Shown piece after piece: positions 1-64,000 of a stretch of 64,000 nucleotides of DNA; positions within the stretch are counted from its first letter, which is position 1, and each line of letters starts with the position of its first letter. A program made the position numbers and the translations under genes. The stretch lies in NCBI GenBank assembly GCA_963700145.1, contig OY969474.1, forward strand, positions 1,568,001-1,632,000, written 5' to 3'. The notes beneath the pieces are model-generated. The model made no database searches and was not told the DNA's origin. It worked only from the letters and a program-made list of their open reading frames with translations. The stretch comes from an uncultured Acidobacteriota bacterium (GTDB lineage: Bacteria; Acidobacteriota; Thermoanaerobaculia; Multivoradales; UBA5704).

Positions 1-21
1 CACTCGAAAGAGGGAGACGGA

Positions 22-636
22 CTAGCGGCCGCTTTTCGCGGCCGCCGGCTGCTGCCGGTCGGCCTCGATGGCGATGTTGACCTTGACGTCCTCGCCGAGC
101 ACGGTGCCGCCGGCGTCGAGGACGCGGTTCCAGATCACGCCGTACTCCTTGCGGTTGACGGTGAAGCTGGTCTCGAAGCCGGCCTTCTCGCCGCGCGGAT
201 GGGCGATCGTGCCGAGAATCTCGACCGGGATCGTCACCCGCTTGGTGACGCCGTGGATCGTCAGGTCGCCGGTCACCTCCAGCGTGTCGGCGTCCTGCGC
301 CTTGACGCTGGTGCTCGCGAAGCTGAGGGTCGGGAACTTCTGCGCGTCGAAGAAGTCGGGCGACTTGAGGTGGGTGTCGCGGTCGTCGTTGTCGGTGTCG
401 ATCGACGCCGACTGCACGGTGAACTCGACGCTGGAGTTGGCCGGCGCCTGCTTGTCGTACTTGATGGTGCCGTCGAAGTCGCGGAAGCGGCCGGGGACGT
501 TGCTGACGAAGTGGCGGACGCTGAAGCTGACGGCGCTGTGGTCGGGGTCCACCTTGTAGACGGCGGGCTCGGCGGCGGCCAGCGCGGGCAGCGCGAGGGT
601 CAGGACGAGGGCGGAGATCAGGGTCTTCCTGGACAC
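22..636 (-). CDS. YceI family (polyisoprenoid-binding) periplasmic protein
   Basis: GTG start after AAGGGAG RBS; signal peptide; YKVDPDHSAVSFSVRH, SIDT..RDTHLKSPDFFD, GDLTIHGVTK, NRKEYG motifs typical of YceI. Confidence 0.93.
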   Translation of the reverse strand: MSRKTLISALVLTLALPALAAAEPAVYKVDPDHSAVSFSVRHFVSNVPGRFRDFDGTIKYDKQAPANSSVEFTVQSASIDTDNDDRDTHLKSPDFFDAQKFPTLSFASTSVKAQDADTLEVTGDLTIHGVTKRVTIPVEILGTIAHPRGEKAGFETSFTVNRKEYGVIWNRVLDAGGTVLGEDVKVNIAIEADRQQPAAAKSGR

Positions 637-674
637 GTGTTCACTCCCTTTCGGAAATTGAGTGCGTAGGTTAC

Positions 675-1709
675 CTAAGGACAGGCCGCGAAGGCCAGGG
701 TGTCGGTGACCGCCGGGGCCGGGCGCCCCGCCGGGTTGTCGTAGCGCGCGATGGCGCCGGTCAGCGTGTCGGTGACGACCAGGGTGTGCTCGACGGTGGT
801 GGTCGCGGCGGCGAAGACCCAGACGTGGCCGTTCACCGCGCAGCCGTCGAGGACCTTCACCAGCAGCTCCCAGTTCTGCGGCCCGAAGAACCAGAAGAGG
901 CCGGAGTCGGCGGCGGCGCCGGGGACGACGTGCCCCTGCCCCGCCTTGCCGTCGAAGTCGCGCCAGGCGACCTCCACGGCGTAGCGCCCGCCGTTGAGGC
1001 AGAGGCGCGTGTCGCTCGGGACGCAGCCGGCGGCCGCCGGGTAGTGCTGGGCGGCCAGGAAGCGGAAGCCGTCGTCCAGGGAGGCGTCGGGCCAGGAGCC
1101 GTGACCGTAGCCGGCCTGCACGTCGGACTCCCAGGGCACGCCGAGACGCTGCCACTGCGCGACCAGCGCGGCGTAGGAGCCGGCGTAGTTCGGGTCCTGG
1201 GTGCCGTAGTACATGCGGATCGGAGCGCTGTAGGCGGAGTCGGCGACGGCGCCAACCGGGTAGTAGGGCGCCGCCAGGCTGAACACGCCGCTGTACCGGG
1301 AGACGGTCGAGTAGGCGAGGAGGTAGGCGTAGGCGCCGCCGGCGGAGTGGCCGGCGACGGCGATCCGCCGCGGGTCGATCGAAAGGTCCTCGCCGGCGAG
1401 GCGGAGGCTCTCGGCGACGGTCGTCGCGTCGGCGGCGGTCCCCCAGCCGAGCGTCTCGGACTTGGGGAGGACGGCGACGCTCCCCGCGGCCTCGGCGGCA
1501 TTGGCGACGTAGACGCGATAGGGCTGCGGGCTGCTGCCCGCGCCGTGGAAGAAGAGGACGAGGGGCGCCGGAGCGGACTGGTCCAGGCTCGCCGGCACGT
1601 AACGGTCGGCGGAGGAGCCGGTGGCCGCGACGTCGATGCGCTGCCAGCCGGGGGCGACCGGCGGGTGCGGCACGGCCAGGGACGAGACGACCGCCAGGAG
1701 CCCGAGCAT
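675..1709 (-). CDS. Secreted alpha/beta hydrolase (esterase/phospholipase-like) with Cys-bracketed C-terminal domain
   Basis: FHGAG oxyanion motif, GHSAG nucleophile elbow, GYGH; C-terminal LCLNGGRY...DSGLFWFF...ELLVKVLDGC...WVF domain; start chosen at MLGLLAVV. Confidence 0.8.
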   Translation of the reverse strand: MLGLLAVVSSLAVPHPPVAPGWQRIDVAATGSSADRYVPASLDQSAPAPLVLFFHGAGSSPQPYRVYVANAAEAAGSVAVLPKSETLGWGTAADATTVAESLRLAGEDLSIDPRRIAVAGHSAGGAYAYLLAYSTVSRYSGVFSLAAPYYPVGAVADSAYSAPIRMYYGTQDPNYAGSYAALVAQWQRLGVPWESDVQAGYGHGSWPDASLDDGFRFLAAQHYPAAAGCVPSDTRLCLNGGRYAVEVAWRDFDGKAGQGHVVPGAAADSGLFWFFGPQNWELLVKVLDGCAVNGHVWVFAAATTTVEHTLVVTDTLTGAIARYDNPAGRPAPAVTDTLAFAACP

Positions 1710-1767
1710 CTCCCCCCTAAAGCCGCCGCCGGGCGGCAGAATTCCGGTGCTACAGTGCCGCGCCGCC

Positions 1768-2460
1768 ATGCCGCTCGCGCCGCCGGACTGGATCGCCCTC
1801 GCCGGCGGGCGGTCCTGGATGGGCGGCGGGCCGCGGGCGGAGGAGAACCCGCGCCACGAGGTGCTGCTCCCCCCCTTCCGCCTGGCGCGCGCGCCGGTCG
1901 TGCGCGCCGACTACCAGCTCTTCCTCGACGCCACCGGCCATGCGGCCCCCCCGTTCTGGGGCGAGGCGGCGTTCGCCCATCCGCGGATGCCGGCGGTGGG
2001 GCCCTCCTGGGACGACGCCGCCGCCTTCTGCGCCTGGGCCGGCGAGCGCTGGGGGGAGCCGGTCCGGCTGCCGAGCGAGGCCGAGTGGGAGCACGCGGCG
2101 AAGGCCGGCCGCGAGGCGCTCTACCCCTGGGGGGACGCGCCGCCCGAGGCGCTGCCCGACTACTCGCGGCGCTGGCTCGAAGGGCCGGAGCCGGTGGACG
2201 CCTACCCCTCCCTCCACCCCCTCGGCTTCCTCGGCCTCGGCGAGAACGTCCACGAGTGGTGCGACGACTGGTACGACGCCGCCTACTACGCCGTCTCGGC
2301 GCTCGAGGACCCGCGCGGCCCGGCGAGCGGCCGGCGCCGCGCCTCCCGCGGCGGCGCCTGGCGGCACGCGGTCAAGGTGAGCCGCTGCGCCGCCCGCTCC
2401 TCCATCCCGCCGGCGGCGCGCTACAGCGACTACGGCTTCCGCCTGGCGGCCTCGGCCTAG
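1768..2460 (+). CDS. SUMF1/EgtB/PvdO (FGE-sulfatase) domain protein
   Basis: ENPRHEV, SWDDAAAFCAW, RLPSEAEWEHAA, YPWG, NVHEWCDDWY, RGGAW, YGFRL; extended -10 TGCTACAGT just upstream. Confidence 0.88.
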   Translation: MPLAPPDWIALAGGRSWMGGGPRAEENPRHEVLLPPFRLARAPVVRADYQLFLDATGHAAPPFWGEAAFAHPRMPAVGPSWDDAAAFCAWAGERWGEPVRLPSEAEWEHAAKAGREALYPWGDAPPEALPDYSRRWLEGPEPVDAYPSLHPLGFLGLGENVHEWCDDWYDAAYYAVSALEDPRGPASGRRRASRGGAWRHAVKVSRCAARSSIPPAARYSDYGFRLAASA

Positions 2461-2461
2461 A

Positions 2462-2926
2462 ATGCGCCTCGTGGACGACGCGCTCCAGCCCTGCCCGTTC
2501 TGCGGCTCCCGCGACCTCGAGGTGCAGCCCGACGGCCGCGTCCACTGCCGCGCCTGCGACGCCTGGGGGCCGACGGCGAAGTCCGCCGAGGGGCCGGGAT
2601 GGGTGCGGGGCTCGGACCCCGCGGCGCAACCCGACGCTCGCCCGGAGGCTCACCCGGGCTCGCTGCTCCTCCTCGGCTTCACCCTCCTGGCCCTCGTCCT
2701 GCTCTTCACGCAGATCGGCGAGCTCGCCCGCTGGCGCTACCTCGGCGCGGCGGGCGCGGCCGCCGTCCTGCTCCTCCTCTCCATTCTCAGCGGCGCCGCG
2801 CAGCTCGCGCTCGCGCACCTGCCGGACCGGCTCCCCCGCCGCTGGCAAGGGCTGCCCTTCCTCCTCCAAGCCGGCCTCGCGGCCGCGGCCGCGCTGCCGA
2901 TGGCCCTGGCGTTCCTACTGGACTGA
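2462..2926 (+). CDS. Zn-ribbon (Lar-like CPFCGS..CRAC) membrane protein
   Basis: LQPCPFCGS and HCRAC followed by three hydrophobic segments; abuts previous gene. Confidence 0.55.
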   Translation: MRLVDDALQPCPFCGSRDLEVQPDGRVHCRACDAWGPTAKSAEGPGWVRGSDPAAQPDARPEAHPGSLLLLGFTLLALVLLFTQIGELARWRYLGAAGAAAVLLLLSILSGAAQLALAHLPDRLPRRWQGLPFLLQAGLAAAAALPMALAFLLD

Positions 2927-4438
2927 GAGCGCGAGCTCGCGCGGCTTGACGTCGTCGAGGAGCGCCTCGCGGCGCAGGCGGCCGCCGGCGTCGTACTTGC
3001 CCTTCTCGCGCCGCTCGAGGAACTCGATGTAGCGGCGGATGCCGGCGTCCTTGTCGCGGTGGGTGTAGCGCAGGAGCCCTTGCGTGATGCGGTAGGCGCG
3101 GGGCGCGCGGCTCCCCTCGGGGACGCCGTGGACGGCGCGGAAGGTGTCGAGCAGCTCGCGCTGCAGCACGCTCGGCGGCACCGCCTCGGGGTAGAAGACC
3201 AGGTAGTCGCCGGCGAAGTAGTCCCAGTCGTAGTGGACGAACTTCTCGTCGCCGTAGAGCTGGTGCTGGCCGCGCAGCTTCTGCTGGAAGGGGTACTCCA
3301 TAAGCGGCTGGATGACCACCCGCTGGAGCCGCCGGTGGTAGCGCCGCCAGAAGTCGCGGATCAGGGCCAGCTCCCCGAGCGGGTCGGCGACGTCGCCGAC
3401 CACGAAGCTGGCCACGATCTTGGTCTTGACGCCGTAGGTCTCCAGCCGCTCCATCGCGGCGTGGATCCCCTCGACCGTCGTCCCCTTGTCGAAGCCGTCG
3501 AGGCTCGCCTGCGACAGCGACTCGACGCCGAAGAAGACGTTGGCGATCCCCGCCTCGTCGAAGAGCCGCCAGAGCTCCTCGTCCTTGGTCGAGTCGACGC
3601 GGGTGAAGGCGCTGATCTTGCGGATCCCCGGCTTGGCGCGCGCCATCTGCCGCAGCAGCTCCTTGGTCTCGCCGCGGCGGATCGCCAGGTCGTTGTCGTG
3701 GAACATGCCGTAGGGGAAGCCGGTCATGCCGTGGAAGCTGGCCAGGTCCACCAGCACGCTCCCCGCCGGCCGCGTGCGGTAACTCTGCCCGAGCTGGCGC
3801 ATGCCGAGGCAGAAGTTGCAGGAGTAGGGGCAGCCGCGCGAGAACTGGACGACCGGGAACGGGAAGCGGAGCCGGCCGGTGCGCAGGAAGTTGCCGAGGA
3901 CGCCGGGGTAGTGGTGGATGAGCGGCGGCTCGAGCGGGAAGTCGATCTGCTGCAGGGCCGCCCGGCGCGGCGTGTAGACGATCCCGCCGTCCTCGCCGCG
4001 GAAGGTGAGGCCGTCGATGCCGCGCGGCTGGGGCGTGCCGCCGGCGTCCAGGTGCCGCAGGAGGTCGAGGACGATCTCCTCCCCCTCGTTCATCACCACG
4101 TAGTCGCAGTGGTCGAGGCAGTCCTCCGGCTCGCAGGTCGGGTGCGGGCCGCCGAAGACCACCACCGGCGGCCCGCCCGGCCGCCGCCGCACCCGGTCGG
4201 CGAGGCGGTAGCCGATCTTCGCCGTGTGCACCATCGTCGAGACCAGCAGGTAGTCGCAGTCGGCGAGCCAGCGCTCGTCGAGCCTGGTGCTGGCGAACAT
4301 CGGGAAGTACTTGACCGCGTAGCCGTGGCGGTGGAGGTGCGAGGCGATCGAGAGACCGCCGTAGCCGAAGAGCAAGAAGAGAGAGGCGAGGCTGTCGGCG
4401 CGAGGGTGGCCCGCCTCGACCACCGCGATCTTCTTCAC
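2915..4438 (-). CDS. B12-binding domain radical SAM protein
   Basis: GTG start (VKKIAVVEAG); VVFGGPHPT and DYVVMNEGE cobalamin-binding-domain motifs; SRGCPYSCNFC CxxxCxxC; FGVES. Confidence 0.9.
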   Translation of the reverse strand: MKKIAVVEAGHPRADSLASLFLLFGYGGLSIASHLHRHGYAVKYFPMFASTRLDERWLADCDYLLVSTMVHTAKIGYRLADRVRRRPGGPPVVVFGGPHPTCEPEDCLDHCDYVVMNEGEEIVLDLLRHLDAGGTPQPRGIDGLTFRGEDGGIVYTPRRAALQQIDFPLEPPLIHHYPGVLGNFLRTGRLRFPFPVVQFSRGCPYSCNFCLGMRQLGQSYRTRPAGSVLVDLASFHGMTGFPYGMFHDNDLAIRRGETKELLRQMARAKPGIRKISAFTRVDSTKDEELWRLFDEAGIANVFFGVESLSQASLDGFDKGTTVEGIHAAMERLETYGVKTKIVASFVVGDVADPLGELALIRDFWRRYHRRLQRVVIQPLMEYPFQQKLRGQHQLYGDEKFVHYDWDYFAGDYLVFYPEAVPPSVLQRELLDTFRAVHGVPEGSRAPRAYRITQGLLRYTHRDKDAGIRRYIEFLERREKGKYDAGGRLRREALLDDVKPRELALSVQ

Positions 4439-4455
4439 GTCACGCAACCCTCGGG

Positions 4456-5673
4456 CTACACCAGCTCGCGCACGAAGTTCCGCGCGCGCCGCAACGTTCC
4501 CGGCCGCCGCCCCGGCCCCTCGCCGCGCTGCGCCACCAGGTGGTAGGCCTGCAGGCGGTCGACGTGAAAGGCGTGGCAGCCGCCCCAGAGGTAGACGCGG
4601 AAAGCGCGGTAGGTCTGCTCCCCCCAGCGCGCCACGATCTCCTCGCGCGCGGCGTCGAAGCGCTCCGCCCAGCCGCGCATGGTCAGCTCGTAGTCGCGGC
4701 TCTCGTTGGCCACCTCCATCACCTTGAAGCCGTGCCAGAGCAGCTCCTGCACGATGTCCTGCACCGCCAGGAAGGTGTGCGTGCCGTGCCAGATGTAGCG
4801 GCGGGTGAAGGCGCTCATCTCGTACTTCTCGTGCGACGCCGAGGCGTCCATGTAGAGCCGCCCGCCCGGGGGCAGGCACTCCCAGGCGCGGGCGCAGAAG
4901 CGACGGTAGGTCGGGATGTGCTCGATGACGCCGTAGATGACGACCGCGTCGTAGGGGCGCTCCGGCCGGTGCTCGAGGAAGTCGCCGCGCAGGACCTCGC
5001 CCGGCAGCCCCTCCTCGCGGTAGAGCCGGGTGAGCCAGGCGTGGGAGTCGGCGGCCAGGGTGAGCGACGTCACCTCGACGCCGCGCGCCCCGCAGTAGCG
5101 GGCGACGCCCCCCCAGCCGGCGCCGATGTCGAGGAGCCGCATCCCGGGCTCGAGCCCGAGCCCGTTCCACATGCACTCCAGCTTGTGCTCGGAGGCCTCT
5201 TCCAGCGATTCGCTCTCGTCGGCGAAGAGGCCGTGCGAGTAGAAGCGCCAGCGGCGGTCGATGAAGGCGTGGTAGAAGTCGTCGCCGTAGCTGTAGTGGC
5301 TGGCGATGGCGCGGCTGTTCATGCGCGTCGCCGAGGCCAGGAAGAGGTTGCGCAGGAAGGCGAGGACGGTGAGGAGGCCGCTGCGGCCGGCGAGCGCCCG
5401 CCGCAGGTCGAGGAGGGCCAGCATGTCTCCCTCGAGGTCCAGCTCCCCCTCGACGTAGGCGCGCCCGAGGGCCATCTCGTCGAGGCCGGCGCGCAGCGGC
5501 CGGTCGGAGTGGAGGACAACGCGGAAGGCCGGCGGGCCGGCGCCGATCGCGATCTCCTCGCCGTCGGCGAAGCGCACCGCGCAGGGCACCCCCGCCCCTT
5601 CGAGGAGGCGCGCCAGCGCCTCGCCCCTGCGGCTGCGGGTCCCTGCGGTCTCGAGCGGCAGCGCGGTGGCCAT
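4456..5673 (-). CDS. Cyclopropane-fatty-acyl-phospholipid synthase family SAM methyltransferase
   Basis: LGRAYVEG, IASHY..GDDFY, LEEA..KL, LEPGMRLLDIGAGWGG, GVIEH, DYELTMRGW motifs of Cfa/CmaA family. Confidence 0.9.
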   Translation of the reverse strand: MATALPLETAGTRSRRGEALARLLEGAGVPCAVRFADGEEIAIGAGPPAFRVVLHSDRPLRAGLDEMALGRAYVEGELDLEGDMLALLDLRRALAGRSGLLTVLAFLRNLFLASATRMNSRAIASHYSYGDDFYHAFIDRRWRFYSHGLFADESESLEEASEHKLECMWNGLGLEPGMRLLDIGAGWGGVARYCGARGVEVTSLTLAADSHAWLTRLYREEGLPGEVLRGDFLEHRPERPYDAVVIYGVIEHIPTYRRFCARAWECLPPGGRLYMDASASHEKYEMSAFTRRYIWHGTHTFLAVQDIVQELLWHGFKVMEVANESRDYELTMRGWAERFDAAREEIVARWGEQTYRAFRVYLWGGCHAFHVDRLQAYHLVAQRGEGPGRRPGTLRRARNFVRELV

Positions 5674-5683
5674 GCTCTCTCCT

Positions 5684-6472
5684 CTAGGCGGTCGCTTCGG
5701 CCGGCTCCTCGAAGCCGGGCGGCAGCGGCGACGGCCGGATCGGCGTCCCCCGCAGCACCCGCACCGCGAACCAGTAGCCGGGGTCGAAGCGGCGCGGCCG
5801 GAAGGTCGGGCTCGACGGGTGGCGGTGGTGGTAGTTGTGCCCCAGCGGCTCGCCCCCCATCAAGTAGGCGAGGCAGGTCAGCAGCGGCCCCGCGGCGTCG
5901 GTGCCGAGGTTGCGGTACGGCCGCTCCCCCCAGGTGTGGCCGACCGCGTTGACGTAGCCGCTCAGCAGCATGTAGGGCACGATGCGGGCGAACCAGAAGG
6001 CCAGCCAGGCGGGCCCGGCGAGGATCGAGAGCCCGAGCTGGAGGTAGAAGTTGGCGTAGGAGACGGCCTTGCCGTCGAGCCACCGCAGCACCCGCTCGTC
6101 GCGGAAAGCGCGCAGGTAGCGCTCCTCGGCGAAGCGGCGGTGCTCCCGCGCCCAGCGGGTGACGTAGTACCAGGTGAGGAGCATGACGCTCCACACCCCC
6201 TTCTCGCACGGGGCGTGGGGGTCGTCCTCGGTGTCGGAGTTGGCGTGGTGGTGGCGGTGCGCCGCGATCCAGGTCAGCGGCGGCACGCACGCCGTCAGCC
6301 AGAGCCAGGCCGCGACCGTGCGGTTGAACCACGGCGGGTAGCGGATCGCGCCGTGGCAGAGGCCGCGGTGGAGCACCGCCGAGGTCAGGTACTGGTTGAG
6401 CTCGCAGACGACGAACCCGAGCAGCGCGCCCAGGGCCACGCCCGTCCAGGAAAAGGAGGTCCAAGCGTCCAT
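5684..6472 (-). CDS. Membrane fatty acid (acyl-CoA/acyl-lipid) desaturase
   Basis: Three His boxes HRGLCH, HRHHH (followed by SDTEDDPHAP) and HNYHH; FDPGYW; VNAVGHTWG. Confidence 0.92.
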   Translation of the reverse strand: MDAWTSFSWTGVALGALLGFVVCELNQYLTSAVLHRGLCHGAIRYPPWFNRTVAAWLWLTACVPPLTWIAAHRHHHANSDTEDDPHAPCEKGVWSVMLLTWYYVTRWAREHRRFAEERYLRAFRDERVLRWLDGKAVSYANFYLQLGLSILAGPAWLAFWFARIVPYMLLSGYVNAVGHTWGERPYRNLGTDAAGPLLTCLAYLMGGEPLGHNYHHRHPSSPTFRPRRFDPGYWFAVRVLRGTPIRPSPLPPGFEEPAEATA

Positions 6473-6568
6473 GCAGGGTCCCCCAGAAAAGGAGAGGTCC
6501 AAACTCTATACGGCCGCCGTGCGGCAAGTCCACCGCATCGGCTAGGCTGGCGCCGGGAGGAGAGCGGC

Positions 6569-7054
6569 ATGGCGCGCGCGCGACGCTACTGGCTGATGAA
6601 GGTCGAGCCCGGGACCTACGCGATCGAGGACCTGGAACGCGACGGCACCACCTCCTGGGAGGGGGTGCGGAACTTCCAGGCGCGCAACCTCCTGCGCGAC
6701 GAGATCCAGCCGGGGGACCTCGTCCTCTTCTACGCCTCGAGCGCCGATCCCTCCGGCGTCACCGGCATCGCGGAGGTGGCCCGCGGCGGCTACCCCGACC
6801 CCTTCCAGTTCCGCAAGGGGCACGACTACTTCGACCTCAAGAGCCGGCCCGAGGAGCCGACCTGGTACGCCGTCGACCTCCGCTTCGTCGAGCGCTTCCC
6901 GGCGATCGTGCCGCTCGAGCGGCTCAAGGAGACGCCGGGGCTCGAGAAGATGATGGTGACCCGCAAGGGGGCGCGGCTCTCCGTCCAGCCGGTGGCGCGC
7001 GTGGAGTTCGAGATCGTCCGCCGGCTCGGCCGCGGCCAGTCGTCCGGTCCCTAA
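6569..7054 (+). CDS. EVE domain protein
   Basis: YWLMKVEP, WEGVRNFQARN, GDLVLFY, YPDPFQF, RLSVQPV; GGAGGAG RBS. Confidence 0.95.
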   Translation: MARARRYWLMKVEPGTYAIEDLERDGTTSWEGVRNFQARNLLRDEIQPGDLVLFYASSADPSGVTGIAEVARGGYPDPFQFRKGHDYFDLKSRPEEPTWYAVDLRFVERFPAIVPLERLKETPGLEKMMVTRKGARLSVQPVARVEFEIVRRLGRGQSSGP

Positions 7055-7088
7055 AAGCGAAGGGGGCCCGGCGTCGCCGCCGGGCCCC
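7055..7088 (-). terminator. Intrinsic terminator hairpin between convergent genes
   Basis: GGGGCCCGGCG-TCGC-CGCCGGGCCCC 11-bp stem; followed by CTTCGCTTTT on the minus strand. Confidence 0.7.
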
Positions 7089-7113
7089 GCACCGCCCGCG
7101 AGAGCGGTGTGCT

Positions 7114-9120
7114 CTAGTCGAAGGTCAGCTCCCGCCGCGCCAGCTCCATCATGATCAGCGCCCGGTTCACCAGGATGTCCCGCTGCGGCTTGCTGTTGGT
7201 GTGCGCCGCATCCTGCAGCCGCAGGAAGGCACGCGACAGGCGGAACGCGGCAAAGCGGTGGAGCCGCCGCTCCTGCAGCACCTGATGGCCGTCCTGGGCG
7301 TCGAAGGAGGCGAGCTCGGCCAGCCGCTGGGCGGTCGCCCTGTCGGTCTCCTCGAGGGCCGCTTGGGCGACTCCCGACGCCGAGCGTATGTTCTCGAGCG
7401 CGTTCATCACCCGCAGGAAGGCGGCGACGTGCTCGACCTCGGTGGTCTCCAGGTGGATCGCCAGGCCTCCGGCCAGCGAGCCCGCGAAGGCGTCGCTGTT
7501 GTAGAAGTCGACCGACTCCTCGACCGTCTGTACGGCGTGGTCGTGGAAGAACGGGCCGGTGTCCACCGCCTCGATCGCCGCCTGGCTGTTGAAGCGGCGC
7601 ATGTTGCCGTCCTCCACCGGGTCGAAGTCGCCGAAGCCCAGGAACTCGCCGGTCACCGTGTCGAAGAGCGGCGTCCTGCCGAAGCCGCCGTCCGGCGGCA
7701 GGCCGCCGGGCACCAGCAGGTTGGCCGGGTGGTCGGGCAGCTTCCCGATGCCGATGTCGAAGTTGCGGTTGGTGTCGTCCGGTCCGTTGGCGCCGGCGTT
7801 GATGTGACAGAAGGTGCACTGCGACTTCTCGGAGAGGAAGAGCTGCCGCCCCTTCTCCGGGACCGCCCCCTTGAGCCGCAGGGCCTCGATGTCCGGGAAG
7901 TCCTGGCGCCCGATGGCGAGCGAAAAGGCCTCGAGAGCGTCCAGCTCGGCGTCTGTGGGGAGGCGGAAGTCGGTCCCCACCACGCGGCCGAGCGTCTTGG
8001 TCATGTGCTGGGTGATGGCGCCGATCGGGAACTCGCGCAGCGTGCCGCTGCCCGGAGCGCCGTCGCCCCCCCATCCGAGGCGCTGGTTGGGCGGCGTCGC
8101 CTGGTTGCCCGGCACCAGGTAACGCGACAGCCCCAAGAGGTGGGGCACGGCGCGCATGACGAACTTGTTGTTGATGTCCTCGAAGCCGTCGGCGTTGACC
8201 CGGATCAGGCCCAGCTCGCGCAGCAGGATCGCGTCTTCCAGCCGGTCGAGCACCGGGATGTTGCTGGAGACGAAGAGCGGGTCGTTGGCCGGCAGCTTGG
8301 CGATGAAGTCTGGGTCGATGGTGAAGTTGTTCTCGGCCACGTGGCAGGTGTCGCAGGTGCGGCCGTTGCCGGCGAACGCCTCGTTGAAGAAGAGGTTGGC
8401 TCCCTGGGCCACCAGCGGATCGAGGCTGTTGAAGATGGAGTCGGCAAAGGCGGGGCGGGGCGAGAAGAGCGCGGCCACCGCCGTCGGCAGGTGGCTCGGG
8501 CCGAGCTGCGGCTTGCGCTCGCGGCGGTAGACCCGCTGGAACAGGGTGGGTGCGCCGTTGAGCAGCAGCGCCTTGTCCGGGCTGCTGCCGGCGGGCGTGA
8601 CCGCCACCACGTCCACGTCGAACCTCTCGAACAGGCTTGGCGGCACCTGAGCGACCAGCTTTGCCCGGTCTCCGGCGCGGCGCAAGGTCCCCAGACGGTG
8701 CATGCGGTCCCCGCGCTCGGGCATGGCGCTCATGCCCGGGCCGTCCTGGTTGTCCACCAGCCAGACCTCCCAGGCACCGGGGGAGGTCAGCTTCTCCACC
8801 TCGACCCGCACGAACCCGTTCACCAGGTCGAGGCGAGCGAGGCCGGTCGCCGCGGTGTTCTCGATCGAGAAACCGTTCGACCAGCCGAGGGCGATGACTA
8901 GGTTACGGTCGCCGCCCCCCTGCTCGAAGCTCGCACGCCACGTGCGGTAGGCCGAGTTAAGGGCCTGCGCGCTGGCGAGGCGGGCCTCCGGCACCGCACC
9001 GAGCCTCCCCGGCTCGGTCGCTACCAGGAACAGGGCCAGGGGCGGCCCCAGAGCGGCAACCGCAAGCAAGATGACCAACACCCTGCTCTTCAGCTTCGAC
9101 GTTGCTCCTTTCCGCGACAT
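7114..9120 (-). CDS. Di-heme cytochrome c peroxidase/MauG superfamily protein with N-terminal extension
   Basis: N-terminal hydrophobic anchor; GANLFF...GNGRTCDTCH and GRQLF...CTFCH heme motifs; TGPFFHD; VDFYN. Confidence 0.8.
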   Translation of the reverse strand: MSRKGATSKLKSRVLVILLAVAALGPPLALFLVATEPGRLGAVPEARLASAQALNSAYRTWRASFEQGGGDRNLVIALGWSNGFSIENTAATGLARLDLVNGFVRVEVEKLTSPGAWEVWLVDNQDGPGMSAMPERGDRMHRLGTLRRAGDRAKLVAQVPPSLFERFDVDVVAVTPAGSSPDKALLLNGAPTLFQRVYRRERKPQLGPSHLPTAVAALFSPRPAFADSIFNSLDPLVAQGANLFFNEAFAGNGRTCDTCHVAENNFTIDPDFIAKLPANDPLFVSSNIPVLDRLEDAILLRELGLIRVNADGFEDINNKFVMRAVPHLLGLSRYLVPGNQATPPNQRLGWGGDGAPGSGTLREFPIGAITQHMTKTLGRVVGTDFRLPTDAELDALEAFSLAIGRQDFPDIEALRLKGAVPEKGRQLFLSEKSQCTFCHINAGANGPDDTNRNFDIGIGKLPDHPANLLVPGGLPPDGGFGRTPLFDTVTGEFLGFGDFDPVEDGNMRRFNSQAAIEAVDTGPFFHDHAVQTVEESVDFYNSDAFAGSLAGGLAIHLETTEVEHVAAFLRVMNALENIRSASGVAQAALEETDRATAQRLAELASFDAQDGHQVLQERRLHRFAAFRLSRAFLRLQDAAHTNSKPQRDILVNRALIMMELARRELTFD

Positions 9121-9280
9121 GGGATTCCCTCCAGGGTGACCCCTGGGCAGGGGAGACTGCGGGACACCCGTCCGGCCGGGCGGCGACGCAAAGTCGCCCT
9201 GAACAGGGGAGCAGCTATTGTGGAAGTGTAGTGGAAAAGTCGTTCCGGGACGCCCCCCGAAAGTCGCTGGAAGGGACGAA

Positions 9281-11203
<1,923 letters not shown>

Positions 11204-11227
11204 CGTGCGGCGGGAGACTGTAGCACG

Positions 11228-11477
11228 CGGTACGAGACGCTGGTCCCGCGGTACGAGACGCTGGTCCCGCGGTACGAGCTGGTCCCGCGGTACCGGGCGC
11301 TTGGTACCGCGGTACGAGGCGCTCGTACCGTGGTACCAGGCGCTCGTACTGCGGTACCTGACGCTCGTACTGCGGTACCGGCCGCTCGTACCGCGGTACC
11401 AGGCGCTCGTACCGCGGTACCGGCCACTCGCACCACGGTACGCGGCGCTGGTACTGCGGTACGAGGCGCCGGTCCTG
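11228..11477. repeat. 21-bp-period palindromic tandem array A (12 units, CGGTAC-N9-GTACCG)
   Basis: Units read directly, e.g. CGGTACgagacgctgGTCCCG, CGGTACcaggcgctcGTACCG; one 18-nt and one 22-nt unit. Confidence 0.95.
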
Positions 11478-11512
11478 TGGTTCGGGATAGCCTTTCCCGT
11501 CCCGGAGAGCCT

Positions 11513-13834
11513 ATGAAGCCCGACCCCGCCCCTACGCCGAGCGCCGCCGCGCGCGACGACTTCATCCGCGAGATCGCGCGCGCCGACCTCGCCGCCGGCA
11601 AGCACGGCGGCCGCGTCGCGACGCGCTTCCCGCCGGAGCCGAACGGCTACCTCCACATCGGCCACGCCAAGTCGATCTGCCTCAACTTCGGCGTCGCCCG
11701 CGAGCTCGGCGGGACGTGCAACCTGCGGATGGACGACACCAACCCGGAGACCGAGGACCTCGAGTACGTCGAGGCGATCCAGGACGACGTCCGCTGGCTG
11801 GGGTTCGAGTGGGACGGAATGTTCTACGCCTCCGACTATTTCGAGCCTCTCTACGACGTCGCCGTGCAGCTCGTGCGCGACAGCAGGGCCTACGTCGACG
11901 AGCTGTCGGAAGACGAGATCCGCGCCTACCGCGGCACCGTCACCGAGCCGGGGCGGGAGAGCCCGTGGCGCGACCGGCCGGCGGCGGAGAGCCTGGCGCT
12001 CCTCGAGCGCATGCGGCGCGGCGAGCTGGCCGACGGCTCGTGTGTGCTGCGCGCCAAGATCGACATGGCGGCCGAGAACATGAAGATGCGGGACCCCCTC
12101 CTCTACCGCATCCGCCGCGACACCGAGCACTACCGGCGCGGCCGCGAGTGGCCTATCTACCCGCTCTACGACTTCGCGCATGGCCTTTCCGACGCCTTCG
12201 AGGGCATCACCCACTCGCTCTGCACCCTGGAGTTCGAGAACAACCGCCAGCTCTACGACTGGCTGCTCGCCGCCGCCCGCATCCCGGACCCGCCGCAGCA
12301 GATCGAGTTCGCGCGCCTGGTCCTCAACTACACCGTGCTCTCGAAGCGCAAGCTCCTCCAGCTCGTCGAGGAGGGGCTCGTCGCCGGCTGGGACGACCCG
12401 CGGATGCCGACGCTGCGCGGCCTGCGCCGCCGCGGCTACACGCCGGAGGCGATCCGCGCCTTCTGCGACGCGATCGGCGTCACCAAGGCGCAGACGGTGG
12501 TGGACGTCGCCCACCTCGAGCACGCGGTGCGCGACGACCTCAACGCCAAGGCGCCGCGCGTCCTCGCCGTGCTGCGGCCGCTGCGCGTCGTCGTCGAGAG
12601 CTGGCCGGAGGGGCAGGTCGAGACACTCGACGCGCCGTCCTTCCCGCGCGAGATCCCGCGCGACGAGTCGCGCCCGCTGCCCTTCGAGCGCGAGCTCTAC
12701 ATCGAGCGCGACGACTTCGCGGAAGCGCCGCCCAAGGGGTACAAGCGCCTCGCCCCGGGCCGGCGCGTGCGGCTCCGCCACGCTTACGTCGTCGAGTGCC
12801 GCGAGGTCGTCAAGGACGCGGCGGGCGAGGTCGTCGCGCTGCGCTGCGTCCACGACCCGGCCTCGCTCGATCCCGGCGCCGACGCCGGCAAGGTCGCGGG
12901 GACGATCCACTGGGTGCCGGCCTCGCGCGCGCTGCCGGCCGAGGTGCGGCTCTACGACCGCCTCTTCTCCGACCCCGAGCCCGACGGCGGCAAGAGCGGG
13001 CCGGACTTCCGCGCCTTCCTGAACCCGGACTCGCTGCGCGTGGTCGAGGGGGCCCTGGTCGAGCCGAGCCTCGCCGGCGCGCGGCCCGGCGACCGCTTCC
13101 AGTTCGAGCGCCACGGCTACTTCGCCGTCGATCCCGACGCGACGGCGGAGCGGCTGGTCTTCAACCGGATCGTGCCGCTGCGGGACACCTGGACGAAGCG
13201 GGCGGCGGAGGGGGAGGCGCCCGCGGCCGCCAAGGCGCCGGCCGCCTCAACGGGCGCCGACAGAGTCGAGAAGGAGATCGCCGTCGAGGATGTCGCGCCC
13301 GCGGCCCGCGACCGCTTCCTCCGCTTCCGCGACGAGCTCGGCCTCCTCCCCCACGAGGCGCGGACCGTGGCCGAGGACGAGTCGCACAGCCGCCTCTTCG
13401 AGGAGGCCGCCGCCGCCGGCGCCGCACCGCGCGCCGCCGCCGCGTGGATCGCCAACGACCTCGTCCGCGAGCTGCGCGCCCGCGACCTCACGGCGCCCCC
13501 CTTCGCCGGCGCCGCGCTGGCCGAGCTGGTTGCCCTCGTCGAGGCCGGCGAGGTGACCACCACCGCAGCCCGCGAGGTCTTCGCCGCGATGGTCGCCGGG
13601 GAGGCCGGCCCGCGGGCGATCGTCGCCGCCCGCGGCTTGGGAGCCCTCGCCGGCGAGGCAGCCCTCGCCCCCCACGTCGAGTCCGTCCTCACCGCCCACC
13701 CGGCCCAGGTCGAAGCCTACCGAGCCGGCAAGACCGCCCTCCTGAGCTTCTTCGTCGGCCAAGTCATGAAGGCGACCGGCGGCCGCGCCGACGCTGTGGA
13801 AGTGCGTGAGCTCGTTGCAAAGCGGATGGAGTGA
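11513..13834 (+). CDS. glnS: Glutamine--tRNA ligase with C-terminal YqeY/GatB-like domain
   Basis: TRFPPEPNGYLHIGHAKS, THSLCTLEF, VLSKRKL, GWDDPRMPT, FQFERHGYF; C-terminal FFVGQVMKATGGRAD YqeY motif. Confidence 0.97.
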   Translation: MKPDPAPTPSAAARDDFIREIARADLAAGKHGGRVATRFPPEPNGYLHIGHAKSICLNFGVARELGGTCNLRMDDTNPETEDLEYVEAIQDDVRWLGFEWDGMFYASDYFEPLYDVAVQLVRDSRAYVDELSEDEIRAYRGTVTEPGRESPWRDRPAAESLALLERMRRGELADGSCVLRAKIDMAAENMKMRDPLLYRIRRDTEHYRRGREWPIYPLYDFAHGLSDAFEGITHSLCTLEFENNRQLYDWLLAAARIPDPPQQIEFARLVLNYTVLSKRKLLQLVEEGLVAGWDDPRMPTLRGLRRRGYTPEAIRAFCDAIGVTKAQTVVDVAHLEHAVRDDLNAKAPRVLAVLRPLRVVVESWPEGQVETLDAPSFPREIPRDESRPLPFERELYIERDDFAEAPPKGYKRLAPGRRVRLRHAYVVECREVVKDAAGEVVALRCVHDPASLDPGADAGKVAGTIHWVPASRALPAEVRLYDRLFSDPEPDGGKSGPDFRAFLNPDSLRVVEGALVEPSLAGARPGDRFQFERHGYFAVDPDATAERLVFNRIVPLRDTWTKRAAEGEAPAAAKAPAASTGADRVEKEIAVEDVAPAARDRFLRFRDELGLLPHEARTVAEDESHSRLFEEAAAAGAAPRAAAAWIANDLVRELRARDLTAPPFAGAALAELVALVEAGEVTTTAAREVFAAMVAGEAGPRAIVAARGLGALAGEAALAPHVESVLTAHPAQVEAYRAGKTALLSFFVGQVMKATGGRADAVEVRELVAKRME

Positions 13835-14376
13835 GGCCTCGGGAAGCTTCCCGTCCTCCTCCGGAAGCTTCCCGCCCGCATCCGGAAGCTTCCCGACCGC
13901 CTCCGGAGGCTTCCCTGCCGCCTCCGGAGGCTTCCCGGCCGCCTCCGGAAGCTTCCCGGCCACCTCCGGAAGCTTCCCGGCCGCCTCCGGAAGCTTCCCG
14001 GCCACCTCCGGAAGCTTCCCGACCGCCTCCGGAAGCTTCCCGCCCGCCTCCGGAAGCTTCCCGCCCGCCTCCGGAAGCTTCCCGTCCGCCTCCGGAAGCT
14101 TCCCGGCCGCCTCCGGAAGCTTCCCGTCCGCCTCCGGAAGCTTCCCGGCCGCCTCCGGAAGCTTCCCGGCCGCCCCCGCAAGCTTCCCGACCGCCCCCGG
14201 AGGCTTCCCGGCCACCTCCGGAGGCTTCCCGGTCACCTCCGGAAGCCTCCCGGCCGCCTCCGGAAGCCTCCCGGCCGCCTCCGGAAGCTTCCCGGCCGCT
14301 TCCGGAAGCTTCCCGTCCACGTCCGGAGCTTCCCCGCCGCCTCCGGAAGCTTCCCTTTCGCCTCGGGAAGCTTCCT
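13835..14376. repeat. 21-bp-period palindromic tandem array B (26 units, CTCCGGAAGCTTCCCGGCCGC consensus)
   Basis: GGAAGCTTCC-type core recurs every 21 bp from 13842 to 14366 (one 20-nt unit at 14325); starts immediately after the glnS stop. Confidence 0.97.
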
Positions 14377-14492
14377 CCGGACCTGCGGTCGTCTCTTCAG
14401 GGCTCGGGAGCGCAACGCAGCCGCACGCGAAGGTTAACGAGGAAGGGGCCGAGATAAACACACATCAAGCCGTGCGACAATGCCGGTGCGCT

Positions 14493-14831
14493 ATGAGGAA
14501 AAAGGCTGATCACAAGAGGGTCGACAGCGATCGGGACACGATGCGTCCGGAGTACGACTTCTCTGGTGCTGCCCGCGGAGCAACGTCAGCTAGGTACGCC
14601 GAAGGCACGACTGTGGCGGTGGTCGCATCAGAGGTTCTCGACGCCTTCCCCGCCGAAGAACAGAAGAAGGACGACCTCCGCCCGGAGTACCACCTCGACT
14701 ACGCCCAGGCGAAACCGAACCGGTTTGCGAGTGAGTTGAGCCGGGATTCCGCTACCGTCGTTCTGCAGCCCGGTGCGGCTGCCACTACCCGGCGAAGGTC
14801 TAGACGCCCGCGCCCGCCCGAGAATGGCTAG
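14493..14831 (+). CDS. Small antitoxin-like protein with two DxxRPEY motifs
   Basis: DTMRPEYDFS and DDLRPEYHLDY...KPNRFA resemble N-termini of small BrnA/CopG-type antitoxins; no toxin partner recognised. Confidence 0.5.
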   Translation: MRKKADHKRVDSDRDTMRPEYDFSGAARGATSARYAEGTTVAVVASEVLDAFPAEEQKKDDLRPEYHLDYAQAKPNRFASELSRDSATVVLQPGAAATTRRRSRRPRPPENG

Positions 14832-14875
14832 GAGGTCGGTTCACCGTCGTGCACCGGTTCGTCCCGCCGCTCGCA

Positions 14876-17800
14876 CTAACTCGCCTCTGGCAGCCCAAGC
14901 TCGGGCAGGGACTCGACGATCCGGACTGTTTCAAGACTCACAGTGACGACCTGTCCGATCAGGCGGAGGATGTACTTCGGGTCGTCCTCTCGATTCGGAT
15001 CGTTCACGATGCCACTGCGTTTGTCAGTCGTGACACGGTATTGATCTACGATCCACCCCAACGCGCTCCTATGTCCCAAGCGATAGCGCTCGACATCGCG
15101 CGGGATGCCCTGCAGCGTCAGTGCCTGGTTGTAGATGAGCTCCCCAGCCTCCCGGTCGTATTTCATCCGCTCCACCCTGAAGTCGAGTTTCGCCTCCGTT
15201 TTCCAATGCTCGACGAGCGGAAACTCCGGCTGCCGCTCGTAGTCAACATGCAGTTCCGCAAGGTGGCTACCTGCCTCCGCAAATGGCCGGAACTCTGAAG
15301 CAAGTGGGATGCGCGGCAGTTCACGCCGCAGATTTGCGATAAAGCGCTCCCGGTACATCGGTTGGTGAAGAACGGCGTAGACATAGTGAAAGATGTCCCA
15401 CTTCGTTATAGCTGGGTCGTCATAGCGCTCTCGGAACACTGACAGCGACCAACTAGTCAAGTTCTCACGGCGTTTATTAGAGCCATCGAGGTCATAGACG
15501 TAGAAGGGGAAAACTTGGGAACCTCCTTGCGGCATGATATCCACGATCTGCCTAACGGCGAGGGCGAAGAACGGCCAGTCCTGTCCCACCTTGACCCAGA
15601 TGGCACGGTTCTCCTGCTCGGATGCTTCATTCGGAAAGATCTTGTTGAATAGGCGCGGCTCCTCGTTTAGAAGCGGGTCATGGTAGAGACACTTCGTCGT
15701 AAACGGTCTGTACTTCGCCCATCGAAGTGCTGCCGGACGGAAAGAGGTGGAACGGCCTCTCTGTAAGTCTAGCTTAAGGTCACGACTCCACGCGATCCTG
15801 CGCCCGTCATCGTCCACCCAGTCGTCGACCTCCTTCTTCTGTCGCTCAGCGATCGGCCACCGCGCCACGTGATCATTGTAAGTGTCGATCATTCGCTGGA
15901 TGTTTTCGCTCAGAGTTGCCCAATCAAAATTGTACGCCCAGGAGTCTCTATTTGTAGTCACTCCGAGACTGTAGAGGCGGAAGAGAACTTTGCCTGGAAC
16001 TCGGTTCGCGTCCACCTCCTTACTCCCCAATGGAAGGAACGACACGAACTCGGACCGAAGGTCACGTGTAAGCCAATTATGCCGCGAATCTGGTTCAAGG
16101 CGCTGCCACTCAATCGCAGAAACACGGCCCTTCTCCTCGAGGAATCGGCCCTTTTCTTCCCTGCGCCAGTCCTCTCCTGTTCGCGAATAGAAGATTTCAG
16201 CCCGTCCGCCGCGTTTGCTTCGCCTGACAAAAAGGTTGACGCTCACTCCGACCCTAATGCCGAACACATTGTGCGTCGTGCCCGAGAGCTTCGGGTTCTT
16301 GCGCACATTGCCACCGAGGTCAAGCACGTAGATGCGGTCAAATTCCTCTTCGAGGTAGCTGCGCATTCCGTCAGAGGCAATACCGTCAAGGAAGCCACTA
16401 TTGCAAACAAGCGCCACGATCCCCTTCTCGCCGATGCGGTCGGTGGCCCATCGGATTGCTCTTATGTAGGGATCGCGAAGCTTGGAAGTAGATGAGGCCT
16501 TCGAGGCTCTCGCGTAGGTCTCCCTTACCCGCTTGTCCATCTTCTTGTACTTACGGTTCTTGTTGTTGTCATTCTCGTTAACCTGCCCGACGTTGTACGG
16601 CGGGTTGCCGATCACTACCCTGATTGGAGCGCGCCTTTGACGCTCCACGCGCGCAGTGTTAGCCTCCGAGAACATCTGGTGCTGCTGGCTATCCTCCGCC
16701 AGCTCAAAAGTATCAACGAGGCAAATCCCCTCGAACGGCTCATAGTCGTCGGTGAGCTCATAGTAGGTGTGCTCGATGTTCATGCTCGCGATGTAGTACG
16801 GCAAGAGCATGACCTCGTTTGCGTGCAGCTCACGAGCGTACTTCTCAGGCAGAGAGCTCTTCTTGGTCTCCGCGATCTGCCGCAGCACCCGGACGATGAA
16901 GTTCCCGGTGCCAACAAATGGGTCGAGGACTTGGACATTCTCGGCCGCGAGGCTCGTGTCGAATTCGCTTGTCAGTAGCTCGTCTACGCTCCGCACCATG
17001 AAGTCGACGATGGGCTGTGGCGTATAGACGATGCCGTGCGTGTCGGCGACCTTCACCGAGAAGCCTTGGAAGAACTGTTCGTAGACAGTGTTGAGGAACG
17101 CCTGTTTCTGCGAGAAGTCGTCGATACCGGCGGCAGTCGCTTCAATGGCAGTGTAGAAGGGATCGAGACTCTTCAGGAACTCGTGGCGCGAGAAGCTCTG
17201 AGAGGTAAGTGCGTCGATCACCGTCTCGATCTCGGCCGCTATTGCATTGCGGCGCGTGAAGTCCGGGACTTGAAACACGTGACGGAAGATGCGCTCGGTA
17301 AGTAGGTGCTGGATCAGCATCTCCTCGACGGCGGCCTTCGAGATGTTCGGATTGAGGGAGGCCCGGCTCAGCTCCATGAAGGCATCGAACGCGGCGCGGA
17401 AGCGCCGGTTGCGCTGTTCTTCTCGGCGGATCAAGCTGAGCACGCTCTGAGCCAGCTCGGGGACACGGTCCTTGAACTCGCTTACCGCTTCTTCCCAGCG
17501 CTCGAGCTGCGGCTCCTCGTGCTCGAAGAAAAGACGGAGCGCGTCGACGAGGCGCGTGGGTTCGGCGACGGAGAAGTCGAGGGCTTCCGACCCCTGGTAA
17601 AGGAGGATGCGTCCGGGCTGCCAGAAGAGAGTGTTGTTGCGAGGATAGCCCTGACCGAACTTTTCTCGCGCCTGTTTCGCGAGATCAGCGGCCGCCCCCT
17701 TTGCCTCGTACCAACCTCGCGCCAGGCGGAACTCGTCAACCACAAGACCGTCGGGGCGGAGGTTGCGAGATCCGCGGCGCACCGTCGGCTCACGAAGCAA

Positions 17801-17965
17801 CGACCAGCCGGCGTAGCGACGGGCACATCGATCGAGCAGGGTCTCGAACGCGTGCCGCACACCCAGCTCGTGGTCGATCTGAAGCTGCGCACCTTGCTCC
17901 AAGGCGGCGTAGTACTCCCGGACCGCCTTGTCGGTTGCCTTGAGCGCCAGTGATGAGCGAGGCAC
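14876..17965 (-). CDS. Single-chain restriction-modification enzyme (PD-(D/E)xK nuclease + N6-adenine MTase + type ISP-like specificity domain, no helicase)
   Basis: RPDG...WYEAK nuclease motif; GIVYTPQPIVDFMV, VLDPFVGTGNF (motif I), IGNPPY (motif IV); YRPF, DIFHYVYAVLH..YRERF..NL..ELPRIP C-terminal motifs; visibly lower GC; start uncertain. Confidence 0.88.
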   Translation of the reverse strand: MPRSSLALKATDKAVREYYAALEQGAQLQIDHELGVRHAFETLLDRCARRYAGWSLLREPTVRRGSRNLRPDGLVVDEFRLARGWYEAKGAAADLAKQAREKFGQGYPRNNTLFWQPGRILLYQGSEALDFSVAEPTRLVDALRLFFEHEEPQLERWEEAVSEFKDRVPELAQSVLSLIRREEQRNRRFRAAFDAFMELSRASLNPNISKAAVEEMLIQHLLTERIFRHVFQVPDFTRRNAIAAEIETVIDALTSQSFSRHEFLKSLDPFYTAIEATAAGIDDFSQKQAFLNTVYEQFFQGFSVKVADTHGIVYTPQPIVDFMVRSVDELLTSEFDTSLAAENVQVLDPFVGTGNFIVRVLRQIAETKKSSLPEKYARELHANEVMLLPYYIASMNIEHTYYELTDDYEPFEGICLVDTFELAEDSQQHQMFSEANTARVERQRRAPIRVVIGNPPYNVGQVNENDNNKNRKYKKMDKRVRETYARASKASSTSKLRDPYIRAIRWATDRIGEKGIVALVCNSGFLDGIASDGMRSYLEEEFDRIYVLDLGGNVRKNPKLSGTTHNVFGIRVGVSVNLFVRRSKRGGRAEIFYSRTGEDWRREEKGRFLEEKGRVSAIEWQRLEPDSRHNWLTRDLRSEFVSFLPLGSKEVDANRVPGKVLFRLYSLGVTTNRDSWAYNFDWATLSENIQRMIDTYNDHVARWPIAERQKKEVDDWVDDDGRRIAWSRDLKLDLQRGRSTSFRPAALRWAKYRPFTTKCLYHDPLLNEEPRLFNKIFPNEASEQENRAIWVKVGQDWPFFALAVRQIVDIMPQGGSQVFPFYVYDLDGSNKRRENLTSWSLSVFRERYDDPAITKWDIFHYVYAVLHQPMYRERFIANLRRELPRIPLASEFRPFAEAGSHLAELHVDYERQPEFPLVEHWKTEAKLDFRVERMKYDREAGELIYNQALTLQGIPRDVERYRLGHRSALGWIVDQYRVTTDKRSGIVNDPNREDDPKYILRLIGQVVTVSLETVRIVESLPELGLPEAS

Positions 17966-18018
17966 GAGAGAAGGGTAACGAACGCTGCTGCGGCCGACAA
18001 GCGCGGCCCGCAATCCGG

Positions 18019-18315
18019 CTAGCTTGCTCGATTAGCCCAGTAGCGCGGCCGCCGCCTCTGGTGGGCGATCGCCAGGATCATGATCCTCGCGGGGAGGACT
18101 TTGTAGACGACGTAGTAGGGGAAGCGAACGATCGCGAGCTGGCGGATCTCGCGTAGGGCTATGGCACCAAGACGCGGGTACTGCCTGATCCGCGCCACGG
18201 CCGTCTCGACGTCATCGATGAAGGCCTCGCCGAGACCCAGAACTCTTTCCTCGTAGAAATCGGCCGCCTCGAACAGCTCCCGCCGCGCCAGCGCGTGCCA
18301 GGTGGCTTGGCTCAC
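18019..18315 (-). CDS. RelE/ParE family toxin
   Basis: ARRELFEAADFYE...GLGEAF...RFPYYVVY...ILAIAHQRRRPRYW; start overlaps antitoxin stop. Confidence 0.9.
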   Translation of the reverse strand: MSQATWHALARRELFEAADFYEERVLGLGEAFIDDVETAVARIRQYPRLGAIALREIRQLAIVRFPYYVVYKVLPARIMILAIAHQRRRPRYWANRAS

Positions 18316-18542
18316 TTGAGCCTGGAGCGTGCTTCCCGGAAGACCTCTTCGGAAGGGATCGCCTCGACCTCGCCGCGCTCGAGCTGGAGCGCCCTGGCTT
18401 CGGCCTCCTCGGCCCAAACCCGCGCTACCTCCGCGTCTTCGGTCTCCTCGAGGCTGAGCAGCAACACCCGGAGCAGACGCGCACGGTCCTCGCCGGCCAG
18501 CTGGAGCACCTCGGTTTCGAGCTCTTCAACGGTCTTTGCCAT
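18312..18542 (-). CDS. Addiction module antitoxin
   Basis: L.GEDRARL...L.SL...WAEEAEAR...GEVEAIPSEEVFREARSRL; directly upstream of the ParE-like toxin. Confidence 0.9.
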   Translation of the reverse strand: MAKTVEELETEVLQLAGEDRARLLRVLLLSLEETEDAEVARVWAEEAEARALQLERGEVEAIPSEEVFREARSRLK

Positions 18543-18584
18543 CGCAGTTCCCTGCCTCACCAGCATAGCGCACCCCTACTCACC

Positions 18585-19973
<1,389 letters not shown>

Positions 19974-19985
19974 TGTTGCTGCTGC

Positions 19986-21635
19986 TCATCGACGTCCTCC
20001 GCTCGCGGCGCGCGGGAAGATCGCCGGCGCCGGTTCAACGGTCATCGCGGCCGCCGGCGGCAGCCGCACCTCGAAGAGCGCGCCGCCGCCGGGGCGGTTG
20101 GCGCCGCGGATCTCGCCGCCGTGGTCGGTCGCGATGCCGTGGCAGACGGCGAGCCCGAGACCGGTCGAGCCGCGGGTCGAGGTGAAGGGCTCGAAGAGGT
20201 GGTCCAGCACCTCGGGGGCGAGCCCCGGCCCGCGGTCGGCGACGGTGACGACGACGATGCCCTCCGCCCGCTCCGCCCGCACCTCCACCTCGCCGCCGTC
20301 GGGCTGCCCCTGGCAGGCGTTGAGGATCAGGTTCAGGAAGAGCTGCCCGAGGGTGATCCGGTTGCCGCGCACCGGCAGCTCGCCGGCGTCGCCGTCGAGC
20401 CGCACCGCGAGGCCGCGGAAGGCCGGGTTGCCGCGCACGAACTCCACCGTCTCGGCGAGGACGCCGCGCAGGTCGAGCGGCGCCTTGGGCGCGCGGCCGG
20501 GGTCGGAGAAGGCGAGCACCTGGCGGACGATGGCCGCCGCCCGCGCCAGCCCCTCGCGCACCCGCGCCACCAGCGCCGGCGCCTCCGCCGTGCGCCCGTC
20601 GCGCAGGTCCTCCTCGAGCAGCGACAGGTAGTTGGACATCCCGGCCAGCGGGTTGTTGATCTCGTGCGCCATGCCGGCGGCGAGGCGCCCGACGCTCGCC
20701 AGCCGCTCGCTGTGCATGAGCCGGCGCTCGAGCTCGCGCACCCGCGCCTGCTGCTCGTTCTCGACTTCCAGCCGCGCCGCCCGCCGCACCTGGCGGAAGG
20801 CGAGGAGGCCGAGGGCGAGGGTGAGGGTCATGACCGCGAGGTTGAGCAGCACCGTCGTGCGGTAGCGCCCGGCGAGCGTCTCGACCGACTGCACCAGCTC
20901 GCTCCCCGGCTCGCTGCGCACCAGCGTCCAGGCGAGCGGCGGCGTCCAGCGCGGGTCGCGCACCGCGACGCGCGCCTCCAGCGCTCCGCCGCCGCCGCGC
21001 CCCGCCGCCGGCGTGCGGCCGGTCTCCAGGCGCAGCCGCTCCCCGAAGCCCGGCGCGGCGATGGCGAGGAGGGCGTCGGGGGAGATCCAGGCCTCCAGCG
21101 TCCCGGGCGCCGCGGTCACCGGCGTCGGCGCCCCGAGCGGCCAGCGGCCGGCGAGGAGCCGTCGGCCGGCGCCGGTGGCGCGCTCGGCGAAGCTCGCCGG
21201 CGGCAGCAGGACGGGGACGCCGCCGCGGCGGCCGACCACCGCCAGCGCCTCGCCGAGCTCGCCGCGCACGACGACGCGCTCGACCTGCGGGTGCGCCTCG
21301 ACGAAGAGGAGGAGCGTGCTGTCCACGTCCAGCCGCGCCCAGCGGCGCTGCATCTCGTCCTCCCCCTGGAGCGCCGCCAGGTACTTGAGCAGCGGCGGCG
21401 ACTGGGAGAGGAAGATGAAGTCGCCGCGCAGGGTGGCGAGGACCGCCTCCAGCGAGCGCGCGTGCGCCGTGGTCTGGAGCGCCAGCTCGTCGCGCGCCGC
21501 GCGCCGGGCGCCGGCGCGGGCCGAGAGGATCCCCCACACCGCCACCGCGTTGACCGTCAGGAGCACGGCCAGGAGCAGGACGGTGATGCGCAGGCCGGGG
21601 AATCCCGCGGCGCGGCCGCGACGCATGCCACTCAT
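19986..21635 (-). CDS. Membrane sensor histidine kinase
   Basis: Two TM segments; ERLASVGRLAAGMAHEINNPL H-box; NLILNA, DRGPG, FEPF, GLGL; start uncertain. Confidence 0.93.
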   Translation of the reverse strand: MSGMRRGRAAGFPGLRITVLLLAVLLTVNAVAVWGILSARAGARRAARDELALQTTAHARSLEAVLATLRGDFIFLSQSPPLLKYLAALQGEDEMQRRWARLDVDSTLLLFVEAHPQVERVVVRGELGEALAVVGRRGGVPVLLPPASFAERATGAGRRLLAGRWPLGAPTPVTAAPGTLEAWISPDALLAIAAPGFGERLRLETGRTPAAGRGGGGALEARVAVRDPRWTPPLAWTLVRSEPGSELVQSVETLAGRYRTTVLLNLAVMTLTLALGLLAFRQVRRAARLEVENEQQARVRELERRLMHSERLASVGRLAAGMAHEINNPLAGMSNYLSLLEEDLRDGRTAEAPALVARVREGLARAAAIVRQVLAFSDPGRAPKAPLDLRGVLAETVEFVRGNPAFRGLAVRLDGDAGELPVRGNRITLGQLFLNLILNACQGQPDGGEVEVRAERAEGIVVVTVADRGPGLAPEVLDHLFEPFTSTRGSTGLGLAVCHGIATDHGGEIRGANRPGGGALFEVRLPPAAAMTVEPAPAIFPRAASGGRR

Positions 21636-21758
21636 ACTTTCTATGTTGTCACAGATCGCCATCCGGGCAACGCCGGGCAAGGCGGGATCGCCGCGCGTGG
21701 TCCGAAAGTCAACGATCACCTAGACTTGCGCCAACGAAATAGGTCCGGCTCGCAGGCG

Positions 21759-21773
21759 CGGCACGCCGCTTGC
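21759..21773 (+). promoter_or_regulatory. Sigma-54 (-24/-12) promoter
   Basis: CGGCACGCCGCTTGC, GG-N10-GC, 46 bp before ATG 21819 and divergent from a sigma-54 activator pair. Confidence 0.75.
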
Positions 21774-21818
21774 GACGTTCGCGCGCAGGCCTGTCTTACC
21801 GACAAGGAGGAGACTTCG

Positions 21819-22673
21819 ATGGAGCCATGTCCGTATCGGTCGCGCCGGCTGCGCGCGGCCACCCTCGCCGCCGCCGCCCTGCTGGCGGCCGCCACCCCCG
21901 CCCTCGCCCTCGACCTCAACGGCTTCCTGCCGGCCCGCGGCAGCGGCAGCCTGGCGTTCTCCGTCACCCGCGAGGGCTACGACGAGTTCTTCGTCGGCGA
22001 GACCAAGGTCTCCGACCCCGGCGTCGGGGAGGTGGACATCCAGACCATCTCCGTCTGGCTGCAGTGGGGGATCACCGACGACTTCGCCATCGTCGCCAAC
22101 GTGCCGTACGTCGATGCCGACTCCGACGGCCTGGGCGGCTTTTCGGAGAACGGCCTGCAGGACCTCGAAGTCCTCGGCAAGTACCGCTTCCTCCTGGTCG
22201 ACAGCGGCGCGACGCGCCACAGCCTCCTCGGGGCCCTCGGTGCGCGCATGCCGATCTCCGACTACGAGGCGAACCTGCCGGTGGACATCGGCGACGGCAC
22301 GACCGACGGCCTCGCTCGCCTGGTCTACCAGTTCGAGACCGGCCGCTTCTACTTCTCGCAGCAGGTGGGCTACGACCTGCGCGGCGACGACGCGCCGGAC
22401 GGCTTCCCGCTCTACACCGAGCTCGGCCTGACCCGCGGGCGGGTGACGGTGAGCGGCTTCTACTCGAACTACATCGCCGACGACGGCACCGACATCGGCG
22501 ACCCCGGCTTCACCTTCCCCAGCAACCAGGAGGAGTTCCAGCGCGGCGGGGGCAAGATCTACGCGCGGATCAGCGACCGCTTGGGCCTCTCGCTCGTCGG
22601 CTTCACCACCTTCGACGGCCGCAACACCGGCGACCTCTCGGGGTTCTCGGCGGGGATCAACGTCGACTTTTAA
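21819..22673 (+). CDS. Putative outer-membrane beta-barrel protein
   Basis: AAGGAGG RBS; signal peptide (ALA); alternating aromatic beta-strands; C-terminal Phe (GINVDF). Confidence 0.7.
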   Translation: MEPCPYRSRRLRAATLAAAALLAAATPALALDLNGFLPARGSGSLAFSVTREGYDEFFVGETKVSDPGVGEVDIQTISVWLQWGITDDFAIVANVPYVDADSDGLGGFSENGLQDLEVLGKYRFLLVDSGATRHSLLGALGARMPISDYEANLPVDIGDGTTDGLARLVYQFETGRFYFSQQVGYDLRGDDAPDGFPLYTELGLTRGRVTVSGFYSNYIADDGTDIGDPGFTFPSNQEEFQRGGGKIYARISDRLGLSLVGFTTFDGRNTGDLSGFSAGINVDF

Positions 22674-22717
22674 GATGAAACTCCAGGGGGGAGCGAGCGC
22701 ATAGACTCGCCGGCGGC

Positions 22718-24548
22718 GTGACCTCCCCCTTCCCCACCTTCCCCGACCTCCGCGCCTTCCTCGACCAGCTCCGCCGCGACGGCGACCTCGCCGTCGTCGA
22801 GGCGGAGGTCGACGCGCGGCTGGAGGCGGCGGAGGTCCACCGCCGGGTGATCGCCGCCGGCGGGCCGGCGCTCCTCTTCAACCGCGTGCGCGGCGCCGAC
22901 GTCCCGCTCGCCACCAACCTCTTCGGCACCGCGCGGCGCGCCGAGATGGCCTTCGGCAAGCGCCCGGTCGCGCTCGTCCGCCGCCTCGCCGAGCTGGCGC
23001 CCACGCCTGCTGCCGCCGACGCCGCGCAAGCTCTGGGGGGCGCGCGACCTCGGCCGCGAGGCGCTCCGCCTCGGCACTCGCCGCCGCCGCTCCGGGCCGG
23101 TGCGCGAGGTCGTCACCCGCGACGTGCGGCTCGACCGCCTGCCGGTCCTGACCTGCTGGCCCGAGGACGGCGGGCCGTTCGTCACCCTGCCGCTGGTCTA
23201 CACCGAGCATCCCGAAGGCCGCGGCCACAACCTCGCGGATCTACCGCCTGCAGGTCCACGACGCGGCGCACGACCGGCATGCACTGGCAGATCGGCAAGG
23301 GCGGCGGCTACCACTACGCGGTCGCCGAGGCGCGCGGCGAGGCGCTGCCGGTCACCGTCTTCCTCGGCGGGCCGCCGGCGCTCATCCTCGCCGCCGTCGC
23401 GCCGCTGCCCGAGAACGTCCCCGAGCTGCTGCTCGCCTCGCTCCTCGCCGGCCGCAAGCTCGACCTCGTGCCCCGGCCCCGGGCCCGCACCCGCTCGTCG
23501 CCGACGGCCGAGATCGCGCTCGTCGGGCGGGTGCCCGCCGCGCGTGCGCAAGCCCGAGGGGCCGTTCGGCGACCACTACGGCTACTACTCGCTGCGCCAC
23601 GACTACCCGGTCTTCGAGGTCGAGCGGCTGGCGCGGCGGCGCGACGCGATCTACCCGGCGACCGTCGTCGGCAAGCCGCGGCAGGAGGACTTCTTCATCG
23701 GCGACCTGCTGCAGGAGCTGCTGTCGCCGCTCTTCCCGCTGGTCATGCCGGCGGTCGAGGCGCTCTGGTCCTACGGCGAGACCGGCTACCACTCGCTCGC
23801 CGCGGCGGTCGTCAAGCAGCGCTACCCGCGCGAGGCGATGGCCGCCGCCTTCCGCATCCTCGGCGAGGGGCAGCTCTCGCTGACCAAGTTCCTGCTCGTG
23901 ACCGACCGGCCGGTCGACCTGCGCGACTTCCGCGCCACCCTCGAGCACCTGCTCGCGCGCACCCGCCCCGAGACCGACCTCTACGTCTTCGCCAACACCT
24001 CGATGGACACGCTCGACTACACCGGCCCGGAGGTGAACCGCGGCTCGAAGGGGGTCTGGCTGGGGCTGGGGGAGGCGGTGCGGGAGCTGCCGCGGGAGTT
24101 CCGGCCGGCGGTGCCGCCGCCGCCCGAGGTGACCGACGTGCGGGTCTTCTGCGGCGGCTGCCTCGTCGTCGGCAGCCTCCTCCCCTTCGCCGACCGACCC
24201 GGGCGCCGCCGCCCGCCTCGCCGCGCACCCGGCCTTCGCCGGCTGGCCGCTCCTCGTCCTGACCGACGAGCCGCGCCGCGCCGCCGCCTCGCCGATCAAC
24301 TTCCTGTGGACGACCTTCACCCGCTTCGAGCCCGCCGCCGACGTCCACGCCGCGCGCGTCGAGCTGCGCGGCAACCACGTCGCCTACACGCCGCCGGTCC
24401 TCATCGACGCGCGCCTCAAGCCCTGGTTCCCGCGCGAGCTCTCCGCCGACCCCGACACCGCCGCCCTGGTCACGCGCCGCTGGCGCGAGTACTTCCCCGC
24501 CGGCGGCGTCGAGATGGGCGACTCGGAGTCCGCCCACCTGGACCCCGC

Positions 24549-24552
<4 letters not shown>
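22718..24552 (+). pseudogene. UbiD family decarboxylase, multiply frameshifted
   Basis: DLRAFL..L...GDL, GGPALLF, TNLFGT, WPEDGGPFVTLPLV, MHWQIGKGG, PEGPFGDHYGYYS, VVGKPRQED, DTLDY..P...GSK spread over three frames. Confidence 0.85.
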
Positions 24553-25848
<1,296 letters not shown>

Positions 25849-25853
25849 CTCTC

Positions 25854-28124
25854 CTATCTGCCTTCCAGGATCGCCGTCGCCTTGTCCACCTGCCGCGCGA
25901 AGCCTTCCAGCACCTTCGCCACCACCGCCGCCTGCTCCTCGGCCTCGCGCCAGCGGCGCAGCTCGATCGCCTCGCGCACCGCCGGCAGGGTCTTGACGCC
26001 GTAGCCGGTGTACTGCCCGGGGGCGTAGACCTGGTGGCGGTACCAGGGGCGGCCGGGGAGCCCCTGGTCGCGGGTCAGCGCCCGCTCGCTGGTCATGTGC
26101 AGCCGGTCGAGGGCGGCGCGCTGGTCGGGGGTGAGCGCACGCCCCGACGCGGCCTGCGCGTCGCGCGCCTTGGTCCAGCGCCCGACGCTCTCCTCCAGCG
26201 CCGCCGCCGCGTTCTGCAGCGGCGCGAGGTTCAGGTGCGGCACCGGCGCCAGCGGCTTCGGCACCACCCAGGTCTGCGTCGGGTCGTCGAAGAGCTCGAA
26301 GGTGCGGCCCTCGATCCGGCGGTTGCGCTCGGCGGTCTCCTCGCGCAGGTCGTCGGCGAGCTTCCCCACCTCCTTGACGTAGGTCCCGACCGCCTCGGCG
26401 AGCGGCGCGAAGTCGAAGGGCAGCACCTCGGACTGCGCCAGCCGCAGCACCGTCCGCCCGCCCACCTTGGCGAGCGCCACGCCGTAGGCGAAGGTCGGGT
26501 CGCCGAAGCGCAGGTAGTGGTCGAAGGAGTCGTAGATCGAGTGGTACTGCCCGTACTGCTCCTCGCCGCCGAAGCCGAGGTCGAGCGAGGCGATGCCGAG
26601 GTGCTGGAGGAACGGGGTGTAGTCCGAGCCCGAGCCCAGCGGGTAGAGCGGCAGGGGCTTGCCGGAGGAGGCCGCCTTCTTCGCCTCGGGCGGCCCGGCG
26701 AGCGCCAGGTAGGCGCGCAGCCGGTCGCCCACGCTGGCGCTCTTCTGCGGGTCGGGGACGTCGCGCGCCACCTGGTTCATCAGTGTCTGCAGGGTGTGCG
26801 AGCCGCCCATGCCGAGGAAGCCGCGCAAGTTGCTGTCGGAGTTGATGTAGGCGACGGCCTTCTTGCGCAGCTCGGCGGCGTGGGTCTCGGCCCACTCGAC
26901 CGAGCCCAGCAGCCCCGGCTCTTCGGCGTCCCAGCCGGCGTAGACGATGGTGCGGCGCGGCCGGAAGCCGGCCTTCGCCAGCTCGCCGACGGCGCGCGCT
27001 TCGGCGAGCACCGCGACCATCCCGGAGACCGGGTCGGTGGCGCCGTTGACCCAGCCGTCGTGGTGGTTGCCGCGCACGATCCACTGGTCGGGCAGCTCGG
27101 CGCCGGGGAGCTTGGCGACCACGTCGTAGGCGGTCGCCAGGTCCCAGTTGAAGGCGAGCTGGAGGTGGACGCGCGCCGGCCCGGGCCCGAGGTGGTAGGG
27201 CACCGGCAGCGCGCCGCGCCACTCTTCGGGCGCCATCGGGCCGCCGATCGCGCGCAGCAGCGGCAGGGCGTCGGCGTAGGAGATCGGCAGGACCGGGATC
27301 TTGGTCAGCGTCTTCGCCTCGGAGACCTTGAGCCGCTTGGCGTTCTTGGTGGCGCCGACGAACGGGGTCAGCGGGTCGCCGGAGTGGAGCGGCATGTCGG
27401 CCACCGACCCGCGCTGCACGCTGTGTTCGGAGCGCCAGCCGCCCTGCGGGTAGACGTCACCCCACCAGTAGCCGTCGCCGCTCGGGTCGCTGAAGATGAT
27501 GCAGCCGACGGCGCCGTGCTCGGCCGCCACCTTCGGCTTGATGCCGCGCCACGAGCCGTAGTAACGGGCGATGACGATCTTGCCCTTGACGTCGATGCCG
27601 CGCCGCTCCAGCTCCTCGTAGTCCTTGGGCACGCCGTAGTTGACGTAGACGAGGTCGCCGGTGACGTCGCCGTCGATCGAGTAGGCGTTGTAGGGCGGGA
27701 GCTGCTCGGCCGCCTGGCCGGAGGTCGCGTCCTCCGGCAGCGCCGGCTCGGTGAGCGTGGCGGTGAACGGCGTCGGCGCCACCATCTCCAGGCGGCGCAG
27801 CTTGGGCGTCGGGAAGAGGACGTGGAACTCCTCCAGCGCGGTCTGGTAGCCCCAGGAGCGGAAGAGCCCGGCCATGAACTCGGCGTTCTCCTTGCCCCAC
27901 GGCGACCCGACCGGGTGCGGGTGGGCGGTGAGGCGGCGCATCCACTCCTTGAGGTCCTCGGCCTTGAGCGCCGCGTCGAAGCGCGCCTCCAGCTCGCGCT
28001 GCGCGGCGGCGGCCTCGGGGCCGAAGCCGAGGAGCGGCCCCGGGGCGGGCGGCGGGGCGGCGCCGAGCGCGAGCAGCGCGGCGGTGAGGACGAGCGGGAC
28101 GGCGAGCGGCGGGCGTCGGCGCAT
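25854..28124 (-). CDS. M28 peptidase with PA and transferrin-receptor-like dimerisation domains
   Basis: Signal peptide; LVYVNYG..DY, GNHHDGWVNGATDPVSG, WDAEEPGLLGSVEW, GSGSDY, YHSIYD, GLPGRPWYRH. Confidence 0.94.
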   Translation of the reverse strand: MRRRPPLAVPLVLTAALLALGAAPPPAPGPLLGFGPEAAAAQRELEARFDAALKAEDLKEWMRRLTAHPHPVGSPWGKENAEFMAGLFRSWGYQTALEEFHVLFPTPKLRRLEMVAPTPFTATLTEPALPEDATSGQAAEQLPPYNAYSIDGDVTGDLVYVNYGVPKDYEELERRGIDVKGKIVIARYYGSWRGIKPKVAAEHGAVGCIIFSDPSGDGYWWGDVYPQGGWRSEHSVQRGSVADMPLHSGDPLTPFVGATKNAKRLKVSEAKTLTKIPVLPISYADALPLLRAIGGPMAPEEWRGALPVPYHLGPGPARVHLQLAFNWDLATAYDVVAKLPGAELPDQWIVRGNHHDGWVNGATDPVSGMVAVLAEARAVGELAKAGFRPRRTIVYAGWDAEEPGLLGSVEWAETHAAELRKKAVAYINSDSNLRGFLGMGGSHTLQTLMNQVARDVPDPQKSASVGDRLRAYLALAGPPEAKKAASSGKPLPLYPLGSGSDYTPFLQHLGIASLDLGFGGEEQYGQYHSIYDSFDHYLRFGDPTFAYGVALAKVGGRTVLRLAQSEVLPFDFAPLAEAVGTYVKEVGKLADDLREETAERNRRIEGRTFELFDDPTQTWVVPKPLAPVPHLNLAPLQNAAAALEESVGRWTKARDAQAASGRALTPDQRAALDRLHMTSERALTRDQGLPGRPWYRHQVYAPGQYTGYGVKTLPAVREAIELRRWREAEEQAAVVAKVLEGFARQVDKATAILEGR

Positions 28125-28198
28125 CGGGGCTCCTTTTTCGAGGCGGGCGAAAGGCGCGGGGATTGTAGCGCGGGGACTGTGGCATTCTCCGCGGTGCG

Positions 28199-29125
28199 AT
28201 GAACACGACACCGACAGCGGACAACGGCGGCGGCGCGGCCTGGCCGGAGCTGACGCTCGCCGGGCAGCAGGACACCTACGACACGCTCCACATGTGGACG
28301 CAGGTAGTGGGCAAGGTGCGGCTCAAGCTCGCGCCGCTCATCAACCACTGGTGGCAGGTGACGCTCTACGTCACGCCGCGCGGGTTCACCACCTCGGCGA
28401 TTCCTTACGGCACGCGCGCCTTCGCGATCGACTTCGACTTCCTCGACGACGTGCTGCGCATCGCGACGAGCGGCGGGGACGTTCGCACCGTCCCCCTCCG
28501 GCCGCAGCCGGTGGCGGAGTTCTACGGCGAGACGATGGCCGCCCTCCAGTCGCTGGGGCTGGCGGTCAAGATCTGGCCGGTGCCCTCCGAGGTGCCAGAC
28601 CCCATCCGCTTCGACCAGGACCGCACGCACACGGCCTACGACCCCGAGGCGGCCCGGCGCTTCTGGCGCGTCTTGGTGCAGGCCGAGCGGGTGCTCACCG
28701 ACTTCCGCGCCCGCTTCCTCGGCAAGGTCAGCCCGGTCCACTTCTTCTGGGGGGGCTTCGACCTGGCGGTGACCCGCTTCTCCGGGCGGCGCGCGCCGCA
28801 GCACGGGCCGGTGCCGAACATCCCCGACTTCGTGGTGCAGGAGGCCTACTCCCACGAGGTCAGCAGCCTCGGCTTCTGGCTCGGCGCCGGCGTGTCCGAG
28901 CCGGTCTTCTACGCCTACGCCTATCCCGAGCCGGAGGGCTTCAAGGAGGCGAAGGTGGCGCCGGACGCCGCCTTCTACAGCCCGGACTTCGGCGAGTTCC
29001 TGCTCCCCTACGAAGCGGTGCGCACCGCCGCCTCCCCCGACGCGGCGCTCCTCGCCTTCGCGCAGAGCACCTACGAGGCCGCCGCCGACTGCGCCCGCTG
29101 GGACCGCGCGGCGCTCGAGCGGTAA
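28199..29125 (+). CDS. DUF5996-like conserved protein
   Basis: TLHMWTQVVGKVRL..P.INHWW, F.GKVSPVHFFWGGFDLAVTRFSG, EAYSHEVSS.GFW, FYAYAYPEP. Confidence 0.85.
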   Translation: MNTTPTADNGGGAAWPELTLAGQQDTYDTLHMWTQVVGKVRLKLAPLINHWWQVTLYVTPRGFTTSAIPYGTRAFAIDFDFLDDVLRIATSGGDVRTVPLRPQPVAEFYGETMAALQSLGLAVKIWPVPSEVPDPIRFDQDRTHTAYDPEAARRFWRVLVQAERVLTDFRARFLGKVSPVHFFWGGFDLAVTRFSGRRAPQHGPVPNIPDFVVQEAYSHEVSSLGFWLGAGVSEPVFYAYAYPEPEGFKEAKVAPDAAFYSPDFGEFLLPYEAVRTAASPDAALLAFAQSTYEAAADCARWDRAALER

Positions 29126-29139
29126 CCCGCCGCTCGGCG

Positions 29140-29625
29140 ATGCTCTTCCTCAAGAACCTTCTCTTCACGCTCGTGGTGCCCGGGACGGTCGTGGTGCTGA
29201 TCCCCGCCTGGGTGCTGCGCAAGTCCGGCGAAGGCTGGCCCGCGCGCTGGGGCACGCCGCAGCTGCTGGCGCTCGTGCCGCTCGCCGCCGGGCTCGCCAT
29301 CCTCCTGCGCTGCATCTGGGAGTTCGGCAGCCGGGGGCGCGGCACGCCGGCGCCGATCGACCCGCCGAAGGAGCTGGTGGTCAGCGGCCTCTACCGCTAC
29401 GTGCGCAACCCGATGTACGTAGGGGTGCTGCTGATCCTGCTCGGCGAGGCGCTGTTCTTCGCGTCGCGCCCGCTCCTCGCCTACGCCGCCGTCTGGTGGC
29501 TCACCGTCCACCTGTTCGTGCTGGTCTACGAGGAGCCGACCCTCGCCCGCAGCTTCGGCGACTCCTACGCCCGCTACCGGCGGGCCGTCCGGCGCTGGGT
29601 GCCGGGAAAGCGCTACGCCGGCTAG
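29140..29625 (+). CDS. Isoprenylcysteine carboxyl methyltransferase/PEMT family membrane protein
   Basis: GRGTPAPIDPPKELVVSGLYRYVRNPMY, EEPTL...FG..Y..Y...V.RW. Confidence 0.92.
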   Translation: MLFLKNLLFTLVVPGTVVVLIPAWVLRKSGEGWPARWGTPQLLALVPLAAGLAILLRCIWEFGSRGRGTPAPIDPPKELVVSGLYRYVRNPMYVGVLLILLGEALFFASRPLLAYAAVWWLTVHLFVLVYEEPTLARSFGDSYARYRRAVRRWVPGKRYAG

Positions 29626-29629
29626 GGGG

Positions 29630-30308
29630 TTAGCGCGCGGCCGGCGGCGCGGATCGCCGGCACCACGACCACGCGCACCCCTTGCGGCGGTTCCTCGACG
29701 GCCTGCGACCAGCGCCGCGATCATCTGCCGCAGCGTCACCAGCCCGAGCCGGCGCGCCGTGGCGCGCGTCGCGGGGAGCCGCTCGAGGACGGCGTAGGCG
29801 GGGATCGCGAGGTAGGCCCAGCGGTGCCCCGGCCCGAGCACGTACCAGGGGCGGAGGAAGGTGGCGCCGCGCGGCGGCCGGTCGTAGCCGGCGGCGGCGA
29901 TCCGCGCCTCGCACTCGGCGCGCACGGCGAGGTAGGCCTTCATCACCGGCGCCGGATGGGCCGCCGAGAGGTAGACGAAGTGCCGCGCGCCGGCGGTCTC
30001 GGCGGCGGCCAGCGCCGCCCGACCGACACGGCGTCCACCTCCCGGAACTGGCGCGCCTTCCACGGCGCCGGATGGGCGGTGCCGACGAGGTGGACGAAGG
30101 TGTCGGCGGCCGGCACGCGGGCGGCGAAGGACGACGCGTCGAGCGCGTTGCCGAGGAGCACCTCGCAGCCGTCCGGCAGCTTCCCCTCCGAGCCCGCCCG
30201 CGCCAGCGCCGCGACCCGATGCCCGCGCGCCAGCAGCGCCGGGATCAGCCGCCGCCCCAGATAGCCGGTCCCGCCGGTGACGAAGAGAGAGCGCCGCGCC
30301 GCTTGCAC
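29630..30308 (-). pseudogene. NAD(P)-binding SDR/epimerase-like protein, frameshifted
   Basis: FVTGGTGYLG Rossmann motif, VHLVGT, HFVYLS, LRPWYVLGPGH in different frames. Confidence 0.8.
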
Positions 30309-30356
30309 ACCCACGTCTACGCGCGCGCCGGCCGTGCGGATGAGTCGGACGAGCTC

Positions 30357-30371
30357 TGGCACCGTCCTTGC
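30357..30371 (+). promoter_or_regulatory. Sigma-54 (-24/-12) promoter
   Basis: TGGCACCGTCCTTGC matches TGGCAC-N5-TTGC, 70 bp before ATG 30441. Confidence 0.75.
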
Positions 30372-30440
30372 GATGCTTCTTTGGTGAACTGTGCTGCAAC
30401 GCCGCGGCGCTGAGATTTCCACACCTAGGAGGAAGCCATC

Positions 30441-31001
30441 ATGAGAGACGAGAGCAAGTTCACCACGGGCAGCGGCACGACCACCCTGACCGAAGACGAA
30501 GTCCATCCCGAGCATCACGACCTCAACCGCGACCCGATCACCGGCGAGCCGGGCTCCCACCCGGTCGGCACCGGCGTCGGCGCCGTGGCGGGCGGGGCGA
30601 CGGGCGCCGCGGTGGGCGCCGCGGCAGGCCCGGTGGGCGCTGTCGTGGGCGGCACCGTCGGCGCGATCGTCGGGGGTCTCGCCGGGCACGGCGTGGCCGA
30701 GCAGGTGAACCCGACGGTCGAGGACGCCTACTGGCGGGAGAACTACAAGAGCCGCGAGTACGTCCAGCGCAACCGGCCGTACGAGGAGTACCAGCCGGCC
30801 TACCGCTACGGCTGGGAGTCGCGCTCGAAGTACGCCGGCCGCCAGTGGGACGACAAGCTGGAGCAGGACCTGGAGCGCGGCTGGGACAAGGCCAAGGGGA
30901 CGTCCGGCATGGCCTGGCACGAGGCCAAGTCCGCGACGCGCGACGCTTGGCATCGCGTCGAGCGGGCCCTCCCCGGCGACGCCGACCGCGACGGCCGCTA
31001 G
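30441..31001 (+). CDS. Glycine-zipper stress-type protein
   Basis: AGGAGG RBS; NRDPITGEPGSHPVGTG, GA-rich zipper, EDAYWRENY, YQPAYRYG, W..AK.A.RDAW.R. Confidence 0.8.
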   Translation: MRDESKFTTGSGTTTLTEDEVHPEHHDLNRDPITGEPGSHPVGTGVGAVAGGATGAAVGAAAGPVGAVVGGTVGAIVGGLAGHGVAEQVNPTVEDAYWRENYKSREYVQRNRPYEEYQPAYRYGWESRSKYAGRQWDDKLEQDLERGWDKAKGTSGMAWHEAKSATRDAWHRVERALPGDADRDGR

Positions 31002-31025
31002 CTCGGGCCGCCGTTCCGCAGGATC

Positions 31026-31057
31026 GAGGGGGCGCTCCCGCGCCCCCTCCGCTTTTC
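31026..31057 (+). terminator. Intrinsic terminator
   Basis: GAGGGGGCG-CTCCCG-CGCCCCCTC stem followed by CGCTTTT. Confidence 0.65.
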
Positions 31058-31068
31058 ATGCCGCGCCG

Positions 31069-32050
31069 CTAGTCGTCCTCGAGCAGCCCCTTCTCCCGCA
31101 GCCACTCTTCGTTGAGCTTCGAGAGGTAGCGCTCGCCCGAGTCGGGGAAGAGGGTGACGACGATCGCGTCGTCGGGGAGGGTGCGGGCCACCCGGCGGGC
31201 GCCTTCGGCGGCGGCGCCGGAGGAGGAGCCGACGAAGATCGACTCCTTGCGCGCCAGGTCGAAGGTGGCGCGGTAGGCGCTCTCTGTCGTCGACGGTGAC
31301 GATCTCGTCGATGTAGTCCCACCAGACCGTGCCCGGCATGAAGTCCTCGCCGATGCCGTCGATCAGGTACTGGTGGATCTGCTCCGCCGGCGGCAGCGCG
31401 CCGTGCTCCTTGTAGTAGGCGTAGACGCTGCCGACGGTGTCGACGCCGACGACGCGGATCGCCGGGTTCTGCTCCTTCAGGTACTTGGCGGCGCCGCTGA
31501 TCGTGCCGCCGGTCCCCACGCCGACCACCCAGTGGGTGATGCGGCCGTCGGTCTGCCGCCAGACCTCGGGGCCGGTCGTCTCGTAGTGCGCCTGCGGGTT
31601 GGCCTGGTTGTAGTACTGGTACGGGAGGTAGGCCCCCTCTTCGTCGCGGATCCGCTCGGCCGTTTTGTAATAAGAGCGCGGGTCGTCGGCCTCGACGTTC
31701 GTCGGGCAGGTGATGACCTTGGCGCCGAAGGCCTCGAGCAGCGCGATCTTCTCCTTCGGGATCTTGTCGGCGGCGGTGCAGACGAGCTTGTAGCCCTTGA
31801 GGTTCGCCGCCATCGCCAGCCCCACGCCGGTGTTGCCCGAGGTGGGCTCGACGATTGTGCCGCCGGGCTTGAGCGCCCCGGAGCGCTCGCCGGCCTCGAT
31901 CATCGCCGGGCCGATCCGGTCCTTGACGCTCGAGCCGGGGTTGAAGTACTCGACCTTGGCGGCCAGCAGCGCCCCCTGTGGGTGGAAGCGGCGCAACGCC
32001 ACCAGCGGCGTGTTGCCCATCGTCTCGAGGATGTCGGCGTGGATCTCCAT
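31069..32050 (-). CDS. Cystathionine beta-synthase/cysteine synthase family PLP enzyme (one frameshift near 31283)
   Basis: GNTPLV, KVEYFNPGSSVKDRIG, EPTSGNTG, GTGGTISG, DGIG; C-terminal FPDSGERYLSK continues in another frame; span is 3n+1. Confidence 0.9.
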
Positions 32051-32070
32051 GGCTCTCCGGTAGCGCAGTG

Positions 32071-33162
32071 TCAGGGGAGGAAAGGCGCCGCCAGCGTCGC
32101 GACCTCGTTCTCGGCGAAGCGGGCGCGTGAGAGGTTGGTGAGCACCGCCACCGCCACCCGCGCGTCGGGGTAGACGAGGAGGAAGGCGCGCCCCCCTTCG
32201 ATCGTCCCCCCGTGGTGGAGGATGCGGCGGCCGGCGGCGTCGGCGCCGATCCGCCAGGCGATCCCCACACCGGTCTCCTTGCCGTCGGCGGTCGCTTGCG
32301 AGGTGAAGAGGAGCTTGCGAGTCTCGGGGCGCAGGAAGCCGTCGGCGAGATGGGCCGAGGCGAAGCGCACGAGGTCCGGCGCCGTCGAGAGCAGGCCGCC
32401 CGAGGGCCACTTGTAGCTGCTGTCGATCGGTTGCTCGTTCTGGAAGCCGCCCCCCTCGGCCGCGGCGTACGGCCGGGCGCGGCGCTCGACGATTCGCTCG
32501 ACGTCGTCGGCTTGAGTGCCGGCGAGCCCGAGCGGCGCGAGGACCCCCTCCTCGAGCGCGGCGAGGAACTTCCGCCCGGCGGCGGCCTCGGCGACGGCGC
32601 CGAGCAGGTTGTAGCCGTAGCTCGAGTAGAGGTAAGCCGAGCCCGGCGCGTGGGCCAACGGGTCGGCGCGGAAGATCGCGAGCCCTTCGCCGAGGCTCGC
32701 GTAGCGCTTGACCGGGAGCAGGAAGTCGGCCGGCAGGTAGTGGCGGATCCCGGCGAGGTGGCCGGCGAGCTGCCGCGCGGTGATCGGCTGCCCCTTGTCG
32801 GGAAACTCGGGCAGGTAGCGTTGGATGGGGGCGTCGAGGTCGAGCTTCCCCGCCTCGACGAGCCGGGCGACCAGGGCGGCGGTGAAGAGCTTCGAGACGC
32901 TGCCGATGCGGAAGCGGGTGTCCGGCGTCGCCGCCACCTTCTGCTCGAGGTCGGCCCAGCCGAACCCCTCCGCCCAGACCAGGGTGCCGTCCACCGCCAC
33001 GGCGGCGGCGAGGCCGGGGGATCCCACCTGCTCGCGCAACGCTGCGGCGGCCGCGTGCGCGGCGGCGGCGGCCGGAGGCGCGCTCGCCGCCGGGGCCTGC
33101 GCCGCCGCGGCGCCCGTGAGGAGCGCGAGGAGCAGGGCTGCCGCGAGGCGTCGGATGGTCAT
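32071..33162 (-). CDS. Serine hydrolase (beta-lactamase class C/AmpC-like family)
   Basis: Signal peptide; FRIGSVSK (SxxK), YLYSSYGY, HHGG. Confidence 0.92.
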   Translation of the reverse strand: MTIRRLAAALLLALLTGAAAAQAPAASAPPAAAAAHAAAAALREQVGSPGLAAAVAVDGTLVWAEGFGWADLEQKVAATPDTRFRIGSVSKLFTAALVARLVEAGKLDLDAPIQRYLPEFPDKGQPITARQLAGHLAGIRHYLPADFLLPVKRYASLGEGLAIFRADPLAHAPGSAYLYSSYGYNLLGAVAEAAAGRKFLAALEEGVLAPLGLAGTQADDVERIVERRARPYAAAEGGGFQNEQPIDSSYKWPSGGLLSTAPDLVRFASAHLADGFLRPETRKLLFTSQATADGKETGVGIAWRIGADAAGRRILHHGGTIEGGRAFLLVYPDARVAVAVLTNLSRARFAENEVATLAAPFLP

Positions 33163-33716
33163 GTGTCGGGGTCCCACTCCGGCTCGGGGTCGATCCCCAG
33201 GCCGTCGGAGAGGCGATTGTAGTAGTTGAAGAAGCCGACCACCTGGGCGATCGTGAGGATCGCGGCGTCGTCGAAGCCGGCGGCGCGCAGCGCCTCGACG
33301 TCGGCGGCGGTGACCTCGCGCGGCGTCAGGGTGAGCTTGCGCGCATAGGCGAGCATGGCGCGGTCGGCGGGTGTGAGATCTCCTTCACCCTCTTCGGCCG
33401 CCGCCGCCAACCGCTCCCCCGCTTCGCCCGCGACCTCGGCCCGGAGGTCGTCCGCGTGCGCGCGGGTTCAGTAGTGGCAGTCGTTGGCGCGCGAGACGGC
33501 GACGGCGATCATCTCGCGCTGGGCGCGGCTGAGCGGGCCGCCGGGGGCGAGCATCAACCGCCGGTAGAGCTCGATCGAGGCCTCCAGCACCTCCGGCTGC
33601 AGGCCCTGCAGGCGCACCACGTTGAAGACCTTGCCGGCGCGCGCCAGCGCCTCGTCGTAGAGACGGCGCAGCGTCCCTTGCGCCTCGTCGGGGGGGATGG
33701 TGCGGATCCAGGCCAC
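33159..33716 (-). CDS. AhpD/CMD-family peroxidase-related selenoprotein (Sec at TGA 33468-33470, CxxU motif)
   Basis: 82-aa ORF ends REMIAVAVSRANDCHY-TGA; same frame continues TRAHADDLR...YARKLT.TP..V...DVEALRAAGFDD...VGFFNYYNR; together a complete 185-aa AhpD-like protein. Confidence 0.85.
33426..33467 (-). promoter_or_regulatory. Putative bacterial SECIS element
   Basis: After UGA: ACCCGCGCGCACGCGGA-CGACCUC-CGGGCC-GAGGUCG-CGGGC; 7-bp stem, loop starts 24 nt after UGA, G at second loop position. Confidence 0.65.
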
Positions 33717-33717
33717 G

Positions 33718-34989
33718 CTAGAGCTGCTCGTTGAACTGGTAGCAGAAGGCGTCCGCCAGCCGGTGCCAGAAACTGCGCTTCAAGAAGTCGTCCGCGCGCA
33801 GCGGCTTGCACTTCAGGAGGTCGGCCTCGAAGACGGCCTTGAGCTCGGCGGCGATCCCCTCGTCGAGGATCCCCACCCCGGCCTCCTCGTTGATGTCGAA
33901 GGAGCGGTCGTCGAGGTTGGTGGAGCCGACGTGCGAGAAGAGGCCGTCGATGACGATCACCTTCTGGTGCGTCAGCGTCTCCTGGTGCTCCCACATCTTG
34001 ACGCCGTCGCGCAGCAGCTCCCCGTAGCGGAAGTGCCCGGCGTGGCGGACCAGGCGGCTGTCGATGTACGGCCCGGGGACCATCACCTTGACCTCGACGC
34101 CGCGGCGCGCCACCTTGGTCAGCAGGTCGCAGGCCGCGCGGTTGGGGATGAAGTAGGGGTTGGAGATGATCAGCTCGTGTTGCGCCGTCGCGATCGCCAC
34201 CTGGAACAGCAGCTCGAAGTCCGAGATCCCCCCTTTCGGCGAGCCGCTGACGACGTGCATCCGCAGGTCGCCCGCCCGCTCGAGGGCGGGGAAATACCTC
34301 GGGCCGATCAGGACCTGTCCGGTCTCTTCCACCCAGTGCTCGGAGAAGACCGACTGCACCATGTTGACCACCGGGCCGCGCAGGCGCACGCCGGTGTCGC
34401 GCCAGTGGTCCTTGTCCTGGCCGTTGCCGGTCCACTGCTGGGCGATGCCGTGGCCGAAGATGTAGCCGATGCGGCCGTCGAAAACCGCGAGCTTGCGGTG
34501 CGTGCGCTTGTTGAGCACCCCGAGGTGGTAGAGGCGGAGGCGGTTGAAGACCTCCACCCGGCAGCCGGCGCGCCGCATCTGCCGGCGCAGCCGCCGCTCC
34601 ATGGTGAAGGCGCCGAGGGCGTCGAGCATCACCCGCACCTCGACCCCCTCGCGCGCGCGCGCCGCGAGCGCCGCCGCCACCTCGTGGCAGATCTCCCCGC
34701 GCCACCAGACGTAGGTCTCGAGGTGGATCGACGTCTCGGCGGCGGCGATGTCGGCGAGGAGCGGCGGGAAGAAGCCGTCCCCGTTCTGCAGCAGCTCGAC
34801 CGCGTTCCCCGCGGTCATCGGCGCGCCGCTGAGTCCGACGAGCGAGCAGAGCCCGTCCTCGAGCCGGGTGAGATCCTGCGGGATGCGCACCTTGAAGCGG
34901 ACCTCGTGCAGGTTGTTGTAGAGCATCAGCCCGAGCGCGGCGAACGCCAGGACCATCAGCCCGAAGAGCCAGAGAGGGAGCTCGATCAC
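33718..34989 (-). CDS. Cardiolipin synthase-like phospholipase D
   Basis: GNAVELLQNG, two HKD motifs HRKLAVFDG and HQKVIVIDG, WRDT, NPYFIP, GSTNLDDRSF.INEE. Confidence 0.93.
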   Translation of the reverse strand: MIELPLWLFGLMVLAFAALGLMLYNNLHEVRFKVRIPQDLTRLEDGLCSLVGLSGAPMTAGNAVELLQNGDGFFPPLLADIAAAETSIHLETYVWWRGEICHEVAAALAARAREGVEVRVMLDALGAFTMERRLRRQMRRAGCRVEVFNRLRLYHLGVLNKRTHRKLAVFDGRIGYIFGHGIAQQWTGNGQDKDHWRDTGVRLRGPVVNMVQSVFSEHWVEETGQVLIGPRYFPALERAGDLRMHVVSGSPKGGISDFELLFQVAIATAQHELIISNPYFIPNRAACDLLTKVARRGVEVKVMVPGPYIDSRLVRHAGHFRYGELLRDGVKMWEHQETLTHQKVIVIDGLFSHVGSTNLDDRSFDINEEAGVGILDEGIAAELKAVFEADLLKCKPLRADDFLKRSFWHRLADAFCYQFNEQL

Positions 34990-35753
34990 CGGCGCAGGTC
35001 GACGACGACGGGGAAGTGGTCGGAGGGGCCGCCGCGGGGGATGCGCTCGCCGACGATGTGCCAGCCGGCGTCGGCGAAGACGTAGTCGAGGCGCTGGCGG
35101 GTCATGCGGTGGGTCGACTCCATGGCGTCGCCGCACATGCGGAAGAGGTCGGCGGCCATCAGGTGCCGCAGCTCCGGCGCCTCGGGCGGGGCGTTGAGGT
35201 CGCCGACCAGGACGAACGGCTCGCCGCAGCCGTGCAGCCGCTCGGCCACGTGCTGCACCTGGAGGTGGCGCGACGGCGAGGTCAGCCGCCCCCAGGCCGA
35301 GAGATGAGTGACGAAGAAGCGCAGCCGCTGACCGCGCAGCTCGACGTCGGTGTCGAGCAGGGTCCGCGGCTCGCCGCTGCCGGGGAGCTTCACCACCTCG
35401 GCGGAACGGATCGTGCCGCGGGTCAGGACGGCGTTGCCCACCTCCCAGCGCCGCCCGTCGCGCCCGGCGCCGGCGAGGCTCGCCTCGAAGTGGGAGGTCA
35501 TGCCGGTCAGGCGCGCCAGCTCCTCAATCTGATCGGCGAAGCGCGACATCCAGGTGCCGCGGTGGACCTCCTGCAGGCCGACGACGTCCGGCGCCTCGCG
35601 CTGGATCGCCTCCGCCACCCAGCGCAGGTAGGCGCCGGTCAGGACGTGGGCCTGCCCGAGGACGTTGTAGGACATCACCCGCAGGTCGAAGGGATCGGCC
35701 ACGCGTGGAGGCGCCTCAAGAAACGTACCAGCCCCCGCCGCCGGCGCCGTCAT
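34986..35753 (-). CDS. Endonuclease/exonuclease/phosphatase (EEP) family protein
   Basis: LRVMSYNV, PDVVGLQEV, GNAVL, THLS, GDLN, RLDYVF, SDHFPV. Confidence 0.93.
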   Translation of the reverse strand: MTAPAAGAGTFLEAPPRVADPFDLRVMSYNVLGQAHVLTGAYLRWVAEAIQREAPDVVGLQEVHRGTWMSRFADQIEELARLTGMTSHFEASLAGAGRDGRRWEVGNAVLTRGTIRSAEVVKLPGSGEPRTLLDTDVELRGQRLRFFVTHLSAWGRLTSPSRHLQVQHVAERLHGCGEPFVLVGDLNAPPEAPELRHLMAADLFRMCGDAMESTHRMTRQRLDYVFADAGWHIVGERIPRGGPSDHFPVVVDLRR

Positions 35754-36352
35754 CGCACCCCCCAGAGCTTGTGTTGCTGGAGAGAGAGCCGCCACGGCGG
35801 GTTCTCTCGGACCAGCCGGACGCACCAGTCGAGCGCCCGGCGGTCGAGGTCGGGGCCGTCGAACGCCGGCGAGATCAGGTAGTGGTCGGCCTCGACGACG
35901 GTCTCCGGCACCGCCTGGCCGTAGCCGCGGACGTACTTGACCTCGTCGGCGCGGCGCTGGCGGATGGCGTGCTCGGCGACCTTCGGGCTCACCGTCACCC
36001 AGTCGAGCCCCGGCGGCAGCGCGACGCTGCCGTTGGTCTCGATCGCGAGTTGGTAACCGGCCGCGTGCAGCGCCGCGATGAGCGGCGCATCCACCTGCAG
36101 CGCCGGCTCGCCGCCGGTCAGCACGATCCAGCGGCAGTCCGGGCTCGCCGCCCGCAGCTCGGCGAGGAGCTCCTCGGTCTCGAGCCACCGCCCCGACTCG
36201 AACTCGGTGTCGCAGTCGAAGCCGTGCGTCTCCTGCGCGCAGGCCTGGTTGCAGCGGGCGAAGCGGAGGAAGAGGTTCGCCGTGCCGGCGCGCATGCCTT
36301 CCCCCTGCAGGCTGTAGAAGATCTCGTTGACGAGATAGCGCCCCGCGGCCAC
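35750..36352 (-). CDS. queE: 7-carboxy-7-deazaguanine synthase
   Basis: EIFYSLQGEG, FLRFARC, CDTEF, LTGGEPALQ, IETNG, WVTVSPK, WRLSLQQHK. Confidence 0.9.
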   Translation of the reverse strand: MAAGRYLVNEIFYSLQGEGMRAGTANLFLRFARCNQACAQETHGFDCDTEFESGRWLETEELLAELRAASPDCRWIVLTGGEPALQVDAPLIAALHAAGYQLAIETNGSVALPPGLDWVTVSPKVAEHAIRQRRADEVKYVRGYGQAVPETVVEADHYLISPAFDGPDLDRRALDWCVRLVRENPPWRLSLQQHKLWGVR

Positions 36353-36379
36353 GCCCGCAACTCTATGCGTTTGTGGGTC

Positions 36380-36394
36380 TGGCATCGCCCTTGC
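36380..36394 (+). promoter_or_regulatory. Sigma-54 (-24/-12) promoter
   Basis: TGGCATCGCCCTTGC, GG-N10-GC, 35 bp before ATG 36429. Confidence 0.7.
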
Positions 36395-36428
36395 TGTTAT
36401 GGCCTGCCGCCGGAGGTCCTAACTCGTG

Positions 36429-37499
36429 ATGACCCGCTCGAACCTCCCCTCGGCCCTGGTCTTCCTGCTCCTTGCCACCGCACCCGCCGCAGCGCAGATG
36501 CCGCAACGGCTCAGCGGTGCCGAGGTCGCCTGCAACGCCAACCAGCTCACCGGGCTGCTCGCCCGTTCCTACATCCGCATGGCGAGCTCGACCTCGGAGA
36601 AGCCGGTGGTGCTGTCGTTCACCTACAGCACGGTGGAAGGGGGCCTCGCCGGCCTCGCCTACACCGAGCAGTTCGAGACCGACAGCGACCTGGCCGCCAC
36701 GCCGGAGCACCATCTCTGGTTCACCGGCAACCCGCACGAGCCGCGCCTGTTGCGCAACCCGAATAGGCCGCAGCTCGACGCCATGAGCTTCACCCGCAGC
36801 CGCCTCAACTCCGACCTCGTCACCCGCGCGCAGGCGGACGCCATGGCGGTGGTGCTCGATCCCACCGCCGATCCGGCGAAGAACACCAACCTGTCCGCGC
36901 TGCTGGCGATCGACAACATCGACGGCCCGCAGGGCGTGGCGACGGACGCCAAGCCGGGGCGCGGACTGGCCGGGCTGATCCAGGCCTGCCACATGAAGCT
37001 GGCGGCGTCCGACCTGCACGTGCTGTCGGTCCTCGCCAAGACCCTGCGCTCCTTCGCCTACAGCACCGACTCGAGCGACACCACGGCGTTCCTGCGCTCG
37101 AAGCTGGTGGCCATCTACCGCGGCGAAGACTCGGAGGACTGGGGCGGGGGCACGCGCACCGCCTACCGCATCGACATCTTCCCCATCGACGCCTCGGGCA
37201 GCGCCGGCCGCGCCGCCTTCGAGATGGTGGTGGAGATCGAAGCCGACGGCACCCTCGGCGACGCGACGCTGGCGGCGCTCCCCGCCTGCACGACGGCGGG
37301 CCAGCGCGACTGCACCACCACCAAGGCGGAGGTGCAGGCGGCGATCATCCGCCCGGTCCACGCCGGCGAGTTCTGGTCGATCTCGGGGCTGCCGCTGGTC
37401 TGCGCCAACGCGGCGAAGGGGAGCTCCTGCAAGCAGCAGGTGAGCTTCTCGTTCGGCGAGCGGCTGGCCGGCACGAGCTGGCTGCGGCCGATCGACTGA
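36429..37499 (+). CDS. Secreted hypothetical protein
   Basis: GGAGG RBS, signal peptide ending AAA-Q, host-like codon usage, six Cys; no family recognised. Confidence 0.75.
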   Translation: MTRSNLPSALVFLLLATAPAAAQMPQRLSGAEVACNANQLTGLLARSYIRMASSTSEKPVVLSFTYSTVEGGLAGLAYTEQFETDSDLAATPEHHLWFTGNPHEPRLLRNPNRPQLDAMSFTRSRLNSDLVTRAQADAMAVVLDPTADPAKNTNLSALLAIDNIDGPQGVATDAKPGRGLAGLIQACHMKLAASDLHVLSVLAKTLRSFAYSTDSSDTTAFLRSKLVAIYRGEDSEDWGGGTRTAYRIDIFPIDASGSAGRAAFEMVVEIEADGTLGDATLAALPACTTAGQRDCTTTKAEVQAAIIRPVHAGEFWSISGLPLVCANAAKGSSCKQQVSFSFGERLAGTSWLRPID

Positions 37500-37556
37500 G
37501 CCGCGGGCGCGACTTACAATCGCCTCCTCTCTCGCGGAGAGGGAGGTGAGGGCGCG

Positions 37557-39515
37557 GTGGACGAGCACAAGGTCGAGGAGCTGCTGGACGGCGCGTTGCG
37601 CGGATTGCGCGCGGCGGTGCTCGTGGCCGACGCCGGCGGCGCCGTCATTTACGCCAGCCCCGAGGCCGAGCGCCTAACCCAGGCCCCCTGGGAGCCGGCC
37701 GGCAGCCGGCCCCTCGCCGAGGTCCTGGCCCTGCACGCCGAAGCCGGCGGCGAGCCCGTGCCTCTGCCCGGTCCCGGCGACCCGGCGCGCGACCTCGGCG
37801 AGGCGATCGTGCGCGGGCGGCAGGGGCAGGAGACGCCGGTCCACGGCAGCGTCTCGCCGCTGGCGGACGGCGGCCTGGTCGTCCTCCTCCACGACGACTC
37901 CGAAGGCCGGCGCCGCCTCCGCGCCCTGGGCGCCAGCGAAGAGCGCTACCACTCCTTCTTCGAGCTCTCCTCGGCCGGCTGCTGGCGCTTCGAGCTCGAG
38001 CGCCCCTGCCCCACCGACCTTCCCGAGGACGAGCAGATCGACCACTTCTACCGCCACGGCTACCTCGCCGAGTGCAACGAGGAGATGGCGCGGATGTACG
38101 GCTTCGCGGCGCCGGCCGAGATCGTCGGCGCGCGATTGGGCGACTTCCTGCCGCGCGCCGATTCCCACAACGTCGACTACCTCCTCGCCTTCGTCCGCTC
38201 CGGCTACCGCCTGCAGGGCGCCGAGTCGCACGAGGTGGACCGGGAGGGGAACCCCAAGTTCTTCGTCAACCACCTCGTCGGGGTGCTCGAGGACGGCCTC
38301 CTCCGCCGCGCCTGGGGGAGCCAGCACGACGTCAGCGAGCGCAAGCGCCTGGAGGAGGAGCTGCGGCGGCAGGCCGCCGAGCTCGCCGAGGCCGACCGCC
38401 GGAAGGACCGGTTCCTCGCTCTGCTGGCCCACGAGCTGCGCAACCCGCTCGCCCCGATCCGCAACGCCGTCGAGGCCCTGCGCCTGGACTCCTCCTCGCT
38501 GGAGTGGTCGCGCTCGGTCGTCGAGCGCCAGGTGCGCCACCTCTCGCACCTGGTCGAGGACCTGCTCGACGTCTCGCGCATCACGCTGGGGGAGATCCGG
38601 CTGCGGCGCGAGCGGGTGCTGCTGCACGACATCGTCGGCCATGCCGTCGAGGCCGCCCGCCCGCTGATCGAGGAGCGCGGCCACATCCTCACCGTGGCTC
38701 TGCCCTCCGACCCGATCGAGCTGCGCGGCGACACGGCGCGGCTCGAGCAGGTGCTCGTCAACCTCCTCAACAACGCCGCCAAGTACACGCCCCCTGAGGG
38801 CCGCATCGACCTCTCCGCGGAGCTGGAGGACGGGCGGGTGGCGGTGCGGGTCAAGGACAACGGCATCGGCTTCTCTGGCGAGCTGCGGGAGGGGCTCTTC
38901 CAGCCCTTCGTGCACGCCGAGGCCTCGGCCGACCGCGCCGACGGCGGCCTGGGCCTCGGGCTGGCGCTCGCCCGGCGCCTGGTGGAGCTCCACGGCGGCA
39001 CGATCGCCGCCGCCAGCGAAGGGCCGGGGATGGGGAGCGAGTTCACGGTGACCCTGCCGGGGGCCGAGGCGAGCGTCGAGCCGGAGGTCCCGCCGCCGCC
39101 GCAGACGACGGTCGCCGGCCGGCCGGTGCGCGGCCTGCGCATCCTGGTGGTGGACGACAACCGCGACGCCGCCGAGAGCCTCGGCGTGCTCCTGTGCATG
39201 TGGGGGCACGAGACGCTCCTGGCCTACGACGGCCCGGCGGCGCTCGAAGAGGTGCGGCGGGCGCGGCCGGAGGTCGTGCTCCTCGACATCGGCCTGCCGG
39301 AAATGGACGGCTACGAGGTGGCGCGGCGGCTGCGGCGCCTCAAGGAGGGGCGCGACCTCCTGCTCGTCGCCGTCACCGGCTACGGCCAGCGCGAGGACCG
39401 CCGCCTCTCCCAGGAGGCCGGCTTCGACGACCACCTGGTCAAGCCCGTCGAGCCCACCTTCCTCCGCCACCTCCTCGCCAGCTACGGGGCGCGGGACGTC
39501 CCGCCCGGCGCCTAG
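37557..39515 (+). CDS. PAS-domain hybrid histidine kinase/response regulator
   Basis: PAS segments; [16 protein letters not shown]; [21 protein letters not shown]; receiver ILVVDDN...[13 protein letters not shown]...HLVKP. Confidence 0.95.
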
Positions 39516-39517
39516 CG

Positions 39518-41470
<1,953 letters not shown>

Positions 41471-41476
41471 CCTCGC

Positions 41477-41505
41477 ATCGTAGCCCTCGCGCCGGGGGCC
41501 GTCAA
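41477..41505 (-). promoter_or_regulatory. Sigma-70 promoter of TPP riboswitch/thiC
   Basis: TTGACG-17 nt-TACGAT ending about 7 nt before the riboswitch. Confidence 0.75.
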
Positions 41506-41514
41506 ACGCGCGCG

Positions 41515-41717
41515 CGAATGGCGCAGGTAGACGCGCGAATAGGACCGGTACAGCGGCGAATGGGACCGGTACGGCGACGATGGGACAGGTGCGGCGGCGA
41601 TTGGGCTGGGTACGGCGGGGAATGGGCCAAGTGCGCGGGTGAATGGGCTGGTAGGGCGGCGAATGGGCCAGGTATGCGGCGTAACCGCTCCATTCGTCCG
41701 CGGACCTGTCCCATTCG
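41515..41717. repeat. 21-bp-period array C (8 forward CGAATGGGACAGGT-type units, then 2 inverted units)
   Basis: CGAATG-type heads at 41515, 41536, 41557, 41578, 41598, 41619, 41640, 41660; inverted CCATTCG at 41690 and 41711. Confidence 0.85.
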
Positions 41718-41880
41718 TCCGAAAAATCCACCTATCCGCCAGCCACCCAGGGGATTCGCTCCGCGAAGCCTTCCATTCGCCGTCCGCAAGCAGCGGATCG
41801 CCAGCCCGAGAGGCTTACCCGCCCGCCAAGAGGCTGCATCGCAAGCCAAGGACGGTGGCCGCGACGGTAGACTCCACCTG

Positions 41881-44016
41881 ATGCGTCTTCGCGTCGCTCT
41901 TCTCGCCGTCTTCGCACTCCGCCTCGCCGGCGCCGCCCCAGCCTTTGCCCTCGAAGGCAAGTGGCTCCCGCAGCAGATCCTCGACCTCGATCCTCAGTGG
42001 CTGCGCCAGCAGGGCCTGGCGCTGCCGCCGGAGGCGCTCTGGAGCCGCGAGGGAGGCGGGCTCCTGGAGGCGGCGATCCGGGTCAGCGGCTGCTCGGCGG
42101 GGTTCGTCTCGGCCGAGGGGCTGGTCCTCACCAACCACCACTGCGCCTTCTCCATCCTCCAGCAGCACTCGACGCCCGAGCGCGACCTCATCACGCATGG
42201 CTTCCTCGCCGCGGCGCGGGCCGAGGAGCTCCCCGGCCCCGCCGTCCGCGCCACGATCCCGCACGCGACGCGCGACGTGACCGCCGAGGTCGAGCAGTCC
42301 GTGCCGCGCGGCGCCGACGACCTCGCCCGCTTCCGCGCCATCGACCGCAAGTCGAAGGAGCTGGTAGCGGCGTGCGAGAAGCAGCCGTCCCGGCGCTGCG
42401 AGGTCGCGGCCTTCGACGGCGGCGTCCGCTACCTCCTGGTCGAGAGCCTCGAGTACCCGGATGTGCGGCTGGTCTACGCGCCGCCGCGGGCGGTCGGCGA
42501 GTACGGCGGCGAGATCGACAACTGGAGCTGGCCGCGCCACACCGGCGACTTCGCCCTGCTGCGCGTCTGGGCCACCGCCGACGCGCAGCCCGCCCCCTCC
42601 GGCCAGGGTGCCGCGCCGTACCGGCCGCGCCATCACTTCCCCGTCGCCCCCGGCGGCGCCGAGCCGGGCGCCTTCGTGCTCGTCGCCGGCTACCCCAGCA
42701 TCACCTACCGCGCGCTGACCGAGGCCGAGATGCGCGAGCGCGGCGAGCGCTTCTTCCCCGCCCGCGCGGCGCTCTACCGCGCCTGGATGGACGTCATGGA
42801 GGCCGCCTCGGCGCGAGACGAAGGGGCGCGCATCGCGCTCGCCGACCGGCTCAAGACCCTCGCCAACCGGGAAAAGAACGCCCGCGGCCAGGTGGCGGGA
42901 CTCCAGCGCGGGCGGATCCTCGAGAAGAAGGCCGCCGCCGAGCGCGAGGTCGAGGCCTGGGCGGCGGCGCGCCCGGAGTGGCGTCCGGCGGTGGGGGCGC
43001 GGAACGAGCTGACCGGCCTCGTCGAGCGGAAGCTCGCCGCCTGGGAGCGCGACTTCCTCCTCGAGCAGGGGCGCAACGGTCCCAAGCCGCTCGACCTGGC
43101 ACTGACGCTCGTCCGCTGGGCGCGCGAGAAGGCGAAGCCCGACCTCGAGCGGCAGGTCGATTACATGGAGCGCAACCGCGCCCGGCTGGAGGAGCGGCTG
43201 CGGCTCGACCAGAAGCGGATGCACGCGCCGACCGAGGAAGCGCTCCTGGCCGACGTCCTCGCCCGCTTCGCGGCGCTCCCCGCCGGGCAGCGCATCGAGG
43301 GGATCGCGCCCTTCCTCGGCCAGGCGGCCGACCTCCTCGCCCGCACGCGGGTGACCGACCTCGACACACGGATGGCGATGTTCGGCGAAAGCTCCGCGCA
43401 GCTCCGCGCCCGCCGCGACCCGCTCCTCGACCTCGCCTTCGCCCTCGACCGCGAGCTCGCCGGCGTCGAGGAGCGGGACGAACGCTTCAAGGGAGCGGTG
43501 GCGCGCCTCCGCCCGCTCTGGCGCCGGGCGGTCGAGGCGCACGCCGGCCGGCCGGTCGCCCCGGACGCCAACTCGACGCTCCGGGTCTCGCTCGGGCACG
43601 TCCAGGGGTACCGCCCGCGCGACGGCCTCCTGATGGAGCCGCAGACGCGGGTGGCCGGCGTCGCCGAGAAGCACACCGGCGCCGAGCCCTTCGACGCCCC
43701 CTCGGCGCTCCGCGCCGCCGCCCCGGCCGCGCCGCAGAGCCGCTGGGCCTCGGGGGCGCTGGGCGACGTGCCGGTCTGCTTCCTCGCCGACGGCGACACC
43801 ACGAGCGGCAGCTCAGGCAGCCCGGTCCTCAACGGCCGCGGCGAGCTGGTCGGCGTCAACTTCGACCGCGTCTGGGAGAACGTGGCCAACGACTTCGGCT
43901 GGAGCCAGGACGTCGGCCGGATCATCGCCGTCGACGTCCGCTATCTCCTCTGGGCGCTGGAGGCCCTCCACGGCCCGCAGGCGACCCCGCTGCTGCAAGA
44001 GCTGGGGGTGCGCTAG
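41881..44016 (+). CDS. S46 family dipeptidyl peptidase
   Basis: Signal peptide then EGKWLP; GCSAGFVS.EGLVLTNHHC, DNWSWPRHTGDF, PDANSTLR, DTTSGSSGSPVLNG.GELVG.NFD. Confidence 0.96.
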   Translation: MRLRVALLAVFALRLAGAAPAFALEGKWLPQQILDLDPQWLRQQGLALPPEALWSREGGGLLEAAIRVSGCSAGFVSAEGLVLTNHHCAFSILQQHSTPERDLITHGFLAAARAEELPGPAVRATIPHATRDVTAEVEQSVPRGADDLARFRAIDRKSKELVAACEKQPSRRCEVAAFDGGVRYLLVESLEYPDVRLVYAPPRAVGEYGGEIDNWSWPRHTGDFALLRVWATADAQPAPSGQGAAPYRPRHHFPVAPGGAEPGAFVLVAGYPSITYRALTEAEMRERGERFFPARAALYRAWMDVMEAASARDEGARIALADRLKTLANREKNARGQVAGLQRGRILEKKAAAEREVEAWAAARPEWRPAVGARNELTGLVERKLAAWERDFLLEQGRNGPKPLDLALTLVRWAREKAKPDLERQVDYMERNRARLEERLRLDQKRMHAPTEEALLADVLARFAALPAGQRIEGIAPFLGQAADLLARTRVTDLDTRMAMFGESSAQLRARRDPLLDLAFALDRELAGVEERDERFKGAVARLRPLWRRAVEAHAGRPVAPDANSTLRVSLGHVQGYRPRDGLLMEPQTRVAGVAEKHTGAEPFDAPSALRAAAPAAPQSRWASGALGDVPVCFLADGDTTSGSSGSPVLNGRGELVGVNFDRVWENVANDFGWSQDVGRIIAVDVRYLLWALEALHGPQATPLLQELGVR

Positions 44017-44046
44017 GATTCCGGCGGCGAGACCAAGGAGGGAAAC

Positions 44047-45066
44047 ATGCGGCCACATCAGGTGAGACACGGCGTCATCGGAAGCTGGCTGTGCCTCCTC
44101 ATGTTCTGCGCGACCCTGGCCAGCGCCGCGCCGGGCTATCAATACTTCGTCACGGGCAACCCCGCCGACGTCGTCACCCCCACGAGCGGGCTCCTGGTGC
44201 TGCAGGGCGGCGGCACCGACGTGGACGAGAACTTCGTGCGCATGGGAGCTGGCTCCGGGGGCGGCGACTTCGTGGTGATCCGCGCCTCGGGCACCGATGC
44301 CTACAACCCCTACATCTACGACCTGTGCTCGTGCGACTCCGTGGCCACCATCATCTTCAAGAACCGGAACGCGGCGTTCAACCAGTTCGTCATCGACACC
44401 ATACGCAACGCCGAGGCGCTGTTCATCGCCGGCGGAGACCAGTCCGAGTACGTGAAACTCTGGAAGAACACACCGGTGGAGGACGCTATCCACCACGTCG
44501 CGAACAAGCCGGCGCCGGTCGGCGGCACCAGCGCCGGAATGGCCATCATGAGCGAGTTCGTGTACTCGGCGATGAGCAATAGCAGCCTGACATCGGCGGA
44601 GGCCCTCGCCGACCCGTTCCATCGCGATTTGACGCTGGACCGGGACTTCCTGGCCCTGGCCGGCGGGATGAACGGCAAGATCACGGACCAGCACCTCCAG
44701 GAGCGCGACCGCATGGGCCGGACCATCGCTTTTCTCGCGCGGCTGGTCCGGGACGGGTGGACCACCGAGGGTCTCGCCATCGCGGCCGACCGCGAGACGG
44801 CGCTGCACGTCGACCCGGCCGACGGGAGCGCCGAGGTTCTGAGCACGCCCACCCACCCGACGCCGTACGTGTACTTCCTCCGCACCCCCGGCCCGCCAGA
44901 GGTGTGCCAGCCGGGGACTCCCCTCACCTACCGCAACATCTCCGTCTACCGGATCGGACCCGGAGGAAGCTTCGACCTCGACACGTGGAGCGGCACGGGC
45001 GGCATCGCGTACACGCTCACCGTCGAGGCGGGCACGCTCACCTCTTCACGCGGCGCGATCTACTAG
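44047..45066 (+). CDS. Secreted cyanophycinase-like S51 peptidase
   Basis: Signal peptide; LQGGG, ALFIAGGDQ, GGTSAG nucleophile, TDQH..ERDRMGR. Confidence 0.88.
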   Translation: MRPHQVRHGVIGSWLCLLMFCATLASAAPGYQYFVTGNPADVVTPTSGLLVLQGGGTDVDENFVRMGAGSGGGDFVVIRASGTDAYNPYIYDLCSCDSVATIIFKNRNAAFNQFVIDTIRNAEALFIAGGDQSEYVKLWKNTPVEDAIHHVANKPAPVGGTSAGMAIMSEFVYSAMSNSSLTSAEALADPFHRDLTLDRDFLALAGGMNGKITDQHLQERDRMGRTIAFLARLVRDGWTTEGLAIAADRETALHVDPADGSAEVLSTPTHPTPYVYFLRTPGPPEVCQPGTPLTYRNISVYRIGPGGSFDLDTWSGTGGIAYTLTVEAGTLTSSRGAIY

Positions 45067-45130
45067 CGAAACGAGGCCGTTTCGCTCGACGCCGGGGGGT
45101 CACGAGCATCGGTACGGACCGGAGGCTCTA

Positions 45131-47083
45131 CTACGGCCGCATCCAGGTGTAGATCCCGCGGCCCCAGATCGACGCATAGAGCTTGCGAGGGTTCTTCGGA
45201 TCCTGGGTCAACTGCAGCACGTATCCGGTCAGACCGGCCGGACGGAACGTCCGTCCGCCGTCGCGGCTCCAGTAGATGCCGCTGCGGTCCGATGGGGAGA
45301 AGCTGTAGTCGTTGTCGAGCACCGCGGCATAGAAGATGCTCGGCTGCTTCGGGTTGATCAGCAATTGGGTGACACTCGATGCCGCCGGGAGCCCGCGGCC
45401 CCAGGCACGCCAGGAGAGCCCGCCGTCGTCGCTGCGCCAGATGCGCTCGGGGCGATCGCCGTATCCTATTTCCGCGTCGGTGCCCAGGAACAAGCGGCCG
45501 TCATGGGACGGATCGATCGCCAGCGAGCGTGGGTCGCCGGCGCTCGCCAGCCCCCGAAGCCGGATACCCGTCCAGTGCGCGCCGCGGTCGGTGCTCTTCC
45601 AGAGGCGGTCCGGCTGCCACGTCATCATCCAGAGGGAGCCTGGCCTTGCCGCATCGAGAATCAGCCTCCCCACCGTGTGCCGGAACGGCGGCAAGCACCG
45701 GAACGTCACACCCCGGTCGTTGCTGCGCGCCAGGCTGCAAGGCTCACCGGGAGCGCCCAGCTCAGCGCCGTTGAGATAGACGACCTTGGGCGTTGCTGGA
45801 TCGACGACGACATTGCTGACGTCGAAGAGAACGTCGTCAGCATTCTCCTGGAGCGCGGTCCAGTGCTCCCCCCCGTCGTCGCTCCGGGCGAAGCCATCAT
45901 CCCAAGCCAGATAGATCGTCTGCGGTTGCCGTGGATCGAGCGCCAGGACGTGGTGCGCAGGGTAGTCCCTCGCGCTGGCGGGCAGGCCTGAATCTACCTG
46001 CCGCCAGCCCGCGCCGGTGCTGAGCGTCTTGAGCACGCCTGCCACGCCCGCGCCGGCATAGATCACGCGCGGCCGCTCGGGATCGATGGCGAACGAGGTC
46101 ACCGTCGTGGCGTGCAGGCCGCGCCGCGCCGGTTCCCACGTCGCGGCGCGATCACGGCTGCGGAAGACCCCGAGGCCGGCCGTCCCTGCCCAGAGCGTTC
46201 CGCCGCCCGCCGCGTAGCACAGCGGGGGTGCAGGCAACGTCGCGGCTCTCTGCCAGGTCTGGCCGTGGTCGGTGCTGAGCATGTCGCCGGCGTAGACCAC
46301 GCCCTGGCGATCCACCGCGATCGGATGGCCACCCTCGGTGCGGTGCCACGTGGCGCCGCCATCCGTGCTGCGCCAGGTGGCAAAGTCGAAGGAGACATAC
46401 AACAGGTCCGGGGTCGTCGGATCCACGGCGAGCTGCGCGGAGCTCTCGTCGGAGCTCGGTTCGAGCCCCCCTCCGAGCCGCACCCAGGTCTTGCCGGCGT
46501 CCGTGCTCTTGATGACTTGCGTGACGCCATAGCCCTCGACCGCCACGCTGACTGCATACAGGGTGTCGGGACGGAAGGGGTCAACGGCGATATCCCTGGC
46601 GTGGGTGATGTCGATGCCGGTGTACACCTCGCTCCAGGTGGCCCCCGCATCGTCGCTCCGGTACAGAAAGTTGATATTACTGGCCCACACCCGGCGGACA
46701 TTGTGTGGATCGACAGCCACCGATGTGGTGTACGCCGAGTGGAGCTTGGGACCGCTCCACGTCGCCCCGGCGTCGCGCGAGACGAAGATACCGTCCTCAC
46801 CGCTGGTGTACACCGCGGAGCCGTCCGCTGCGACGGCCACGTCGTAGACGCCGCGGCGCACCAGGCCCTGGCTCGACCTGAGCCAGGTCGTGCCGCCATC
46901 GGTGCTCTTGAAGACGCCCTGCCCGGTACCGGCGTAGAGCACGCCCGGCTTCCGAGAGTCGGCCTCCAGGGCGAAGATGTCCCCGCCATCCGGGCCGATC
47001 GAAGTCCAGACGTTGGCGGCGCCCGCTGGGGCAGCCGCCAGGCAGATCGACACGACGACGGAAAGCGCGAGGGCTCGGCGCAT
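45131..47083 (-). CDS. Secreted BNR/Asp-box beta-propeller protein
   Basis: Signal peptide; WTSIGPDGG; many S.D.G.TW Asp boxes (KSTDGGTTW, RSDDAGATW, RSDDGGLSW). Confidence 0.88.
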   Translation of the reverse strand: MRRALALSVVVSICLAAAPAGAANVWTSIGPDGGDIFALEADSRKPGVLYAGTGQGVFKSTDGGTTWLRSSQGLVRRGVYDVAVAADGSAVYTSGEDGIFVSRDAGATWSGPKLHSAYTTSVAVDPHNVRRVWASNINFLYRSDDAGATWSEVYTGIDITHARDIAVDPFRPDTLYAVSVAVEGYGVTQVIKSTDAGKTWVRLGGGLEPSSDESSAQLAVDPTTPDLLYVSFDFATWRSTDGGATWHRTEGGHPIAVDRQGVVYAGDMLSTDHGQTWQRAATLPAPPLCYAAGGGTLWAGTAGLGVFRSRDRAATWEPARRGLHATTVTSFAIDPERPRVIYAGAGVAGVLKTLSTGAGWRQVDSGLPASARDYPAHHVLALDPRQPQTIYLAWDDGFARSDDGGEHWTALQENADDVLFDVSNVVVDPATPKVVYLNGAELGAPGEPCSLARSNDRGVTFRCLPPFRHTVGRLILDAARPGSLWMMTWQPDRLWKSTDRGAHWTGIRLRGLASAGDPRSLAIDPSHDGRLFLGTDAEIGYGDRPERIWRSDDGGLSWRAWGRGLPAASSVTQLLINPKQPSIFYAAVLDNDYSFSPSDRSGIYWSRDGGRTFRPAGLTGYVLQLTQDPKNPRKLYASIWGRGIYTWMRP

Positions 47084-47149
47084 GGCGTACTCCTTCCCAA
47101 TTATGTACGACGTCGCACCATTCAGAGAGCCCGCTCCCTCAGCCAGGAA

Positions 47150-47248
47150 GCGAGCGCCTCGGTGAACGCCGGCAGCAGCTTGAAGCCCTCCATGGCGACA
47201 CTTTGGATGGACCGTCCTTGAGCAGTACTGGCATCTGTATCCGTACAT
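47150..47248 (-). pseudogene. Possible YgiT-type zinc-finger remnant
   Basis: MYGYRCQYC..TV.PK N-terminus resembles small YgiT/MqsA-type Zn-finger proteins; reading frame then degenerates. Confidence 0.35.
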
Positions 47249-47334
47249 ACGACTTTGTCGCTCCCTCGTGATGATCAGAAAACGGTTATCTTTGACGAAT
47301 CGGCCGACCCTGGCGACTCGACCATACCCTGGCG

Positions 47335-47540
47335 CCCGTGGACCGACCCACCGGCAACGCCGTGGCCGAGCGCTTCATCCTCACCCCTCAAGTCCGAGCT
47401 GATCTGGACCCGCGACTGGGACTCCGCAGCCGAGCTCGACGCGGCCGTCCGCCACTGGCTCGACGACTACAACTATCGGCGGCCTCACCAAGCTCTCGGC
47501 TGGCAGACGCCGGCCGAGTGCCGAGCCGCCAACCTCAACC
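47335..47540 (+). mobile_element. DDE integrase-core transposase C-terminal fragment (IS3/IS481-like)
   Basis: PTGNAVAERFILT / LKSELIW...WLDDYNYRRPHQALGWQTPAE across a frameshift. Confidence 0.8.
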
Positions 47541-47557
47541 ACCGTACTGCCGCGGCG

Positions 47558-47633
47558 CGCGAACAAGCCCGCGCCGGTCGGCGGCACCAGCGCCGGAATG
47601 GCCATCATGAACGAGTTCGTGTACTCGGAGATG
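47558..47633 (+). repeat. 76-bp direct copy of cyanophycinase-like gene segment 44499-44574
   Basis: CGCGAACAAGCC..GGCGGCACCAGCGCCGGAATGGCCATCATG..GAGTTCGTGTACTCGG.GATG, 3 mismatches. Confidence 0.92.
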
Positions 47634-47762
47634 GCCGAGGTACTTAGCTACCTTTGCCGGTGTCTCGACCGGGAAGGATTCTCGGCGCCGGAGCATCCAA
47701 CGATTCGAGTAGGGATCGCTCTCGCCGGCTGCCTCCGCGCGGCGGCGGGAAAGGAGCCGCCG

Positions 47763-48752
47763 ATGAGATCCATTCCGGTCGTTGTCGCCCTCCTCGTCGC
47801 CGCCGCCTCGCCGGCCTTCGCCCAGGTGGATCGCTGGAGCATCGACGTCGAGGCCGTGTCGCTCGACGCCGGGGGGAACGATCGGCTCGTCCTGACGGAT
47901 CGCGCCGCCGCCGCGAGCGGATCGGCCACCGAGACCACCCACACCCTCGACGCCGGCTCCACGCTCGGCTACCGCGCCGAGGTGCACCGCTCCGGCGGCC
48001 GCTGGCGCTTCGGCGTCGACTTCCTCATCTACCGCACCGATCAGGAGGTCGATCCCGTAACCGGCGCCGCCGGCGGCGGCGCGGCCCAGCGGATCTTCGT
48101 CGTCGGCGGCGGTCAGGTCGTCTCGGACAACCCGGGCGAGCGGCTCTACTACCAGCGCCTCGAGGACACCACGATCGAGCTCTGGTCCGCCGACTTCGTG
48201 GCCTCGCGCGCCATCGCGGGGCGGGACGGCCGCGAGCTGCGGCTGGGGCTGGGCCTGCGCGCCGCCGACTTCGACAACGACTACCGCGCCGTCGCCGGCA
48301 TCGAGGGCGTCGGCGGCCTGCGGCTCGACGCCTCGTCGAACTACGACCGCATGCACGGGCCGCTGGTGGCGCTCAGCGGCGCGATCGAGCGCGGCCGCAA
48401 CCGCTTCGAGGGCACCCTCGGCCAGGCGGTGGTGTTCGGAGACGTCCAGCTGTCGAGCGGGCTGCGCGAGTTCGCCGGCCCACCGACCCTGGACGTCGAC
48501 GCCGAGTTCCCGGCGATCCGCGGCGAGCGCTTCAACCAGGTCGAGAGCGTCACCATCCCAATGACCGAGCTGCGCCTCGAGTGGCGGTTCCGGCTCACCG
48601 ACCACATCGCGCTCGGCGCCGGCGGCTTCTTCGCCGCCTGGACGGACCTCGCCGTGCCGCCCGGCGTCGAGGCGGGCTCGACCCTCGACACGCTCGACGA
48701 GAACACCCTCGAACTGTTCGGCGCCTCGGGGGGCGTGACCCTCCGGTTCTGA
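47763..48752 (+). CDS. Putative outer-membrane beta-barrel protein
   Basis: AAGGAG RBS; signal peptide AFA-Q; amphipathic strands; C-terminal GVTLRF. Confidence 0.7.
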   Translation: MRSIPVVVALLVAAASPAFAQVDRWSIDVEAVSLDAGGNDRLVLTDRAAAASGSATETTHTLDAGSTLGYRAEVHRSGGRWRFGVDFLIYRTDQEVDPVTGAAGGGAAQRIFVVGGGQVVSDNPGERLYYQRLEDTTIELWSADFVASRAIAGRDGRELRLGLGLRAADFDNDYRAVAGIEGVGGLRLDASSNYDRMHGPLVALSGAIERGRNRFEGTLGQAVVFGDVQLSSGLREFAGPPTLDVDAEFPAIRGERFNQVESVTIPMTELRLEWRFRLTDHIALGAGGFFAAWTDLAVPPGVEAGSTLDTLDENTLELFGASGGVTLRF

Positions 48753-48769
48753 GCGCCTGCTTCACGGGC

Positions 48770-49330
48770 AAGTCGACTGCTGGGAGAGCTGCCCGGATGT
48801 GCTTGGCGGGCCCTGAGGCTCTATCTGGCCGCCTGCTTCGATCGCAACGACGTTGTCCCCGGGACGATCGGCTTCGCGCAGACAGCGGGCGAGCTCTTAG
48901 GCTGGCATCCCCACCTGCTCGCCGACGGCGGTTGGCTCCCCGACGGCAGCCTTCGTCACCTCCTCGACCTCGACTCCGCTCAGGTCGAGAAGCTCTTCCA
49001 GGCCGAGGTGCTTCGCCTCCTCGTCGGGCGCCGCAAGATCGGCGACGAGGTGGTCGAGAGCCTCCTCTCCTGGCGCCACAGCGGCTTCTCGGTCCACGCG
49101 GCGGTGCGGGTGGAGGAGCGGCAGGAGGCGGCTCGCCTGGGTCGTTACGGGATCCGCTGCCCTCTGGTGCTGGATCGCCTGGCCTGGGACGAGACGAGGT
49201 CGTCTACTCCGCTCGCCCCTCGCGCTGCGATGGCGCCTTCATCGTCGAGCGCTCCTCCCTCCACGGCATCCTCAAGAACCTCGACTCCGACGGCCAGCAG
49301 CCCGAGCCTCTCGCCCACTCACCGCCCCCC
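48770..49330 (+). mobile_element. IS91-family (HUH Y2) transposase remnant
   Basis: PGTIGFAQTAGELLGWHPHL (degenerate HUH), LLSWRHSGFSVH..VRV, RLGRY..R.PL.L.RL; truncated and frameshifted. Confidence 0.75.
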
Positions 49331-49379
49331 GAGGCCGCGGCTCACTACGACAGCAGCTCGTGGGGCGGCGGCCATCGGC

Positions 49380-50414
49380 CTAGATCGCTACTCGCAGGCG
49401 CCACCAGCCCAACCACGCCAGAAGCACGGCAGCGAGCAGCAATCCGGCGGCGGACGCCGCGGGCACCACGATAGGGGCAGTAAAGCAGAAGCGGACCTGA
49501 CCATTGCCGGTCTGGAAGCCGCCCATCGGGCTAAAGACCAGCGGTGCTGCTGAGTAGGACCCACCGCCGCCGCCAATGCCGCTAAGAGTCGCCGCCCCTC
49601 CACCTCCGCCGTCGAATCCACCGCCGCCTCCACCTCCGCCAACACCGTTGCTGGCGACGCCCGCACCACCGCCGCCGCCAAAACCCCCACTGCCACCGCC
49701 GCCGCCCCCGCTGCCGCCGGCCGCGCCATTGACGAGCGCAGCGCCGCCAGTGGCGGCTATGGGGCAGTTGCCAGTCGGTGCGGCGTCGCCGCCATCGGTG
49801 AGGAGACCGCCACCACCCGCGCCCGCGCAGCCCGAGGGATGACTACCGGCGGCCCCACCGTTGCCGCCAGCGCCTGCAACGCCTCCGGTACCGCCACCAC
49901 CACTGCCGCCAGCACCGGCTGTCCCGCCAGCGCCTCCGGCCGTACCCAACTGGCCAGCACCACCGCCACCACCGGCAGCAATGAGCAGGCCGCCTAGATT
50001 GGGCGCGCGATACACCCAAGAGCCACCACCTCCGCCACCGGCCGCGCCGGCCGCTCCAATGCCCCCGACCAGTACGTTGAGCGTCTCGCCGGGCGTGACG
50101 GCAAAATCCGCCACCAACCGCACGCCTCCTCCGCCGGCGGCTAGCGGCCCTGCACCGCCTCCAGCGCCAGCAAGGTCTATCCTCGCTTCTGTCACGCCCG
50201 GTGGGACGACAAACGTCTGCGGCGCCGGCGGAGACACCACGTCGAACACCACCACCCCGGTATCACTGCACGGCGGGGGAGGTTGCGCCACGCTCGGCTC
50301 AGCAGCCGTCACCATGACAACTAGCAGAGCTCGCCAGTGGAGCTTCCCCCCCTGCGCGGTCCTCTCGCGGATCTCACGTCCGCACCGGCCGCAGCCCCGC
50401 CTCTCGGGTGCCAC
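49380..50414 (-). CDS. Glycine-rich surface protein with IPTL-CTERM-like sorting tail
   Basis: QTFVVPPGVT...GAGGG...VTPGETLNVLVGG..G, LIAAGGGGG glycine-rich domain; tail VPAASAAGLLLAAVLLAWLGWWRLR; start uncertain. Confidence 0.72.
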   Translation of the reverse strand: MAPERRGCGRCGREIRERTAQGGKLHWRALLVVMVTAAEPSVAQPPPPCSDTGVVVFDVVSPPAPQTFVVPPGVTEARIDLAGAGGGAGPLAAGGGGVRLVADFAVTPGETLNVLVGGIGAAGAAGGGGGGSWVYRAPNLGGLLIAAGGGGGAGQLGTAGGAGGTAGAGGSGGGGTGGVAGAGGNGGAAGSHPSGCAGAGGGGLLTDGGDAAPTGNCPIAATGGAALVNGAAGGSGGGGGGSGGFGGGGGAGVASNGVGGGGGGGGFDGGGGGAATLSGIGGGGGSYSAAPLVFSPMGGFQTGNGQVRFCFTAPIVVPAASAAGLLLAAVLLAWLGWWRLRVAI

Positions 50415-50654
50415 CTGCGTCTCAAGAGATAAAGGGATAGGGCATTCCTTATCTGGGCAGAGCCTACCATCGTCCAGCGGGAGGGGCGGGATAGATCTCC
50501 GGCGTGCGCACAGTAGGGCGATGTCCCGATTCCTGTTGAATTTGGCTGAGTAGCGGCGGCGTCGTGCAGCCGTCCGCTGCTCCCGAGACACCGAAGCGAA
50601 GCGGCGGGTACCATGGAGAGAGCGAGGACGGTGGAACGGATCGCACCCTCTGCG

Positions 50655-50914
50655 AGGCGGACGGGGCCGACGACTGCCGTAGGTACACGATGGCCTTGCG
50701 CTGTCGATGAGAGGGCGAGATCTTCGGGTCGTCACGCAGCGCACTCATCGCGTGGCCCTCCTGCGGCGCGGTGAACCGCCTCGATCGCCTCCGCCATGCG
50801 GGCGATTAGCTCCTCTTCCACCTCGGGGGTCGTGTGCACCGGAGGTCTCCGCTCCGGCCCGGGATGGAGATCGAGATCCACTGGCAGGATCAGCTGCTGC
50901 AGACGGCCCTGCAA
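50655..50914 (-). mobile_element. Remnant of serine-recombinase element (small ORF + recombinase N-terminus)
   Basis: MSALRDDPKISPSHRQRKAIVYLRQSS (YxRxS catalytic motif) then loss of similarity; overlapped by upstream 60-aa ORF 50732-50914. Confidence 0.65.
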
Positions 50915-50975
50915 GAGCTAGGGGTGAAGGGCGCCCGCTAGGGGCCTGCTACACTCGGTCCTGACGCTCGGACCG

Positions 50976-52100
50976 ATGGAACGCTCGACCGCCCTCCGCA
51001 CCCCCCGCCCCGCCGAGGAGATGGCCTTCCAGCCGCTCCTGGACTCCTTCCGCGGGCGCCTGGACCGCGAGCTGGCCGCCTTTCTGGCGCGCAAGCGCGA
51101 GGCGGCCGGAGCCGCCGAGGCGCTGGAGCTGGTTGACGGGGTGGCGCGCCTGGTGGCGCAGGGGGGCAAGCGCCTCCGCCCGGCCCTGGTGCTGGCCGCC
51201 TACCGGGCCTGCGGCGGCCGGCGGGAGGAGGCGGCGCTGCCGCTCGCGCTCTCGACCGAGCTGCTCCACACCTACCTCCTGATCCACGACGACATCATGG
51301 ACCACTCCGAGGTGCGCCGCGGCGAGCCGGCGGCCCACGTCCGCTTCGCCGACAGCCACGCCGCGCGCGGCTTCCGCGGCGACGCGGGCGACTTCGGCCG
51401 CTCGGCGGCGATCCTGGTCGGCGACCTCGCCCACACCTGGGCGGTGGAGCTGTTCGGCGCGGCTGCCGACCTGGTGCCGGACCCCGAACGCCGGCTTGCC
51501 CTGCGCGGCGCCTTCTCGGCGATGGCCGAGGAAGTGATCGCCGGGCAGTACCTGGAGATCCAAGTCGGGCTGCGGCCACGCTCCGAGGGAACGATCGAGG
51601 ACGAGCTGCTCCGCGTCCTCCGCCTCAAGTCGGGCCGCTACACCGCCGAGCGGCCGATCCAGCTGGGCGCCCTGCTGGCCGGCGCTCCGTCCGGCCTGCT
51701 CGATCTCTTGTCCCGCTACGGCGCCGCCGTCGGCGAGGCCTTCCAGCTCCAGGACGACCTCCTGGGCACGTTCGGCGACGCGGAAACGGTCGGCAAGCCG
51801 GTCGGCGCCGACCTGCGCGAAGGCAAGTACACGTTCCTCGTCCACCACGCGCTCGAGGCATCCTCCCCCGCCCAGCTCCGTCTGCTCAGCGACGCCCTCG
51901 GCGACCACGACCTCACCGCTGACCGGCTCGCCGCCGTCCGCCGCGCCCTCGAGGAGACCGGCGCCCGCGCCCGCGTCGAGGCCATGGTCGAGGAGCGCCT
52001 GCAGGTCGCCGCCGCCGCCCTCGAAGGCCTGCCGCTGGCGCCCGAGGGGGGCGCCTTCCTCGCCGGCCTCCTCGACTGGCTCTGGGAGCGAGAGCAGTGA
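50976..52100 (+). CDS. Polyprenyl diphosphate (FPP/GGPP) synthase
   Basis: GGKRLRP, LIHDDIMD...RRG (FARM), GQYLE, KSGRYT, AFQLQDDLLG (SARM), GKPVGADLREGKYT; extended -10 TGCTACACT at 50947. Confidence 0.95.
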   Translation: MERSTALRTPRPAEEMAFQPLLDSFRGRLDRELAAFLARKREAAGAAEALELVDGVARLVAQGGKRLRPALVLAAYRACGGRREEAALPLALSTELLHTYLLIHDDIMDHSEVRRGEPAAHVRFADSHAARGFRGDAGDFGRSAAILVGDLAHTWAVELFGAAADLVPDPERRLALRGAFSAMAEEVIAGQYLEIQVGLRPRSEGTIEDELLRVLRLKSGRYTAERPIQLGALLAGAPSGLLDLLSRYGAAVGEAFQLQDDLLGTFGDAETVGKPVGADLREGKYTFLVHHALEASSPAQLRLLSDALGDHDLTADRLAAVRRALEETGARARVEAMVEERLQVAAAALEGLPLAPEGGAFLAGLLDWLWEREQ

Positions 52101-53131
52101 AGCTCGCCCCCTGGGCCGCCGATCTCGGCCGCGACCGCAAGGCCGAGCACATCCGGCTCGCCCTCGAAGGCCGCATGCAGGGCACCGGCGGCGCCTTCGA
52201 CCGCTACCGCTTCGAGCACCAGGCCCTCCCCGAGCTCGACTTCGACGAGATCGACCTCTCGACCACCTTCCTCGGCAAGCCCCTGGCCGCCCCGCTCCTC
52301 GTCTCCTGCATGACCGGCGGCACCGAGATCGCGGCGCGGATCAACCGCCACCTGGCGCTCGGGGCCGAGCGGGTGGGGCTGGCGCTTGGCGTCGGCTCGC
52401 AGCGCAAAGCGTTGGAGGATCGGACGAAAGCTGATACCTTCCGCGTCCGCGACGCCGCGCCGTCCGTCCCCCTCCTGGCCAACCTGGGCGCCGTCCAGCT
52501 CAACTATGGGGTGGGGGCGGCCGAGTGCGAGGCGGCGGTGGCGATGATCGGGGCCGACGCCCTGGCCTTCCACCTCAACCCGCTGCAGGAGGCCATCCAG
52601 CCGGAGGGGCAGCGCGACTTCCGGGGGCTGGTCGCCAAGCTCGGCGAGGTGGCGCGGGGGCTCTCGGTGCCGGCGATCGCCAAGGAGATCGGCAGCGGCC
52701 TCTCGGCGCGCGCCGCACGGGCGCTCCACGACGAGGGGTTCCGGATCTTCGACACCGCCGGCAGCGGCGGCACGAGCTGGGCGCGGATCGAGGGGGAGCG
52801 GGCGGGGGACCCGGACCTGGGCGAGGTCTTCGCCGACTGGGGCATCCCGACGCCGGAGTCGATCCGGGCGCTGGCCGAGCTGCCGGGCATCACGTTGATC
52901 GGCAGCGGCGGCGTGCGCAACGGCGTCGACGCGGCCAAGGCGATCGCGCTGGGCGCGGATCTCGTGGGGCTGGCCTACCCGTTCCTGGAGGCCGCCAGCG
53001 AGTCGGCCGAGCGGGTCGTCGAGCGGGCCGAGCGGATCGTGCGCGAGCTCAAGATCGCCATGTTCTGCCTCGGCGCCAAGGACCTGGCGGCGCTCAAGGC
53101 CGCGACGCTGCACGGAAGGGCCGACCAATGA
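52097..53131 (+). CDS. fni: Type 2 isopentenyl-diphosphate delta-isomerase
   Basis: RKAEHI, MTGG, GVGSQR, ANLGAVQL, HLNPLQEAIQPEG, KEIGSG, GGTSW, WGIPT, SGGVRNG. Confidence 0.96.
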   Translation: MKLAPWAADLGRDRKAEHIRLALEGRMQGTGGAFDRYRFEHQALPELDFDEIDLSTTFLGKPLAAPLLVSCMTGGTEIAARINRHLALGAERVGLALGVGSQRKALEDRTKADTFRVRDAAPSVPLLANLGAVQLNYGVGAAECEAAVAMIGADALAFHLNPLQEAIQPEGQRDFRGLVAKLGEVARGLSVPAIAKEIGSGLSARAARALHDEGFRIFDTAGSGGTSWARIEGERAGDPDLGEVFADWGIPTPESIRALAELPGITLIGSGGVRNGVDAAKAIALGADLVGLAYPFLEAASESAERVVERAERIVRELKIAMFCLGAKDLAALKAATLHGRADQ

Positions 53132-54423
53132 GCCAGATCAAGCCCGTCGATCCCGTCCCCCCCGCGAGCCACTCGCGCGAAGAGCTGGTGCGTTCGCTGG
53201 TCTCCGGCGAGCGCCGCTTCCACGAGCTGCCGCGCGACCTCCCCGCCGGCGAGGCCGCCGAGGTCCGTCGCCAGGCCCTCGAGGAGATGACCCAGGCCGA
53301 GCTCAAGCACGTCGGCCACCACTCCCTCGACGTCTGCCGGGCCTCCTACCGCCACTGCGAGAACTTCATCGGCGTGGCGCAGGTACCGATGGGGGTGGTG
53401 GGGCCGCTGCGGGTGCGCGGCGAGCGGCTCGACGGCGAGGTCTACGTGCCGCTGGCGACGACCGAGGCGGCGCTCATCGCCTCGACCAACCGCGGGTGCG
53501 CCGCGCTGCGCGCCGCCGGCGGCGTCGTGGTGCGGGTCGAGGACGTGGGGATGACCCGCGCGCCGGTCTTCCGCACCTCCGGCGTCATCCAGACGCAGCA
53601 GTTCGTGCGCTGGATCCGCGAGCACGACGCCGAGCTGCGGAAGGTGGCCGAGGGGACCAGCCGCTACTTGAAGCTCCTCGACGTCCGCCCCTTCGCCTTC
53701 GGCACCACGGTCTTCCTCCGCTTCCGCTTCGACGCCGGCGACGCCATGGGCATGAACATGGCGACGATCGCCTGCGACCGCATGGTCAGCGAGCTGATCG
53801 AGCCGCAGACGGGCGTCCCCTGCATCGCCCTGTCGGGCAACTACTGCACCGACAAGAAGCCGGCCGGCATCAACTTCCAGGAGGGGCGCGGCAAGCGGAT
53901 CTACGCCGAGATCCTGCTCGACGGCGAAGTGCTGCACAGCTACCTCAAGACCGATTCGCGCTCGCTCGTCGAGGCGCAGTACCGCAAGAACCTGCTGGGA
54001 TCGGTGGCGGCCGGGTCGCTCGGCTTCAACGCCCACTTCGCCAACGTGCTGGCGGCCTTCTTCATCGCCACCGGGCAGGACGCGGCGCACGTCGTCGAAG
54101 GGTCGCTCGGGGTCACCTGCATCGAGCCGCGCGGCCCCGAGGGGGTCTTCGCCTCGGTCTTCCTCCCCGACGTGCCGCTCGGCGCCATCGGCGGCGGCAC
54201 CGCGCTCGACACCCAGCGCGAGGCGCTGGCGGTGATGGGGGTCTCCCCCGACCCGCAGCGGCGCGGCGACGCGGTGATCCGCTTGGCCGAGATCTGCGGC
54301 GCCGTGGTGCTCGCCGGCGAGATCTCGCTGATGGCCGCCTTCACCTCGCAGGACCTGGCGCGCGCCCACGAGCGCCTGGGCCGCGGCGCCGCCGCGCCCG
54401 ACCTGCCGCTGCTGCCGACCTAG
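53128..54423 (+). CDS. hmgA: Class I (NADPH, archaeal/eukaryote-like) HMG-CoA reductase
   Basis: CENFIG, PLATTE.AL.AS.NRG, GMTRAP, DAMGMN, cis-loop SGNYCTDKKP, ATGQD.AHVVE, GGGT, LAGEISL, AHERLGR. Confidence 0.95.
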   Translation: MSQIKPVDPVPPASHSREELVRSLVSGERRFHELPRDLPAGEAAEVRRQALEEMTQAELKHVGHHSLDVCRASYRHCENFIGVAQVPMGVVGPLRVRGERLDGEVYVPLATTEAALIASTNRGCAALRAAGGVVVRVEDVGMTRAPVFRTSGVIQTQQFVRWIREHDAELRKVAEGTSRYLKLLDVRPFAFGTTVFLRFRFDAGDAMGMNMATIACDRMVSELIEPQTGVPCIALSGNYCTDKKPAGINFQEGRGKRIYAEILLDGEVLHSYLKTDSRSLVEAQYRKNLLGSVAAGSLGFNAHFANVLAAFFIATGQDAAHVVEGSLGVTCIEPRGPEGVFASVFLPDVPLGAIGGGTALDTQREALAVMGVSPDPQRRGDAVIRLAEICGAVVLAGEISLMAAFTSQDLARAHERLGRGAAAPDLPLLPT

Positions 54424-54439
54424 CCCGGGAGGGCCCCGC

Positions 54440-55519
54440 TTGCCGGCGGTCGCGGTCTCCACACCTGGCAAGCTCATCCTCATCGGCGAGCACGCCGCCG
54501 TCTACGGTCGCCCCGCGCTCGTCGCGGCCGTGGACCGCCGCCTGACCGCCCGCCTGACGCCGCGTCTCGCCGGCGGGGTCGAGCTCGATCTTCCCCAGGT
54601 CGGCTACCGCGAAGAGCTCTCCTGGAGCGACCTCCTCGCCTACGCGCGCGAGGTCCGCGAGCGCTGGGAGCGCTACGCCGCCGAGCCCGGCGCCGCCGCC
54701 TTCCAGGCGGTACGCGGCGGCGACCCGGCGCACGTCGTCAAGGTCGCGCTCGGCGAGGCGGCCGAGGCGCTGGGCGAGGCCGGCGGCCCGCCGCTCCACC
54801 TACGCATCGACTCCCAGCTCCCGATCGGCTCCGGCTTCGGCAGCTCGGCGGCCACGGCGGTGGCGGTGGTGGCGGGGTACCTCGCCTTCCGCGGCGCCGA
54901 CGCCGGCCCGGAGGCCGTCCGCCGGCTGGCGCTGGAGGTCGAGCGCCGCCAGCACGGCATGCCCTCGGGGGTGGACGGCGCCACGGTCTTCGAGGGCGGC
55001 GTCCTCTGGGCGCGCCGCACGGCGGACGGCGGCCTCGAGAGCGAGCCGGTCGAGGCGCGCTCGCCGCTCCTCGCGGCGCTCCGCGTCTACGACACCGGCG
55101 CCCCTCCCGAGCCCACCGGGGCGGTCGTGGCGGCGGTGCGCGACCGCTGGCAGGGCGACCCGGCAGGCCTGGACCGCCTCCTCGACGGGATCGAGGCGGC
55201 GACCCGCGCCCTCCGCGCCGAGCTGGAGCGGGAGCGCGCGGACCCGGCGGCCGCCGTCCCCCTCCTGCGCGAGGCCGAGGCCTGCCTGGAGGAGCTGGGG
55301 GTGGTGCCGCCGGCGGTGCGCGAGCTGGCGCGGCGGGTCGAGGCCGAGGGGGGGGCGGCCAAGGTCTCGGGGGCGGGCTCCCTCGCCGGTCCGGCCGCCG
55401 GCTGCCTCCTCGTCTACCATCCCGACCCGGGCCGGATCCCGACCTGGCCCTTTCTTCGCAGGCTCTCTCATCTTCCGGTCGCCTTGGGGGCGGCCGGCTG
55501 CCGCCGGGAGGCGGCCTGA
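54440..55519 (+). CDS. mvk: Mevalonate kinase
   Basis: TTG start; PGKLILIGEHAAVYG, PIGSGFGSSAA GHMP motif, HG.PSGVD, KVSGAG. Confidence 0.9.
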   Translation: MPAVAVSTPGKLILIGEHAAVYGRPALVAAVDRRLTARLTPRLAGGVELDLPQVGYREELSWSDLLAYAREVRERWERYAAEPGAAAFQAVRGGDPAHVVKVALGEAAEALGEAGGPPLHLRIDSQLPIGSGFGSSAATAVAVVAGYLAFRGADAGPEAVRRLALEVERRQHGMPSGVDGATVFEGGVLWARRTADGGLESEPVEARSPLLAALRVYDTGAPPEPTGAVVAAVRDRWQGDPAGLDRLLDGIEAATRALRAELERERADPAAAVPLLREAEACLEELGVVPPAVRELARRVEAEGGAAKVSGAGSLAGPAAGCLLVYHPDPGRIPTWPFLRRLSHLPVALGAAGCRREAA

Positions 55520-56524
55520 ATGCTCAAGGCCACGATCGCCGCGCCCGCCAACATCGCCTTCATCAAGTACTGGGGCGCGAAGGACTTAGACCACGCGATC
55601 CCGAACAACCCGTCGATCTCGATGACGCTGTCGCGCTGCGTCTCGAACTGCACCGTCGAGCCGCTCGGCGGCGACGCCCGGGAGGACGAGGTCTGGCTGG
55701 CGCAGAGCGGCGGCGGCTTCGCCACCCCGGCCCACGGCTTCGGCGAGAAGGTGCGGGCGCAGCTCGACCGGGTGCGCGAGTGGTCGGGCTGGGAGGGGCG
55801 CTTCCGGGTGGCCACGCGCACCGAGTTCCCGAGCGCCGCCGGGCTCGCCTCGTCGGCGTCGGGCTTCGCGGCCTTGACGCTCGCCAGCGTCGCCGCCCTC
55901 GACCGCATGGCGACGCCGCAGGAGCTCTCGGCGCTGGCCCGCCGCAGCGGCTCGGGGTCGGCGGCGCGCTCCTGCTTCGGCGGCTACGTCGAGTGGCCGG
56001 CGGGCGGGCCCGACGACGACCCCTGGGCCGGCGCCCTGGCGAGCGCCGACGACTGGGACCTGCGCGACGTGATCGCGGTGGTGGAGATCGGGCCGAAGAC
56101 GATCCCGTCGCTGGAGGGGCACCGGCGGGCACCGACCAGCCCCTACTACAAGCGGCGGCTGGAGCTGCTGCCGGAGCGGCTGGAGCGCACGCGGCTGGCG
56201 ATCAAGGAGCGGGACCTTTCGCTGCTCGGGCCGGCGCTGGAGGAGGAGGCGATCGATCTGCACTTGATCGCGATGTCGTCGCGGCCGCCGGTCTTTTACT
56301 GGAGCTCGGGGACGGTGGAGGTGCTGCGGTTGATCCGGGAGATGCGGCAGGAGGGGGTGGAGGCGTGGGCGACGATGGACGCGGGCGCGAACGTGCACGT
56401 GATCTGTACGCCGGAGGCGGAGGATGACGTGGCGGAGCGGTTGGAGGAGCTGCCGGCGGTGGGGTTCGTGATCCGCGACTGCGTGGGGTCTGGGCCTAGT
56501 CGGGAGATTGAGCATCTGTTCTGA
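55520..56524 (+). CDS. Diphosphomevalonate decarboxylase family enzyme (probably phosphomevalonate decarboxylase)
   Basis: NIAFIKYWG, P.N.SISMTL, AAGLASSASGFAAL, ARRSGSGSAARS.FGG, TMDAGANVH. Confidence 0.9.
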   Translation: MLKATIAAPANIAFIKYWGAKDLDHAIPNNPSISMTLSRCVSNCTVEPLGGDAREDEVWLAQSGGGFATPAHGFGEKVRAQLDRVREWSGWEGRFRVATRTEFPSAAGLASSASGFAALTLASVAALDRMATPQELSALARRSGSGSAARSCFGGYVEWPAGGPDDDPWAGALASADDWDLRDVIAVVEIGPKTIPSLEGHRRAPTSPYYKRRLELLPERLERTRLAIKERDLSLLGPALEEEAIDLHLIAMSSRPPVFYWSSGTVEVLRLIREMRQEGVEAWATMDAGANVHVICTPEAEDDVAERLEELPAVGFVIRDCVGSGPSREIEHLF

Positions 56525-56544
56525 GGGGGGATCGCGCGATCACC

Positions 56545-56703
56545 GCCCGCCGGGTGCGCTCCCCTACGGCACCGGCGCGCGAGTTGAGGACTTCGGATCT
56601 GAGTCGCGCGCCTCCGGTTCGCTGCGCGCCGGATCGGTGGCGGACTGCGGTGGGGTTGCCGGCGCTGGCTCACAGGTGCCTCCGGGGAGCGCACCCGGCG
56701 GGC
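56545..56703. repeat. 159-bp inverted-repeat-bounded element (REP/MITE-like)
   Basis: GCCCGCCGGGTGCGCTCCCC (56545) and its exact reverse complement (56684-56703), inner GGCACC/GGTGCC pair; right end reads GTAG on minus strand. Confidence 0.75.
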
Positions 56704-56727
56704 TACCGTCGTGGTGAACCCTTGCAT

Positions 56728-56762
56728 GTCATCCTGAGCGAAGCGAAGGATCTGGGCGGGGG
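56728..56762 (+). repeat. REP-like palindrome, copy 1
   Basis: GTCATCCTGAGCGAAGCGAAGGATCTGGGCGGGGG. Confidence 0.8.
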
Positions 56763-56767
56763 AAGCT

Positions 56768-57553
56768 GTGGCTGACATCACCCTATTGAAGCTCGGCGGT
56801 AGCCTGATCACGGAGAAGGAGCGGGCTCGGACTGCGCGAGGGGAGGTAATCCGGCGGCTGGCGGGGGAGATCGTCGCGGCCGGGGCGGGGGGCTTGGTGC
56901 TCGGGCATGGGAGTGGGTCGTTCGGGCATGTGGCGGCGGCGCGGGCGGGCTTGGGGAGCGGGCCGGTGGCGCGGGAAAACCTGGACGGCGTGGCGGACAC
57001 GCAAGCGGAGGCGGCGGAGCTGCATCGGATGGTCGTCGTGGCGTTGCGGGAAGCGGGAGCGCGACCGTTTTCGTTCGTGCCGGGGAGCTTCTTGGTGGGA
57101 AGGAGCGGGCATGAGCACGGAGTGTTGCCGCCTGCGCTGCCGGTGGCGCTGCGCTCGGGCTTCCTCCCCGTGGTCTACGGCGACGTGGTTCTGGACACCG
57201 AGTGGGGCGCCGCGATCGTCTCGACGGAGGTCGTCTTCATCTTCCTCGCCCGCGAGCTGTTGGCCGCCGGCTTCACTGTCCGCCGCGCGATCTGGCTCGG
57301 CGAAACGGCCGGCCTCCTCGACTCCGCCGGTCGTACCATCCCTGAAATTCATCCCGACGATTGGGACACCGCCGTCAGGGCGCTCAGGTCCCCACGAGGC
57401 ACCGACGTCACCGGCGGCATGGGCCTCCGTCTCGTCGCCGCCGCCGCCCTGTCGGATGACGGCATCCCTTCGCTCCTCGCCGACGGCACCGTCCCCGGGC
57501 TCCTGGAGCGCGCCCTTCGCGGCGAGATGGTGCCGGGCACGCTGATAGGCTGA
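56768..57553 (+). CDS. Isopentenyl phosphate kinase (amino acid kinase superfamily)
   Basis: LKLGGSLIT.K, GHGSGSFGH (IPK signature His), PVVYGDVV, IVSTE, DVTGGM; located in mevalonate operon. Confidence 0.88.
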   Translation: MADITLLKLGGSLITEKERARTARGEVIRRLAGEIVAAGAGGLVLGHGSGSFGHVAAARAGLGSGPVARENLDGVADTQAEAAELHRMVVVALREAGARPFSFVPGSFLVGRSGHEHGVLPPALPVALRSGFLPVVYGDVVLDTEWGAAIVSTEVVFIFLARELLAAGFTVRRAIWLGETAGLLDSAGRTIPEIHPDDWDTAVRALRSPRGTDVTGGMGLRLVAAAALSDDGIPSLLADGTVPGLLERALRGEMVPGTLIG

Positions 57554-57561
57554 CTGCGGCG

Positions 57562-58512
57562 ATGGCCGACCTCGACGCGCACCTGCTCAAGACGAGCCGC
57601 ACGTTTGCGCTCTGCATCCCGCGGCTGGGGCAGCCGACGCGGCGGGAGGTGACGCTCGCCTATCTCCTGCTGCGGGTCGCCGACACGTTCGAGGACGCGG
57701 CCGCCTGGCCGCGGGCGCGGCGGATCGAGGCGCTGGAGCGGTTCGGCGCGCTCCTCGCGCGGCGCGCGCCCGAGGAGACGGCGGCGCAGGCTGCGGTCTG
57801 GGCGGAGGAGGTCCCCTGCGCCTGGCTGGCGTACCGGGAGCTGCTGGCCGACCTGCCCGAGGTGCTCGACGCCTTCTTCGGCCTGGCGCCGCCGGCGGTG
57901 GAGCTCATCCGCGCCCACATGCTACGCACGATCCGCGGCATGGCGGGGTACGTGGCGCGCACCGACGGCGCCGGCGAGCTGCGGCTGGCCGACCTCGCCG
58001 ACCTGCGCGGCTACTGCTACGTGGTGGCGGGGATCGTCGGCGAGCTGCTGACCGAGCTCTACCTGCTCGAGCGGCCGGAGCTCGCGGCGGTGGCGCCGCG
58101 GCTGCGCGAGCGGGCGCCGTTCTTCGGCGAGGGGCTGCAGCTCGTCAACATCCTCAAGGACTCGGCGTCCGACGCGGTCGAGGGGCGCTGCTATCTGCCG
58201 GCGGCGGTGGACCGCGCCGAGGCGCTGGCGCTGGCGCGCGAGGACCTGCGAGCGGCGGCCGAGTACGTGCTGGCGCTCCAGGCCGCCGGCGCCGAGCGCG
58301 GCCTGGTGGCCTTCAACGCCCTGCCGGCCGAGCTGGCGCTCGCCACGCTCGACCGCGTCGAGGCCGCCGGCCCCGGCGCCAAGCTCACCCGCCGCGAGGT
58401 CTTCGACATCGTCGACCGCGTCAACCAGGCCCTCGAGCGCGATGCCCCGGCCGTCTCCCCCGCCGTCTGGAACCCGGCGCAAGCCGCAACCGCCCCTCGC
58501 GCCGCGCACTAA
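57562..58512 (+). CDS. Squalene/phytoene synthase family protein
   Basis: LLKTSRTFAL.I, AYLLLRVADTFED, YCYVVAGIVGELLTEL, GLQLVNILKD...D..EGRCYLP. Confidence 0.9.
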   Translation: MADLDAHLLKTSRTFALCIPRLGQPTRREVTLAYLLLRVADTFEDAAAWPRARRIEALERFGALLARRAPEETAAQAAVWAEEVPCAWLAYRELLADLPEVLDAFFGLAPPAVELIRAHMLRTIRGMAGYVARTDGAGELRLADLADLRGYCYVVAGIVGELLTELYLLERPELAAVAPRLRERAPFFGEGLQLVNILKDSASDAVEGRCYLPAAVDRAEALALAREDLRAAAEYVLALQAAGAERGLVAFNALPAELALATLDRVEAAGPGAKLTRREVFDIVDRVNQALERDAPAVSPAVWNPAQAATAPRAAH

Positions 58513-58521
58513 CCTTAGCCC

Positions 58522-58556
58522 GTCATCCCGAGCGCAGCGAGGGATCTGGGCGGGGG
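58522..58556 (+). repeat. REP-like palindrome, copy 2
   Basis: GTCATCCCGAGCGCAGCGAGGGATCTGGGCGGGGG; 32/35 identical to copy 1. Confidence 0.8.
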
Positions 58557-58598
58557 CGCCGTCATGCCCGTCACTATAATCCGCCGCCGGAGGTGCCG

Positions 58599-60495
58599 AT
58601 GGCCCGCGTGCTCGATCTACCGCTCGTCGCTCCCCTGCTCTTCTCCTTCGCCGCCCTCCTCTGCGCCTGCGCCGGCGCGCCCGCGCCGGCGCCCTCCGGC
58701 TCCTCCACGCCGGCCGCCGCGCCCGCCGTCCAGGACCCTCACTCCTACGCCAAGCCCCAGGAGGTCGCCGTCGAGCACCTCGGGCTCGACCTCACGGTCG
58801 ACTTCCCGCGCAAGCAGCTCGCCGGGCGCGCCAGCCTCCGCATTCGCAACCGCACCGGCGCCACCCGGCTCCACCTCGACACCCGCGACCTCGACGTCCG
58901 CCGCATCCTCCTCGACGGCGGCACCGAGGCGCGCTTCACCCTCGGCGACCCCAAGCCCTTCCTCGGCCGCGAGCTGACCGTCGAGATCGCGCCCGACACG
59001 CGCGTCGTCCACATCGACTACGCCACCAGCGCCGACGCGGCCGCCCTGCAGTGGCTGGAGCCGCGGCAGACCTCGGGCGAGCACCCGTTCCTCTTCACCC
59101 AGTCGCAGGCGATCCTCGCCCGCACCTGGGTGCCGCTCCAGGACACGCCGAGCGTGCGCATGACCTACGAGGCGACCGTGCGCGTGCCGCCCGAGCTGAT
59201 GGCGGTGATGAGCGCCGAGAACCCGACGGCGAAGTCCGCCGACGGCGTCTACCGCTTCCGCATGCCGCAGGCCATCCCCTCCTACCTCCTGGCGCTCGCC
59301 GTCGGCGACCTCGCCTTCCGGCCGCTCGGCGACCGCGCCGGCGTCTACGCCGAGCCGGCGGTCGTCGAGCGCGCCGCCTGGGAGCTGGCCGACACCCCGA
59401 AGATGATCGCCGCCGCCGAGAAGCTCTACGGCCCCTACCGCTGGGGACGCTACGACGTGCTGGTGCTGCCGCCGAGCTTCCCCTTCGGCGGCATGGAGAA
59501 CCCGCGCCTCACCTTCGCCACGCCGACGATCCTGGCCGGCGACCGGTCGCTCGTGTCCCTCGTGGCGCACGAGCTGGCCCACTCATGGTCGGGGAACCTG
59601 GTGACCAACGCCACCTGGAACGACTTCTGGCTCAACGAGGGGTTCACCGTCTACTTCGAGAACCGCATCATGGAAGCGCTCTACGGCCGCTCGTACTCCG
59701 AGATGCTCGCGGCCCTCGGGCGTGGCGACCTCCTCGAGACGATCGAGGAGCTGGGCGCGGACAGCCCGGACACGCGGCTCAAGCTCGAACTCACCGGCCG
59801 CGACCCGGACGACGGGGTCACCGACGTCGCCTACGAGAAGGGGTATTTCCTGCTGCGGCGGATCGAGGAGGTCGTAGGGCGGAAGCCCTTCGACAAGTTC
59901 GTCAGCTCCTACTTCCAGCGCCACGCCTTCCGCTCGATGGACACCGAGACCTTCCTCGCCCTCCTCGACCGCGAGCTCCTCGCCAAGCACCCGGAGCTAA
60001 AGGCCGAGGTACGCCAGTGGGTCTACGAGCCGGGCCTCCCGGCGACCGCGCCGCAGCCCAAGTCCGACGCCTTCGCCAAGGTCGAGGCGCAAGCGCAGGC
60101 GTTCGCGGCCGGCACCCCGGCGGCCGACGCTCGCGACGCAGGGCTGGTCCACCCACGAGTGGCTCCACTTCCTCCGCACCCTCCCCGACCCGCTTCCCGC
60201 CGAGCGCATGGCCGACCTCGACCAGACCTTCAAGCTCTCCGACAGCGGCAACTCCGAGGTCCTCGCCGCCTGGCTGGAGAAAGTCATCGCCAGCAGCTAC
60301 GCCCCCGCCTACCCCGCCCTCGAGCGCTTCCTCACCGGCATGGGCCGGCGGAAGTTCCTCCAGCCGCTCTACACAGCGTTGGCGAAGACCCCCGCCGGCG
60401 CCGAACTGGCGCTCCATATCTACGAGAAGGCGAGGCCGGGGTACCACACGGTGTCGCGGCAGACGATTGACAAGATTCTGGACTGGCGGGGGTGA
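58599..60495 (+). CDS. M1 aminopeptidase (leukotriene A4 hydrolase-like lipoprotein), one frameshift near 60125
   Basis: TATAAT at 58575; lipobox-like LCAC; DPHSYA, SFPFGGMENP, HELAHSWSGN..WLNEG, AYEKG; C-terminal GRRKFL.PLY...YH in next frame. Confidence 0.92.
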
Positions 60496-60608
60496 GGGTC
60501 GCGATCTGAACGCTTCGCACGGGAACACCGACCGCGATATCTTGCAAGCGATTGGCCTTGCAGTCGTCAACTACTCGCACGTGGAAGAGGCCCTTCCGTG
60601 ACGGCGAC

Positions 60609-61493
60609 TTACACAAATTGTCGAACCTCTGCCTCCAGTAGATCCTTTGTCATGAGTTGGCAGCTCACCGGAACCACTCGCTCGCGAATTCTCTGGAGAG
60701 TCCGGAACATTGTACCATCAGTCGTGAACGCTGAGCAGTATGGTAGCAAGCTGATGTGGTGAAGTCACCTATGTCTGAGCCCCTGAGCTTTGGCCGGTTG
60801 GCCCTGTCGAACGCTACGTAGGAATACCAAAAACACAGGGAGCTGAGGCGAAACCGAAGTCAAGAGGGGACGAAGGCCCGCTCGAGCGCGCTGACCAACG
60901 TCCGTTAGGATCGCGTCAAGGTCTCTCCAGTAGGCGTGACGAAGATCAAGAGAAAACAAGAAGAGCTCCTTGGTCTCTTCTAGCTCGGTGAACTTACCAG
61001 CCTTGTCCTGCTTGAGATATCCATGGCTACAGGCATTCTCAATGATGCTCGTCACGTCCGCGGGCCAGCTCTTCTTGGCTTCCTCGTAGTCGAGGCTCCA
61101 AGTGTGGATGTCGAGTCCCTGCCTCAAGAAAAGGTCGTCCCTCCGCAATAGCCCAAGCAGAGCTGCCTCTCGCAACTCGGCGGAGAGGTCGAACAAGTCC
61201 AGCTCAATCGGGAGGGCTTGCAGTTGGTTCAAATGAGCAGCGACTTCCATCATCCAGACCTTCCGCGGGTTAACGATGACACAAGGAACGCGAGCCAGGA
61301 AGCGCGCTGCTGCGGCACCTCTCTCCTTTTCCCCTGCTCTCTGCCAGCCCGGGTTGTAGAGTTCGACCATCGACAAGGACGTAAGTAGGACTGTGAAGCC
61401 ATTGGACCTCACGAAGGCCGTGAGCCGGGCATCAGCTTCCGGATCGGAGAGAAGCGGGAATACCCAATTGTCAAGAAAGATGTAGCTACGCAT
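60609..61493 (-). CDS. Low-GC hypothetical protein, possibly PIN-like; two compensating frameshifts near the 3' end
   Basis: N-terminal YIFLDNWV; C-terminal D.GDFHHISLLPYCSAFTTD reached by frame changes; total span is 3n. Confidence 0.5.
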
Positions 61494-61510
61494 ATCTTAC
61501 TCATAACACC

Positions 61511-61573
61511 GACTGACGACCTAGCTAACCCAGCGCGCGCCCTTGTGCGTCCGTGTTCAGCGCATTGTCGGGC
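61511..61573 (-). mobile_element. Integron attC-like recombination site
   Basis: Minus strand GCCCGAC-AATGC-GCTGAAC...GTTAGC-TAGGTC-GTCAGTC: R''/L''/L'/R' layout with extrahelical G; lies between two co-oriented low-GC ORFs. Confidence 0.6.
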
Positions 61574-61582
61574 AAGTATGCG

Positions 61583-62434
61583 TTATTGCAAGACCTGATT
61601 CCTTGTTACAGCCTTGATCACGACGTCCCGTGATTCACCGGGAAGGACTTTCATTACCTCAACCTCGGCGAAACTCGGCTTGCCAGTGCGTCCGTCTACG
61701 TGCGCTTCGATTACGTACCCCAGCGGGCTGTAAGGTAGCTCTACTTCAGGCTCTGCCTCGATGGCTGTGGTTGCGACCCCTAGGTAAAACAGCGGTCGCG
61801 CTGTAAACCATGTATCGGGCAAAATGGCGAACACAGAATAGCCGATCCTGTCCGTTCGTTGCGGCTTACCTTCTCCCGTCTGCAGCTTGATCTTGAGCTT
61901 TACATCGGTCTGGATGTCCTGCTCGAACTTCGGCGGCGGCGAACTGCGCGGCGGCGCAGGCAGGGCATAGACAGCCACGGCAATGGCTGTGCATACCGCA
62001 AGGTTCGCCAGTGCCTCCTTCATATCCAGAGCTTTTCCCAGCGCAAGCATTATTGTGCTTGCGCTAAGCAGCACCGCCAGAAACCCAGCGCCCTGCCGAT
62101 AGGTGATCTGCGGAATGTTAACCACCGCGGCCGCGACCACCGGCGCTCCAAAGGCCGCGAGCGTACGCGTCATAGCGCCAGCGCGTGTGAACAGGTTTCC
62201 TTCTACGCTCTTGGTCTTGAACAGTGCGAGGTTGCCCATGGCCCATGTCAGGCCGATCATACCCAGGGAAAGCAGCGTCAGCTCCGGCCAACTGCCCAGA
62301 CCCAGCCAGACCAGATAAATTTCCGCCGCCACCAGGCCAAGCATCACTAGGCTGATAATCTTCTCGAGCAGAGAGACCGCGTGCGTGCTTGTGCTGGTTG
62401 GCCCTACACCCTGTGGGTTGAATAGGACACTCAT
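61583..62434 (-). CDS. Low-GC multi-pass membrane protein of unknown function
   Basis: About five hydrophobic segments then soluble C-terminal domain; GGGAG RBS before MSVLFN; atypical codon usage. Confidence 0.65.
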   Translation of the reverse strand: MSVLFNPQGVGPTSTSTHAVSLLEKIISLVMLGLVAAEIYLVWLGLGSWPELTLLSLGMIGLTWAMGNLALFKTKSVEGNLFTRAGAMTRTLAAFGAPVVAAAVVNIPQITYRQGAGFLAVLLSASTIMLALGKALDMKEALANLAVCTAIAVAVYALPAPPRSSPPPKFEQDIQTDVKLKIKLQTGEGKPQRTDRIGYSVFAILPDTWFTARPLFYLGVATTAIEAEPEVELPYSPLGYVIEAHVDGRTGKPSFAEVEVMKVLPGESRDVVIKAVTRNQVLQ

Positions 62435-62929
62435 GAATGCTCCCTGCCTTTGACTACCTGCGGCACCAGGCCAACCTCTGTTTCTACGACTCGCCGAGGC
62501 GCGGTTATGGTCGGCATGGCCCACGGTCGGCTAATGTCTATGGTCCGTGGCTCCGACTGCGCCGATGCTCCATGCGTAGGCCTCTCAATCAGTTGGCCAG
62601 TATAACAAGAGGAGACACGAGCCCTTGCGTGGGGGAGCGCCGCCTAAGCTCCGGTGGCGGAAGCGGCGGCTCAGGCTGCCTGAAGCTCGCGCCATCAGGA
62701 GGCGATGGTGATTAGCGGCGCGCGGGCGGCAACTCGTGTGCGGCGCGCTTGCCTGGGGGCGCGGGCGACGCTACACTCGGGGGCGTAAGTAGGGCAGCAG
62801 GATCGATCAAGAACGCGTGAAGCCGGCCGCACGCCGGGGCATCGAACGCGCGGGCCGAGAACGTGAAGCGGACGCGACAGAGTTGGCACCTCTGCCGCGC
62901 CCTGGACCACACACGGAGGACTAAGCTCC

Positions 62930-63286
62930 ATGCGCAGTCTTGGGACGAAGTCTAGCAACGCCGCCGGTCCCGCCTCTGACACCCCGTATCTCCCCTTCCC
63001 CATCGTGGAGGACCTGAAGCTCTCCGAGCTCCTCGAGAGCCCGGCGGGGCGCGCCGTCGCCGGCGTCTTGGAGCGGCGGGCGCGGCGGGAAGAAAAGAGC
63101 GAGCGGGCGCGGCGGGCGCGTGCGGCGGGGCGCCGGTCGGGGACGGTTTGCGGTCGCTGGACCGGGAGCGGGCGGGTGCCGGACCTGCGGCTGTCGGGAA
63201 GGTGGCTACGGGCGGCGGGTTTCGACCTCGGGCAGGCGTACGAGGTGGAGGTGCGCTCCGGGAGGCTCGTAATCAGGGCGGTTTGA
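62930..63286 (+). CDS. SymE-family (AbrB-fold) type I toxin-like protein
   Basis: GGAGGA RBS; C-terminal VPDLRLSGRWLRAAGFDLGQAYEVEVRSGRLVI matches the SymE pattern. Confidence 0.78.
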   Translation: MRSLGTKSSNAAGPASDTPYLPFPIVEDLKLSELLESPAGRAVAGVLERRARREEKSERARRARAAGRRSGTVCGRWTGSGRVPDLRLSGRWLRAAGFDLGQAYEVEVRSGRLVIRAV

Positions 63287-63297
63287 GCGCCCCGCCA

Positions 63298-63360
63298 GCG
63301 GCGGCGACCACCACGGAGGCGGCGGCGACCACCGCGGACTCGGCGGCAGTCTTCGCGGTG
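63298..63360. repeat. Short degenerate 21-bp-period repeat E (3 units)
   Basis: GCGGCGGCGACCACCACGGAG / GCGGCGGCGACCACCGCGGAC / TCGGCGGCAGTCTTCGCGGTG. Confidence 0.55.
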
Positions 63361-63529
63361 GTGAGGGTGAGGGTCACGGCGCCGCCGGCGATCTGGAGGG
63401 CGCTGATGTGCCATTCCGGCAGAGAACGACTCAAGGCTTGGCGACTCCTAGGGTTCTGGGCACGACAGGTTCTCCTTTCGTTCGTTGGGGATGGAGCGTG
63501 CGACGCTCCGCGACGCCCGCCGAGCGGCG

Positions 63530-63802
63530 CGAAATGGCCTCCGGGAGGCGCGGAACTCCCTGCGGCGGCTTCGGAACCCTTTCCCGGAGCGTGGGAATGG
63601 GTTGCGCGGGCCGGGGAATGGGTTGCGCGGGCCGGGGAATAGGTTGCGGAGCGTCGGGAATCCATTCCGAGCGGCTCGGAACAGGTTCCGCAGCGCGCGC
63701 AACCCATTCCCGGCGTCGCGCAACTGGTTCCCGGCGCTGCGCAAGAGGTTCCGCAGCGTGCGCAGGAGGTTCCGAGGTCCCGGGAGGACATTGCGAGGCT
63801 CC
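63530..63802. repeat. 21-bp-period palindromic array D (about 13 units, SGSAA-N4-TTSCS + 7 nt)
   Basis: Unit heads at 63551, 63572, 63593 ... 63782 with exact 21-bp spacing, e.g. CGGAAcaggTTCCG, GGGAAtgggTTGCG, CGCAAcccaTTCCC. Confidence 0.9.
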
Positions 63803-64000
63803 ACCGGGGCGTCTGCAGGCCCCGCGGGGACATTCCGGGGCCTCCGGCGGGTGTTACGCCACCTTCTCCAGGGCCGCCGCGAGCTCCAGCTCCTGCTTGG
63901 TCAGGGCGCGGGCGACGAGCGCCGCGGGGCCGGCGGCGGCAGGATCGGTTCATCCGGCAGCTTCGACCTCACAGGACTCTCCACCACGGCGCCGCCAGCA

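Follow-up and report, generated by a model that had tools for sequence, protein, structure and literature searches.

Plasmid centromere arrays comprise about 10-12 units, sopC being built of 12 x 43-bp, and the iterons of theta-replicating plasmids are direct repeats spaced about two helical turns apart. In the accounts of type II parC/ParR (R1, pSK41) and of sopC/SopB of F drawn on here, tandem repeats lie upstream of the operon of a small binding protein, the longer iterons of sopC contain short inverted repeats, and centromere sites occupy one locus or are scattered (PMC5016525, PMC2241845). REPs are described as short palindromic intergenic repeats, present as several families per genome, both gene-linked and dispersed genome-wide (PMC3733652); they are 20-40-bp hairpins (imperfect palindromes) with a GTAG or CGTC tag, and occur single, paired or clustered. 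In Leptospira interrogans and Methanocella conradii, dispersed non-coding satellite families have, according to the part of a survey used here, been transposed around the genome; such families are rare among 261 reference genomes, their units measure 37-69 nt, and only 18 bacteria carry more than 4 satellites per Mb (PMC6749651).

The arrays that we describe look like undescribed protein-docking DNA of one soil bacterial lineage, each type with its own gene copy; no described match to this array system was found in print. They came to light in the window, a stretch of 64,000 nucleotides from an uncultured Acidobacteriota bacterium (G000), and are associated with a gene family, fam1. As in type II parC/ParR, arrays lie upstream of 16/16 fam1 genes (home arrays), though arrays A, B and C of the window are not so placed. 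Unlike plasmid centromeres, more than 100 arrays of at least 23 core families share one chromosome, most of them far from any cassette, and fam1 is modelled as an all-helical hairpin, not as the ribbon-helix-helix ParR or the ParB fold. The cassette neighbourhoods scanned with Pfam, NCBIfam and PHROG contained no ParA, ParM or TubZ-type NTPase. Iterons are likewise direct repeats of about two-turn spacing beside the gene of a binding protein, here a candidate one; unlike iterons, the cores are often palindromic and the arrays are scattered through housekeeping intergenic regions, and Pfam detected no Rep-type initiator among the array and cassette neighbours scanned. The REPtron is matched in that each array family is tied to its own gene copy and is also scattered genome-wide, whereas strict 21-bp phasing, drifting spacers, units of 20-21 bp and cores of 10-12 bp set the arrays apart from REPs. 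By eye, with no formal count, neither GTAG nor CGTC occurs consistently in any family consensus unit, and PF01797 (Y1, IS200/IS605-type RAYT), positive in 6/14 control genomes, has 0 matches in the closed genome. CRISPR arrays have 23-55-bp repeats, unique spacers of similar length and cas genes; here the whole unit is 21 bp. Array density is 23 strong arrays per Mb, as against the survey's class of more than 4 satellites per Mb, and the parts of that survey used here mention neither a common period nor a core/spacer anatomy nor a gene family linked to the repeats (PMC6749651).

Arrays in the window and their neighbours

The original prediction of four intergenic 21-bp arrays is borne out, as TRF finds A to D to be true 21-bp tandem arrays and all are intergenic; no strand is assigned to them or to the insertion described below. 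Array A (11226..11469; period 21, 11.7 copies, 81% matches) repeats a 21-bp unit about 12 times, with the strand-symmetric core GGTACC..CGTAC. It separates a divergently oriented pair of genes, for arginine decarboxylase and a Glx-tRNA synthetase-like protein. By eye, its unit is identical at 15/21 bases to that of the home array of fam1 at G000 3387763. Array B (13836..14375; period 21, 25.8 copies, 90% matches), with the core CGGAAGCTTCCG, begins 1 bp past the stop codon of the synthetase-like gene. Its core GGAAGCTTCC, allowing at most one mismatch, occurs 29 times in the window versus 2.44 +/- 1.62 in shuffles, a count reached in 0/100 shuffles; 25/29 matches are inside array B, nearly all in 21-bp steps. 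The array belongs to core family F4 (6 arrays), as does the home array of fam1 at G000 215624. It lies at the left edge of a G000-specific low-G+C insertion (13835..18586). On the minus strand of this insertion Pfam identifies a restriction-modification gene of Type ISP at 14876-17743 and, beyond it, a ParE toxin/antitoxin pair at 18019-18542. Array C (41514..41717; TRF at 41514-41681: period 21, 8.1 copies, 72% matches) consists of forward units, GCGAATGGG..GGTACGGCG, about 8 in number, and then of 2-3 units in inverted orientation that reach about 41717; it lies between a TPP-riboswitch/thiC gene (minus) and a peptidase S46 gene (plus). It is a member of family F2 (8 arrays), like the home array of fam1 at G000 4272044.

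Array D (63530..63802) begins with forward GGGAATGGGTTGCGCG units and continues with inverted GGAAC-NN-GTT(C/G)C units; TRF reports 2.7 copies at 63593-63648 (97%) and period 21/42 at 63662-63774 (76-78%). Both unit types recur in the home arrays of fam1 at G000 3106290. The window holds no intact fam1 gene. Read against module m3106, a truncated fam1 on the minus strand (63431..63475) retains a ribosome-binding site, a GTG start and the first 10 codons. On the opposite side of array D, a fragment of a PCD-like gene (p72) has its 3' end (63854..63920, minus, read against intact cassettes, its upstream extent uncertain), which finishes in ..LELAAALEKVA-stop and abuts the array, in the layout of intact cassettes. 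Array D belongs to a degraded cassette copy. A second degenerate PCD-like ORF fragment occupies 63273..63440 on the minus strand (tblastn match 63372-63440), the degenerate ORF spanning 63273-63953 overall on the same strand. What had been taken for a degenerate fifth array (63298-63347) comprises only 2.4 copies by TRF, lies in the 3' part of this ORF and is not an array of this kind.

Presence and absence at orthologous loci, proposed beforehand as a check, could be followed in congeners. At the locus of array A, G004 keeps about 10 units, G002 has about 2 degenerate units and G003 has 17 bp instead. Array C occurs at the same locus in G004 with 72% identity, whereas array B is missing in both G004 and G003, where the two flanking genes are about 20 bp apart. 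The arrays are no assembly artefacts: in G004, a congener assembled independently, A and C occupy the corresponding loci. Contigs of related organisms in metagenomes bridge array A in 3/4 runs, with 52-69 other letters between. The array A junction displays no target-site duplication and no terminal structure.

The array population and the anatomy of its units

An excess of the 21-bp period across the genome, set beforehand as a test, was found both in TRF periods and in autocorrelation peaks. Among arrays with at least 5 copies and a period of at least 10 in the 5.46-Mb genome, TRF counts 66 at 21 bp, 13 at 20 and 8 at 42, and no other period exceeds 6 arrays. Autocorrelation (self-identity of at least 72% over 126 bp) yields 48 regions at lag 21, 11 at 20, 54 at 42, 37 at 63, 9 at 40 and 8 at 60, with at most 2 at every remaining lag within 6-69. 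One period, equal to two helical turns, is common to unrelated sequences at many independent loci, and random slippage is excluded, as had been proposed. As claimed, the four arrays of the window are unrelated to one another, yet all four have family members elsewhere in the genome. Periods of 20-22 bp accord with B-DNA geometry, not with codons.

The genome contains 125 strong arrays, which fall into 23 multi-member sequence families and 15 singletons; 121/125 are non-coding according to a purpose-made codon-bias gene finder. Their median length is 225 bp (interquartile range 195-254 bp), and the 20/21/42-bp arrays make up 0.74% of the genome. The 121 arrays lie in convergent (37), divergent (31) and tandem (53) intergenic regions, convergent regions being over-represented (37/121 arrays vs 461/3232 intergenic regions). 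Proximity to low-G+C segments is seen for 39% of arrays versus 16.5% of control intergenic regions (odds ratio 3.3).

An array is a run of about 10-12 units, which mostly measure 21 bp, in fewer cases 20 bp, or 42 bp where two units alternate. Each unit combines a conserved core, about 10-12 bp long, comparatively rich in A+T and in many cases dyad-symmetric, with a spacer that drifts freely. In 52 arrays, conservation is 0.90 in the best 10 columns versus 0.74 in the remainder, the conserved columns form one block with a codon-position spread of just 0.09, and core G+C is 0.60 versus 0.715 for the genome. Dyad symmetry, noted originally for all four arrays, is enriched and not universal: an inverted repeat occurs within the 10 best-conserved columns in 11/52 arrays, whereas shuffling the cores gives 1.8 +/- 1.3 (never more than 8 in 1000 shuffles). 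Array C has no evident palindrome. Many cores could form stems of 4-8 bp with loops of 2-4 nt. Outside arrays, core 10-mers hardly occur: arrays contain 27/27 genomic copies of GGATACATCC, 18/18 of ATGTTTCCTC and 78/85 of CGGAAGCTTC. The 9-11 variable bases of each unit are diverged copies of one another, with no unique inserts, and unit phase is held nearly free of indels. Between orthologous home arrays of G000 and G004, whose flanks are 94.6-97.7% identical, cores appear by eye, untallied, to be near-unchanged and many spacers to differ.

fam1 and its cassette

The fam1 family, helical proteins of 125-140 aa, has 16 copies in the genome, and every one has an array (20/21/42 bp) within about 400 bp upstream. 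Together with a PCD-like (PCD/DCoH-like) gene and the array, fam1 forms a variable cassette. The backbones on both sides are 90-98% identical; within the cassette, identity drops to 32-41% in the array and to 45-73% in fam1 and the greater part of the PCD-like gene. One boundary of identity is the conserved start of the PCD-like gene; at the other, identity resumes in 5/5 modules at an invariant segment just past the fam1 stop codon, which bears a hairpin with a conserved 13-bp stem. In six cassettes the home array sits between two co-directional genes and fills the gap that begins just past the stop codon of the upstream gene and closes some 40 bp ahead of the start of fam1; a conserved PCD-like gene end precedes it in 5/6. 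Only about half of fam1 loci have a PCD-like neighbour. None of the cassette genes contains a transposase, recombinase, nuclease, integrase or reverse-transcriptase domain.

In the confident model of fam1 (pLDDT 87.5), a helical hairpin that includes a helix of 60 residues carries a disordered tail rich in Arg/Lys, an architecture that would suit an oligomerising, DNA-contacting adaptor. Pfam, Foldseek and VIA-align recognise no DNA-binding fold in it, and structure matches (Foldseek, VIA-align) are generic helical hairpins only, with Z of at most 7.2. The family has diversified strongly, into 1396 clusters at 50% identity. Similarity of fam1 does not correlate with that of home-array units (Mantel r = -0.01, p = 0.52), and copies 76% identical bear quite different array cores.

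A co-occurring gene, also put forward at the outset as a check, is given by fam1: the gene is present in 8/8 tested genomes of the window's family (7-48 copies each) and in 0/148 outside it (0/147 in the class sample, plus G034). Strong arrays in the eight-genome DNA samples (TRF score of at least 70, period 20/21/42/63) number 13 in 400 kb of G000, 11 in 400 kb of G012, 8 in 400 kb of G006 and 5 in 200 kb of G010. Among genomes lacking fam1, G031 has 2 short two-copy rows in 400 kb and none longer, and G032, G034 and G027 have 0 strong arrays in 200 kb each. Across these 8 sampled genomes, which are kin, the arrays share the taxonomic split of fam1. Of 22 fam1 loci in three other genera, 14-16 have an array no further than about 0.9 kb away and 6 have none nearby; in G006 the arrays lie mostly downstream of fam1, not upstream. 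The pairing is stable: the fam1 orthologues of G002, G003 and G004 all have a GGAAGCTTCC home array in front of them.

Proposed docking platforms and rival explanations

What, then, are the arrays? We propose that they are cis-acting platforms, phased with the DNA helix, on which the cassette proteins dock and of which additional copies are scattered elsewhere, an explanation that we hold to be about evenly balanced between right and wrong. The cores, all turned to one face of the double helix, would be bound cooperatively by fam1 and/or the PCD-like protein. Each fam1 copy has a home array immediately 5' of its gene. Satellite arrays, of which the window has A, B and C, share a core family with such a home array and lie naked in ordinary intergenic DNA, while D comes from a decayed cassette. 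Our guess is that bound arrays nucleate a protein-DNA filament that could regulate the cassette itself and might mark, bridge or silence neighbouring DNA, often foreign. Of the four alternatives in the original prediction, phased binding platforms are the best supported, with fam1, by virtue of its upstream arrays, as the candidate protein; binding is what we infer. Weighing against such platforms are the lack of a recognised DNA-binding fold in fam1, the uncoupled similarities of fam1 and home-array units, the fam1 loci with no PCD-like neighbour or no array close by, the downstream arrays of G006 and the array families that have no fam1 home. A bolder version, possible though we rather doubt it, is an 'address and reader' system, in which hundreds to thousands of diversified coiled-coil fam1 proteins would each have their own array 'barcode' and the cassette would be swapped between conserved backbones. 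Each reader would polymerise on every array of its own type, and could thereby mark, bridge or silence regions such as newly acquired low-G+C islands. If true, this would be a lineage-specific bacterial chromatin or self-recognition system unrelated to ParB, H-NS, Lsr2 and Rep.

Array gain and loss, the occupation of all intergenic settings and the enrichment near low-G+C segments also fit selfish DNA, and a REPtron-like origin is a tentative possibility, on the unlikely side. Cassette-linked machinery would copy each non-autonomous family to new intergenic sites, its cores conserved since the propagating factor recognises them, and the host would gain nothing. The patchy presence of A and B among congeners, the bridged metagenome contigs, the excess in convergent gaps and more than 100 satellite arrays without a cassette-gene remnant agree with this, and one gene copy per dispersed repeat family parallels the RAYT flanked by REPs, as described in part of PMC3733652. 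Mobility alone leaves the strict two-turn period of unrelated cores and the narrow lengths unexplained, however, and the missing Y1/RAYT matches, the cassette genes devoid of transposase and recombinase domains and the plain junction of array A argue against it. The selfish explanation overlaps with docking platforms, and the two are not mutually exclusive. Action as RNA is quite improbable: the small stems of many cores, home arrays between co-directional genes and the hairpin past the fam1 stop codon would suit rows of hairpins, transcribed as fam1 leaders or alone and processed or protein-binding, yet RNA offers no reason for one constant period of 20-22 bp over unrelated cores, several of which are loop-less palindromes or non-palindromic (C, F13), satellites lie in every orientation, convergent gaps included, and the TPP riboswitch is the sole Rfam match in the window. 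Still less probable is a dedicated enzyme writing units of fixed step, by CRISPR-like acquisition or repeated fixed-length duplication. The period is fixed at independent loci, and conserved core plus variable spacer superficially resembles repeat plus spacer; the spacers, however, are merely 9-11 bp of mutually diverged sequence, identical cores recur at dispersed loci, and the cassette genes have none of the enzymatic domains expected. This earlier proposal thus found no support, and CRISPR was rejected on the 21-bp size of the whole unit and on its diverged variable bases. Barely credible is the last option, that the arrays encode heptad-repeat peptides or are products of chance or assembly; a 21-bp unit spans 7 codons and this high-G+C genome leaves frames open, but 13 arrays with 5 or more copies repeat every 20 bp, conservation forms a single block, 121/125 arrays lie outside predicted genes, and arrays recur in independent assemblies. 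Coding heptad repeats, also suggested originally, were rejected on these grounds.

Two minor observations concern the surroundings of arrays and cassettes. A 315-aa cassette neighbour, which has no Foldseek match, is modelled as a helical toroid with a beta domain. Several array families have no fam1 home in G000, and for three such families, F11, F16 and F23, XRE genes adjoin the arrays instead.

Phased arrays in the window and along the chromosome

Four 21-bp tandem arrays had been proposed from the sequence of the window, and Tandem Repeats Finder (TRF) recovers all of them at the places claimed. At period 21, array A occupies 11226-11469 (11.7 copies, 81% matches), array B 13836-14375 (25.8 copies, 90% matches) and array C 41514-41681 (8.1 copies, 72% matches), with inverted units continuing the last to about 41717; array D is reported in two pieces, 63593-63648 and 63662-63774 (2.7 and 4.5 copies, 97 and 76-78% matches). 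With at most one mismatch allowed, the window contains 29 occurrences of the array B core where 2.4 would be expected; 25 of the 29 lie inside B. The degenerate fifth array of the original prediction (63298-63347, 2.4 copies) is of a different nature: it falls within the 3' portion of a degenerate ORF that, farther upstream, matches a PCD-like gene. Array A is flanked by an arginine decarboxylase gene and a Glx-tRNA-synthetase-like gene, and array B directly follows the latter. Array C lies between a TPP-riboswitch/thiC gene and a peptidase S46 gene, just upstream of the riboswitch itself (41368-41476, minus strand, RF00059, 68.1 bits), which precedes thiC. The surroundings of array D are low in G+C and contain unknown ORFs and one ORF resembling SymE.

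The anticipated genome-wide excess of 21-bp periods is borne out by two independent counts. The window's genome is closed (5,455,767 bp, 71.5% G+C) and contains approximately 1510 TRF repeat clusters, among which period 21 is the most frequent, with 402-442 clusters depending on how overlapping TRF rows are merged, versus 182-190 for period 18 and 121-126 for period 24. If only clusters with five or more copies and a period of at least 10 are counted, 66 have a period of 21 bp, 13 of 20 and 8 of 42, and every other period accounts for at most 6. An autocorrelation scan that does not rely on TRF yields 48 regions at lag 21, 11 at 20, 54 at 42, 37 at 63, 9 at 40 and 8 at 60, and at most 2 at any other lag from 6 to 69. 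Short clusters of two to three copies within coding regions are likewise over-represented at period 21 (220, versus 114 at period 18 and 84 at period 24).

We studied 125 strong arrays (score of at least 70, at least 80 bp, period 20/21/22/40-43/63/84). This set leaves out arrays within open frames flanked on both sides by codon bias, and 121 of its members do not overlap genes as called by our own codon-bias finder; their intergenic settings are convergent (37), divergent (31) and tandem (53). The arrays are evenly distributed along the chromosome, and the 93 with at least four copies have a median length of 225 bp (interquartile range 195-254 bp). At 70% unit identity they form 23 families of 2-9 members and 15 singletons, arrays A, B, C and D belonging to families F5, F4, F2 and F7, respectively. 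Low-G+C segments are near 39% of the arrays versus 16.5% of control intergenic regions, an odds ratio of 3.3.

Written as 21-base rows, an array displays a nearly invariant core and a drifting spacer, the phase being held with almost no indels. In 52 arrays, conservation is 0.90 in the best 10 columns versus 0.74 elsewhere, and the G+C content of the core is 0.60 versus 0.715 for the genome. Dyad symmetry, originally ascribed to all four window arrays, is enriched but not universal: 11 of the 52 cores contain an inverted repeat, as compared with 1.8 +/- 1.3 upon shuffling. Core 10-mers are found almost only in arrays (for example, 27 of 27, 18 of 18 and 78 of 85 genomic copies); therefore the cores are not ordinary operators that also occur singly. 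Restriction-site avoidance was considered as a cause of the cores and rejected, as no general pattern emerges across sites; the one site concentrated in arrays is AAGCTT, 41% of whose genomic copies fall there.

The fam1 gene family and its exchangeable cassette

Comparison of the 238 distinct proteins flanking the 125 arrays with one another brings out one paralogous family of 14 members, fam1. A profile search of all six-frame ORFs raises the number of copies in the genome to 16, and a 20/21/42-bp array lies directly upstream of all 16 genes, while such arrays make up 0.74% of the genome. The fam1 proteins are 123-141 aa long and have no Pfam family. The model (pLDDT 87.5) shows a helical hairpin with a helix of 60 residues, leading into a disordered tail rich in Arg/Lys and a final tail rich in Pro/Ala; Foldseek returns no match to it at E <= 0.001, and VIA-align wide only generic helical hairpins, with Z at most 7.2. 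A search of 1.84 billion representatives with the fam1 profile yields 1396 clusters at 50% identity, almost all of them about 105-190 aa long and matched over their full length.

The 16 arrays upstream of fam1 genes, hereafter home arrays, represent various core families, including those of B (fam1 locus at genome position 215624), C (4272044) and D (3106290). The unit of array A, read by eye, is identical at 15 of 21 bases to that of the home array at 3387763, and A-like arrays immediately precede fam1 genes in the congener G002. Graded co-divergence between fam1 and its array was looked for and not found, the identities of fam1 proteins and of home-array units being uncorrelated (Mantel r = -0.01, p = 0.52). 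Mapped on a fam1 tree of 31 tips, the period label (20, 21 or 22) changes 6 times versus 8.9 in shuffles (P = 0.014), a modest clustering that is weak evidence because kin share labels.

Several fam1 loci are built as a repeated module that encodes a TPR protein, a divergent XRE repressor, a 255-aa protein and a PCD-like protein, followed by the array, fam1 and genes for proteins of 137, 315, 247 and 204 aa (H, G, D and E). The PCD-like protein has 72-135 aa and is Pterin_4a-like (PCD/DCoH-like). Searches with fam1, the 72-aa and 255-aa proteins, H, G, D and E and the other module proteins return only Pterin_4a, HTH_3 and a weak TPR from Pfam, the XRE repressor alone from PHROGs and no useful match from NCBIfam; PADLOC has no match to the cassette genes. 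Neither the 255-aa protein nor G, D and E match the PDB by sequence, and the model of G has no Foldseek match at E <= 0.001.

From one module to another, identity is 82-95% for the 255-aa, H, D and E proteins, 56-82% for the PCD-like proteins and 51-79% for the fam1 proteins. The DNA of two modules, m3387 (at 3387763) and m3889, follows the same profile: identity is 90-98% from -2000 to -550 relative to the fam1 start, 60-66% in the PCD-like gene, 32-41% in the array and 45-73% in fam1, and it returns to 96-100% in most 100-bp windows from +443 onward. On the right, this variable cassette is bounded by about 75 bp of invariant sequence immediately following the fam1 stop codon; this segment is present in all five modules compared (L027-L031), bears a perfect hairpin with a 13-bp stem and may serve as a terminator or as a site of recombination. 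On the left, the boundary coincides with the PCD-like gene's conserved start. In six printed cassettes the home array, of about 12 units, extends from just after the stop codon of the upstream gene to about 40 bp before the fam1 start, and in five of them that upstream gene shows the conserved end of the PCD-like gene. Given these boundaries and the identity profile, the PCD-like gene, array and fam1 behave as a single exchangeable, diversified unit.

The XRE repressor is ruled out as the reader of the cores, since m3387 and m3889 carry different arrays although their XRE genes and XRE-p255 intergenic regions are nearly identical (92-98% at the DNA level, -2000 to -1300); no array cores are present in that intergenic region of the two modules. 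A promoter and terminator scan of one home cassette gives 0 sites. In m3387 the G and D genes are broken, and a DDE transposase gene (DUF772 and DDE_Tnp_1; L027, 11122-12501) is inserted at the end of the module. Beside m3106 (the module at 3106290), a segment of 54-60% G+C (L028, 1713-5332; genome 3099713-3103332) encodes a 596-aa protein with a trypsin-like domain and a 535-aa DUF6119 protein, which may be defence-type cargo.

Most arrays are satellites, dispersed away from cassettes. Remnants of cassette genes lie beside satellites in three cases only (genome positions 3138415 and 4166479, and window array D); therefore satellites are not simply decayed cassettes. Array D itself is one: it is flanked by the 3' end of a PCD-like gene and, on the opposite side, by a ribosome-binding site and the truncated start of a fam1 gene. 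The adjoining stretch, 60500-63450, has about 60% G+C and contains three minus-strand ORFs of 239-313 aa without a Pfam family, and the SymE-toxin-like ORF lies at 62930-63286 on the plus strand.

Distribution and turnover

In a class sample of 151 genomes, fam1 is present in all four members of the window's family and in 0 of 147 genomes of other families. Four further genomes of the family contain 16-48 copies each, and G034, from another family, contains none. Strong TRF arrays (score of at least 70, period 20/21/42/63) were counted in 200-400-kb samples of eight genomes. Samples of 400 kb hold 13 arrays in the window's genome (16 fam1 copies), 11 in G012 (26 copies) and 8 in G006 (7 copies), and 200 kb of G010 (48 copies) hold 5. 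The four genomes with 0 fam1 copies yield two two-copy rows and none with more copies in 400 kb of G031, and 0 arrays in 200 kb each of G032, G034 and G027. In three other genera an array lies within about 0.9 kb of fam1 at 14-16 of 22 loci, upstream in G012 and mostly downstream in G006.

Individual arrays come and go among congeners. Array A is present in G004 with its cores kept and its spacers changed, G003 has 17 bp in its place, and about 2 units survive as a remnant in G002; contigs of related organisms join across array A in three of four metagenome runs. Among public sequencing runs, the best DNA run contains 0.23 of the sampled words, and no RNA run is listed. Array B forms the left edge of a 4.75-kb low-G+C insertion (13835-18586) that is absent from G004 and G003 and encodes, besides a ParE toxin/antitoxin pair, a 955-aa Type ISP restriction-modification enzyme. 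G004 retains array C. All three congeners G002, G003 and G004 retain the GGAAGCTTCC home array together with its fam1 gene; relative to G004 the flanks of this array are 94.6-97.7% identical and, by eye, its cores are almost unchanged and many spacers differ.

Possible functions and relation to known repeats

What, then, are the arrays? We give an even chance to their being docking platforms recognised on one helical face, with the cassette proteins as partners. A ruler of 20-22 bp common to many unrelated cores argues for recognition of double-stranded DNA on one face of the helix, as do the block-wise conservation, the A+T-enriched and often dyad-symmetric cores and the narrow range of array lengths. 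That the partners are the cassette proteins is suggested by the strict linkage of the arrays to fam1, by the variable cassette with its three parts and by the taxonomic range that arrays and fam1 share. Binding, cooperativity and a biological role are what we infer from these features. Selfish propagation of the arrays, by a REPtron-like logic, is the main rival and in our view rather unlikely: it accounts for the gain and loss of arrays, for their occurrence in convergent regions and for their link with islands, yet it would have to proceed without any recognisable transposase, and it leaves the ruler unexplained. Docking and selfish propagation may each hold in part. The readings as RNA, as the product of repeat writing and as coding sequence, also entertained in the original prediction, are weak or rejected.

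In their working the arrays would most resemble plasmid centromeres (parC, sopC) and iterons. They do not appear to belong to either kind of system, as no ribbon-helix-helix protein, ParB, Rep or partition NTPase is found among the cassette proteins and the neighbours scanned, and the arrays number more than 100 on a chromosome. REP/RAYT systems are similar in pairing every gene copy with a dispersed repeat family of its own, but the arrays fail the defining features of that system. Dispersed non-coding satellite families are rare in bacterial genomes, a survey of 261 reference genomes reporting them in only two species (PMC6749651), and full-text literature searches yield no description of 21-bp phased intergenic arrays in Acidobacteriota or Thermoanaerobaculia. 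Newly described here are the genome-wide ruler, the array families, the cassette with fam1 and the taxonomic range common to arrays and fam1. A family-level lineage of soil Thermoanaerobaculia carries approximately 23 strong arrays per Mb on a common ruler of two helical turns, tied to a highly diversified and entirely uncharacterised gene family. As docking platforms, they would constitute a natural set of many orthogonal protein/DNA-array pairs and direct access to the way in which an uncultured lineage of high G+C content organises or polices its chromosome; as selfish elements, they would represent a new mode of repeat propagation without a known transposase.

A second array-linked gene arrangement is found at genome positions 33009-33443, 1364606-1365040, 1751644-1752084 and 5221729-5222160, where XRE-type genes of about 145 aa, with no fam1 near, have a 21/42-bp array directly downstream.

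Follow-up and report, generated by a model that had tools for sequence, protein, structure and literature searches.

The haloarchaea-type variant of the mevalonate pathway combines a mevalonate 5-phosphate decarboxylase (MPD, also PMD) with isopentenyl phosphate kinase (IPK). It is represented by Haloferax volcanii, Roseiflexus castenholzii and Anaerolinea thermophila (PDB 6N0X), and the literature, in the extracts available, places it among bacteria only in Chloroflexota. The diagnostic residues of the decarboxylases are the Lys and His sites (PMC11052028), and a Chloroflexota decarboxylase is reported as having dual specificity. Leucine breakdown has also been connected with HMG-CoA: a leucine-to-HMG-CoA shunt is given as fact in Halobacterium and Leishmania (PMC8791446), and leucine degradation in Mycobacterium tuberculosis runs through (R)-HMG-CoA (PMC6689899). 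AtuA has been tentatively assigned as an acetate-releasing lyase (PMC4847356), and the lyase step of the Atu system is also credited to LiuE (PMC4097962).

This work describes an operon of seven co-oriented genes (+ strand, 50976-58512), predicted to lead from HMG-CoA to, probably, squalene, within the window, i.e. the whole 64,000-nucleotide stretch of DNA that was analysed. The host is a member of the Acidobacteriota, class Thermoanaerobaculia, order Multivoradales. Judged from gene content, we consider it moderately likely that an isopentenyl phosphate route serves as sole isoprenoid supply and, jointly, that its HMG-CoA comes from leucine breakdown. The features are as follows.

50976..52100, + strand: trans-prenyl diphosphate synthase, FPP/GGPP type (PF00348, E 3.7e-56; motifs DDIMD and FQLQDDLL)
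52097..53131, + strand: type 2 isopentenyl-diphosphate isomerase, fni (TIGR02151, 374 bits, cut-off 281)
53128..54423, + strand: class I (NADPH) HMG-CoA reductase (TIGR00533, 448 bits, cut-off 442)
54440..55519, + strand: mevalonate 5-kinase with a TTG start (TIGR00549, 148 bits, just below the cut-off of 163)
55520..56524, + strand: predicted mevalonate 5-phosphate decarboxylase (MPD/PMD), GHMP family (TIGR01240, 210 bits, cut-off 171)
56726..56765, no strand: short repeat lying between the MPD and IPK genes, outside the pathway (second copy at 58519-58560)
56768..57553, + strand: isopentenyl phosphate kinase, IPK (NF040647, 133 bits, cut-off 120)
57562..58512, + strand: squalene-synthase-like head-to-head prenyl synthase (PF00494, E 7.9e-33)
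58593..60470, + strand: M1-family aminopeptidase (PF01433; TIGR02411, 469 bits)

All seven pathway genes named by the first-pass annotation, from polyprenyl synthase to squalene/phytoene synthase, were found in place with profile matches, and its statement that the operon holds no second GHMP kinase was borne out. The intergenic gaps are -4, -4, 16, 0, 243 and 8 bp. The 243-bp gap, between decarboxylase and IPK, contains the repeated element, which has about 150 copies in the genome (143-150 matches of at least 25 bp). The M1 aminopeptidase is often found downstream in close relatives and is syntenic in many Thermoanaerobaculia loci. In one soil RNA run, short contigs of relatives lie over the operon (share 0.06), a weak, strandless signal that was not counted. 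ESM Atlas searches returned broad family names only.

The polyprenyl synthase reaches no NCBIfam cut-off. The HMG-CoA reductase scores 38 bits with the class II model and carries the motifs ENFIG, TTEAAL, DAMGMN and GNYCTDKK. Three further class I reductase paralogues, located in unrelated clusters, were rejected; two of the three were tested against TIGR00533 and both fell below its cut-off. The mevalonate kinase has the GHMP motifs and gives only 34.5 and 27.5 bits with PMK models. All seven PDB matches of the IPK are IPKs or IPK-family proteins, and its Lys8, His54 and Asp139 are conserved in at least 90% of 56 sequences. For the last gene, TIGR01559 (squalene synthase) is the best of six NCBIfam models, at 77 bits far below the cut-off of 287. 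Its PDB matches include squalene synthases (E 7.7e-10) and dehydrosqualene synthase (2.8e-5), and both Asp-rich motifs are of squalene-synthase type; of a C30 and a C40 product, squalene is the more likely. No cyclase was found in this genome and a hopanoid fate for the C30 product was thus rejected; a true cyclase was present in one of five relatives checked.

A Chloroflexota contig or a misplaced island was rejected as the origin of the operon: the nearest loci are from Thermoanaerobaculia, the flanks match these at 84-95% and the GC content is level across the operon. This settles the taxonomy, which the first-pass annotation had wanted confirmed, in favor of Thermoanaerobaculia. The same annotation had called so compact an operon unusual; the operon is real, but it is no rarity, being typical of the order, with the decarboxylase present in 34 of the 36 sampled Multivoradales genomes, whereas the class also has sister families with the MEP or the classical mevalonate route. 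The MPD/IPK route has passed to Gemmatimonadales.

When the decarboxylase is aligned to PDB 6N0X and 6N0Z, its specificity sites are occupied by Ala20 and His201, and Asp287 falls in the DAGxN catalytic motif. 6N0Z has Lys and Met at sites 20 and 201, unlike the Anaerolinea MPD 6N0X, which is the best PDB match of the decarboxylase (E 1.8e-65; next non-Anaerolinea match 3.7e-45). In 97 related loci, the diphosphate-type Lys is missing from 65 of the 66 decarboxylases linked to IPK, and all 15 decarboxylases with a second kinase have Lys or Arg. A set of 80 loci includes 57 with IPK, and in 55 of them a non-basic residue 20 goes together with His201, while Lys/Arg20 occurs in 10/10 loci with a second GHMP kinase; His201 does not discriminate alone, as five of these ten have it too. 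Within the class, distant homologues show Lys20/Met201 in all eight cases (PMK-like kinase beside five, IPK beside none), and order members show the non-Lys/His combination together with IPK in 9/9. In a phylogenetic tree, the decarboxylases form their own clade (support 100/100) apart from the six sampled Chloroflexota sequences; this tree leaves out the enzymes characterised from Haloferax, Roseiflexus and Anaerolinea thermophila, and its deep branches allow no donor to be inferred. With 142 bits against a cut-off of 475 for the haloarchaeal PMD model NF040704, the protein falls outside the haloarchaeal equivalog, though from its residues it is predicted to work like PMD.

The genome contains three GHMP N-domains: two are those of the operon's mevalonate kinase and decarboxylase, and the third belongs to a heptose-kinase-like protein encoded at another site. 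No PMK was found by this domain search, and a PMK-like profile retrieves only the two non-decarboxylase GHMP kinases, weakly. In a classical pathway, the third GHMP kinase would be a cryptic PMK, the decarboxylase would use mevalonate 5-diphosphate and IPK would recycle isopentenyl phosphate. That the decarboxylase scores higher with TIGR01240 than with NF040704, that the third kinase lies under every family cut-off and that diverged PMKs were overlooked before in Bacteroidetes (PMC6107057) all fit such a pathway. We nevertheless regard it as highly improbable, given the absence of Lys20 in 55 of 57 IPK-linked loci and of a PMK-like gene in all 57 clade loci, and a third kinase that best matches heptose/sugar kinases (E 3.8e-24) and is encoded well away from the operon, next to a peptidase gene. 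PMK paired with a Lys/Met-type decarboxylase, the mark of the classical route, occurs in other families of the class and was not found here.

None of the MEP genes searched for (dxr/DXR, IspE, IspF, IspG and IspH) was found in the genome, and IspG is absent from all 77 family genomes. Because of Ala20/His201, the co-variation with IPK versus a second kinase, the lack of PMK and MEP genes and the taxonomy, the isopentenyl phosphate ('decarboxylate first') route is very probably the one used, as the first-pass annotation had suggested. HMG-CoA reductase would convert HMG-CoA to mevalonate, mevalonate kinase would yield mevalonate 5-phosphate, and the decarboxylase would turn this into isopentenyl phosphate. 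IPK would then form IPP and Fni DMAPP from IPP, and the prenyl synthase would make FPP or GGPP for the last enzyme, whose product is probably squalene. If the GHMP decarboxylase works in this way, the archaeal (AcnX/AMPD) pathway with its phosphomevalonate dehydratase and anhydromevalonate phosphate decarboxylase would be dispensable. By this gene inventory, the operon is likely the cell's sole isoprenoid supply.

No HMG-CoA synthase was found in this genome with two Pfam models and profiles built from both synthase types of relatives. The first-pass annotation, which had proposed looking for the gene, overlooked this absence, the stranger fact. Within the family, the synthase is present in 29 of 77 genomes and absent from 48, including G190, G192 and G064, which are rated 100% complete in 1-3 contigs. 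This count was made with a protein query; G166, in which the gene is in two pieces, was counted and G154 (E 6.5e-6, partial) was not. The operon was directly seen in three synthase-less family genomes (G000, G040 and G064). A TetR-linked synthase cassette occurs in 25/77 relatives. Weak PF01154 matches in the family were at first sight FabH, a reading that was rejected on inspection, as they are archaeal-type HMG-CoA synthases. Type III PKS and FabH matches were rejected as synthases.

A synthase might also have been missed, through assembly loss or as a diverged thiolase-fold or DRE-TIM enzyme (FabH or LeuA-like). All genomes are metagenome assemblies, that of the window being 95% complete and having a stretch duplicated where the contig begins, and G159, one of three same-genus genomes, has a synthase. 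PF01154 alone detects only 16 of 25 archaeal-type synthases, which leaves room for a hidden third type of greater divergence. However, two other single-copy genes were recovered in 75/77 of the same assemblies, which argues that the 48 absences are not assembly loss. The synthases that are present fall into two types without kinship, encoded at sites that do not correspond, which is the pattern of accessory genes; the best thiolase-fold match in the genome is FabH at E 4e-5, and the LeuA-like gene adjoins an isopropylmalate-type dehydrogenase. We therefore consider a missed synthase quite unlikely.

Scavenging of mevalonate or C5 alcohols would need no synthase. Mevalonate kinase, MPD and IPK would activate these compounds, with HMG-CoA reductase being secondary, and IPK has a known role in prenol salvage. 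Yet the reductase is of the NADPH-dependent, biosynthetic class I, is translationally coupled and is conserved more strongly than any other gene of the operon (60-98% identity). It is found in 48/57 clade loci, most absences being at contig ends, and no transporter gene was seen within the operon. Scavenging is thus given only a very slim chance.

Since no HMG-CoA synthase was found in the genome, HMG-CoA likely comes from leucine, and on gene content we judge leucine to be probably the main source in synthase-less members. Imported leucine would reach HMG-CoA via IlvE, a 2-oxoacid dehydrogenase, an acyl-CoA dehydrogenase, methylcrotonyl-CoA carboxylase (MCC) and a LiuC-like hydratase, all encoded outside the window. 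MCC-beta and the hydratase are each present in 75 of 77 family genomes, and both in 47/48 synthase-less ones; in 37/74 genomes they lie at most 10 kb apart. As they are equally common in synthase-positive genomes (27/29), their presence alone is no proof of a supply role. The best PDB match of the carboxylase beta subunit is MCC-beta (5e-154), followed by geranyl-CoA carboxylase (5e-109) and PCC (1e-63), and the subunit carries the MCC-type aromatic pocket segment; a separate PCC-type beta subunit is also encoded. The single non-ACC biotin carboxylase of the genome, a candidate MCC alpha subunit, would need to be shared between MCC and PCC. The crotonase-type hydratase linked to mccB scores below every curated cut-off, including that of LiuC. 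Eight acyl-CoA dehydrogenase matches were obtained, none of which was singled out as isovaleryl-CoA dehydrogenase. HMG-CoA reductase takes the (S) form of HMG-CoA, in contrast to the (R) form of the M. tuberculosis route, and the leucine supply would need an (S)-specific methylglutaconyl-CoA hydratase.

HMG-CoA lyase reaches the cut-off in 0/77 family genomes, while a control protein of the same order scores 307; a 118-bit match in G201 is below the cut-off and was not counted. No CitE-type lyase was found in the genome, and its single HMGL-like Pfam match was rejected as a lyase, being the LeuA/homocitrate-synthase-like protein. AtuA and a small ferredoxin-like partner were matched by PF07287 and PF23544. 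The AtuA model (pLDDT 96) has citramalate lyase 9EVF as its sole strong fold match (TM 0.80). The pair is encoded between carboxylase and hydratase, in an mccB-hydratase cluster, in most relatives. AtuA is absent from all 70 genomes of the class whose lyase is top-scoring; nine genomes of the class combine AtuA with a weaker paralogue of the lyase. The modeled fold and this distribution suggest that AtuA is likely an acetate-releasing replacement for HMG-CoA lyase. The AtuA/AtuA-ferredoxin pair (CmlAB fold) would then be a catabolic exit that converts HMG-CoA to acetate and acetoacetyl-CoA.

Alternatively, the AtuA pair could make HMG-CoA de novo from acetoacetyl-CoA and acetate or activated acetyl with the assistance of a nucleotide. 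The isopentenyl phosphate route would still be right, AtuA would be a non-homologous synthase and leucine would be optional. This is compatible with about 80% AtuA identity across genera, a small subunit that adjoins the hydratase in 25/25 loci, a fold match solved with ADP and pyruvate bound, and three thiolases in the genome that could give acetoacetyl-CoA. The characterised homologue, however, is a lyase that splits citramalate into pyruvate and acetate (bioRxiv 10.64898/2026.01.16.699985), atuA lies within the catabolic cluster rather than the mevalonate operon, and AtuA is also present in MEP-using families that lack mevalonate genes (f15 15/16, f6 2/2). We regard de novo synthesis as unlikely and retain AtuA as the candidate outlet.

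In the broadest reading, which we hold to be evenly balanced, this widespread soil family has replaced both known isoprenoid entries: it has no MEP route and mostly no synthase, and an archaeal-type lower pathway would draw on a node of HMG-CoA derived from leucine. The second outlet of this node would be the AtuA/CmlAB-fold enzyme, a non-homologous HMG-CoA lyase, at its boldest reversible as a new HMG-CoA synthase. If so, essential isoprenoids would depend on imported leucine. With a mevalonate pathway that lacks a synthase as sole isoprenoid source, undecaprenol and quinone synthesis would become leucine-dependent; as IlvC and IlvD are missing from the genome, a growth requirement of this uncultured family and a leucine-like isotope signature in its lipids are predicted. 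AtuA, for long a family without assignment, would acquire a substrate, one that is directly testable. The MPD/IPK route is here the rule in an acidobacterial order with differing sister families, a natural series for isoprenoid pathway swapping, and a shorter leucine/isovalerate-to-IPP module might serve terpenoid engineering.

Among known systems, Pseudomonas liuABCDE/atuABCDEFGH and the Myxococcus Liu/AIB node (MvaS, LiuC, AibR) share a carboxylase beta subunit and a branched-substrate hydratase around an HMG-CoA-type intermediate. Unlike in Pseudomonas, LiuE is missing here and atuA accompanies an MCC-type instead of a geranyl-CoA-type carboxylase. The Myxococcus node runs from acetyl-CoA toward isovaleryl-CoA, although the TetR-linked synthase cassette of the relatives resembles its AibR-mvaS layout. 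Citramalate lyase CmlAB (9ERQ, 9EVF) matches the AtuA model in fold over the whole chain, pairs a large with a small ferredoxin-like subunit and releases acetate from a tertiary 3-hydroxy acid, as AtuA would, but shares 17% identity and has another gene context; the substrate here would be HMG-CoA or free 3-hydroxy-3-methylglutarate.

The leucine shunt of Halobacterium salinarum and Leishmania mexicana, also proposed for Calditenuis ramacidaminiphagus, likewise enters the mevalonate pathway at HMG-CoA (PMC8791446, PMC12979851). Here it would be the sole entry, in a bacterium without synthase or MEP route, and the available parts of these sources describe no synthase-less organism for the shunt. 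The metagenome assembly of Acidobacterium Mor1 (PMC5462960) belongs to another subdivision (22) and has shc, whereas this genome has no cyclase; the available part of that paper leaves the route untyped and mentions neither IPK nor the missing step. The haloarchaea-type route agrees with the locus in mevalonate kinase, a Lys-less decarboxylase with His, IPK, type 2 isomerase and the lack of PMK and MEP genes. The differences are the phylum, the separate decarboxylase clade and the missing HMG-CoA synthase. Chloroflexi are described with a class II reductase and unclustered genes (PMC6107057), whereas the reductase here is of class I and the genes form one operon.

The first-pass annotation had described a seven-gene mevalonate operon in the window, and its gene list proved correct: all seven co-oriented genes were found with Pfam and NCBIfam models. 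The operon and the features around it are as follows.

47598-48752 (+): probable outer-membrane beta-barrel on the upstream side, without Pfam or NCBIfam match
49380-50744 (-): glycine-rich, secreted-looking protein on the upstream side, without Pfam or NCBIfam match
50976-58512 (+): operon, in order trans-prenyl synthase, type 2 IDI (fni), class I HMG-CoA reductase, mevalonate kinase (MVK), GHMP decarboxylase, isopentenyl phosphate kinase (IPK) and squalene/phytoene synthase family protein
56726-56765 and 58519-58560: repeat element of about 40 bp in two operon spacers, present about 150 times in the genome
58593-60470: lipoprotein-like M1 aminopeptidase, downstream of the operon in many close relatives, which could be an amino-acid supplier or a mere bystander

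Neighbouring operon genes overlap or are almost contiguous (gaps of -4, -4, 16, 0, 243 and 8 bp), and the catalytic motifs of their proteins are intact. The product of the last gene is nearer to squalene synthases than to CrtM/CrtB, yet scores below every cut-off; a squalene cyclase is absent from the genome.

Among solved structures the decarboxylase is closest to 6N0X (E 1.8e-65), with enzymes from the next organisms at 3.7e-45 or worse. The sister entry 6N0Z, which we take to be the specificity-switch mutant of 6N0X, differs from it at two aligned positions, where it has Lys in place of Asn and Met in place of His. Lys and Met also occupy these two sites in the Staphylococcus and Enterococcus-type diphosphate enzymes of the alignment, and the window's enzyme carries Ala20 and His201. 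According to the cited papers, 6N0X is the PMD of Anaerolinea thermophila, decarboxylase specificity was switched by mutagenesis (both PMC9254496), and Lys and His are diagnostic residues (PMC11052028).

The residue signature was compared with the gene neighbours at 80 loci. IPK is present at 57: residue 20 is non-basic, together with His201, at 55 of them, Lys at one and unaligned at one. A second GHMP kinase, presumably PMK, adjoins MVK at 10 loci, and the remaining 13 show neither kinase within the stretch covered. Position 20 is the discriminating site and His201 alone is not, because all 10 second-kinase loci have Lys or Arg20, while residue 201 is His in five of them and Gln in the other five. 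Within the class Thermoanaerobaculia, all eight distant homologues inspected carry Lys20/Met201, with a PMK-like kinase in five and IPK in none; all nine members of the order Multivoradales examined combine the non-Lys/His signature with IPK.

The genome was also searched for a PMK and for the MEP pathway. It encodes only three GHMP kinases, the third of which matches heptose and sugar kinases best. DXR, IspG, IspE, IspF and IspH were not found in it, and Dxs and IspD queries gave only weak matches to other families. Counting against the isopentenyl-phosphate route, the decarboxylase scores higher with TIGR01240 than with the haloarchaeal PMD model. On this sequence evidence, the host very probably makes IPP by decarboxylation of mevalonate 5-phosphate followed by IPK, as first proposed.

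Several loci depart from the common layout. In Serratia quinivorans (L061:4075-8999), an HMG-CoA-synthase-like gene, reductase and MVK accompany a non-Lys/His decarboxylase of the acidobacterial clade; IPK was not found in the 17 kb covered, and isopentenyl phosphate may be made there for some other purpose. Among loci L055, L063, L078 and L086, those from assemblies titled Gammaproteobacteria pair an MPD-type (non-Lys/His) decarboxylase with IPK, and one Patescibacteria record has a Lys20 enzyme beside IPK. In three Thermoanaerobaculia loci (L020, L058 and L066), the squalene-synthase-like gene comes immediately after that of the decarboxylase, and IPK was not found in the stretch covered.

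HMG-CoA synthase, the entry enzyme of the pathway, was not found in the window's genome with PF01154 or PF08540. Profiles built from the two synthase types of relatives likewise recovered no synthase there, the best match being FabH (E 4e-5); a third, unrecognised synthase type may exist. Among the 77 genomes of the host's family, all at least 85% complete, four have a bacterial-type synthase, 25 an archaeal-type one and 48 neither. The latter include G190, G192 and G064, whose assemblies of 1-3 contigs are rated 100% complete, and assembly loss does not explain the 48 misses, because two other single-copy genes were recovered in 75/77. As IspG was also found in 0/77, most of the family is without either known isoprenoid entry. 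The operon itself was directly observed in three synthase-less members (the window's genome G000, G040 and G064).

The archaeal-type synthase lies with a thiolase behind a TetR regulator in all 25 genomes, a layout that recalls Myxococcus AibR-mvaS; such a cassette is divergent from atuA in a MEP-using family (loci L115-L120, L217, L247 and L248 across both groups). The window's genome also has three additional class I HMG-CoA reductase-like genes of about 40% identity (G000:C1:4975999-4982233, L107; C1:5434611-5435708, L108). Two share a cluster with an acyl carrier protein, a ketosynthase, a halogenase-like flavoprotein and a CrtI-like oxidoreductase, which suggests reduction of a thioester in an unknown natural product.

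The simplest reading of the gene content is that a leucine shunt would supply HMG-CoA to the operon. In Halobacterium and Leishmania, leucine is known to feed into the mevalonate pathway at the level of HMG-CoA (PMC8791446). The window's genome encodes IlvE, three 2-oxoacid dehydrogenase E1 components and several acyl-CoA dehydrogenases. Its carboxyltransferase matches methylcrotonyl-CoA carboxylase (MCC) beta best among solved structures (5e-154; geranyl-CoA carboxylase 5e-109, PCC 1e-63) and retains the aromatic pocket-closing segment of MCC, and its crotonase resembles branched-substrate hydratases. Carboxylase and hydratase each occur in 75/77 family genomes, and together in 47/48 synthase-less and 27/29 synthase-bearing ones. 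The two genes are on the same strand and no more than 10 kb apart in 37/74, on different contigs in 34/74 and widely separated on one contig in 3/74, including the window's genome; the cluster order is mccB-atuA-(membrane protein)-small atuA-hydratase. HMG-CoA lyase exceeded the cut-off in 0/77 family genomes, and no CitE-type lyase was found in the window's genome. Weak points of the leucine shunt are the (R)-specific hydratase precedent (PMC6689899) and the fact that no gene of the genome is assignable to isovaleryl-CoA dehydrogenase or MCC alpha. IlvC and IlvD were not found in this genome, so the cell must import branched-chain carbon. The genome also has a LeuA/homocitrate-synthase-like gene next to an isopropylmalate-type dehydrogenase (family conservation 75-81%) and a fused small-large aconitase-family protein (G000:C1:1555521-1558538 and 2657269-2659341); these could serve either leucine-from-valine or lysine synthesis.

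The AtuA pair (large AtuA and a small ferredoxin-like subunit) is, by analogy, a putative HMG-CoA-cleaving enzyme that would yield acetate and acetoacetyl-CoA. For the predicted AtuA model (pLDDT 96), the one strong match by fold is citramalate lyase 9EVF (TM 0.80, E 3.5e-25), at 17% sequence identity; the profile match to citramalate lyase reaches E 3.3e-14. The class sample comprised 151 genomes, each at least 90% complete, including the unpublished G004 (class tallies only). AtuA occurs in 38/151 and lyase-family matches in 108/151. Counting relatives that are not independent, AtuA is present in 0/70 genomes with a top-scoring lyase, accompanies a weaker lyase paralogue in nine and stands alone in 29, and 14 genomes have neither. 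Given such cleavage, HMG-CoA is probably a branch point rather than a dead end. The main rival to leucine as the source is the AtuA step run in reverse, which would make HMG-CoA.

The decarboxylase is present in 34/36 other order members and 16/114 remaining class genomes (the distant Lys/Met type where inspected), and DXR in 25/36 and 106/114, respectively. The 57 acidobacterial-clade loci, many of which stop at contig edges, contain MVK (54), IPK (53), reductase (48), fni (46), squalene-synthase-like gene (40), prenyl synthase (31), HMG-CoA synthase (1) and PMK (0). Other Thermoanaerobaculia families (L222-L229) have classical MVK, PMK and a Lys/Met decarboxylase, some also DXR; this one class harbours three isoprenoid routes. 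In a tree of 62 rows (52/81 window and homologue-search sequences plus 10 class sequences), resolved only at clade level, the acidobacterial decarboxylases form one clade (support 100/100) with three Gemmatimonadota inside and six Chloroflexota outside. The same operon occurs in Gemmatimonadota assemblies (L028, L043, L045 and L059) with decarboxylases nested in this clade, and was likely acquired there by transfer. HMG-CoA synthase was found in 0/4 Gemmatimonadales assemblies with the operon, whose completeness is not established; IspG is absent in one of two Gemmatimonadota assemblies tested and partial in the other.

The window's genome is a single contig of 5.46 Mb with a completeness rating of 95.4%. 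The contig does not belong to Chloroflexota, an origin that the first-pass annotation had left to be checked: record titles place the closest decarboxylase loci in Thermoanaerobaculia or Acidobacteriota, one locus aligns with the operon over 5.6 kb at 92%, and in a second the alignment, at 84-95%, takes in the flanks as well. We infer that the host's order is Multivoradales, because G116, a genome placed in the same order, aligns at 75-84%, flanks included, with loci named Candidatus Multivorans and clusters with them in the decarboxylase tree. About 10 kb near the contig start (purH, lolA-like, long-chain prenyl synthase; G000:C1:4839-15177) is duplicated at 1369036-1382489 with 92-94% identity; the assembly may be a strain mixture, and the contig may not be closed.

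No report of the MPD route in Acidobacteriota or Thermoanaerobaculia, nor of leucine supplying HMG-CoA in synthase-less bacteria, was found in the literature covered, which excludes most subscription journals. For PMC6107057 and PMC5462960 the comparison covers parts of the main text, and their supplements (phylum distribution and the gene list of Mor1, respectively) may affect how new the finding is. In the text of these and related papers, the MPD route is confined, among bacterial phyla, to Chloroflexi (PMC6107057), it is extended within archaea only (PMC11052028), and all cultivated acidobacterial genomes use MEP, one assembly, Mor1, having most mevalonate genes with the route untyped (PMC5462960). 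The seven-gene operon is real and represents a known lower pathway in a phylum new for it, and its entry step is likely a new variant.
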